64,000 nt of DNA from Leucoraja ocellata (lineage: Eukaryota), in NCBI GenBank assembly GCA_036785375.1, contig JAWMAR010000059.1:7192001-7256000 (forward strand), read 5' to 3'. How positions within the stretch are numbered: position 1 is the first letter of the stretch; the number at the start of each line of letters is the position of its first letter. The translations under genes were made by a program, and so were the position numbers. The notes beneath the pieces were generated by a model. The model did not search any database, was not told where the DNA came from, and worked only from the letters and a program-made list of their open reading frames with translations. Below, piece by piece: positions 1 through 64,000 of this stretch.

Positions 1-30
1 AATTAAATAGACTATTGACTATTGACTATT

Positions 31-1240
31 GAGAGCCAGTGGATGTAGTGTACCTGGACTTTCAGAAAGCATTTGATAAGGTCCCATATAGAAGATTAGT
101 GGGCAAAATTAGGGCACATGTTATTGGGGGTGTGGAGTGCTGACATGGATAGGGAAGTGGTTAGCAGACAGGAAACAAAGTCGGGATTAACTTTCAGAAT
201 GGCAGGCAGTGACTAGTGGGGTACCGCAAGGCTCGGTGCTGGGACCGCAGCTATTTACAATATGCATCCATGGTTTGGACGAAGGGATTCAAAGTAACAT
301 GAGCAAATTTGCAGACGATACAAGGCTGGGTGGCAGTCTGAACTGTGAGGAGGATGCTATGAGAATGCAGAATGAATTGGACAGGTTGGGGGAGTGGGCA
401 GATGCACGACACATGACGTTAAATGTGGATAAATGTGCGGTTATCCACTTTGGTAGCATAAATGGGAAGGCAGATCACTATCTAAATGGCGCCACGTAGG
501 GAAAAGGGGAAGTACAACGGGATCTGGGGTCCTTGTACATCAGTCTATGAAAGTAATCATGCAGGTACTGCAGGCAGTGAAGAATGCGAATGACATGTTG
601 GCCTTTATAGCAAGAGGAATCGAATATAGGAACACATAGTTCCTTCTGCAGTAGTACAGAATCCTAGTGAGACCACACCTGGAGTATTGTGTGCAGTGTT
701 GGTCCCCTAATTTGAGGAAGGACATTCTTGCTATTGAGTGAGTGCAGCGTAGGTTTACAAGGTTAATACCCGGAATGGCGGGATTGCCATATTCTGAGAG
801 AATGGAGCAGCTGGGCTTGTACACTCTGGAGTTTAGAAGGATGAGGGGATCTCAATGAAATATATACGATTGTTAAGGGCTTGGACACGCTGGAGGCCGG
901 AAACATGTTCCCGATGTTGGGGGGAGTCCAGACCCAGGGACCACAGTTTAAGAATAAGGAGTAAGCCACTTAGAACGGAGATGATGAAACACTTTTTCTC
1001 ACAGAGAGTGGTGAGTCTGTGGAATTCTCTGCATCAGAGGGCGGTGGAGGCAGGTTCTCTGGATGCTTTAAAGAGAGAGCTAGATAGGGCTCATAACGAT
1101 AGCGAAGTCAGGGGATATGCGTAGAAGGCAGGAGGAACAGGGTACTGATTAGGGACGATCAGGCATGATCACGTTGAATAGCGGTGCTGGCTCGAAGGGC
1201 TAAATGGCCACTCCTGCGCCTAATGTCTATTGTCTATTGT
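31..1240 (+). mobile_element. CR1-clade LINE, 3' part of ORF2 (reverse transcriptase) plus 3' UTR, decayed
   Basis: ORFs give SGVPQGSVLGPQLF...KFADDT and FFSQRVVSLWNSL, with stops and frameshifts; short tandem 3' tail (tctattg)n. Confidence 0.9.
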
Positions 1241-2297
1241 CTACCTTATCCATGCACCTGTCTATATGTTTCTTAAACGGTGCGATAGTACGTGCCTCAA
1301 ACATCTCCTGTGGCAGCTCATTCCATACACCCACCATCCTTTGTGTGACAAGGTTACCCCTCAGGTTCTCATTAAATATTTCCCTTTCTCCTTAACCTCT
1401 ATCCTCTGGTTCTCGTTTCCCATGCTCTGGGCAAAAGACCACCCGATATATTCCTCTCATGATTGTGTGAACCCCTATAAGATCACCTCTCGCTCTCCTG
1501 CGCTCCAAGGAATAAAGCCGTAGCCTGCTCACTCTCTCCCTATAGCCTAGTCCCGCGAGTCCTGGCAACATCGTGGTGAATCGTCTCTGAAGTTTTCAAG
1601 TTTGACAACATATTTCCTGTAATAGTGACCAAAGTGGAACACAATACTCTAACTGGCCTCTCTGACATCTCATATAACTGCAGCATGCTCTCACAACTTC
1701 TATACTCAACAAGATATTTCTTGGATATATATAGTATCTGCATTTTCTTCGCCCGAAAGACTTACCTTGGCTTTGCAAGCTAATACAGAAATAATTATTC
1801 CATAGAGAATACTCTTGCAAATCAGGATCAGATAAGTCAGTTTCGCAGTTTGCATTGTCTGAATTTTAGCTTCTGTTAAAGGAATATAAAGATGTGGTAA
1901 AGAATATGTAGAGTTAAGAATTACGTTTATTACAATAAATTCTTACTTGCTGAAGTAGTATAGGCACTTTAACATAACAGATAATTATGAATTACCAAAC
2001 GCTGGGGTTGCGGAATGTGAGGAAAGCTGTCAAAGTGGGAGTGTCAATGGGAGAAAGATCAGCTACATAAATGGGCAGATAAATGGCGGTCGGACTTTAT
2101 TTTGAACACGTGCGAGATGTTGTACTTTGGGAGGTCGTATGCAAGGGGACATTCTATAGTTAATGGCACGACCCTTAACGTCATCGATGTACAAAGGGAT
2201 CTTATGGTCCAAGTCCATAATTCCCTGAAAGTGGTAAAACAAATATACATTACCGCCACTGATCTTCCAGCAACTGGTGGCTCTGGCACCTCCTTTA

Positions 2298-5200
2298 TAT
2301 AACCATATACCCATACTACAATTACAGTAGGGAAACAGGCCATCTCGGCCCTTCCAGTCCGTGGCGAACACTTACTCTCACCTAGTCCCATCTACGTGCA
2401 CTCAGACCATAACCATCCATTCCTTCCCCGTCCATATACCTATACAATTTATTTTTAAATTATAAAATCTAACCTGCCTCCACCACTTCCACTAGAAGCT
2501 CATTCCACACAGCTACCACTCTCCGAGTAAAGAAGTTCCCCCTCGTGTAACCCCTAAACTTCCGTCCCTTAATTCTCAAATCATGTCCTCTTGTTTGAAT
2601 CTTCCCTACTCACAATGGAAAAAAGCTTATTGACGTCAACTCTGTCTATCCCTCTCATAATTTTAAAAACCTCTATCGTCCCCCCTTAAACTTCTGTGCT
2701 CCAAAGAATAAATACCTATCTTGTTCAACCTTTCTCTGTAACTTAGTTGCTGAAACCCAGGCAACATTCTAGTAAATCTCCTCTGTACTCTCTCTATTGT
2801 GTTGACATCCTGCCTATAATTGTAAAATAATAGACCAGAATTGTAAATCATATTCCAGAATTGGCCTCACCAATGCCTTGTACAATTTTAACATTACATG
2901 CCAACTTCTATACTCAATGCTCTGATTTATAAAGGCCAGCATACAAAAAGCTGCCTTTACCACTCTGTCTACATGAGATTCCGCCTTCAGGGAACTATGC
3001 ACAGTTATTCCCAGATCCCTCTGTTCTACTGCATTCCTCAATTCGCTCCCATTTACCATGTACGTCCTATTTTGATTTGTCCTACCAGGATATAACACCT
3101 CACACTTATTAGCATTAAACTCCATCTGCCATCTTTCAGTCCACTCTTCCAAATGGCCTAAATCTCTCTGTAGACTTTGAAAATCTACTTCGTTATCCAC
3201 AACACCACCTATCTTAGTATCATCTGCATACTTACTAATCCAATTTACCACACCATCATTCAGATCATTGATGTACATGACAAACAACAGTGGACCCAAA
3301 ACAGATCCCTGAGGCACCCCACTAGACACCGGCGTCCAACCTGACAAACAGCAATCCACCATTACTCTCTGATATCTCTCATTCATCCACTGTTGAATCC
3401 ATCTTGCTACTCCTGCATTTATACCCAACAATTGAACCTTCTTAACCAACCTTCCATGTGGAACCTTGTCAAGGGCCTTACTGAAGTCCTTATAGACACA
3501 TCCACCGTTTTACACTCATCAATTTTCCTAGTAACCTATTCAAAACATTCAAGAAGATTAGACAAACATGACCTTCCAGGCACAAATCCATGTTGACTGT
3601 TCCTAATCAGACCCTGTTTATCCAGGTGATTATATATATTATCTCTAAGCATAATCTCCATTAATTTGTCCACCATTCACGTCAAACTAACAGGTCTATA
3701 ATTGCTAGGTTTACTCTTAGAACCCCTTTTAAACAATGGAACAACATGCGTAGTACGCTAATCGTCCGGCACTATTCCCGTATCTAATGTAATTTGAAAT
3801 ATTTATGTCAAAGCCCCGGCTATTTCTACACTAACTTCCCTCAAATATCCTAGGGAATATCCTGTCCGGACCTGGAGACGTATCCACTTTTATATTTTTC
3901 AAAAGTGTCAGTACTTCCTCTTCTTTGATCCTCATAGTTTCCATAGCTACTCTACTTGTTTCCCTTACCTCACATAATCCATATCCTTCTCCTTGGTGAA
4001 TACCGACGAAAGGAAATTGTTCAATATCTCCCCATCTCTTTTGGCTCTGCAGATAGCTGTGCACTCTGACTATTTAATGGACCAATTTTATCCCTCGTTA
4101 CCCTTTTGCTATTAATATAACTGTAGAAACCCATTGGATTTACTTTCACCTTACTTGCCAAAGCAACCTCATATCTTGTTTTAGCTTTTCTAATTTATTT
4201 CTTAAGATTCTTTTTACATTCTCTACACTCCTCAAGCACCTCATTTACTCAATGCTGCCTATATTTATTGTAGATCTCCCTCTTTTTCCGAATCAAATGT
4301 CCAATTCCCCTTGAAAACCATGGCTCTTTCCAATTATCACTCTTTCCTTTCAACCCAACAGGGAAGTAAAGATTATGTACTGTTAAAATGTCACCTTTAA
4401 ATGTCCTACAAGTGTTGCCACACCTTTCCTATTTCTCAGTTCCATCCAAATAGCCTCCATAGACGAGCCCTCTAAACTATCCTACCAAAGCACCACTGTA
4501 ATATCTTCCCTGACAAGCATTGCAACACCTCCACCTCTTGCCCCTCAAATTCTATCACAGCTGAAGCAACGAAATCCTGGAATATGTAGTTTCCAATCAC
4601 AGCCCTCCTGCAACCATGTTTCACTGATCGCCACAACATCATACTGCCAGCTGTCAATCCAGGCTCTAAGCTCATCCACATTTCTTACAATGGTCCGAGC
4701 ATTAAAATATACACATTTAAGAAACCCAACCCCCTCTTATTCTCTGTTTATTATATTTTACTTCTTTCTCCCCTACATGTTGGGTCAGAGTGCTACCCTT
4801 CTCTGCCTCCTGCCTCACACACTGTCTACTAGCTTTATCTATTTCAGTCCCTCTCCCCAACCGTTCTAGTTTAACGTCTCCCCAGTAGCCTCTGCAAATC
4901 TCCCCGCCAGGAAATTGGTTCCCTTCGGATTCAAGTGCAATCCGTCCTTTTTGTACAGGTCACAACTTCCACAATGATCCATAAACTTGAATCCGTGCCC
5001 TCTGCACCAGTCCCTCAGCCACGCATTTATCCTCCACCTCGCTCCATTCCTACTCTCACTTCAGCGTGTCACAGGCCGTAATCCTGAGATTGTTACCTTT
5101 GCCGTTCTTCTCCGTAACTCGCTTCCTACCTCCCTAAATTCTCCTTTCAGGACTTCTTCTGTTTTTCTACCTATGTCATTGTTACCTATATGTACCACGA

Positions 5201-5390
5201 CCTCAGGCTCCTCTCCCTCCCATTCCAGGATATCTTGGACACGTTGAAAAACATCCCAGGCCATGGTACTAGAGAGGCAAACTACCATCCGGGTCTCCTG
5301 ACTGCGTCCACAGAATCGCCTATCTGACCCCCTAACTTTAGAGTCCCCATTTACTATTGCCAGAGGCCCGGCCGCTGTCGCTACCCCCAA
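2298..5390 (-). mobile_element. CR1 LINE copy (end of ORF1 plus internally deleted ORF2)
   Basis: ORF 2814-3449 has GVPQGSVLGPLLF...KYADDTK. ORF 5061-5390 resembles CR1 ORF1 (VVVHIGNNDIGRK). 3' tail is (taaccata)-like near 2300. Confidence 0.9.
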
Positions 5391-6445
5391 TTCGGCTCAT
5401 CTAGTTACGAGAGCATACTCGAAATCCCTCCCGGAAATCTGCTTCGAAAATGTGACGCTGACGCCGAATGCGGCCGCTGATCTCGATCTGTTCGGGATTT
5501 CTGCGGCGGATTGACTGGTCAGTTTTCCTCCCTGCGGCCGGGGCTCTGTATCTCTGGCCCGGCTGGACGGGGCAGATGCATTCCCGTAGCCGTCATCTGA
5601 GGCTGACTTTGTACATTACCTTCATTAGTCAGAGTATTGAGTATAGAAATTTGGAACGCATGTTACAGGAAGACTTCGTTGAGGCCACATTTGGACTATA
5701 GTTTTCACCATGTTATTGGAAATATGTTGATGTGTGGGCTATTGCGCAGAGAAGATTTGCCAGGACTCGGGGGTCCGAGCTATATGGNNNNNNNNNNNNN
5801 NNNNNNNNNNNNNNNNNNNNNNNNNNNNNNNNNNNNNNNNNNNNNNNNNNNNNNNNNNNNNNNNNNNNNNNNNNNNNNNNNNNNNNNNNNNNNNNNNNNN
5901 NNNNNNNNNNNNNNNNNNNNNNNNNNNNNNNNNNNNNNNNNNNNNNNNNNNNNNNNNNNNNNNNNNNNNNNNNNNNNNNNNNNNNNNTTTTTCGCCTCCC
6001 ACCTTAAACCTATGGCCTCAGATTTTTGATTCTTAATTTCCCTACACTAAGGAAAAGTGTGAATTAACCCTATTTATTCCCTTCGTGATTTTATGAACCT
6101 CTATAGAACCACACCACATCCTCCTGCGCTCGAATACTAGCCTGGTCAATCACTCCCTATAGCTCAGGCCCTCGAGTCCTCGCAACATCTTCTTAAACCA
6201 TCTCAGCAAATCTCCAGCTTAACAACAACTTTCCCATAACAGGGTCTCCAAAAGTGAACATAGTGCTCCAAATGTATGGTAATCCAAATGTAGTCCCAAC
6301 AATTGCTCGTGCAATAGTAACATCAACACCAAGCCTTTAGACCCAATACCCTGCCTGATGAAGGCAAATGTGCCAAAGTCATCTTCGTGGCCCTGTCTAC
6401 ATTTGACACCGATTTCAGATACATTTGCAGAGGTAACGGGACATT

Positions 6446-8722
6446 ACCATATATAACCATAAAACCATATAACAATTACAGCACGGAAACAGGCCATCTC
6501 GACCCTTCTAGTCCGTGCCGAACACGTATTCTCCCCTAGTCCCATACACCTGCCTTCAGACCATAACCCTCCATACCTTTCCCGTCCATATAACTATCCA
6601 ATTTATTTTTAAATGATAAAAACGAACCTGCCTCCACCACCTTCACTGGAAGCTCATTCCACACAGCTACCACTATCTGAGTAAACAAGTTCCCCCCCAT
6701 GTTACCCCTAAACTTCTGTCCCTTAATTCTCAAGTCATGTCCCCTTGTTTGAATCTTCCCTACTCTCAGTGGGAAAAGATTATCCACGTATATCCCTCTC
6801 ATCATTTTAAAGACCTCTATCAAGTCCCCCCTTAACCTTCTGCGCTCCAAAGTATAAAGCCCTAACTTGTTCAACCTTTCTCTGTAACTTAGTTGCTGAA
6901 ACACAGGCTACATTCTAGTAAATCTCCTCTGTAGTATCTCTATTTTGTTGACATACTTCCTATAATTAGGCGACCAAAATTGTACACCTTACTCCAAAAT
7001 TGGCCTCACCAATGCCTTGCACAATTATAACATTACATCCCAACTTCTATACTCAATGCACTGATTTATAAAGGCCAGCACACCAAAAGCTTTCTTTACC
7101 ACCCTGTCTACATGATATTCCCCTTTCAGGGAACTGTGCACAGTTATTCCCAGACCCCTCTGTTCACCTGCATTCTTCAATTCCCTACCATTTACCATGC
7201 ACGTCCTATTTAGATTTGTAGCACCTCACACTTATCAGCATTAAACTCCATCTGCCGTCTTTGTAGCCAATATGTAGCACCTCACACTTATCAGCATTAA
7301 ACTCCATCTGCCATCTTTCTGCCCACTTTTCCAACTGGCATAAATCTCTCTGTAGACTGAACATCTACTTCATTATCCACAACCCCACCTATCTTAGTAT
7401 TATCTGCATACTTACTAGTCCAATCTACCGCACCATCATTCAGATCATTGGAGTACATGACAAACAACAGTGGACCCAACACAGATCCATGTGGCAACCC
7501 ACTAGTCAGTGGCCTCCAACCTGACAAACAACCATCCACCATTACTCTCTGGCAACTCCCATTCAGCCATTGTTGAATCCATCTTGCTACTCCTCCATGA
7601 ATCCCCAACCATTGAACCTTCTTAACCAACCTTTCGTGAGGAACCTTGTCAAACTAACTGGTCTATAATTGCTAGGTTTACTCTTAGACCCCCTTTTATA
7701 CAATGGAACAACATGCGCAGTACGCCAATCCTCCGGCACTATTCCCGTTTCTAATGACATTTGAAATATTTCTGTCATAGCCCCTGCTATTTCTACACAA
7801 ACTTCCCTCAATGTCCTAGGAAATATCCTGTCCGGACCTGGAGACTTATCCATTTTTATATTTCTCAAAAGTGTCAGTACTTCCTCTTCTTTGATCCTCA
7901 TAGTTTCCATAGCTACTCTACTTGTTTCCCTCACCTCACATCCTTCAATATCCTTCTCCTTGGTGAATACCGAAGAAAAAAAATTGTTCAATATCTCCCC
8001 CATCTCTTTTGGCTCTGCAGATAGCTATCCACTCTGACTCTCTAATGGACCAACTTTTACTCCTCGTTATCCTTTTGCTATTAATATTGCTGTAGAAACC
8101 CTTAGGATTTACTTTCACCTTACATGCCAAAGCAACCTCATATCTTCGTTTAGCTTTTCTAATTTCTTTCTTGAGATTCTTTTTACATTCTTTATACTCC
8201 TCAAGCACCTCCTTTACTCCATGCTGCCTATAATTATTGTAGATCTCTCTCTTTTTCCGACCCAAGTGTCCAATTTCCCTTGAAAACCATTGATCTTTCC
8301 AATTTTTACTATTTCCTTTCAACTGAACAGGGACATACAGATTCTGTACTCTTAAAAATTTACCTTTAAATGTCCTCCATTTCTCTTCCACATCTTTCCC
8401 ATAAAACAAACTGTCCCAATTTACTCCTTTTAAATCCTTTCGCATCTCCTCAAAGATAGCCTTTCTCCAATCATAAATCTCAACCCTAGGTCCAGTTCTG
8501 ACCCTCTCCATAATTATATTGAAACTAATGGTATTGTGATCACTGGTCCCGAACTGTTCCCCAACGCATACCTCTGCCACCTGACCCGTCTCATTTCCTA
8601 ACAGGAGGTCCAACACTGCCCCTTCTCTCGTAGGTACTTCTATGTATTGCTGCAAAAAACTATCCTGCACACATTTTACAAACTCCAACCCGTTTACAGA
8701 ATGTGTTTCCCAGTCTATGTGT
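6446..8722 (-). mobile_element. 5'-truncated CR1 LINE with 7-bp target-site duplication GGACATT
   Basis: Endonuclease/RT ORF fragments (7945-8805, 7587-8003, 7297-7629, 6536-6904). GGACATT at 6439-6445 and 8723-8729; empty paralogous site near 17765. Confidence 0.9.
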
Positions 8723-8944
8723 GGACATTGTAAGGGGACCCTAACACCGTATGGTATACTTGCCTTCTTCGGTCGTGGAATTGAGTATAAGTGTAAGGAA
8801 GTCACAATGCAGATTTATAGGATTTTGAGCCGGTCGTATTTGGAATAGTGCGTATAGTTCTGGTCGATCCCATTACAGGAAGCATGTGAAGGCTTTGGAG
8901 AGGGTGCGGAAGAGGCATACCAGAATGATACCTGGATTAGAGGG

Positions 8945-9252
8945 TACCGGGAAGTGGGGGCACTGCCCTGGCAGCAGCGGTTCGCCTGCAGTCCTTTTTG
9001 TCTTTACATGAGGGCGGCCTGGCGCGGAGCTGAGACTCTCCCGTGAGGGGCTGTGGCACTCCCATCGGGGCTGCCCATCCCGAGGGTGGAACAGCGCTCC
9101 AGTCGGAGCGGCCCAGCTCGAGGGAGGTACGGCGCTCCCGTTTATTGTTGTTTATTATTGTATTATTGTATGTGTGACTGCAGGCACGGAATTTCCTTCA
9201 GACCGTAAGGTCTGAATGACAATAAAGGTAATTCTAAAATTCTAATTCTAAT
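8945..9252 (+). repeat. GC-rich interspersed repeat with short internal tandem units and (aattct)n tail
   Basis: gcgctcccgtgaggg-type units and 3' end gtctgaatgacaataaagg...aattctaattct, shared with 26230-26910. Confidence 0.65.
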
Positions 9253-9768
9253 CTTATACGTCTCATTAAGAAAACACNNNNNNNNNNNNNNNNNNNNNNN
9301 NNNNNNNNNNNNNNNNNNNNNNNNNNNNNNNNNNNNNNNNNNNNNNNNNNNNNNNNNNNNNNNNNNNNNNNNNNNNNNNNNNNNNNNNNNNNNNNNNNNN
9401 NNNNNNNNNNNNNNNNNNNNNNNNNNNNNNNNNNNNNNNNNNNNNNNNNNNNNNNNNNNNNNNNNNNNNNNNNNNNNNNNNNNNNNNNNNNNNNNNNNNN
9501 NNNNNNNNNNNNNNNNTAAGAGTATTATGTTTGCATACGCTGTGCTGCTGCAAGTGTAAATTCCATTGCCTCGTTTGGGACATACGAAAATAAAAACTCC
9601 GGCATCTGCAGTCTTTAATCACTCCGGCATCTGCAGTTCCTTTTATCTGGAGATGATTCACATCGGCCCCGCTGGAGGTCGCACCGCTCCCCGAGCTTCT
9701 CAGACCATGTGCGGGACACCTGTTCTCCCATCGACAGTCACCTACACCCATTTGTAAAAGGCGAGGAG

Positions 9769-9807
9769 GGTTTTTGTCAACCTCGGCCGCCTCGCCGCGT
9801 CGCTGTG
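9769..9807 (-). other. 23-bp-spacer recombination signal sequence of V1
   Basis: Minus strand: heptamer CACAGCG (9807-9801), 23-nt spacer, consensus nonamer ACAAAAACC (9777-9769). Confidence 0.95.
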
Positions 9808-10103
9808 TAGCTTCCATGCGCAGAAATACAGGGCTGAGTCATTCGCTACCAGGCTGGTGAATATCAGATCGAACCGGTTCTTTGTTCTGACCGCGGAGAG
9901 ACCGTTCGTCGTCTCTTTCGGTTCCACGTGCGTCTGACTTATGGAATAGAACAGGTCCCGGAGCCCCCCTCCGGCGGACTGTCCGTACCAGTACATATAG
10001 TCACTGTCGCTCCCTCCCTCCGCCGTGCAGCGTAGTTCCAATGCATTCCCGGGTTCTCTAGAAAAGGTGGTTGGATTCTGGCTGACGGTCACCGAGTTCA
10101 CAT
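9808..10103 (-). CDS. TRBV: TCR beta V gene segment V1, V exon (apparently functional; inverted relative to J-C)
   Basis: tttccag acceptor, then an open frame VNSVTVSQNP...LELRC...YMYWYGQ...DSALYFCAWKL with both Cys and the Trp of an Ig V-set domain, abutting a 23-RSS. Confidence 0.92.
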
Positions 10104-10797
10104 CTGGAAATAGAGAGACAAAGAGTGGGGAGAGTGAAAAAGAAGGGGGCAGGGTGTGAACGACGGACTTTCGACGGAGGGGCAATAAATGGGGAGCGAT
10201 GCGGTGTAGGAGACGTGGGGAGTTTGAGAGAAAGATGGGCAGTGCGAGGGAGAGGGGGAGACATTGAGTGATGTGAAGATGGAGAGGTAGAATCAGCGGG
10301 AGGAGAAGAGGAGGGGGTAGAGATGGGGAGATGTTGGAGACATCGGGGAATGTGAAGATGGATAGACAATTTAAAGAGATAAGAGTGGAGGACAGGTTAT
10401 AGAGAGGGCCAGAGGACAGAGAGATGCGGTGTGAGGGAGATAGATTGTAGCGAGAGTGGAGGCGAAGGAGTGCGTAGAGAGGAAGAGGGGGGTTTAGAGA
10501 GATGGGGTAAGGTGAGATATTGGTGAGACAGATAGAAAGTGTGGAGTAGAATTAGAGGATACGACAGAGATTCGGAGAAGTAGAGAGAAAACAGAGAGAG
10601 GTGAGATGAAGGGGTAAGTGTGAGAGAGACAGGAAAGATATTGCAAGAGAAGGAGAGGGAGAGATAAAGAATAAAGGGGGAGGAAAGAGAGATAGAGAAG
10701 AGAGAGAATGACAGCGGGAGAGAAACAGGGAAAGATAAATGCAGAGAGAAGGGAACGGCAGGGGGAGAAAGAAGGGCGTTCGGTGAATCCCACTTAC

Positions 10798-10834
10798 AAG
10801 GAAACCAGGTCCCCACAGCGAGGAGGATAAACAT
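10798..10834 (-). CDS. TRBV: Leader exon of V1 (MFILLAVGTWFP)
   Basis: ATG at 10834; 37-nt hydrophobic exon ending in a phase-1 GTAAGT donor, in frame with the V exon. Confidence 0.88.
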
Positions 10835-11744
10835 CTTTCTGAGGGCTCTCTCCACTCAATGACAGAAGTGTGGAGATCGAGCGCCGGTCGTCGGACTGGA
10901 GCGGAATCGCACGTGGCATAGAACCGCCCCTTCACCAAGGGTAACCAATCCGAATCATGTGGAAATGTATCAAACCATGAGAGTAATGCATCGGGTAGAC
11001 GCACAGAGACTCTTGCCCACAATAGTGAATCGAGGACCAGAGGGCAGGTTCAACGTGAAGTGGAAAAGGTTTAATAGGAATCTGAGGGGTAACTTTTTCG
11101 CACATGTGAGTAGTGCGTGTGTGGAACAAGCTGCCAGAGGATTTAGTTGAGGCAGGGACAATCCCACATTTAGACGGTTACATGGATAGGACAGGTTTCG
11201 TGGGATATGGACCAAACGCGGTGAAGTGAGGTTAGTGTAGCTGGGAAATGTTGGCCGTTGTGGGCAAGTTGGGCCGAAGTTGGCCATACTGTATCACTCT
11301 GTGACTTCATGCCTCAACGTAGATATGGACTCGGGACGACTCACGGTGGAGTTNNNNNNNNNNNNNNNNNNNNNNNNNNNNNNNNNNNNNNNNNNNNNNN
11401 NNNNNNNNNNNNNNNNNNNNNNNNNNNNNNNNNNNNNNNNNNNNNNNNNNNNNNNNNNNNNNNNNNNNNNNNNNNNNNNNNNNNNNNNNNNNNNNNNNNN
11501 NNNNNNNNNNNNNNNNNNNNNNNNNNNNNNNNNNNNNNNNNNNNNNNNNNNNNNNNNNNNNNNNNNNNNNNNNNNNNNNNNNNNNNNNNNNNNNNNNNNN
11601 NNNNNNNNNNNNNNNNNNNNNNNNNNNNNNNNNNNNNNNCCCTCTTTCTCTTTATTTCTTTCTCTCTCTCTTTCGTTTTCTCCCTCTTTCGTTTTCTCCC
11701 TCTCTTTCGTCCTCTTTCACCACATCTTCTTCCTTTCCCTGCTC

Positions 11745-14700
11745 CTATACTCAAATCATTTTGCTATGAATGCTAACATTCCATTCGCTTTCTTCACTGC
11801 CTGCTGCACCCAGTCTAGAATGGCATGTTGGTTCCACTACATGTTGGTTTTGAAAACTATCCCGCATACATTCCAAGAAATCCTCTTCCTCAGCACCCCT
11901 GCCAATTTGATTCATCCAATCCATATTTGGATTGAAGTCACCCATTATAACTGTTTTACCTTTGTTGCACGCATTTCTAATTTCCAGTTTGATGCCATCA
12001 CCAACTCCACTACTACTGTTAGGTGGCCTGAACACAATTCCCTCTAGCATTTTCTGCCCCTTAGTGTTTCGCTGCTCTACCCATATCGATTCCACATCCT
12101 CCAAGCTAATGTCCTTCCTTTCTATTGCGTTAATCTCCTCTCTAGCCAGCAACGCTTCCCCACCTCGTTTCCTTTCTGTATATCCCTCCCTCCTGGATAC
12201 GCATATGGATGAGAAGGGAATTGAGGGTTATGGTATGAGTGTAGGCAGGCGGGTCTAAGGGAAAAAGTTGTTCGGCACGTACTTGTAGGGCCGAGATGGC
12301 CTGTTTCCGTGCTGTAATTGTTTTACAGCACGGTCACCCTGGAGCCATGTCTCCGTGATCCCAACTATATCATATTATTTAATAGCTATCTGCACATTCA
12401 ACTCATCCACCTGATTAGGAATGCTCCTTGTATTAAGATACAACGCCTTCAGGCTTGTTTTTACAACACTCTTACCCCTTATACAATTAAGTTGAATGTG
12501 TGTTTTCTCCTGCTGTCTTTGTTGTTGTTGCTTGTAAATCCACGGGAGCTCTCGGTAAAGTCTGCCTGTGCTTTGCCTCTCCTTTTCAACTGTTTTCCCC
12601 ATCTGACTCACTTCTAACTCTCCCCACTTGGGCTAGAGCGCAATATACATATAGATTGGGCGAATCAAATTGTCAGGGGTGCTGAGGAAGAGGATTGCTT
12701 GGAAGGTATGCGGGATAGTTTTCGGTGACATAATCAATCCAGAAACAAGGGGTCTGAACTTAAAGAAACGTCACTTTGAGGGTATGAGGCGTGAATTGGC
12801 CAAGATGGACTGGCAATTGATTCTTAAAGGGTTGACGGTGGATATGCAATGGAAGGCATTTAAAGACTGCATGGATGAACTACAACAAATGTTCATCCCA
12901 CGTTGGCAAAAATAATAAATCAGGGAAGATAGTGCATCCGTGGACAACAAGGGAAATCCGGGATAGTATTAAAACAAAAGATGAAGCATGCAAATTAGCC
13001 AGAAAAAGCAGCCTACCAGAGGACTTGGAGAAATTCAGTCCAGCAGAGGAGGACAAAGGGCTTAATTCTGAAAGGGAAAATAGATTATGGAAGAAAACGG
13101 ACAGGGATCATAAAACTGCCTACAAACGTTTTTTATAGATATGCGAAGAGAAAAAAAAGATTAGTTAAAACAAATGTATCCCAGAGTATTTAAGGAAGTA
13201 GCCCCGGAAATAGTGGATGCATCAGTGATAATTTTTCAAAATTCTTTAGATTCTGGAGTAGTTCCTGAGGATTGGAGGGTAGCTAATGTAACATCACTTT
13301 TTTTAAAAAGGGAGGGAGAGAGAAAACGGGGAATTACAGACATGTTAGTCTAACATGTCTGTAATTCCCCCTGGATTTCCCCCTTAAGGATAAGGGGGGA
13401 ATCCTTTAAAACCGAGATGAGAAGAACTTTTTTCACACAGAGAGTGGTGAATCTCTGGAACTCTCTGCCACAGAGGGTAGTTGAGGCCAGTTCATTGGCT
13501 ATATTTAAGACGGAGTTAGATGTGGCCCTTGTGGCTAAGGGGATCAGGGGGTATGGGAGAAGGCAGGTACGGGATACTGAGTTGGATGGTCAGCCATGAT
13601 CATATTGAATGGCGGTGCAGGCTCGAAGGGCCGAATGGCCTACTCCTGCACTTAATTTCTATGTTTCTATGTCTATGTAACATCGGTATTGGGGAAAACT
13701 GTAGAGTAAGTTATTAATGATGGGATAGCAGCACATTTGGAACGTGGTGAAATAATTAGACAAAGTCAGCATGGATTTATGAAAGGTAAATCATGTCTGA
13801 GGAATCTTATATATTTTTTCGAGGTTGTAACCCGTACAGTGGATAAGGGAGAACCAGTGGATGTATTATATGTGGACATTCTGATATATTATGTGGCTTT
13901 CGACAAGGTCCCACACAAGAGATCAGTATACAAATTTAAAGCACATGGTATTGGGGTTTCAGTATTGATGTGGATAGAGAACTGGCTGGCAGACAGGAAG
14001 CAAAGTGTAGGAGTAATTGAGTCCTTTTCAGAATGGCAGGCAGTGACTAATGGGTGCCGCAAGGCTCAGTGCTGGGACCCCAGCTGTTTACAACATAGAT
14101 TAATGATTTGGACGAGGGAATTGAATGCAACATCTCCAAGTTTTCAGGTGACACGAAGCTGGGGGACAGTGGTAGCTGTGAGGAGGATGCTAGGAGGCTG
14201 CAAGGTGTCTTGGATAGGTTGGGTGAGTAGGCAAATGCATGGTAGATGCAGTATAATGTGGATACATGTGAGGTTATCCACTTTGGTGGCACAGACAGGA
14301 AAGTGGAATATTTTCCGAATGGTGGCCGATTAGGAAAGGGGGGAGATGCAACGAGACCTGTGTGTCATGGTACACAAGTTATTGAAATTAGGCATGCAGG
14401 TGCATCAGGCAGTGAATAGAGCGAATGGTCTGTTAGCATCCATTGCAAAATGATTTGTGTCTAGGAGCATGGAGGTTCTACTGCAGCTGTACAAGGTCTT
14501 GGTGAGACCACACCTGTAATATTGCGTACAGATTTCGTCTCCTAATTTGAGCAAATACATTATAGCCATAGAGGGAGTACATAGAAGGTTCACCAGACTG
14601 ATTCCTGGGATGTCAGGACTTTCATATGAAGAAAGACTGGATAGACTCGGCGTGTACTCGCTAGAATTTAGATGATTGAGGGGGGATCATATAGAAACTT

Positions 14701-14973
14701 ACAACATTCTTAAGAGGTTGGACAGGTTAGATGCAGGAATATTGTTCCCGATGTCGGTGAAGTCCAGAACAAGGGGACACAGTTTAAGGATAAGGTGGAC
14801 ATCTTTTTGGACTTAAATGAGAAACATAAATTCACACAGAGTGGTGAATCTCTGGAATTCTCTGCCACAGAAGGTAGTTGAGACTAGTTCATTGGCTATA
14901 TTTAAGAGGGAGTTAGATGTGGCCCTTGTGGCAAAAGGGTTCAGGAGGTATGAAGAGAATGCAGGTACAGGAT

Positions 14974-14976
<3 letters not shown>
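11745..14976. mobile_element. Patchwork of CR1 LINE fragments (both strands; longest about 13680-14976 on +)
   Basis: Endonuclease motif VIMGDFN (11751-12152), QHGFMKGKSCL and AFDKVPH (13737-14333), and repeated 3' UTR sequence. Confidence 0.85.
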
Positions 14977-15025
<49 letters not shown>

Positions 15026-16291
15026 TAATAACTTTATTTTTAGAGCACTTTAAAACAACCACAGTTGCAACAAAGTGCTGAACATGACTGATCATGGACA
15101 ACAAATGTTTACATATCAATACAAACATTGAACGAAAGATTAAAAACAATGAAAATTAAAAACATTAAAAGCACTAAAAACAGGAGCAAAGTCTCAAGCA
15201 GTGTCAAAAGCCAAATAATATAAATGTGTTTTAATGTTGGTTTTGAAGATGGACAGTGAGGGGGCCTGTCTGATGTGCAACGACAGGGTGTTCCAGAGTG
15301 CCGGAGCAGCAACAGAGAAGGCTCTATCCCCTCTGAGCTTCCGCTTAGACCTCGGTACCTCCAGGAGCAGCTGATCAGCTGACCTGAGTCATCGGGCAGG
15401 AGCGTATGGGTGGAGCAGTTCAGAGAGGTAAGTCGGGGCGAACCCATTTAGAGTTTTAAAAACAATTATAAGATTAACTCGAAAGTGCACCGGGAGCCAG
15501 TGAAGGGAGGCCAGAATTGGCGTTATGTGCTCCCTCTTTCGAGTTCCAGTTAAAAAGCGAGCGGCAGCATTTTTAACCAACTGGAGACGAGCCAGTGAAG
15601 ATCGTGCAACTCCAAAGTAGAGTGCGTTACAGTAATCCAGCCTAGATGTAATAAAGGCATGGATTACTGTTTTAAAATGCTGCCGCTCGAGAATGGGCTT
15701 CACCTTCGCCAGTTTCCTTAGGTGAAAGAAGCTGGACTTAACCACAGCGCCTATTTGATGATCTAGTTTAAAATCACTGTCCATCCTAAAACCCAGGTTT
15801 AAAACTGTTGGCTTCACGTACCGTGCCAGTGGACCCAAGTCAGCAAGGGAAGGTTCACGGCAGCCATTGGGACCAAACAAAATCTGTCTTCTTCTCATTA
15901 AATCCTAGAAAGTTTAGGGCCATCCAGGACTTAATGTCCTCAAGACATGACAAAAGTGATTTGACAGAAAAGGCGTCTTCCTTCCTCAGTGGCATATATA
16001 ATTGGCTATCATCGGCATAACAGTGAAAAGAGATGCCATGCTTTCTAAGAAAGGAACCCACAGGAAGTAGGTATAGTGAGAAAAGCAGGGGCCCTAAAAT
16101 TGAGCCCTGTGGGACCCCATATGACAGAGGAGCGGAGGAGGATTCAAAACCAGCAAGGCTTACACACATGGTTATGTCTGCCAGATAGGACCTGAACCAT
16201 CCCAGGGCACTGCCACAGATGCCCACTAGGTGCTGTAATCGAGATATTAAGATACCATGGTCCACTGTATCAAAGGCGGCAGATAGGTCCA
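14977..16291 (-). mobile_element. L2-clade LINE 3' fragment with (TTA)n tail, inserted in a CR1 3' UTR with TSD GATATT
   Basis: LDLSAAFDTVDH, GVPQGSILGPLLF, HCYADDSQLY, IHAFITSRLDYCN and HITPILASLHWLPV are L2-type RT motifs. GATATT at 14971-14976 and 16292-16297; the CR1 3' UTR resumes on the other side. Confidence 0.88.
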
Positions 16292-18118
16292 GATATTGAG
16301 TTGGATAAATAGTAATGAACATATTGAATGGCGGTGCAGGCTCGATAGGCCGAATAGCCTACCCCTGCACATATTTTCTATATTTCTGTGTTTTTATGGA
16401 TAGGACAGGTTTCGAGGAATATGGACTAAACGCGGGGAAGTGAGGTTAACGTTGCAGGGACATGTTGGCCGATGTGGGCAAGTTGGACCGAAGTTGGCCA
16501 TACTGTATAATCTACGACTGCATGTCTCACAAAGATATGGACCCGGGACGACTCACGGTAGGATTTGTCTTTAAATAACTTTCTCGTAATCCCCCCTTTC
16601 TTTCTTTCTTCCTTTCTCTCTTTATATCTTTCTCTCTCGCTCTCTCTTTCGCTCTCTCTCTCTTTTTTTCTCTTTCCCTTTCGTCCTCTTTCACACCCTC
16701 TTCTTCCTTTCCCTCGCTTTTTAAGAATAACGAGGAAAGTGATTGGAATTTATTACCTTCCGTCACAATGAGGAACGTGAGGGATCCGCAGTGGTGGATG
16801 TTTATATTCACATGGAACCCTTGAAAGTTTGAGTGGCCCTTGGTTATGCTGGCAGGAAAAGTATCATTTAATTTAGTTTCGAGATCCAACTTCGGCCCAC
16901 CGAGTCTGCGGCGACCAGCGATCCCCGAACCACACACACCAGGAAGGATTTGTTATTTTATCAAACCAATTCGCCTATAAACCTGTTTTATTTCGTTTAC
17001 TTTAGTTGTGTTTACTTTACTTTCATGTAGATTAGATTAATTTATATTGTCACGTGCAACGAGGTACAGTGACACTGTTGTTGTTGTGTGCTATCCAGTC
17101 CGCAAAAGATTACAATCAATCCATCCAGAGTGGACCCATAATGGAGAAATTTATAATGTTTTGGTCAAGATAAAGTCCAGCAAAGTCCGATTAAAGATAG
17201 CGCGAAGGTCTTCAATCAGTAAAAGGGCAGGACCGCTCTCTGGTTGGAGATAGGACGGTTCATTTACCCGATAACATATGTGAAAACATTGTCCCACAGA
17301 TCCCTGTTCAATATTTCGCCTCTCATCTTAAACCTATGGCATCTGTTTTTTTGATTCTTAAATTCTCTACACTGGGTAAGTGTGTGAATTTACCCTATTT
17401 ATTCCCTTCGTGATTTTACGTACCCCTATACGACCACACCACATGCTCCTGCGCTCCAATCTTAGCCTGGTCAATCACTCCCTATAGCTCAGGCACTCGA
17501 GTCCTGGCAACATATTCGTAAATCTTCTCAGCACTTCTCCAGCTTAACAACAACTTTCGCATAACAGGGTCTCCAAAAGTGAGCAAAGTACTCCAAATGG
17601 ATCGTACTCCAAATTTAGTCTCACCAACTGCTCGTGTAACAGTAACGTGAACGTTAAGCCTTTACACCCAACACCCTGCCTGATGAAGGCAAATGTGTCG
17701 AAAGCCATCTTTGTGACGCTGTATACCTTTGACAAATATTTCAAAGAAATGTAGGGAGGTGAGAGGACATCATAAGTGGACCCCTAACAGCGTATGGTAT
17801 ACTGTTTTCGTCGGTCGTGGAATTGAGTATAAGAGTCAGGAAGTCACAATGCAGATTTATAAGATTTTGAGCCGGTCGCATTTGGAAAATTGCGTATAGT
17901 TCTGGTCGATCCCATTACAGGAAGGATGTGAAGGCTCTGGAGAGAGTGCGGAAGTGGCATTCCTCAATCATTCCGGCACCTGCAGTTCCTTTTATCTGGA
18001 GATGATTCTCATCGTCCCCGCTGGAGGTCGCACCGCACCCCGCACTTCTCAGACCGGGGAAGGGGACACCTGTTCTCCCATCGACAGTCACCTCCCCCCA
18101 TTTATAAAAGGCGAGGAG

Positions 18119-18152
18119 GGTTTTTCTAGGCCCGCCCCGCCGCGTCGCTGTG
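18119..18152 (-). other. Defective RSS of V2
   Basis: Heptamer CACAGCG, spacer only 18 nt, nonamer AGAAAAACC. Confidence 0.85.
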
Positions 18153-18448
18153 TATACTCCATGCGCAGAAATACCGGGCTGAGTGATTCGCCGCCAGGCC
18201 GGTGAACTTCAGATCGAACCGGTTGCCTTTTCTGACCGCGGAGAGACCGTTCGTCGTCTCCTTCGGATCCACGTGCATCTGATTAATGGAAAAGAACAAG
18301 TTACCGAGCCCCTAGCCGGCGGACTGTCCGTACCGGTACATACAGTCATTGTTGCCCCCTTCCTCCGCCGTGCACCGCAGCTCCAAAAAATCCCCGGGAT
18401 CTCCTGAAAACGTGGTTGGATTCTGGCGGACGGTCACCGAGTTCACAT
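18153..18448 (-). pseudogene. TRBV: TCR beta V pseudogene V2 (paralogue of V1)
   Basis: VNSVTVRQNP...LELRC...CMYRYGQSAG*GLGNLF...HSARYFCAWSI: in-frame TAG at 18314-18312, conserved Trp changed to Arg, broken RSS. Confidence 0.92.
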
Positions 18449-19163
18449 CTGGAAATAGAGAGGCCAAGAGCGAGGGGAGTGAAAAAGAAGGGGGGGGGGG
18501 GGGGGTGAGAACGACTGTCATTCGAGGGGGAGGGGGCAATAAATGGGGAGGGATGAGGCATTAGAGGTCGCGGGGAGTTTGAGAGAGTGATGGGGAGAAG
18601 GGGTAAGGGAGAGGGAGAGGGGGAGAAATTGAGTGATGTGAAGGTGGAGATATAGAATCAGAGGGAGGAGAAGAGGAGGGGTTCGAGACATGGGGAAATG
18701 TGGAGATGGAGAGATACACTTAAAGGGAGGAGTGTGGAGGGCAGGATATCGAGAGCGAGAGAAGTCAGAGAGATGTGGTATGAGGGAGATAGATTGAGCG
18801 AGAATGGAGAAGATGGAGTGTGGAGAGAGGAAGAGGGTGATTGAGAGATGGCGTAAGATGAGATATATTGGTGAGACAGAGAGAAAGTGTGAAGTAGAAT
18901 TAGATTTTACAGATTCGGACAAGTAGTGAGAAAACAGAGAGAGGTGAAGTTAAGGGGTAAGCTGGAGAGAGACAGGAGAGCGATTGTTAGAGGAGGAGAG
19001 GGAGAGATAATTAATAAAGGGGAAATAAAGAGAGGGGGGGGATAGAAAATGACAGAGGGAGAAAACGGGGATCGATAAATGCAGAGAGAATGCAGAGAGA
19101 AGGGGAGAGATGGGGGAGATGGAAGCGGGGAAGAAAGAAGGGCGTTCGGTGAATACAACTTAC

Positions 19164-19200
19164 AATGAAACCAGGTCCCCACAGCGAGAAGGAGATACAT
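19164..19200 (-). pseudogene. TRBV: Leader exon of V2 (MYLLLAVGTWFH)
   Basis: 37-nt exon with GTAAGT donor, homologous to the V1 leader. Confidence 0.85.
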
Positions 19201-19300
19201 ATTTCTGCGAGCTTTCTCCACTCAAAGACAGAAGTGAGGAGATCGAGCGCCGGACATGGGAGTGTAGGGGAATCGCACTGTGCATGGGGTGGGACAGGGG

Positions 19301-19310
19301 TGACGTGGCA
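19301..19310. promoter_or_regulatory. CRE-like motif in the V2 promoter
   Basis: TGACGTGG about 100 bp upstream of the ATG; V-beta promoters typically carry a CRE-like decamer. Confidence 0.45.
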
Positions 19311-20708
19311 TAGAAACGCCCATTCTCCTATGGTAACCAATCTGAATCATGTGGAAATATATAAAACCAGGAGAGGAATACATCGGATAGACGCTCAGAG
19401 TCTATTTGCCAGAATAGTGCATCGAGGACCAGAGGACAGGTTCAAAGTGAAGTGGAAAAGATTCAATAGGATTCTGAGGGGTAACCTTTTCGCACATTGG
19501 GCGGTGCGTGTGTGTAACAAGCTGCCACATGAGGTCGTTGACCCAGGGGCAATCCCCACATTTGAGAAACATTTAGACAGTTACATCGATAGGACAAGGT
19601 TCCAGCGATATTGACCAAACGCGGTGAAGTGAGGTTAGTGTAGCTGGGGACATGATGGCCGGTGTGGGCAAGTTGGGCCGAAGTTGGTCATACTGTATCT
19701 CTCTATTACTTCATGCCTCACATAGATATGGACTCGGGCCGACTCACGGTAGTAATTAACTTTCTCGTAATCCCCCCTTTCCTTCTTTCTTTGTTCCTTT
19801 CTTTCTTTCTACCTCTTTCTCTCTCACTATCTCTTTCGCGCTCTCTCTCTTTCGTCCTCTTTCACAACCTCCTCGTCCTTTACCTCGCACTTTAAGAATA
19901 AGGAGGAAATATATTGTACTTCATTGCCTTCCATCACAATGAGTAATGTGGGGGATCCGCTGTGGTGGATATTTATATTAACTTGTAAATAGTGTTGTGG
20001 CTCGTTGCATTTTTTTTAACATGGCTGTATGGTAATCATGGCTTTCACTGTACTTTAAATGGTAAATGTCACAATAAACTGACCGTGAAACCCGTGGAAC
20101 CTTTAAACCATTCTCTCACAATTTCTCTCCCTCTATTTGTTACTCTCCTCCTCTCTCCGTATNNNNNNNNNNNNNNNNNNNNNNNNNNNNNNNNNNNNNN
20201 NNNNNNNNNNNNNNNNNNNNNNNNNNNNNNNNNNNNNNNNNNNNNNNNNNNNNNNNNNNNNNNNNNNNNNNNNNNNNNNNNNNNNNNNNNNNNNNNNNNN
20301 NNNNNNNNNNNNNNNNNNNNNNNNNNNNNNNNNNNNNNNNNNNNNNNNNNNNNNNNNNNNNNNNNCCCCTCCCTTTCCTTCTATAAGCTCTCGCTCGCGA
20401 CATATCTCTGTCTCCTTTATCGAAACCATATCGAAGCAATGGCAAATGAAATAAAACAACGCCTCTACTTCCTTGGAAATATTATGAAGGTCGTCAAGCT
20501 TCAACAACCATCACCAACCTCTACAGTTGAACGCATTTTAGTGGGACTCAGTTAAAGCAAATCCACAATTTCGTCACTTCGGATTGGCTAGTTGGCGCTA
20601 CTGGGGCGTGTCCCAAGCAACATTGGAGTTTATTTGGCTAATCCTTTGCTAGCAAAATAAGTGCATCCTCTCCGCTGCCCTTAATCGCAGAATAGATTCC
20701 AACTAAAG

Positions 20709-20747
20709 ATGTTACTGCTGTTGTGCCTCCCTTCTTTGGTCCCCGAC
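20709..20747 (+). pseudogene. TRBV: Probable leader exon of V3 (MLLLLCLPSLVPD)
   Basis: Hydrophobic ATG-initiated exon followed by GTAAGT, but phase 0 instead of phase 1. Upstream are a half-CRE (cgtcac, about 20572) and an ATTGG box. Confidence 0.7.
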
Positions 20748-21730
20748 GTAAGTGATAGTATTCAAACAATTATTTCATTTCCCACCCGTCTCTTTAATTC
20801 AGCTATGTCGAATGGAGTATTGTATTCATTTTTCGATCGCCCTGCGAAAGGAAGAATGTTGTCAACCTGGAAAGAGCGCAGAGAAGATTGTTTAGGTTGT
20901 TGCCAGGACTCGAGGGGCCTCGGTTCTAGGGACGGGTTGGGGTGGGCTGGGTTTAATTTGTTGGAACGCAGGCGGCTGAGGGGTGATTTTATTGAGGTGT
21001 GTACAATCACGAGAGGGAATCCATCGGGTGGAATTGTAGTATTCTGTTCAGTTGTGGCACCATGCTGTATGAAGGATGTATTTGAGCTGGAAAAAGCGCA
21101 TACACGTTTTACGAAGATGTCACCAGGAGTCGAGGAGCCTGAGTTATACGGAGAAGAGGGGGCAAGTTAGCTTTTTGCTTTGGAGTGCATGATGGTGCGA
21201 CGTGATGTGTATAAATCACGAGGGGAATAGATAGGGTAAATTCACACATTTTTATCCCCAGGGTAGGGGAATCAAGAGCCAGAGGAAATACATTTCATGT
21301 GACAGGGAGGAAAAATTAACAGGAATCTGAGGGGCAAGTCTGATGCACAGAGGGTGGTGGGTTATGGAGCCAGCTGCCGAATGAGGTAATTGAGGCAGTC
21401 ACTGTAACAGGATTTCAAGATATTTGGTCAGATACATAGATGAAAAAACACATAATACAAATACATAGATAGAGTTATATGGGCCAAACGCGGAACACGG
21501 GAACCTGCTTACATTGTGCGTCTTGACCGATATGGACGAGTTGGGCCGGACGGCTTGATTCCATCGATCAATCAAACGGGAATGGGACATCTTGGCCGGA
21601 ATAGACGAGTCTGGCCTAACGGCCGGTTATTTTCAAGCGACAGTCTCTCGTGTTTCAATTTATTTTTTAACCTTCCCTCTCCCGCTGCTTGCCTTAGCTT
21701 CTTAATTCCGGTGTGGTGTTTATTTTCCAG

Positions 21731-22038
21731 GTGTATCGTGTAATGATGATATCGTCCAGTTACCCACATCTCTCGGGGTCAGGAAGGCGAACCGGCCAAG
21801 ATGGATTGCTCTCAGGCGGGGAACATTCGTAACAACATGTTGTGGTATCTCCAGAAGCGCGGCGGCGGGTTGACGCTGATCGCCTCGGTTTACATCAACA
21901 GCGAGGCCCGCCTGGAGGAGAGTTTTAAGGGCAGATTCGTGGTTACGAGGACGATGGAGAACAAGAAATCAACTCTGGAGATCCACATGGTTAAGCGAGA
22001 GGACGGGGCGGTCTATTTCTGCGGGGCTACGGATGGGG
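21731..22038 (+). pseudogene. TRBV: TCR V gene segment V3 (different family, same orientation as J-C), frameshifted in FR1
   Basis: ttttccag acceptor; VSCNDDIVQLPTSL, then a 1-nt frameshift to GQEGEPAKMDCSQ...MLWYLQK...FKGRF...EDGAVYFCGATDG. Confidence 0.85.
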
Positions 22039-22077
22039 CACAGCGGTGTAGACTCAGGCGGCGTCCGTACACAAACT
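22039..22077 (+). other. 23-RSS of V3
   Basis: CACAGCG, 23-nt spacer, ACACAAACT. Confidence 0.92.
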
Positions 22078-22532
22078 TCCACGCACCTGTTTCCCAAGCA
22101 CCTGCTGTACCTGCCGGAGAATCGAAGGAGATCCCATATGACTATCACCTGTTAGCACTTAGAGGTCTTAAAATCNNNNNNNNNNNNNNNNNNNNNNNNN
22201 NNNNNNNNNNNNNNNNNNNNNNNNNNNNNNNNNNNNNNNNNNNNNNNNNNNNNNNNNNNNNNNNNNNNNNNNNNNNNNNNNNNNNNNNNNNNNNNNNNNN
22301 NNNNNNNNNNNNNNNNNNNNNNNNNNNNNNNNNNNNNNNNNNNNNNNNNNNNNNNNNNNNNNNNNNNNNNNNNNNNNNNNNNNNNNNNNNNNNNNNNNNN
22401 NNNNNNNNNNNNNNNNNNNNNNNNNNNNNNNNNNNNNNNNNNNNNNNNNNNNNNNNNNNNGGAGGACGCCCAGATGGGAAAGATGAGTAGGGGACTTGGA
22501 GGGGGCGTTTACATTCTGCAGCGTCCATCCTT

Positions 22533-24910
22533 ATAGAAACATAGACACATAGAACACTGGTGCATGAGTAGGCCATTCGGCCCTCGAACATGCACCGCCA
22601 TTCGACATGATCATGGCTGATAATCCAACCTAGTATCCCATCCCTGCCTTCTCCCCATACCTCTTGATCCCTTTAGCAACAATGGCCACATATAACTCCC
22701 TCTTAAATATAGCCAATGAACTGGCCTCAACTACCTTCTCTGGCAGAGAATTCCACAGATTCACCACTCTCTGTGTAAAATGATTTTCTCATTTCGGTCC
22801 TAAATGACTTCCCTCTTATCCTTAACTGGATCCCCCCAGTTCTTGACTTCCCCAACATCGGGAATAATCGTCCTGCATCTAGCCTGTCCAACCCCTTAAG
22901 AATTTTCTAAGTTTATATAAGATCCCCCCTCAATCGTTTGAATTATTGCGTGTACAAGCCGAGTCTATCCAGTCTTTCTTCATATGAATGTCCTGCCATC
23001 CGACGAATCAGTCTGGTGAATCTTCTCTGTACTCCTTCTATGGCAATAATGTGTTTTATCGGATTAGGATACCAAATTGTACGCAATACTCCACGTGTGT
23101 TCTCACCAAGACCCTGTACAACTGCTCCCTGCACTTATACTCAAATCCTTTTGCTATGAATGCTAACACACCATTTTGCTTCATTCACTTGCCTGCGGCA
23201 CCTGCATTCCTACTTTCAATGACTGATGTACCTTGACGCCCAGGTCTCGTTGCATCTCCCCTTTTCCTAATCGGCCGCCATTCATATAATAGTCTACTTT
23301 CCTGTTTATCTACTTTCCTGTTTACCACCAAAGTGGATAACCTCACATGTATCCACATTATACTGCATCTGCCATGCATTTGCCCACTCACCCAACCTAT
23401 TCAAGTCACCTTGCAGTTTCCTAGCATCCTCCTCACAGCTAACACTGCCCCCCAGCTTCGTGTCATCCGCAAACTTGGAGATGTTGCATCCAATTCCCTC
23501 ATCCAGATCATTAGTATATATTGTAAATAGCTTGGGTCCAAGCACTGAGCCTTGCCGTACCCCACTAGTCACTGCCTGTCATTCTGAAAAAGACTCGTTT
23601 ACTCCTATTTTTTGCTTCCTGTCTGCCAGCCAGTTCTCTATCCACATCAATACTGAAACCCCATTACCGTGTGCTTTAAGTTTGTATACTAATCTCTTAT
23701 GTGGGACCTTGTCGAAAGCTTTCTGAAAGTCCAGATATAACATCCACTTTTTCTCCCTTATCCACTCTACTAGTTACATCCTCGGAAAATACTATAAGAT
23801 TCGTCAGACATGATTCACCTTTCATAAATCCATCCTACTTTGTCCAATGAAGTCACCACTTTCCAAATGTGTTGCTATCCCATCTTTAATAACTGACTCC
23901 AGAAATTTCCCCACCACCGATGTTAGATTAACTGGTCTGTAATTCCCCGTTTTCTCTCTCCCTTCCTTTTTAAAAAGTGGGGTTAAATTAGCTGCCCTCC
24001 AGTCCTTAGGAACTACTCCAGAATCAAAAGAGTTTTGAAACATTATCGCTAATGCATCCATTATTTTGGCGGCTACTTCCTTAAGTACTCTGGGATGCTA
24101 CTTATCTGGCCCTGGGGATTTATCGGACTTTAATCCATTCAATTTACCTCACACCACTTCCCGGCTAACCTGGATTTCACTCAGTTCCTCCATCTCATTT
24201 AACACCCGGCCCCCGGCAGATTATTTATGTCTTCCTCAGTGAAGACAGAACCAAAGTAGTTATTCAATTGGTCTGCAATGTTCTTGTTCCCCATGATCAA
24301 TTCGCCTATTTCTGACTGCGAGGGACCTACATTTGTTTTAACTAATATTTTCCTCTTCACATACCTATAAAACATATGCAATATGTTTTTATGTACCCTG
24401 CCAGTTTTCTTTCATAATCTATTTTCCCTTTCCTAATTACGCCGTTTGTACTCTGCTGGACTCTGAATTTTTCCTAGTCCCCTGGTAGGCTGCTTGTTCT
24501 GGCTAATTTGTATGCTTCATCATTCGTTTTGATACTATCCCTGATTTCCCATGTTATCAACGGATGCACGACCTTCCCTGATTTATTATTTTGCCAAACT
24601 GGGATGAACACTTGTTGTAGTTCATCCATGCAGTATTTAAATGCCTTCCATTGCATATCCACCGTCACTCCTTTAAGAATTATTTGCCAGTCAATCTTGG
24701 TCAATTCACGTCTCATACCCTCAAAGTCACCTTTCTCTAAGTTCAGGACCCTTGTTTCTGAATTAACAATGTCACTCTTCATCCTAATAAAGAACTCAAC
24801 CATATTATGATCACTCTTTCCCAAGGGGACACGCACAACAAGACTGCTAACCAACCCTTCCTCATTACTCAATACCCAGTATAGAATAGCCTGCTCTCTC
24901 GTTGGTTCAT
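22533..24910 (-). mobile_element. CR1 LINE ORF2 fragment (second subfamily)
   Basis: GNYRPVNLTSVVGK, GVRQGSVLGP...KFADDTK and GKSDHNMVEF; many stops. Confidence 0.9.
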
Positions 24911-24914
24911 TATC

Positions 24915-37900: not shown

Positions 37901-38251
37901 ATCCAAAATTGAAGCTGCGATCTCCCGAAGTTACAATTCTCCAGCCATCTACCCAGGAAATTAATAGCAAGGGCAAAGCCACGGTGGTTTGTCTCATCAC
38001 TGATTTCTACCCGGACAACATCAATATACATTGGTTTATTGATGACTTTAAACAATCCAAAGATGTTGCAAACATCCAGATGGATCCCAGCTCCCAGAGC
38101 GATGACGGGGGGATCACCTTCAGTATCAGTAGTCGCATTAGATTGGACGCCCGAGATTACGCAAAGGCCAAGCAAGTCGTGTGTGTAGTAGACCACTACA
38201 AGAATGGATCTATACCACAAACTAAACGTGTCACCTACAACATCAAACAAG
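37901..38251 (+). CDS. TRBC: TCR beta constant region exon 1 (Ig C1 domain)
   Basis: Polypyrimidine tract + cag acceptor; DPKLKLRSPEVTILQPSTQEINSKGKATVVCLITDFYPDNINIHW...TFSISSRIRLDARDYAK..VVCVVDHY...NIKQ, with G|GTGAGT donor. The KATxVCL...FYPD...SSR motifs are typical of C-beta. Confidence 0.96.
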
Positions 38252-38742
38252 GTGAGTTATCTAACCCCAATGTCTTGTACAACTGTAACATGACCTCCCA
38301 ATTTCTATACTCAGTTCTCTGACTGATGATGTACCAATGTAGGTCGATGTACCAAAATCCTTCTTCACCACCCTATTTACCCCAAGGAACAGAATGTTTC
38401 CGATAATATGGTGACCAAACTGAACACAGTACTATAAATGTGGACTCACCAATATCCTATGAAACTGTAACATGGCAAAGCAACTTCGATTCTCAATACT
38501 CTGACTGATGAAGGACATTGTGCCTAAAGCATTCTTCACCCCCTCCCCCCATCTTCCTTCGATGCCATTCTTGAAGAACATAATCGCAAAACAGGGTGAC
38601 TAAAACATAACACAATACTCCATATGTGGCCTCACCAATGTCTGTGCATCTGTAGCATAACCTTCCAAATTATATTCATATTTCTATTTTTTTTTTAGAT
38701 GTTCCCCACACTGTATAGAGTATATTTCTGTTCTCATAACGG

Positions 38743-38882
38743 AGCTTAAATTTCAAACAGTGCAAGCTGGGAAGCTGACTTCCCTCATTTGCAAAACTAT
38801 CCTATGTGGAATATTTATTTCAGTATTAGCTTGTAAAACCATTACATCCAACCCTCTCTCTCTGGTGGAATTAAGACCATGA
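38743..38882 (+). pseudogene. Degenerate duplicate of the C-beta transmembrane exon
   Basis: Reads ELKFQTVQAGKLTSLICKTILCGIFISVLACKT versus the functional EAKTQAMEAGKLTYMILICKSILYGIIASVLACKGK. Acceptor taacag changed to taacgg; no donor. Confidence 0.85.
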
Positions 38883-39249
38883 TTTTATAGTCTAAAATGA
38901 GGTATAAAAGGTTTACGACGAAGGTGATTTGGTCATGGTATATCTTTCCCTTACATTCGAAACATTGGCTCAATTTCCTGACTGATGAAGTTAAGCACAC
39001 TGTTCGCCTTCTTTGCCATTCTATCTACTTGTGTTGCCGTTTTCAGGGAGCTATCTACTTAAACTCAAATATCCTGGAATTATCGAGTCGTAGAGTATAT
39101 AACCCGATGATTGAGGGCATGTAGCACATTACCGGGGCAGATGATGGAGGCAGCTACGACAGTGAGGTTTAAGTGGCTGTTAGACAGGCACAGGGAAGTA
39201 CAGACATGCAAGGATATGGATCACATGCAGGCTGGTATGGGCAAAGGAA

Positions 39250-42200
39250 TAAATAGTTAAGACCAAAGTTGGACCCTTGAAAACTGAAACAGGTGAATTT
39301 ATTTTAAAGGACAAGGAAATAGCAGATGAATTGAACAGGTAGTTTGTATCCGTCTTCACGAAGACAGGCATAACCAATTTCCCTGATGTACTAGTGGCCA
39401 GAGGATCTAGGGTGGCACAGGAACTGATGGAAATTCACATTAGGCAGACAATGGTGTTGGCTAGACTAATGGGACTGAAGGCTGGTAAATCCCCAGTGCA
39501 TCCCAAGGTAGTTATTGAAGTGGATCTAGAAATCGTGGACACATTGTTGATCATTTCCCAATGTTCTATATATTCAGAATAAGTTCCTGTTGATTGGAGG
39601 GTAGCTAATGTTATCCCACTATTTAAGAAAGGTGGGAGAGAGAAAACAGTAAATTATAGAGCAGTTAGCCTAACATCTGTGGTGGGGAAGATGCTGGAAT
39701 CAAGCATAAAAGATGAAATGGCAGACGTTTAGATGGCGGTAACAGGATCGGTCTGAGTCAACATGGATTTATGATGTGGAAATCATCCTGACTATTCTTA
39801 TGGAATTTCTTGAAGATGTAACTACGAAAATGGACAATGGAGAGCCAGTGGATGTTGTGTATTAGGATGTCGTGTATGAACTCAAGGGGGCCAATATCCT
39901 GGCGGGGAGATTTGCAAAGGCTACTGGGGAGACTTTAAACTAGTATGGTTGGGGGGAGAGACACAAATTGGGAAAGCTAGCAGTCAGTGTGTGAGGCAGG
40001 GGGGCAGAGAATGGTAGCACTCTGACCCAAATGTAGGGGAGAGAGAAGAAAAATACAATAAACAGAGAATAAGAGAGGGTGGGTTTCTTAAATGTGTATA
40101 TTTTAATGAAATCATGGAAGATATTACAGCAGTGCTTTGGTAGGATAGATTGGAGGGAGGCTATTTGGGTGGAACTGAGAAATGGAAAAGGGGTAGCAAA
40201 AATTATAGGGGTGTATTATAGACCGCCAAATGGGGATAGAGAATTGGAAGAGCAAATATGTAAGGAGATTGTAGATATTAGTAGTAAGAACAAGGTAGTG
40301 ATTGTGAGAGATTTCAATTTTCCACACATAGACTGGGAAACACATTCTGCAAATGGGCTGGATGGGTTGGAGTTTGTAAAATGTGTGCAGGATAGTTTTT
40401 GCAGCAATACATATAAGTATCTACTAGTGAAGGGGCGGTGTTGGACCTCCTGTTAGGAAATGAGACGGGTCAAGTGGCAGAGGTATGCGTTGGGGAACAG
40501 TTCTGGTCCAATGATCAAAATACCATTAGTTTCAATATAATTATGCAGAGGGACAGAACTGCACCTAGGGTTGAGATTTTTGATTAGAGAAGGGCTAACT
40601 TTGAGGAGATGAGAAAGGATTTAAAAAGAGTAAATTGGGACAGTTTGTTTTATGGGAAAGATGTGGAAGAGAAATTGAGTACATTTAAAGGTGACATTTT
40701 AAGAGTACAGAATCTTTATGTCCCTGTTCGGTTGAAAGGAAATCGTAAAAATTGTAAAGAGCCATGGTTTTCAAGGGAAATTGGACCCTTGGTTCGGAAA
40801 AAGAGGGAGATCTACAATAATTATAGGCAGAATGGAGTAAATGAGGTGCTTGAGGAGTATAAAGAATGTAAAGAGAATCTCAAGAAAGAAATTAGAAAAG
40901 CTAAAAGAAGATATGAGTTTGCTTTGGCTTGTAAGGTAAAAGTAAATCCGAAGGGTTTCTACCGCTATATTAATAGCAAAAGGATACGAGGGATAAAATT
41001 CGTCCATTAGTGAGTCATAGTGGTCAACTATCTGCAGAGCGAAAAGAGATGGGGGAGATATTGAACAGTTCCGTTTCTTCGGTATTCACCAAGGAGAAGG
41101 TTATTGAATTATGTGCGGTAAGGGAAACAAGTAGAGTAGCTATGGAAACTATGAGATTCAAAGAAGAGGAAGCACTGACACTTTTGCGAAATATAAAAGT
41201 GGATACGTCTCCAGGTCCGGACAGGATATTCCCTAGGACATTGAGGGAAGTTAGTGTAGAAATAGCAGGGGCTATGGTAGAAATATTTCAAGTGGCATTA
41301 GAAACGGAATAGTGCCGGGGGATTGGCGTACTGCGCATTTTGTTCCATTGTTTAAAAGGGGGTCTAAGAGTAAACCTAGCAATTATAGACATGTTAGTTT
41401 GACGTCAGTGGTGGGCAAATTAATGGAAAGAATACTTAGAGATAATATATATAAGCATCTGGATAAACAGGGTCTGATTAGGAACAGCCAACATGGATTT
41501 GTGCCTGGAAGGTCATGTTTAACTAATCTTCTTAAATGTTTTGAAGATGTTACTCGGGAAATTGACGAGGGTAAAGCAGTGGATGTTGCGTATATGGACT
41601 TCAGTAAGGCCTTTGACAAGATTCCTCATGGAAGGTTGGTTAAGAAGGTTCAATGGCTGGGTATTAATGGTGGAGTAGCAAGATGGATTTAACAGTGGCT
41701 GAATTGGAGATGCCAGAGAGTAATGGTGGATGGTTGTTTGTCAGGTTGGAGGCCAGTGACGAGTGGGGTGCCACAGGGATCTGTGTTGGGTCCACTGTTG
41801 TTTGTTATGTACATCAATGATCTGGATGATGATGTGGTAAATTGGATTAGTAAGTATGCAGATGGTACTAAGATAGGTGGGGTTGTGGGTAATGAAGTAG
41901 AGTTTCAAAGTCTACAGAGAGATGTATGCCAGTTGGAAGAGTGGGCTGAACGATGGCAGATGGAGTTTAATACTGATAAGTGTGAGGTGCTACATCTTGG
42001 CAGAACAAATCAAAATAGGACGTACATGGTAAATGGTAGGGAATTGAAGAATGTAGATGAACAGAGGGATCTGGGAATAACTGTGCACAGTTCCCTGAAA
42101 GTGGAATCTCATGATAGATAGGGTGGTAAAGAAAGCCTTTGGTGTGCTGGCCTTTATAAATCAGAGAATTGAGTATAGAAGTTGGGATGTAATGTTAAAA

Positions 42201-43760
42201 TTGTACAAGGCATTGGTGAGGCCAATTCTGGCGTATGGTGTACAATTTTGGTCGCCTAATTATAGGAAGGATGTCAACAAAATAGAGAGAGTACAGAGGA
42301 GATTTACTAGATGATGCCTGGGTTTCAGCAACTAAGTTACAGAGAAAGGTTGAACAAGTTAGGGCTTTATTCTTTGGAGCGCAGAAGGTTAAGGGGGGAC
42401 TTGATAGAGGTTTTAAAATGATGCGAGGGATAGACAGAGTTGACGTGGAAAAGCTTTTCCCCCTGAGAGTAGGAACGATTCAAAGAAGGGCGCATGACTT
42501 GAGAATTAACGGACTGAAGTTTAGGGGTAACATTAGGGGGAACTTTTTTACTCAGAGAGTGCTGGCTGCGTGGAATGAGCTTCCAGTGAAGGTGGTGGAG
42601 GCAGGTTCGTTTTTATCGTTTAAAAATAAATTGGATAGTTATATGGACGGGGAGAGAATGGAATGTTATGGTCTGAGCGCAGGTATATGGGACTAGGGGA
42701 GAATATGTGTTCGGCACGGACTAGAAGGGTCGAGATGGCCTGTTTCCGTGCTGTAATTGTTATATGGTTTTATGGTTATATGGTTATATGGTGTACGTGG
42801 ACATTCAGAAAGCATTTGATAAGGTCCCACATAGAAGATTAGTGGGCAAAATTAGAGGAAACGTTATTTGAGGTAGGATAGGGATAGGGATAGGAAATTG
42901 GTTGTCAGACAGCAGACAAAGTGCAGGGATTAACGGGTCCCTTTCAGAATGGCAGGCAGTGACAGGTGGGGTACTGCAAGGCTCGTTGCTGGGAGTGTAG
43001 CTATTTACAACATACTTCAATAATTTAGATGAAGGGATTCAAAGTAACATTAGCAAATTTGCAGATGACTCAAAGCTGGGTGGCAGTGTGAATGGGTGCA
43101 TGGCAGATGCAGCTTAATGTGGATACATGTGAGGTGATGCGCTTTGGAGACAAAAAAACAGAAAGGCTGATTATTATCTGAATGGTGTGAAGTTGGGAAA
43201 AAAGAAATATACAAAGATATCTGGGGGTCCCTGTTCACCAATCACTGAAGGTAAGGATACAGGTACAGCAGGCAGTGAAGAAAGCCAATGACATTTTGGC
43301 CTTCATAACAAGAGGAGTTGAGTATAGGAGCAAAGAGGTCCTTCTGCATTTGCACAAGGTCCTAGTGAGACCACACCTGTAGTATTGTGTGCAGTTTGGG
43401 TCTGGTAGTTTGAGCAAGGACATTCTTGCTATGAGAGAGAGCAGTGTAGGTTCAGAAGGATGGTGGAACTGTCATATGGCGAAATAATGGAGCGACTGTG
43501 CTTCTATTCAGCGGCATTTAATAGGATGGAGGGGGGTCTAATAGAAACATATAAAATTATTAATGGATTCGACGATAGATATAGGAAACCAGCTGCTGGG
43601 GGAGTCCAGAACCAGGTGCCACAGTTTATGAATAAGGGGTAGTAGGCCAGTTCGAACTTAGAAGTGGAAAACGTTTTTTTCACACAGAGAGTTGTGAATG
43701 TGTGGAAATCTCGACCTCAGAACGCAGTGGATTCACTGAACTAAAAAGAGAGTTAGATAG
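39250..43760 (+). mobile_element. Older CR1 fragment split by a nested younger CR1 insertion
   Basis: The DVVYLDFQKAFDKVPH-encoding sequence breaks at about 39862 and resumes at about 42791. Confidence 0.8.
39880..42790 (+). mobile_element. Younger CR1 LINE, most of ORF2 with (TATGGTTA)n tail
   Basis: Successive ORF fragments cover the endonuclease (GVYYRPPN, DFNFPHIDW) and RT (QHGF, AFDKIPH, GVPQGSVLGP, YAD); same subfamily as the 2298-5390 and 6446-8722 copies. Confidence 0.92.
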
Positions 43761-43769
43761 AGCTTCATC

Positions 43770-44278
43770 AAGCTAGCTTTGGTGGTCTGGTGCTCGTCGG
43801 CGGGGTCATGGTCCAAGGGTAAGTAGGAGGAGGTGTCCGAGAGTTGGGGCGTGGCCTCAGCTTTGTAGAGATCGACGCGCCAGACTACCTCGACAGCTCC
43901 CTTGTCGCCTGGTTTGATAACCCAAACTGGGTTTTGCGGAATGATTTAATGGCAGTGCGTTCGGTGGGGGGGGGGGGGGGGGGGGGTTGGAGTGAGACAG
44001 GGGAGTGGAGAAATTGAGGCGGTTGACGTCGCGGCGGCAGTTCTGGACAAAGAGTTCCAGAGCCGGGACGTTACGAGGGGGGTTCCACGAGGAGGGGGTG
44101 CGTTGGAGACGGGGCTAGATATGGTGGCCTGGTGCTCGTCAGTGGGGTCATGGTCCAACGGTAAGTAGGAGGAGGTGTCCGACAGTTGGCGCGTGGCCTC
44201 AGGTTTGTAAAGATCGACGCGCCAGACTACCACGGCACCTCCCTTGTCGGCTGCTAGATATGGTGGCCTGGTGCGCGT
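43770..44278 (-). mobile_element. Penelope-like RT fragments (locally duplicated)
   Basis: ADKGGAVVVWRVDLY...RQLSDTSSYLPLDHDPT occurs twice. Confidence 0.75.
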
Positions 44279-46139
44279 CATAGAGCTCTTAGGGCTAGCG
44301 GAATCAAGGGGTATGGGGAGAACGCAGAAACTGGGTACTGATTGTGGATGATCAGCCATGATCACATTGAATGGCGCTGTTGCCTCGAAGCGCCAAATGG
44401 CCTGCACCTGCACCTATTTTCTTTGTATCTATGTAACTAAAAGTGTTTTATGAGAAAAATCCCGCGGATGATTGGGTTAACGTACGATGAGCAATTGACG
44501 GATTCTGGACCTGCTCTCGCTGGAGTTTAGATGGATGAGGATTTACCTGGAAAGGGTGGATGCGGAATGGTTGCTTCCATTAGTGGGAGAGTTGATGAAC
44601 AGAGGCCAGAGCCTCATAATAAAAGGTCGTAACTTTAGAAAGGAGATGATGAGCAATTTCTGTGGACAAAGCGTAGTGAATCTGTGCAATTCATTGCCAC
44701 ACAAGGCTGTGATGAGCAAACCAATAGAAATTTTAAAGGCAACGATTGATAGATTCTTGCTTAGTAAGGGTGTCAGGGGTTATGGGGAGGAGGAGAATGG
44801 GGTAAACAGGGAAAATAGATCAGCCATGATGAATGGCAGAGTAGACTTGATGGGACGAATGGCCTAATACTGCTCCTATAACTTATGAACATGAATTTAT
44901 GGAATCTCATTGAAATTTACTGAAAGTTAGATAGTCATAGTGGAAATAGGCCCTGCATCCCAACCATAACACATCAGCCAACATGTCCAAACTACACTAG
45001 TCCCACCTGCGTGTATTCGGTCCATATCCCTCTAAGCCTATCCTATATATGTACCTGTCTAAATGTCTCTTCAACTTTGCAATAGTATATACCTCAACTA
45101 CCTTTTCTGACAGCTCCTTCCATACATCCACCATCCTCTGTTTGAAAAAAAAATACCCCTCAGGTTCCTAATACTTATTTTCTCCTTCACCTTAAACTTA
45201 TGCCTTCGGTTTTTCGATTCCCTTACCATGGGCAAAGGACTACAGACATCTACCTGATCTATGCCTCGCATGGTGTTCTATTCTTATGATCCATATGAAG
45301 ATTTTGCCAATACTCGAAGGTCTGAGATGTAGGGAGAGGTTGTTTTGGCTAGGACTTTATTCATTGGAATGCAGGAGGATGAAGGGTGGTCGTATAGAGG
45401 TGTACAAGGCCATGAGAGAATTCGATCAGGTGAATGCACTGAGTATTTTACCCAGAGTAGGGGAATGGAGAACCAGAGGACATCCTGTAGGTTTATGGTG
45501 AAAGGAAGGAAAGGTTTAATAGGAACCTGAGGGATAATGTTTTTTTTACACAGAGGGATATGAAACGAGCTGCCAGAGGAGGTAGATGAGGGAAGTATTA
45601 TCATAATATCTTAGAGACATTTGACACGTCCATGGATAGAAAAGACTTACAAGGATATGGGCAACATGTAGGCAGGTGGGACTAGTATAGATGGGGCACG
45701 TTGGTCGGCGTGGTCAAGTTGCTCCAAAGGGCCTAATTCCACGATATGTGACTATATGATACTCTAACTGCAGATGATGAGTAACATACAAAACAAAACA
45801 TACGTAGTTTATGAGAATGATCCAGGGAATGATTGGGTGTACGTATGACGAGTGTTTTACAACATTGGGCCTTTACTCGCTGGATGAGGGTAGACCTCAT
45901 TGAAACTTAGTTGTAGCTTTGAGACACAGCGTGGACACAGGCCCTTTGGCACATCGAGGCCACGCTGGTCAACAATCACCCACATGCTAGTTTTGTTTCG
46001 TTTAGTGATACAGCATGGAAATAAGCTCCTTCGGCCCATCGAGCCTACGCCGACCAACGATAACCTGTACACTAGCTTAGTTTAGTTTAGTTTAGTGATA
46101 TAGCGGGGAAACAGCCCCTGTGGTCCACTGGGTCCACGC

Positions 46140-46352
46140 CAACCAACAGTCGCAAGTTCGATCCTACTCTAGGGACAATTGTTTAGGATCCAATTAACCG
46201 ACACACCCGCACATCTTTGGAATGTGGGAGGAAACGGCAGCACCGGCGTCACAGGTAGAACTTGCAAACTACGTACAGACAGCACACATTGGCAAATCGA
46301 AGCCGGGCCTCTGACGCTGCAACGCAGCAGGTCTACCGCTGCACCACTGTGC
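46140..46352 (-). mobile_element. V-SINE (HE1-like) copy
   Basis: Reverse complement has ggcacagtggtgcagcggtagacctgctg...ggcttcga and tgtacgtagtttgcaagttct. Confidence 0.65.
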
Positions 46353-46481
46353 CTCCTGTGCAGGCTGGTGGGAGTCTGGTATTGTGATGGATCGGGCTAA
46401 ATCCATAAATCTGTATTTTCTATGCATTAAATATGTAAATAATCTACTACTGACCAACGTGTTTCATATTTCTTCTTACAG

Positions 46482-46502
46482 AGACGTGTGGCATAAATAA
46501 AG
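46482..46502 (+). CDS. TRBC: C-beta exon 2 (21-nt connecting peptide ETCGINK with the interchain Cys)
   Basis: ttcttcttacag acceptor and G|GTGAGT donor; phase 1-1, in frame between exons 1 and 3. Confidence 0.9.
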
Positions 46503-49500
46503 GTGAGTGGCTTTACTTAAATACGGATTCCGTTATTATTTCAAGACTGTTTACACTTTGTGTGTCAGTGTTTAAACATGAATATCACAGAGTCATACAG
46601 AGTGCAAAAGGCACTTCGGCCTAACTTGCCCACACCAACCAACATGCCCCATGTATACTACGCCCCCCACCCCCCCCCCCCCCCCCCCACCCCCACAACC
46701 CCCACCCCCCCCCCCCTCCCCACGCTTGGCCCATATCCTTCGAAACAATTCCTATCCAAGCACCTGTCTAACTGTTTCTTAAACGTTCTGATAGTACCTG
46801 CCTCAACTACCTCCCCTGGCAGATCTTTCCAGATATCCACGTAGGAATATATCCGTGTGGAAAGTTGCCCCCCAGATACCTATTAAATCTGGCACACCTC
46901 ACATTAAACCGATGTCCTCTGGTTCTCGATCCCCTGTGCTTTTACCCGATCTATTACTCTCGCGATTGTGTACATATCTATTAAGATTACCCTTCATCCT
47001 CCTGCACGCCAAGGAATAAAATCAGGCTTTAAGTCCTGCTAACATCCTTGTAAATCTTTGCTGCATACTTTCCGGCTTAACAACATCTTTACCATAATAT
47101 GCTGACAAAACTGGACTCAATACTCAAAATGTGGCCTTCCCTATCTATGTATTGTATATCTGCTATATAAACTATGTCCTTGGTTCCTGATCACCCGATC
47201 TATTCCCCTCATGTGTAAGAACGAAATGCAGATGCTAGTTTAAACCAAAGATAGACAAAAAAATCTGGAGTATTTCAGCGGGTCAGGCAGCATCTCCGGA
47301 GAAAATGAATTGGTGACGTTTCTCAACACGAAACATCACCCATTCCTTCCCTCCAGAGATGATGCTTGTCCCGCTGAGTTACTCCACGTGTTTGTGTCTA
47401 TCTTATATTCCCCCCACGAATTTATATACCTCTACGCGATCATCCTCTTCCTCCTGCGCTCCTCGTAAATCTTCTCTGCAACAGCTCTAGTTGATTATAT
47501 AGAGACCAAAGCTGAACACAATACTGCAAAGGTGGCCTCACCAACATCTTATACAAATAACCATATAACCATATAACAATTACAGCACGGACACAGGCCA
47601 CCTCGGCCCTTCTAGACCGTGCCGAACACGTATTCTTTCCTAGTCCCATCTACCTGCACTCAGACCATAACCCTCCATTCCTTTCCCGTCCATATAACTA
47701 TCCAATTTATTTTTAAATGATAAAATTGAACCTGCCTCCACCACCTTCACTGGAAGCGCATTCCACACAGCTACCACTCTCTGAGTAAAGAAGTTCCCCC
47801 TCATGTTACCACTAAACTTCTGTCCCTTAATTCTCAAGTCATGTCCTCTTGTTTGAATTTTCCCTACGCTCAGTGGGACAAGCTTATCCACGTCAACTCT
47901 GTCTATCCCTCTCATCATTTTAAACACCTCTATCAAACACCACCTTAACCTTCTGCTCTCCAAAGAATAAATACCTAACTTGTTCATAAAGACCTAACGT
48001 GTTCATAAAGAATGTAACATGCCCTCTCAACTTCCATATTCAATACTTTGACGGTAGTCCAATATGCCAAAAGCGTTCTTGACACCCCTATTTACATGTG
48101 ATTCTACTTTCAAGGAACAACATATAACAGGATGACCAAAACTGAACATGATACTGTAAATCTGTCCTCATCAATGTCTTGTACAACTGTAACATAATCT
48201 CCCAATGTATATTATAATTTCTAATTTGGTCTTCGATGACAAATAAACGGTATTGTATTATTACTGTATTGCATCATCAGTCAGGGTATTGAGTATATCT
48301 CTGTTTTCTTAACAGAGCTAAAATTCTGACAAGGAAGCTGCGAATCTGATTTAGTAGTAGGTTTAGTATAATTGACTTTTAGTTAATGTACAAGTCCACC
48401 GCCGATTTTCCGATGCCCTGTCTGGATTATCCGTTTTGCCAGACCAGCCGAGATCACGGACTCCGAGAGGAGGACAACGGTACTGGCACAGTCCGCCTAG
48501 GCCGCTAGGAGCCGGATACGGGCCCCGCAAAGTCAGTCTCACAATTCTGCTATGGCAATTGTCCTGCTGTTTCCGGCCATGCCAAAGATCCAGAAGTTGC
48601 CGCAGGAGGCAAATTCAACCGGCCTATCAGCCATTAATGTCTCACTGAGATCGAGATGAGCTACCTTACCAGGCGTAGATGCCACATTTTGAGGGGGACT
48701 TCCGGGGACATATTTCAAGTGTCCTCTCGTACATTGTCTGGATTAAAAGACGTGCCGGACAACTAGTTGCTGTAAAATTGGGAGTAGGAACGGTTCCGTC
48801 CAAGCGCGCAGGAAATTGCAGATAATTGCGGATGGTACACAGACCACCACATAAACCAACTTCCTTACATTGATTGAATTTATACCTCACACCGGCTCAG
48901 CAAGGCCACCAGCATAATCGAGGACGAATTGAACCCTGGCCACTCCCTCTTTCCCACTCCCATCAGGCAAAAGGTAGAGACGTGTGAAAACGCACACCTC
49001 CAGTGTCGGGGTCAGTTTCTTCCGCGCAGTTATTAGGCAACTGAACCATCCTACTACAAATCCTGAAATACATCTACCTCACTGGAGAACCTTTCCTGGA
49101 CTTTATCTTGAACGAAAGTATATTCACATTATTCCCATTATCATGTATCTGTACACTATGGATAGCTTGGTTGCAATCTTGTATTGCCTTCCTGCTGACC
49201 GGTTAGCACGCACAAAAGTGTTTTACTGTACCTCGGTACACGTGGCAATAAGCTAAACTAAACTTAAAGAAAATTGGTGGTGGAACTGTATATGCCGCTT
49301 TCAGGGAGTTCGGACACGGTCACCAAGATCCCTCCGTACATCAATGCTGTTAAGTGTTGACAGTCAATGGAGTATTTCCCCTTACATTCGACCTCCCAAA
49401 GTTTAACACCTTACACTTGCACGGATTAAATTCCATTACCTATTCTCCGCTCGTTTCTGTAGCTGATCTATATCCCGCTGTATACATTGGCAGCTTTCTT

Positions 49501-49646
49501 CCCAGTCCGCAACGCCAGCGATTGTTAATTCATTATCATCTGTTGAGTTAAAGTGCCTATCCTACATTAGCAAGTAAGTATGTTATTGTTTAAACTTAAT
49601 TCCTAACTAAAGATGTTCATACCAAATTGTTATGTTCCCTTAACAG

Positions 49647-49753
49647 AGGCCAAAACACAGGCAATGGAAGCTGGAAAACTGACTTATATGATCCTGATTT
49701 GCAAGAGCATTCTCTATGGAATAATTGCTTCTGTGCTGGCTTGCAAAGGCAAG
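49647..49753 (+). CDS. TRBC: C-beta exon 3 (transmembrane, 107 nt)
   Basis: EAKTQAMEAGKLTYMILICKSILYGIIASVLACKGK has the conserved TM Tyr...Lys-Ser..Tyr pattern; taacag acceptor and AAG|GTAAGT donor. Confidence 0.95.
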
Positions 49754-51229
49754 GTAAGTAATTCTGGGGGAAAACATATTTTGTTATATATTTTTGAGTA
49801 TAGAAGTTGGGAAGCAATGTTAAATTTCTATAATTTGTTGGGGAAGCCATAGTTAGAGTATTGCGTTCAGTTTTCATCACTATGTTATAGGAAAGATGAT
49901 GTGAAGCTTGAAAGAGAAGATTTAGTAGGATGTTGCCAGGACTCGATCGACTGATCTATAGGGAGAAGTTGTGCAGGCTAGGACTGTATTCCTTGAAACG
50001 CAGGAGGATGAGGGGTGAACTAATAAAGGGGTACAGCATCTTGAGCGGAATGGACCAGGCAGACGCACAGAGTCATTTGCCCAGAGTAGGGGAATCAAGA
50101 ACCAGAGAGCATAGGGTTGAGGTGAGAAGGAAATGGATTTAATGGGAACGTACGAGGTAACGTTTTGATACAACGGGTGGTGGGTGCATGGAATGCGCTG
50201 CCAGAGGAGGTAGTGCAGGCATGTACTATCACAATGTTTAATAAATATTTAGACAAGATTACTGAAGTTTAGAGGGATGTGGACCAAACGCCGCCAAACG
50301 GCCTGTGTCCACGCTGACTTTGACTCTATATCCACATGCCTGTCACAGAGGTATGGGGTCTATTGTTCATTGAGGTGGGAATCATAGAGTTGTAGAGGCG
50401 GACAACACGGAAACTGATCTTTCAACTCAACATGCCCATGATGCCAAAGATGCCACATCTACACTAGTCTCACCAGACTGTATTTGGGCCATAACCATCT
50501 AAGCATATCTTATCCATGTACCTGTCGAAATAACATTGTGACAGTGCCTGCCTCAACTATCTCCTCTGGCAGCTCATTCCATATACCCACCATACAATGC
50601 TTGAATGTGCCTCAGGTTCTCAGTAACCCCCCCCACCTCCTACCTTAAACTATGCCCTTTGGTTCTCAATTCCCCAAACGTGCGCTCGCCATGTCTGCGC
50701 ATTCACCCTATCTATTCCCGTCATGATTTTATCCACCTCTATAAGATCACGTCTCATCGTCCTGCAGGCCAATGAATAAAGTCCTAGCCTGCCTAACCTC
50801 TCCCTGTGCTTGTGAGTCTTGGCAACATCGTGGTAAATCCTTGCTGCACTCTTTCCGATGTTAAACAAAGGGACACAAATTGCTGGAGTAATTTAGCAGT
50901 TTAGGCAGCATCTCTGGATTACATGGATAGGTGAGAAGTGTCTCGGCCCGAAACGTCACGTATCCATAATCTCCAGGAACAGATACATGGGCAGGGATGT
51001 TTTAGAGGGATATTTAGTTTTAATGAAGTTTATTATTGCACGTGTACCGAGGTACTATGACATTTTTTCGTTGCGTGCTATACAGACAGCGGAAGGACTA
51101 TACATGACTACAATTCAGCCATCCACAGGGTAAAGATAAAGGATTAAGGGAATAAGTTTAGTGCAAAGGTATAACATTGAAGTCCAATAAATTCACATTA
51201 AACATTGTTCGAACATCTCCAATTAGCTA

Positions 51230-51640
51230 GATGGGCGTCAGGGCCGCTCTCTCGTTGCTGAGAGGACGCTTCAGTTGCCTCATTACAGCTGGGAAGAAAC
51301 TCTCCCCGAAATTGGAGGTATGCGTTTTCAAAATTCTGTACCTCATGCCAGATGGGAGAGAGGGGAATTGGCAGCCACCGCGGTGAGACTACTCTCTGAT
51401 TATGCTGGTGGCCTTGCCGTGAAGTGTAATCGGTGTCCATGGAAGAGAGGTTGGTTAGCGTGCTGGTCTTTGCTGCGTCCACACCTCTGCGATTTCTTGT
51501 GGACTTGGATGGAGCTGTGCCCAAACCATGTTGTGATGCATCCCGCTAGAATGATTTCTACGGCACATCCATAGACGTTGGTGAGGGTTGTTGGGGACAT
51601 GCCAAATATTCTAAGCATTCAGAGGAAGTAGAGTCGTTGA
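51230..51640 (-). mobile_element. LINE 3' fragment (Rex1/Babar-like); related pieces at about 34070-34230, 48890-49260, 55760-56270 and 59810-60390
   Basis: LR.FGMSPTTLTN.Y.C.VE.IL.GCIT.WFG motif. Confidence 0.65.
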
Positions 51641-51900
51641 TGTGCATACCTGACATGTGATCGAAACAAGGGCAGGTGGGACTACATTATCCGCGGCAAC
51701 TTGCTTGGCATGAGCAAGTTGGGCCAAATCGCATGTTTCCGTACTGTATTGTCTCTGCCCTTCTATGCTGCTTTTTCTCTGCTTCTCTTTCTGTCTTCCC
51801 CTCATTTTCTCCACTTCCCTTGCTTTCTTCCTTCCCGTTCTCTTCGAGTCGGGACCCGGCTGCATAATCTAATACTGATATGGCATATTTCTTATTTCAG

Positions 51901-51927
51901 ACATCTTCCAACAAGAGGTTTGATTGA
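51901..51927 (+). CDS. TRBC: C-beta exon 4 (cytoplasmic tail TSSNKRFD*)
   Basis: cttatttcag acceptor, phase 0, short basic tail, TGA at 51925-51927. Confidence 0.9.
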   Translation, partial: TSSNKRFD

Positions 51928-52914
51928 GGGATCAAGGAGATTCAACAACAATGGTACAAAAGGAAGACATGCATAACATTCTGTATAAAATTATAGGGGT
52001 AATTACAGAAACATTGAACAGTACAACACGGCAATGGGTCCTTCTGCCCACAATGGCCATACCGAACACGGCACCAAGTTCATCTCTGCCTGCATGTGAT
52101 CCATATCCCTCCATTCACTGGACGTCTATGTGCCTATCTGATAGCTTCTTGACACCACTATTCTATCTGTCCACACCACCACTCCCGGCAGCTCGTTCCA
52201 GGCACCCAGCACCCTTTGTGTAAAAAAAAAAGCTTGCCACGCACATCTCCTTTAAATGTTGCCCATCTCACTTTAAAGCTATGCCCACTGGGGAAGGGGG
52301 AGGGGAGTTGTGACTGTCTACCCTATCTATGCCTCTCATGATTTTATAAAATTCTATCAATGTTCATGAAGTGTTCCACAGAAAACAATCCAAGTCTGTC
52401 CAACCGCTCCCTGTAGATGAAATTGGCTAATCCAGGAAGCATTCTGGGAAAACTCATCTGCACACTCTCCAAAGGCCTCCACATCTTTCCTCTAATGGGG
52501 GCAATTAGAACTGTACATAACACCTCAAATGCAGCCTGGCCAACGTTTTATAAAGCTGCGTCGAGGCTTCCTCATTCTTAGACTCAATGCCCAACTGATG
52601 AAGGCTCTCTTTATTACTCGATCTACTTGCGTTGCCACTTTCAGTTAATGCTGTTGAGGCTTGCCATTAACTTCAGATGTTTCCCTTAATTCGACCTCCC
52701 AAAGAGCACCACATATTTCTTAAATGTACACTCTATTTGCCATTTATTCAGCCATTTATGTCGCTGTGTTCAGAATGCACAGCTGGCAGAGCTGCTGCCT
52801 CACAGCGGCAAAGACCCGGGTTGATTCCTGACCCCGGGTGCTGTCGGTGTGCAGTTTACATGTTCTCCCCGTGACTGCGTAAGTTTCCTTCGAATGCTCC
52901 GATTTCCTCCCACA

Positions 52915-53940
52915 GCATGATTTTCTGATCCATGATTATATGAATGTTTCCTGATTTTCTCAATGTATAGTTCTGTGCTTTCATGCTCTTATGACTTTTT
53001 TACATTATAATTCCACGAATTTTATCAACGATTCCATGATTTCATAACATCAGGGTTGTATGGTTATTATTTTGTCATTTTGATCTGCGATTACAATTAT
53101 TTATCATGTTATAACTTCATCATTTCTGTAACGTGATGATTCCACAATATCTCCAATTTCAGAATTTCATGGCTCCATTATTTTTATCATTATGTGGTTT
53201 TATCATTTCATGATTACATTTTACATTTTTTTTCTGAATTCTTGATATCTTTGCTATTCATGATGTATTTCATTTCAAGATTGTATATCTTCATTGTTCC
53301 ATGATTTTCATGATTTCAATATTGTATAATATTATGACTCCCTGTCTCTAATTTCAGCATTATATGACTTTGTTTCTAGGATTATGTGACTGTATATTAT
53401 ATTGTAGTCACGATATCTCAGATTTCAAGGTTGTATAACCATGATTTCTAGTGATTTCCACCATGATAACCTGTGGTGAATCTGTGGAATTCTCTACCAC
53501 AGAAGGTAGTTGGTGTCGTTTAATTGGCTATATTTAAGAGGGAGTTAGATGTGGCCCTTGTGGCTAAAGGAATCAGGGACTATGGATGATGAGAGAATAC
53601 TGAGTTGGATGATCAGCCATGATCATATTGAATGACATTGCAGGTTCGAAGGGCCCAATGGCCTACCCCTGCACCTATTTTCTATGTTTCTATGGTTTTA
53701 TGATCTCACGATATCCCTGATTTCAGAGTTTCGTGATTCCACGATATTGATTTCAATATTGATCTCTGAATTTAATATTGCATAATATCATGATTCCACT
53801 TTAACCCTGATTTCAAGATTGTATAATGTTGTGATTCCATGATATCATTGATTTCAGCGTTGTATAACTATATGATTCCATGATATCTCTGATTTCAGGC
53901 ATGCATATCCACGATCTTGTGGTTTCAAGATTCCATGATC
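52915..53940. repeat. Degenerate AT-rich tandem repeat of about 40 bp, interrupted by a CR1 3' fragment (about 53470-53700)
   Basis: Recurrent gattccatgatatc...gatttca...ttgtataa units. Confidence 0.65.
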
Positions 53941-54154
53941 CCACCTTTCCTCGGATTTGCAATCGTTGTGGAATATTAATTGGCTTTGCCGCGTTAGTTA
54001 AGTGTGTTTGTTCATGACCCCGTTACAGCTTTGACTCTGGAATCAAATTGCTTGTAAATTATGTGGATTTTCCAAATCCAACTAACAACACTCTGAATTC
54101 GCCAGAAAATTTGCCGTTTGGCTCTTTTTTTCTGTACATGGTCATATCTTAAAC

Positions 54155-54160
54155 AATAAA
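54155..54160 (+). terminator. Candidate polyadenylation signal for TRBC
   Basis: AATAAA at the end of a unique-sequence block, followed by a GT-rich downstream element (gcgtgtttctcgtttactttgg). Confidence 0.5.
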
Positions 54161-56399
54161 GAGAGATTTACTGCAAATATATTGCGTGTTTCTCGTTTAC
54201 TTTGGTCGCACTTGTGTAAAACAGAAATCGCCAGGATTCAAAGGACCTGAGTTACAGAAAGTTCATAATAAGTTATAATAGTAGTATTAGTCAACCCTAT
54301 CACCTCCATTCAATCATGGTTGATCTATCTTTCCCTCTAACCCCCATTCTCCGGCTTTATCCCTATAACCCTTGATGTCTGTACTAATGAAGCATTTGTC
54401 AATCTCTGCCTTCAAAATACATATTGCCGGCCTCCCAACCCGATGTGGCAATTACATTCACAGGTTCACCACCCTCTGGCTAAATAAGTTCCTCCTCACC
54501 TCCTTTCTAAATGTACTTTATTTTATCCTGAGGCTAAGGCCTCTGGTCCGTGACTCTGCCACTGGTGGAAATATCATCTCCACATTCACTCTACCCAGGA
54601 GTTTCATTATTCAGTAAGATTCAATGTGGTCCTCTGTCATCCTTCTAAACTCAGGCGAGTACAAGCCCAGTGACCTCAAATGCTCATCATCTGTTAATAC
54701 AATAATTATTGTGATCTTTCTCATAAACTCATCTGGAAACTAGCCAATGCGGGAGAGGGAGACCTCTGCAAGGAGAGGCTGAGCAGGCAAGAACTGTATA
54801 CCTTGGACAGCTGTAGATGTTGTACATATGGATTCAGCAAGGCATTTGACAAGTTTCTGCCTCGCAGGCTGCTCCAGAAGCATAAATGGCATAGTAACCA
54901 TTTAGAGATATCTGAATGTGGAGACAATTGGCTTCATAGAAGGAAGGTTGTTTTTCAGGCTGTAGGCCTGAGACTGGTGGTGTGCTTCAGAGTTCGGTGC
55001 TGGGCCATTTGCTTTTTGTCATCTATATCAAGGATTCGGATGGGAACGTACAAGGCATGCTTAGCAAGTTTGCAGATACCACTGAAGTGTGTGGAATTGT
55101 GGATAGTGAAGATGGTTGTCAAAAATTGCAGCAGGATCTTGATCAGTAGAACAGGTGCGCTGAAGAATGGTTGCTGGAGTTCAATACAGAGCAATGTGAG
55201 ATGTTGAGTCTTGGGAAATCAAACAAGGGCAGGACCCACACAGTGAATGGTAAGGCTCCGGTGATTGTTGTTGAGCAGCGGGATCTGGGAGTACAGGTAA
55301 AAATGTCCACTCTTGAAAATGTTAGCTCATTACTCTGACTGATGTAGGCCAATATGCTGAAAACCGTTCTGCCCACTCTGTCTACCTGTGACGCCACTTT
55401 CATGGGAATATGTACCTGTACTCCCTCTGGTATGCACATAATGCTGGAGTAACTCAGCGGATCTGGCAGCATATCTGCAGAGAAGGAATGAGTGAAATGT
55501 CGGGTCCAGACCCTTCTTCAGACTGTCTGAAGAAGGGTCTTGCCCATCAGTCTGAAGAAGGGTCTTGACCCGAACCGTCACCTATTCCTTCTCCACAGAG
55601 ATGATGCCTGACCCGCTGAGTTATTCCAGCATTTTGTGTCTACCTTTGATTTAAACGAACATCTGCAGTTTTTTCCGACACTCCTAGATCCCTCTGTTTT
55701 ACAATGTTCTTCTATCGTTCACTGTGAAGACCCTGTCCTGGTTTATCAAAAGAACACTGTTGGGTAGCTTCACAACGAATTCTGGTAACAGTTCTGCCCA
55801 AGACCACAAGTAATCGCAGAGTTGTGAATGTAGCCTTGTCTGTCATAAAGGCCAACATCTGACAGTGTACAAATCACGCTGCCTCGGGCAAAGCAGTCGA
55901 CAAACACGTTCCACCCTAATCATCTATTGTATCCCCGCTCCCATCCGGCAGAAGTACAGAAGCTTGAAAGTTCGTACCACTGGAGTCAGGTACATCTTAT
56001 TCCCCGGTGTAATCAGGCTCTGAACAGTCATTCCACCAGCTAAGGTACTGTCCGATTCTACTCTACCGCTCTGTGGACATTATGCTTTGTCTCTGGAACA
56101 GAAGCGCTGCAATGCTGAAGACTATATCTTGCAATCTCTATCTTCCCCTTTGCTTCACATATTATTCTTCAGTTTGCCTTGATTGGATTTATGTAGAGTA
56201 TTGGCTGATCTGCTGGAAAGCAAATATTTTCACTGTACCTTGGTACTCGTGACAATAATGAACTATACACTAAAATTAAGATTCTCTAATCCGAACCTTT
56301 AAGACTATATTTGGACAATCGTGTTTAGTTTTGACCACACTGCTGCAGGAAGGATGTTGTTGAGCTGAAAAGAAGATAGCGAAGATTTACGAGGACTTT

Positions 56400-57410
56400 T
56401 AATCCATACAATCATAAGTAGTTTGGAGTAGAGGGTGGGCAGAGGGGGTGGGGTTAGGAAAATAAATGCAGTTCATAGTGAGGGTTGACATAGGATCAGA
56501 AGATGTTGAGTCATTGTGGATAGAGCTGAGCAATTATAAGGTTGAAAATACCTTAATGGGAGTTACTGTCTTTACAGTCGCCCAAACAGTAGCCGAGATA
56601 TAGGAAATAAGTTATAATAGGAGATAACATTTGCATTTAAAAAGGAAATGCTACAGTGGTCATGGAAGATTTTAATATGAAGGTAGACTGGGAAAAATCA
56701 GATTGGTACTGGACAACATGAACGTGAATTTGTAGACTGCCTCTTGGAATCTTAGAGCAGCTCGCAGTGGAGCCTACCAGGCAAAAGGCAATTTTGGTTT
56801 TAGTGTTATGTAATGAAGTAGATTTGATAAGGGAAGTCAAGGTAAATGAACCATTACGAGGCAGCGAAGCCAAAATTATAAGATGTAATATGTAATTTGA
56901 GAGGGCGAAGGTTAAATCGGATATGTCAGTATTGTAGATGGGCAAAGGGGACTACAAAGGCATGAAGGAAGAACTGGCCAAAGTTGACTGGAAAGGGAGC
57001 CTATCAGGGATGACGGTGGAACAGCAATGGCACGAATTTCTGAGAATAATCTAGAAGATGCAGGTTCTTTTAATTCCAAAGAGGCAGAAAGATTCTAGGG
57101 GGGAAAATAATTGGCTGTGGCTGACAAGATGTCAAGGACAATATACAACAAAATCATAAGGCGTTTTACATTGCAAAGGTTAATGGGAAGTCAGAGCATG
57201 TGGAAACTTTTAATGAACAACAGAGGGAAATTGAAATACAATACGGGAAGAGAAGATGAAATACGAAGGCCAATAATAAAAAAAGAAGATGGCAATAGTT
57301 TCTTCAGTTATATAAAGAGCAAGAAAGAGGCAACAGTTGACATTGGACTAATGGAGAATGATGCTGATGTAGTAATGGGGAATAAAGAAATGACCAAGTA
57401 GTTGACTAAT
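56400..57410 (+). mobile_element. CR1 endonuclease-region fragment
   Basis: Decayed ESLWIEL, VMEDFN and ELAKVDW-type sequence. Confidence 0.75.
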
Positions 57411-58394
57411 GTTTTACAAATTTGGACCGAAGGGCCTGTTTTTGTACTGCATGACTCTATTACTCGTATCCCCCTCCCCATCCCCCTCCCCTCCCCCACC
57501 CCTCTCCCTCTCCCTCTCCCTCTCCCGCCCTCGCTCAGTTGTCTTGTACAACTGTATAAGAGGGAAATGGAGAGAGAGAGACAGATAAAGAGGAGCGGAG
57601 GCACGAGGCTGAGAGGGAGGGATGGAATTGGGAAGAGAGTAGAGATAGAGAAATATGAGAGATGCAGATAGAGAAATTGAGCGGGGTGAAAAAAACAGTA
57701 GAAGAGGAGGCAGGCGAGAGAGATAGTGAGAGAGAGCTAGAGAGAGAAAGGCAGACACGCTATCTTTCTCCTCTCCCCATTGTCATTTATCAGAGAGAGT
57801 AGGGGAGATGCATGGAGGATAGACAGAGAGAGAAAGGTAAGAGAGAGAGGCTGAGACTCTCCTCTACCTATATCCTCTACATTGTTTTAGACGACTGTAT
57901 CAGAGGGAGAGTGAGATAGAGAGGGAGAGAGGGCGAGAGAGGGACAGGGGCACAGACTGTCTCCTCTCTATCTCTCCCCTCCCAATCGTATTGTACAACT
58001 GTATCAGAGGGAGTAGGAGAGAGGAAGAGAAAGAGATANNNNNNNNNNNNNNNNNNNNNNNNNNNNNNNNNNNNNNNNNNNNNNNNNNNNNNNNNNNNNN
58101 NNNNNNNNNNNNNNNNNNNNNNNNNNNNNNNNNNNNNNNNNNNNNNNNNNNNNNNNNNNNNNNNNNNNNNNNNNNNNNNNNNNNNNNNNNNNNNNNNNNN
58201 NNNNNNNNNNNNNNNNNNNGCACAGAGAGAAAGATGGAGTGACAGAGAGAGAGAGAGAGAGCAATGGACAAAGGGTCACTCTTTCTCTCTCTCCTCTGCT
58301 CATTATCTTGTACAATAGTAACAGCGGAAGAGGGAGAGACAGAAAGAGTGAGAGAAATAGGAGGGAGTGAGAGGAAATGTTGAGGGAGAGAGAG

Positions 58395-58810
58395 AGAAAC
58401 AGGTGCACACAGATCAGGGCACCAAAATCATCCCTCCCCCAACGACACACGAACATTCACATGTCGAGAGCTTGCTAGACCACAAGCCAGGCAGATATGG
58501 TGTGACCTACTTTCGACAGGCAGTTGTAGCGGAACAGACAAATGTTCTGTAGACCACATCCGCAAGAACTGCCGCCTCCTCCCAGGCACCTGCTACTTGT
58601 TGTTCTCCATTCCCCTGCATTTGCTCGATCTCTGTCAGCTTTTGTTTCCGTTTGACTCAGTATTTTCTGAAGCCACAGGATGCCAAATTGTACAAGTCAG
58701 AAAGAAACAAGTGATTTCTCCCCCTCCCCCCTGTCCGCCACCGTTGCAAAGTGGCGTCACGGGTAGTTGGCGAATGTCGGATAGCAAAATAATCTGGGGA
58801 TGCAGGCTAA
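58395..58810. promoter_or_regulatory. Candidate TCR beta 3' enhancer (E-beta-like)
   Basis: Unique island with ACCACATCC (reverse complement GGATGTGGT, an ETS-RUNX composite), a second ACCACA, GCCACAGGATG, several E-boxes and a CRE-like TGGCGTCA. Confidence 0.6.
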
Positions 58811-60749
58811 TATTTCCCTGAACATTGCATCACACATGGACACGGAGCGTTGTAGAGCCTAGGATCTAGGAGTGCAAGAACATAGTTTGCCGGAAAGTGG
58901 CATCACAGGAATATAGGGCGGTAGACCAGAGGGATGTAGGAGTTTTGCTACATTGTTTCCTGAAATTGCGTCACAGGTGTACAGAGAGTGTTGTAGAGCC
59001 GTGGGATATGGGACAGCAGGTACATAGTTTCCTGAAAGTGGGATCATATGTAGACGGGGAATGTTGTGGAGCAGAGTGATCAAGGAGTGCGGGAAGATAG
59101 TTCCCTGAATGTGCCATCACAGATAGATAGTGTGGTCAAGAAGACTTCAGGCATATTGGCGTTCATTAGTTAGGGTATTGAATATATAAGTTACAGTTGT
59201 TACAGTTACATCCTGTTACAGTTGTTTAATAAGTTGGCGAGGTCGACCGTTCAGTGTTGGTAGCCCTGCTTCATGAAGGATGTGGTCAAGCTGGAAAGGG
59301 TGCAGAGTAATGAACGAGGTTTTTGCCAGGACTCGAGGGCCTGAGGTACAGGATGAAGATGTGCATGCTGGATGAATTTAGTTGGAAAGGCATGGATTGG
59401 AGGATTATGGATCACACAAAGGCAGAGTAGATTAGTTTAATTTGGCATCAAATGTAAGTTTACAAAATTACGAGCGGTGTAGATAGGGTAGATAGTCAGT
59501 ACCTTTCTCCCCCTCAAGGTGGAAATGTCAAAGACTAAATGGCATTGCTTCCGAATTAGTACTCTTGAAAAAGGAGACTTCGAGGAATTACCAGCAACAT
59601 GTGAAACATCCGACCCAACACAGGAGCAGCCTCTTGTAGTCTGCCGAACACGATATCCTCTGCCTGTACTTGGTCCATACCCCTCCATTCCTTCATATCC
59701 ATCTCAACGCCATTTAATCGGCGCAATTGTATCTGCCTCGACATCCACCCCTGGCAGCGCGTTCCCGGCCCCCATCACCTCTGTGTATAAAAATAAGGCC
59801 TCTGCTTCCTCAGAAGGCTTAGGAAGTTCGGTATATCCACAACAATTCTCACCAACTTCTACAGATGCACCATAGAAAGCAGTTTATCAGGATGCATCAC
59901 AGCTGGGTTTGGGAACAGCTCCATCCAATACCACAATGAATTGCAGTGAATTGTGGACGAAGCCCGGACCGTCATACAAACCAACCACCCTTCTATAGAC
60001 TACAGTTATACCTTACGCTGCCTCGGCAAGGCCAGTAGCATAATCATATTGCACCGTGGGCATCCCCTTTTAGCCCCACTCCCATCAGGCAAAAGGTATA
60101 GAAAACGCGCACCACCAGATTCAGGAGCAGTTTCTTCCCAGTTGTTATCAGGCAACTGAATCATCCTACCACAACCAGCGAGGAGTGCTGAACTAATATC
60201 TACCTCTTTGATGACCCTCGGACTATCCTTGATCGGGCTTTGCGGGTTTACCTTGCACTAAATGTTATTCCCTCATCATGTATCTTTGCCCAGTAAATGG
60301 ATCGATTGTAATCATGTATTGTATTTCTGCTGACTGGTTAGCGCGCAACAAAAGTTGTTCACAGTACATGACAATAAACTAAACTGAAACGAAATGGCCC
60401 CGCACATCACTTTTAAACTATGCCTCTCTCACGTTAAAGCAATGCCTTATTGTTTTAACATTTCCACCCTGGGGGCCTTTCTTACTACCAACTTTATCTA
60501 TGCCTCGTAATTGTATTTACTTTTCTCAGGTCTCAACCACTGATGTCCCAAAGAAAACCACCCAAGTCTGTCCAACCTCACTTTGTCATATGAATTGATG
60601 TGCTATAATGCTGATCTCTATTCCGCAATGTATCTTCCCCATTGCGCTACATATTGTACTTGAGTTTGAACTGGTTGCTATTATGTAGTGAATAGAGCCC
60701 TTGCACGGCAGGCGACGTCTCGACCCCTGACCCGTACGGTTGCTACACA

Positions 60750-62040
60750 ACGCCTTTTGGAGCACAAGCGGCGAACTAAAGGTAAGCACATACTATGGCT
60801 GCTAGTACAGCGGGCCCGCCTTCTGTCCCAGCCTCCGTTCAATTGTCGCAGTATACTTCAAATCTAGCAACTGAGGACTACGCACAATATGCCAAAAAGT
60901 CCCCTTGATTGGCATTGACCCTTACTTAGAGCCTGAAGCTGAGAAATCCCGTGACATCACTGAACTGCCAGAATTGAATTCCATGGACATTATGGCATAC
61001 CTCATCTCAACGCCTAGTCCATGCACAGCAAAACATTTCCAGGCGCACAAGACATCAGAGGCTTACAATCAGTTTGCAAATGGTTAGTTACACAACACTA
61101 GTGTATATATCCCAAATAATCATCCACATTTACGAGTGGTGTTTGGAAATATAAGCGTTCGATCATTTGTTTCGGCATTACTTATTGGAAGGTATTTTAA
61201 CACTTTTTCTTTCTCTTTATTTGCAATTATCCTCGTACAACAGGTTCTGCATTCGCAGGCTGTAGGCGTGACTTCTAATTCATTGATGGCTTGGGATATT
61301 GGGGCAAATGGCCAGATATACCGTGCCCACTGTCATTGCAAGGCAGGCCGAATTCAGGTTCTCCTGCAATTACTCTGAACAAATCGGATTGCGACTCTGT
61401 GCCGATATCGCACCGAGGCAACAAGATGGGGCCGTTATCATGAACAAGTTTACGAGGATTATATGTGTACTAAATATTCCGGTTTCACTCAGGACTGAAG
61501 GGCCGAATGGCCTACTCTTGCACCGATTTTATATGTATCTATGTATCTATGACTGATCATAAAACTAAAGGACCCTCATTTGGGTGCAGCAACGGATGGA
61601 CTGGTTCATTGTGCTGAGCATAGTTGCGAAGATAAGCGTTTCGGTATTTGTGAAATTAAATGTCCGTTCTGAAAGAAGGACATGTCTTTAATGTACATGG
61701 ACAAACAGTTTTGTCTTCAGGATGTGAATGATGACCTTCATCTATCCAAGGAGCATGCTTACTACTCCCAGGTCCAGGCCTAAATAATTGCCTCGGAGAG
61801 ATCGTTTTGCGATTTGTGGTTCGGACCAATGACGACGTCCGTCCCCATATCGAGCGTATAGTGTGTAATCGTACTTTTTAGACATATGCAGTAACTGCTG
61901 CCACTCACTTGTTAAATGGCGTGCAACACATGCGTGTTAGTAAGCATTTACCAGTCGTCCCAAAAATATGTCAGAGAATGTCCTGGAGACCGATGACCAG
62001 GATGAACAAAAATGGTGCTACCGTCAAGAGCGTGAAAGAG
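60750..62040 (+). mobile_element. Decayed DNA-transposon accessory gene (SWIM finger + YqaJ/lambda-exonuclease-like; ISL2EU-type)
   Basis: GIDPY...SEAYNQFANG, VLHSQ...AHCHCKAG (SWIM-like) and YYSQVQ...FCD (YqaJ-like); stops and an apparent intron ending caacag at about 61243. Confidence 0.6.
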
Positions 62041-64000
62041 TAGGAGGCAACTGTGGCTGACAAAATGTTAGGGATAGAATAAAACTAAAATAAAAGGTAT
62101 AACACAGCAAAGAGTAGCCGAAAGCCAGGGGATTGGGAAATTTTCATGGGACAACAGAAGGCAACAAAACGGGCAACACGGGCTGAAAAGATGAAATACG
62201 AGGGGAAGCTGGCCAGGAATATAAATAAGGACAGTAAAGGCTTATTTAGATATGTTAAGGGAAATAGAATAGCAAAGTCAAATGTTGGTCCCTTTAACGC
62301 AGACACGGGTGAAATTATTATGGGGAACAAGGAAATGGCAGAAGAGTTGAACAGCTATTTGAACATTTTTTCTTTCTCTTTATTTTCAATTATCCTCGTA
62401 CAACGGGATAACTGAAAAATAATTATCAATTATCTGTCTTCACTAAGAAAGACACAAAACAATACCCCAGAAGTACTAGAGAACAGAGGATCTAAGGGGG
62501 TAGAGGAGCTGAAATAAATTTTCATTAGGCGAGAAATGGCATTGGGTAGGCTAATGGGACTGAAGGATGATAAATCTCCTGGGCCTGATGGTCTGCATCT
62601 CAGGGTCATTTGGATGTTGGCTCTAGAAATAGTGGACGCATTGGTGATCATTTTCCAATGTTCAATAGATTCAGGGTCAGTTCTTATGGATTGGAGGATA
62701 GCTAATGTTATCCCACTTTTCAAGAAAGGAGCGAGAGAGAAAATGGGAAATTACAGTCCAGTTAGCCTGACTTCGGTTGTGGGAAAGATGCTGGAGTCAA
62801 TTACTAAAGAAGTAATAATAAGGCATTTGGATAGCAGGAAAGGTATGTCCAAGTCAGCATGGATTTTTGAAAGCAAAATCATTCTTGCCTAATCTTCTGG
62901 AATTTTTTGAGGATGTGACAAGTAAAATGGTTGAAGGGGAGCCAGTGGATGTAGTGTATCTAGATTTACAAAAAGCCTTTGATAAGGTCCCGCACGGGAG
63001 AGTGGTGACCGACATTAGGCCACATGGTATTGGGAGTAGGGTGTTGACATGGATAGAAAATTGGTTGAGCGACAGGAAGCAAATTGTACTAGTGAAAGGG
63101 TCCTTTTCAGAAGGGCAGACAGTGCCGAGTGGAAATCCGCAAGGCTCGGTGTTGGGGCCGCAACTGTTTACCATATATATATTAATGAGTTGGAAGAGGG
63201 AATTAGGAGAAACACGAGTAAGTTTGCGGATGACACAAAGCTGTGTGGCAGTGTGAACTGTGAAGAGGATGTTAGGACGTTGCAGGGTGACCTGGGCAGG
63301 TTGAGTGATTGGGCAGATGCGTGGCAGATGCAGTATAATATAGATACATGTGAGGTTACCCACTTTGGTGGCAAAAACAAGGGGGCAGATTTTTATTTCA
63401 ATGGGGTTAGTTTAGGTAAGGGGGTGGTGCAGCGAGACCTGGGTGTCCGTGTACACCGGTCACTGAAAGTTCGCTTACTGGTACAGCAGGCAGTGAAGGA
63501 AGCTAATGGAATGTTGTCCTTCATAACAAGAGGATTTCAGTATAGGAGTATAGACGTTCTTGTGCAGTTGTATAGGGCTCTAGTAAGAACACATCTGAAG
63601 TATTGTGTACAGTTTTGGTCTCATAATTTGAGGACATATTTGTGATTGAGGCAGTGCAGCGTTGGTTCACGAGATTGGTGCCTGGGTTGGCAGGACTGTC
63701 ATATGATGAAAGATTGAAAATACTAGGCTTGTATTTACTGGAATTTAGACGGATGAGGGGTAGGGAGGTCTTATAGAAGCATGAAAAATTATAAAAGGAC
63801 TGGCAGGCCTGATGCAGGAATGTTTTCCCCAGTGTTGGACGTGTCGAGAACCAGGGGCTACAGTCGTAGAATCAAGGGGAGGACATTTAGGACTGTGGTG
63901 AGAAAACCCGTTTTCACCCAGAGAGTTGTGAATTTGTGCCATTCCATGCCAGAGAGGGCAGTGGAGGCCAAATCACGGGGTGGATCACTGAGTTAGAGAG
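62040..64000 (+). mobile_element. CR1 LINE ORF2 fragment running off the window end
   Basis: KSPGPDGLH, GNYSPVSLTSVVGK, AFDKVPH and KFADDTK motifs. Confidence 0.9.

What the first reader, a model, noticed from the sequence alone, without database searches (positions are those of the whole stretch)
9769..51927. Compact chondrichthyan TCR-beta unit: inverted CAW-type Vs, one forward V, a single J and one C, possibly a tandem multi-cassette TRB organisation
Seen: two minus-strand Vs ending YFCAWK/YFCAWS, one plus-strand V, only one FGxG J, and a full C-beta. Known: in mammals an inverted V ending in CAWS (human TRBV30, mouse Trbv31) lies 3' of C-beta and the enhancer, an inverted 3' V also exists in chicken, and TRB loci normally have several J per C. 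Inference: either these Vs rearrange by inversion onto the D-J to the right, or they are the 3' inverted Vs of another D-J-C unit off the left edge. The second case would mean TRB here is built from tandem V-D-J-C-enhancer-V(inverted) cassettes, reminiscent of shark Ig clusters.
Basis: partly seen in the sequence, partly recalled or inferred. Interest (0 to 1): 0.85.

Follow-up and report, generated by a model that had tools for sequence, protein, structure and literature searches.

The report
Skate TCR-beta: two opposed constant genes

Summary
The listed elements are real. V1 (minus strand, YFCAWK) is intact with a canonical 23-RSS. V2 (minus, YFCAWS) is dead: an in-frame stop, Trp41 changed to Arg, and an 18-nt RSS spacer. 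V3 (plus) has a 23-RSS but a frameshift in FR1. There is one J in readable sequence and a complete four-exon C-beta on the plus strand.

It has good splice sites. It matches 33 of 35 residues of an expressed skate TCR-beta cDNA, which itself carries a CAW-type V.

As assembled, the region is therefore a head-to-head pair: C'(-) <- V1, V2psi | V3psi -> J -> C(+). V1 and V2 are ordinary upstream Vs of C'. They are not 3' inverted Vs, and the units are not tandem cassettes. This layout is known from salmonids and pike.

Caveats:
- C' exon 1 and any D or J for C' are not in readable sequence.
- The only strand switch lies across the unverified gap 20163-20365. A scaffolding inversion would give a conventional tandem two-cluster locus and cannot be excluded.
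- "Single J" is unsafe. The Leucoraja erinacea RefSeq model splices a different J onto an identical C exon 1.
- No D was found.

The scan has not noted this on other DNA.

The parts
1766..1872 (-). Transmembrane exon (exon 3) of a second C-beta gene, C'. It encodes AKIQTMQTAKLTYLILICKSILYGIIISVLACKAK and has intact AG acceptor and GT donor sites.
   Evidence: tblastn of P0003; sequence. It matches 33 of 35 residues of the TM of skate cDNA P0152, against 27 of 35 for the plus-strand TM exon.
1259..2234 (-). Inverted paralogous block holding the C' TM exon and its intron flanks. It is the counterpart of 49295-50255.
   Evidence: Self-blastn gives 73.4% over 998 columns. Exon 90 of 107 nt identical; flanks 73.8% and 72.8%.
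9769..9807 (-). V1 23-RSS: CACAGCG, 23-nt spacer, ACAAAAACC.
   Evidence: RSS scan, heptamer 6 of 7, nonamer 9 of 9; sequence.
9808..10103 (-). V1 V exon. Open frame with Cys23, Trp41 and YFCAWK. CAW-type TRBV family.
   Evidence: V-set, E 5e-11; V tree.
10798..10834 (-). V1 leader exon MFILLAVGTWFP. Its phase-1 donor matches the V-exon acceptor.
   Evidence: Sequence read.
18153..18448 (-). V2 V exon, a pseudogene: in-frame TAG, Trp41 changed to Arg, ends YFCAWS. Its RSS at about 18119-18152 (computed by hand) has an 18-nt spacer.
   Evidence: It is a tandem duplicate of the V1 unit (9608-11347 vs 17957-19750, 80%).
16396..16817 (-). Remnant of the upstream region of a third V unit. No V exon follows; a LINE lies there instead.
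   Evidence: 79% identity to 19585-19988.
20709..20747 (+). Candidate V3 leader exon MLLLLCLPSLVPD. Its phase-0 donor does not fit the V exon.
   Evidence: Sequence read.
21731..22038 (+). V3 V exon with a frameshift in FR1 near 21780. The rest is open and ends YFCGATDG. It belongs to the TRTMENKKSTL TRBV family.
   Evidence: 5 of 5 shark Vs split over two frames; clade support 98/99.
22039..22077 (+). V3 23-RSS: CACAGCG, 23-nt spacer, ACACAAACT.
33880..33907 (+). J 12-RSS: nonamer AGTTTCAAC (4 of 9), 12-nt spacer, heptamer CACTGTG.
33908..33960 (+). J segment SSNYDYTFGKGTKLVIV with a phase-1 GT donor.
37901..38251 (+). C-beta exon 1 (C1-set Ig domain).
   Evidence: Pfam C1-set, E 1e-16. 100% identical to P0003 residues 232-347. 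Contig word depth is like that of the flanking unique DNA.
38761..38850 (+). Degenerate extra TM-like exon inside intron 1. It has a 2-residue deletion and no GT donor.
   Evidence: tblastn gives 61.5% over 39 residues; sequence.
46482..46502 (+). C-beta exon 2, the hinge (E)TCGINK with the interchain Cys.
   Evidence: matches P0003.
49647..49753 (+). C-beta exon 3 (connecting peptide and TM, with the conserved Lys).
   Evidence: 35 of 35 residues match P0003.
51901..51927 (+). C-beta exon 4: TSSNKRFD followed by the stop codon.

Best explanation
The window is the constant-region end of a skate T-cell receptor beta locus, and it holds two constant genes in opposite orientation.

The plus-strand unit runs V3 (frameshifted), then J, then a complete four-exon C-beta. 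Of the minus-strand unit only the transmembrane exon of a second, about 27% divergent C-beta (C') is visible, at the left edge. The CAW-type Vs V1 (intact) and V2 (dead) lie upstream of C' on the same strand. As assembled this is a head-to-head pair of V-(D)-J-C units with the Vs in the middle.

Inferred mechanism: V1's 23-RSS pairs with the 12-RSS of a D that belongs to the minus-strand unit, and V1 joins by ordinary deletion. The transcript then splices J' to C'. This would give chains like the skate cDNA P0152, which has a CAW V with the C'-type constant. Inversional joining of V1 to the plus-strand D-J is allowed by RSS geometry but is a secondary possibility.

Shown: the elements, their strands, the lesions in V2 and V3, and the two C isotypes.
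Inferred: that C' is a complete working gene whose exon 1, D and J lie in the 5788-5987 gap or are unassembled; and which C V1 actually uses.
For: - TM' exon on the minus strand at 1872-1766 with intact splice sites.
- It sits in a 976-bp inverted paralogous block at 73% identity; the exon is 84% identical against 73-74% for its flanks.
- TM' matches 33 of 35 residues of cDNA-like protein P0152, whose C region is 73% identical to the plus-strand C and whose V ends YFCAWS.
- V1 and V2 cluster with P0152's V and a bamboo-shark CAWI V, support 98/94.
- The two skate C types are sister lineages, support 99/96, which points to a duplication within skates.
- V1 has an open frame, a leader and a perfect nonamer.
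- The V1 and V2 units are collinear across gaps 9278-9516 and 11354-11639.
- Both flanks of gap 20163-20365 are CT-rich on the plus strand.
- The RefSeq model P0003 links a V3-type V, a J and this C on one strand.
- A head-to-head TRB layout with Vs in the middle is documented in salmonids and pike (PMC10464911, passages read).
Against: - No C' exon 1, hinge, J or D is present in the readable 1873-9768. tblastn, sensitive blastn, motif and RSS scans were all negative. C' could therefore be a fragment.
- A degenerate third TM copy at 38761-38850 shows that stray TM exons do occur here.
- Between TM' and the plus-strand TM exon, 8 codons differ non-synonymously and 4 synonymously. That comparison gives no clear sign of constraint.
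- The only strand switch (V2 minus, V3 plus) lies across gap 20163-20365, which nothing bridges.
- Only one intact V lies between the two C genes. The bulk of the V repertoire must be elsewhere, which fits the salmonid pattern poorly.
- No second C-type gene model of a skate turned up in two protein searches.
- RNA run X24 gave almost no cover of C exon 1 and no J-to-C joints, so there is no expression evidence.
Confidence: 0.5

Rival explanations
1. Scaffolding inversion. The block left of gap 20163-20365, reaching beyond the window's left edge, is flipped in the assembly. In reality all elements share one strand: V2psi - V1 - (D'-J')-C' - V3psi - (D)-J - C. That would be a conventional translocon with two tandem D-J-C clusters, as in mammals, zebrafish and axolotl.
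For: - The single strand switch coincides with an unbridged gap.
- The window has 10 N runs in 64 kb.
- Tandem D-J-C units are the common vertebrate pattern (PMC12529555, passages; PMC10464911, introduction passage).
- This order would put the large V array naturally upstream.
Against: - Both flanks of gap 20163-20365 are CT-rich on the same strand, as expected for one broken low-complexity tract.
- The gap has a non-round estimated length of 203. I take that, by inference only, as a sign of read-pair or long-read linking, which carries orientation.
- The flipped block would have to extend beyond the window to carry C' exon 4.
Confidence: 0.25
2. The minus-strand TM exon is a dead duplication fragment, like the relic in intron 1. 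V1 is used only by inversional V(D)J joining onto the D-J of the plus-strand unit. The plus-strand C would then be the only working C-beta here.
For: - No C' exon 1, J or D is visible.
- V1 is the only intact V within 24 kb of the J, because V3 is frameshifted.
- With V1 on the minus strand and J on the plus strand, the RSSs lie in direct orientation, which permits inversion. This is reasoned.
- Inversional use of reverse TRBV is well documented in mammals (PMC11264764, abstract and passages).
Against: - TM' keeps perfect splice sites and an open frame.
- It matches 33 of 35 residues of an expressed C isotype, which matches the plus-strand TM exon at only 28 of 35. The isotype that TM' represents is therefore in use in at least one skate.
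- That cDNA carries a CAW-type V.
Confidence: 0.15
3. The locus is built of tandem V-D-J-C-enhancer-V(inverted) cassettes, and V1 and V2 are the 3' inverted Vs of a plus-strand D-J-C unit lying off the left edge.
For: - More than one C-beta exists.
- Many elasmobranch species have two or more divergent C-beta gene models.
Against: - The C-beta exon at the left edge is on the minus strand, not the plus strand.
- No inverted V lies in the 12 kb downstream of the plus-strand C.
- C exon 1 has one-copy-like contig depth and no variant letters from a 90-99% paralogue in run X1.
Confidence: 0.05

Closest known systems
[quoted passage not shown]
   Same: Two C genes point outward. The Vs lie between them, each oriented toward its own C. 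Remnant inverted Vs without a visible D-J-C, as in the trout TRB4 case, resemble the V1/V2 situation here.
   Different: - In salmonids the paired loci on one chromosome are near-identical and hold tens of Vs. Here the two C types are about 27% divergent, only three Vs lie between them (one intact), and the V families on the two sides differ.
- The D, J and exon 1 of the minus-strand unit are not seen.
Mammalian and other amniote TRB with a reverse TRBV30/Trbv31-type V 3' of the last TRBC (PMC11264764, PMC11754216; passages read)
   Same: A V whose CDR3 stem reads CAW lies close to the D-J-C region on the strand opposite to a C-beta. Inversional joining would be geometrically possible.
   Different: - V1 lies 5' of J-C(+), not 3' of a C.
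- It shares its strand with a second C-beta, so it need not be an inverted V at all.
- Membership in the TRBV30 clade was not tested with a tree that includes tetrapod sequences.
Tandem TRBD-TRBJ-TRBC units: two in human and mouse, three in sheep, five in axolotl (PMC12529555; passages read)
   Same: More than one C-beta gene, each presumably with its own J and D, within one locus.
   Different: - As assembled, the two skate C genes are in opposite orientation.
- There are Vs between them.
Mouse TRG V-J-C cassettes (one of them inverted) and shark Ig V-D-J-C clusters. Both are recalled from memory; no call examined them.
   Same: Small self-contained V-(D)-J-C units, and a link between V family and C isotype.
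   Different: Nothing here shows that rearrangement is confined within a unit. The number of units in the genome is unknown.

Membership tests
TCR beta locus (TRB) | V segments followed by a 23-bp-spacer RSS | tested here: met
   V1: CACAGCG / 23 nt / ACAAAAACC. V3: CACAGCG / 23 nt / ACACAAACT. V2 has an 18-nt spacer and is defective.
TCR beta locus (TRB) | J segment with FGxG, a 12-bp-spacer RSS and a splice donor to C | tested here: met
   J at 33908-33960, heptamer CACTGTG, 12-nt spacer, weak nonamer (4 of 9), GT donor in phase 1, which matches the C exon 1 acceptor.
TCR beta locus (TRB) | D segment flanked by a 12-RSS on the 5' side and a 23-RSS on the 3' side | tested here: not met
   The best candidate anywhere scores 22 of 32 and lies downstream of C; none is credible. 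About 1.06 kb of N lies between V3 and J, so a D may simply be unread.
TCR beta locus (TRB) | Constant gene homologous to named TCR-beta chains, with C1-set domain, hinge Cys, TM Lys and a four-exon structure | tested here: met
   - Over the constant region, the Leucoraja erinacea RefSeq model P0003 is 45-47% identical to four named nurse-shark TCR-beta chains. P0003's residues from these four exons all match the window.
- P0003 is 73% identical to skate cDNA-like P0152.
- C1-set domain.
- Exons and splice sites.
3' inverted TRBV (TRBV30/Trbv31 type) | Located 3' of the last TRBC | tested here: not met
   V1 and V2 lie 24 and 16 kb upstream of the J of C(+). No V lies in 51928-64000.
3' inverted TRBV (TRBV30/Trbv31 type) | Transcriptional orientation opposite to every D-J-C unit of the locus | tested here: not met
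   V1 and V2 share the minus strand with the C' TM exon at 1872-1766.
3' inverted TRBV (TRBV30/Trbv31 type) | Membership of the TRBV30 sequence clade | tested here: inconclusive
   - V1 groups with elasmobranch CAW Vs, support 98/94.
- Its best PDB TCR hits are 5xov_J and Mel5 beta. V3 does not hit these.
- No tetrapod TRBV30 sequence was available for a tree. That Mel5 uses TRBV30 is recalled.
3' inverted TRBV (TRBV30/Trbv31 type) | Rearranges by inversion | not testable with these tools
   This needs repertoire or signal-joint data. The one RNA run laid had almost no TRB cover.
Head-to-head TRB pair (salmonid/pike type) | Two TRBC genes in opposite orientation pointing outward, with Vs between them oriented toward their own C | tested here: met
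   As assembled: TM'(-) at 1.8 kb, V1(-) and V2(-) at 10 and 18 kb, V3(+) at 22 kb, C(+) at 38-52 kb. This depends on the unverified join at 20163-20365.
Head-to-head TRB pair (salmonid/pike type) | Each unit is complete, with its own D, J and all C exons | tested here: inconclusive
   The plus-strand unit has a J and a full C but no D seen. The minus-strand unit shows only its TM exon in readable sequence.
Cluster-type organisation (shark Ig-like) | Many independent compact V-D-J-C units, with rearrangement confined within a unit | not testable with these tools
   Only leads exist.

The most novel reading that the evidence does not exclude
Elasmobranch TRB may be built from small, old V-(D)-J-C mini-clusters, each tying a V family to its own C isotype, rather than from one translocon.

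Leads:
- In this window the CAW-family V1 points at C', and the TRTMENKKSTL-family V3 points at C(+).
- The skate cDNA P0152 pairs a CAW V with the C' type.
- A bamboo-shark model, P0165, pairs a CAW V with a C that stands alone in the C tree.
- A V3-family V sits directly upstream of J-C in germline read-through models of little skate, zebra shark and sevengill shark. A whale-shark model also pairs a V3-family V with the zebra-shark-type C.

If this holds, the amniote arrangement of a reverse CAW-type V next to D-J-C could be the remnant of such an opposed mini-cluster that has lost its own C.
Probability: 0.15. Interest if true: 0.8.

Novelty: new member of a known kind. Interest (0 to 1): 0.5.

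Why it matters
I found no description of the germline layout of TCR-beta in cartilaginous fishes in seven full-text searches. [quoted passage not shown]

If the head-to-head reading holds, three things follow:
- A skate has two divergent, opposed C-beta genes about 36 kb apart with only three Vs between them. That would be an independent instance of the architecture so far described in salmonids and pike.
- The CAW-type V family was already sitting next to the D-J-C region, on the strand opposite to one C-beta, before bony and cartilaginous fishes parted. This bears on the origin of the conserved reverse TRBV30-type V.
- A testable question opens up: do V family and C isotype go together in elasmobranch T cells?

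If the scaffolding-inversion reading is right, the locus is ordinary: two tandem D-J-C clusters.

Tried and rejected
- **C exon 1 against the 90%-clustered protein set.** No hit. The length window of 64-203 aa excludes full chains. The all-against-all search then found P0003 and shark TCR-beta chains.
- **PDB sequence search with C exon 1.** Mostly Ig constant domains, with one TCR beta chain (6lir_B). I considered that the C might be an Ig light chain. I rejected this because of the hinge, TM and cytoplasmic exons and the 45-73% identity of P0003's constant region, which these exons match, to TCR-beta chains.
- **D segment.** Two RSS-pair scans and a search for the conserved D core with up to 2 mismatches found nothing credible. 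The 14 core matches lack flanking RSSs. I read the two next to gap 30240.
- **More J segments.** A relaxed [FWL]GxG scan and an RSS-plus-donor scan gave 4 candidates, of which 1 is J-like.
- **More V segments.** An HMM built from 10 TRBV regions was run against 1980 six-frame pieces. It found only V1 and V2. My own filter for more than 30% X dropped the V3 piece, so that search says nothing about V3.
- **C' exon 1, hinge and J' in 1-9800.** Sensitive blastn with the plus-strand exons and their flanks found only TE matches.
- **Copy number of C exon 1.** The exon 1 contig has word depth 37.3 in X1, against 21.8-40 for seven other unique pieces, and 29.7 in X2, against 13.3-28.7. There are no alternative letters in exon 1 in X1. 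This looks like one copy at 90% identity or more, but the tool warns that such depth is no copy number.
- **RNA.** Run X24 gave depth of 0.9 or less over exon 1 and no J-to-C joint. It is uninformative.
- **Other windows of this genome.** Five look-ups found no other TCR-beta window.
- **Papers.** Seven searches found no paper on chondrichthyan TRB germline organisation. PMC7909615 (Ott et al. 2021) and PMC3222143 (Criscitiello et al. 2010) are not held. Rast et al. 1997 was not available. These may already describe multiple C-beta genes or the locus.
- **Supplements.** I asked for none. The supplementary accession tables of PMC11754216 could show whether shark CAW-type Vs fall in its "inverted" clade.
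- **C tree rows dropped.** P0034 and P0042 (3' parts mis-modelled), P0051 and P0053 (near-identical to other Heterodontus rows), and P0161 and P0162 (my anchor motif did not find them).
- **Joined protein.** I searched the spliced C model exon by exon. I did not build or search a joined protein from the window's exons; that step was left out.

Full report
**What the window is**

The window is 64 kb with 10 N runs, and about 44% G+C over its read letters. Much of it is LINE and SINE debris.

C exon 1 translates to a C1-set domain. It is 100% identical over 116 residues to XP_055517541.1, "uncharacterized protein LOC129712847" of the little skate Leucoraja erinacea (P0003). DNA contigs of run X1 (coded organism A) match the window with 0-2 differences per piece of about 400 bp. 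Those of X2 (organism B) show 0-9. The genome is therefore a skate, identical or very close to L. erinacea. I could not decode the species.

**The observation**

- V1 (minus strand) has a leader at 10834-10798 and a V exon at 10103-9808 with Cys23, Trp41 and YFCAWK. Its 23-RSS has a perfect nonamer.
- V2 (minus, 18448-18153) is a tandem duplicate of the V1 unit at 80% identity. It carries an in-frame TAG, TGG changed to CGG at Trp41, and an RSS that is net 5 nt shorter, with an 18-nt spacer. It is a pseudogene.
- V3 (plus, up to 22038) has a good 23-RSS, but its FR1 is split over two frames. All 5 shark V proteins tested align their first FR1 residues in one frame and everything from about 21783 onward in another. 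The candidate leader's phase fits neither frame. The RefSeq model of L. erinacea starts at the internal Met just after the break. This suggests, by inference, that the defect is real and shared, not an assembly slip.
- One J (33908-33960) has a CACTGTG heptamer, a 12-nt spacer, a weak nonamer and a phase-1 donor that matches the C exon 1 acceptor.
- The plus-strand C-beta has four exons: 37901-38251, 46482-46502, 49647-49753 and 51901-51927, all with canonical splice sites. LINE insertions stretch it to 14 kb.
- No D was found on either strand.

I searched the C model exon by exon and did not build a joined protein from the window.

**Gaps**

Seven N runs lie inside the finding. None abuts a coding exon, so reading frame is not the issue. 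Order and orientation are.

- Across 11354-11639 the flanks are collinear with the paralogous V2 unit (11182-11347 matches 19585-19750, and 11643-11740 matches 19788-19885). That join is supported.
- Across 9278-9516, just outside the finding, the same holds.
- Across 20163-20365 nothing bridges. Both flanks are CT-rich on the plus strand, which is what one broken low-complexity tract would give, but the support is weak.
- No listed contig of 3 DNA runs spans 34449-34619.
- I filled no gap.

A tblastn of P0003 against the window found a second C-beta transmembrane exon on the minus strand at the left edge, 1872-1766. It has a polypyrimidine-AG acceptor, a GTAAGT donor and an open frame.

It sits in a 976-bp block (1259-2234) that is an inverted paralogue of 49295-50255 at 73% identity. 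The exon is 90 of 107 nt identical, and the intron flanks are 73-74% identical.

A protein search with the C part of P0003 found P0152, an unnamed old UniParc entry of 282 residues that reads like a rearranged skate TCR-beta cDNA. By recall it may be the clearnose skate clone of Rast et al. 1997; I could not verify that. Its C region is 73% identical to the plus-strand C. Its TM segment matches the minus-strand exon at 33 of 35 residues, against 28 of 35 for the plus-strand exon. The minus-strand exon therefore represents a second C-beta isotype (C') that is expressed in at least one skate.

In a C-region tree of 20 rows the two skate types are sisters, support 99/96. The duplication is therefore younger than the split between skates and sawfish.

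**Consequence for the "inverted" Vs**

V1 and V2 are on the same strand as C' and upstream of it. As assembled the layout is C'(-) <- V1 <- V2psi | V3psi -> J -> C(+). This is a head-to-head pair of units with the Vs in the middle.

This architecture is described for salmonids and northern pike (PMC10464911; abstract and passages). It includes cases where only inverted Vs remain of one unit.

P0152 carries a V ending YFCAWS. In a tree of 25 V regions, V1 and V2 group with it and with a bamboo-shark V ending YYCAWI, support 98/94. V3 groups with a different family found upstream of J-C in little skate, zebra shark, whale shark and sevengill shark models, support 98/99.

The simplest mechanism for V1 is deletional joining to a D-J of the minus-strand unit and splicing to C'. 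Inversion onto the plus-strand D-J remains possible but is not needed.

**Evidence against this reading**

- Nothing else of C' is in readable sequence. There is no exon 1, hinge, J or D between 1873 and 9768. That interval is mostly two LINE copies (2296-4432 with more 5' LINE sequence to about 5700, and 6450-8725) plus two gaps.
- If C' is complete, roughly 15-20 kb must be missing at 5788-5987. That estimate is inferred from the spacing in the plus-strand unit.
- A third, degenerate TM-like exon sits in intron 1 of the plus-strand C (38761-38850; 61.5% identity over 39 residues, a 2-residue deletion, no donor). Stray TM copies therefore do occur here.
- Between the two good TM exons, 8 codons differ non-synonymously and 4 synonymously.
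- No second skate C-type gene model appeared in two searches. This may only reflect how Ig and TCR segments are annotated.
- The only strand switch coincides with an unbridged gap. If the left block is flipped, the order becomes V2psi-V1-(D'J')C'-V3psi-(D)J-C. That would be a conventional translocon with two tandem D-J-C clusters, as in many vertebrates.
- With one intact V between the two C genes, most Vs must lie elsewhere. That fits the tandem reading at least as well.

**"One J, one C"**

The contig holding C exon 1 has a word depth like the flanking unique pieces: 37.3 in X1 (others 21.8-40) and 29.7 in X2 (others 13.3-28.7). No variant letters appear in exon 1 in X1. So there is no sign of further copies at 90% identity or more. 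The tool warns that such depth is no copy number.

P0003, however, splices a different J (…EAYFGSGTKLVVL) onto an identical exon 1. That J is not in the readable window. P0003's V part differs from V3 at 3 residues between the start Met and the point where the model leaves the germline sequence (read from the alignment). That is in line with the 0-2% difference between the window and run X2. P0003 is therefore probably the orthologue of this same V3-J-C unit in another individual or sister species. It could instead be a paralogue further upstream.

Either way, at least one more J serves this C. I did not try to place it in a gap.

**Wider context from public gene models**

By these models, two or more divergent C-beta sequences exist in Pristis, Pristiophorus, Mustelus, Scyliorhinus torazame, Rhincodon and Chiloscyllium (two species). 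Near-identical C-beta models also lie on three Heterodontus contigs. Multiple C-beta genes therefore look normal for elasmobranchs.

[quoted passage not shown] Seven searches found no paper on the germline TRB layout of a cartilaginous fish. Three likely sources are not held or were not available.

**Comparison with TRBV30**

The amniote reverse Vs lie 3' of the last C and form their own clade (PMC11754216, passages; PMC11264764). V1 fails the positional criterion, and it is not inverted with respect to C'. Its sequence affinity is suggestive only. Among PDB chains its best TCR hits are 5xov_J and the Mel5 beta chain, and neither appears among V3's top 60. That Mel5 uses TRBV30 is my recall.

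**Verdict**

This is a real TCR-beta constant-region neighbourhood of a skate. There is a second unit, but it is opposed, not tandem, and the Vs are its forward Vs.

The best reading is a head-to-head pair (confidence 0.5). The main rival is a scaffolding inversion hiding an ordinary tandem two-cluster locus (0.25). The finding is a new member of a known kind of layout, and I score its interest as moderate.

Noticed in passing
window 38761-38850 (+): A third, degenerate C-beta TM-like exon lies inside intron 1 of the plus-strand C. It is 61.5% identical to the real TM over 39 residues, has a 2-residue deletion and lacks a GT donor. With the copies at 1872-1766 and 49647-49753, the window holds three TM-exon copies, which points to repeated partial duplication of the C gene.
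   Followed up: partly
window 58400-58800 (+): About 6.5 kb downstream of C exon 4 lies a non-repetitive stretch with several motifs read by eye: two ACCACA (RUNX-like) sites, CAGGTG and CACCTG E-boxes, TGACTCA (AP-1-like), GGCGTCAC (CRE-like) and GATAG. Another note of this scan calls it a putative E-beta enhancer. I ran no conservation or enrichment test.
   Followed up: no
window 27006-29865 and 26232-26429 (+): Between V3 and J lies about 2.9 kb of 48- and 51-bp satellite (up to about 30 copies). Just before it are 5 copies of a 38-bp G+C-rich repeat inside a 52% G+C island. Their function is unknown.
   Followed up: no
window 2296-4432 (-), 6450-8725 (-), 39884-42781 (+): Three copies of one LINE family, 84-91% identical to each other, with long RT and endonuclease ORFs. 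They are inserted in the C' intron region, downstream of V1, and in intron 1 of the plus-strand C. They account for much of the spread of the C exons.
   Followed up: partly
window 16396-16817 (-): A third copy of the region upstream of the V leader (79% identical to 19585-19988) with no V exon behind it; a LINE follows instead. It is probably the stump of a third CAW-type V unit.
   Followed up: partly
P0003 (XP_055517541.1, Leucoraja erinacea), residues 1-231: The RefSeq model is chimeric. It strings together a germline V3-type V read through its RSS, about 110 residues that weakly match repeated (apparently TE-derived) sequences in the window, a J and the C exons. It starts at an internal Met of FR1. 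Similar read-through models exist for zebra shark (P0061) and sevengill shark (P0040, P0154), always with a V of the same family.
   Followed up: partly
proteins P0165, P0152, P0061, P0166, P0046, P0159: In the few sequences at hand, V family and C isotype go together.
- CAW-type Vs occur with the skate C' type and with a lone bamboo-shark C type.
- V3-family Vs occur with the Stegostoma/Rhincodon_b C type.
- Other V families occur with the nurse shark/Rhincodon_a C type.
The numbers are too small to test.
   Followed up: no
window gap flanks 11640, 20162/20366, 31427/31860, 30584, 58038/58220: Most assembly gaps sit in strand-biased CT- or GA-rich low-complexity tracts, which also fill the long leader introns of V1 and V2. 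These tracts, rather than large missing segments, may be why the assembly breaks there.
   Followed up: partly
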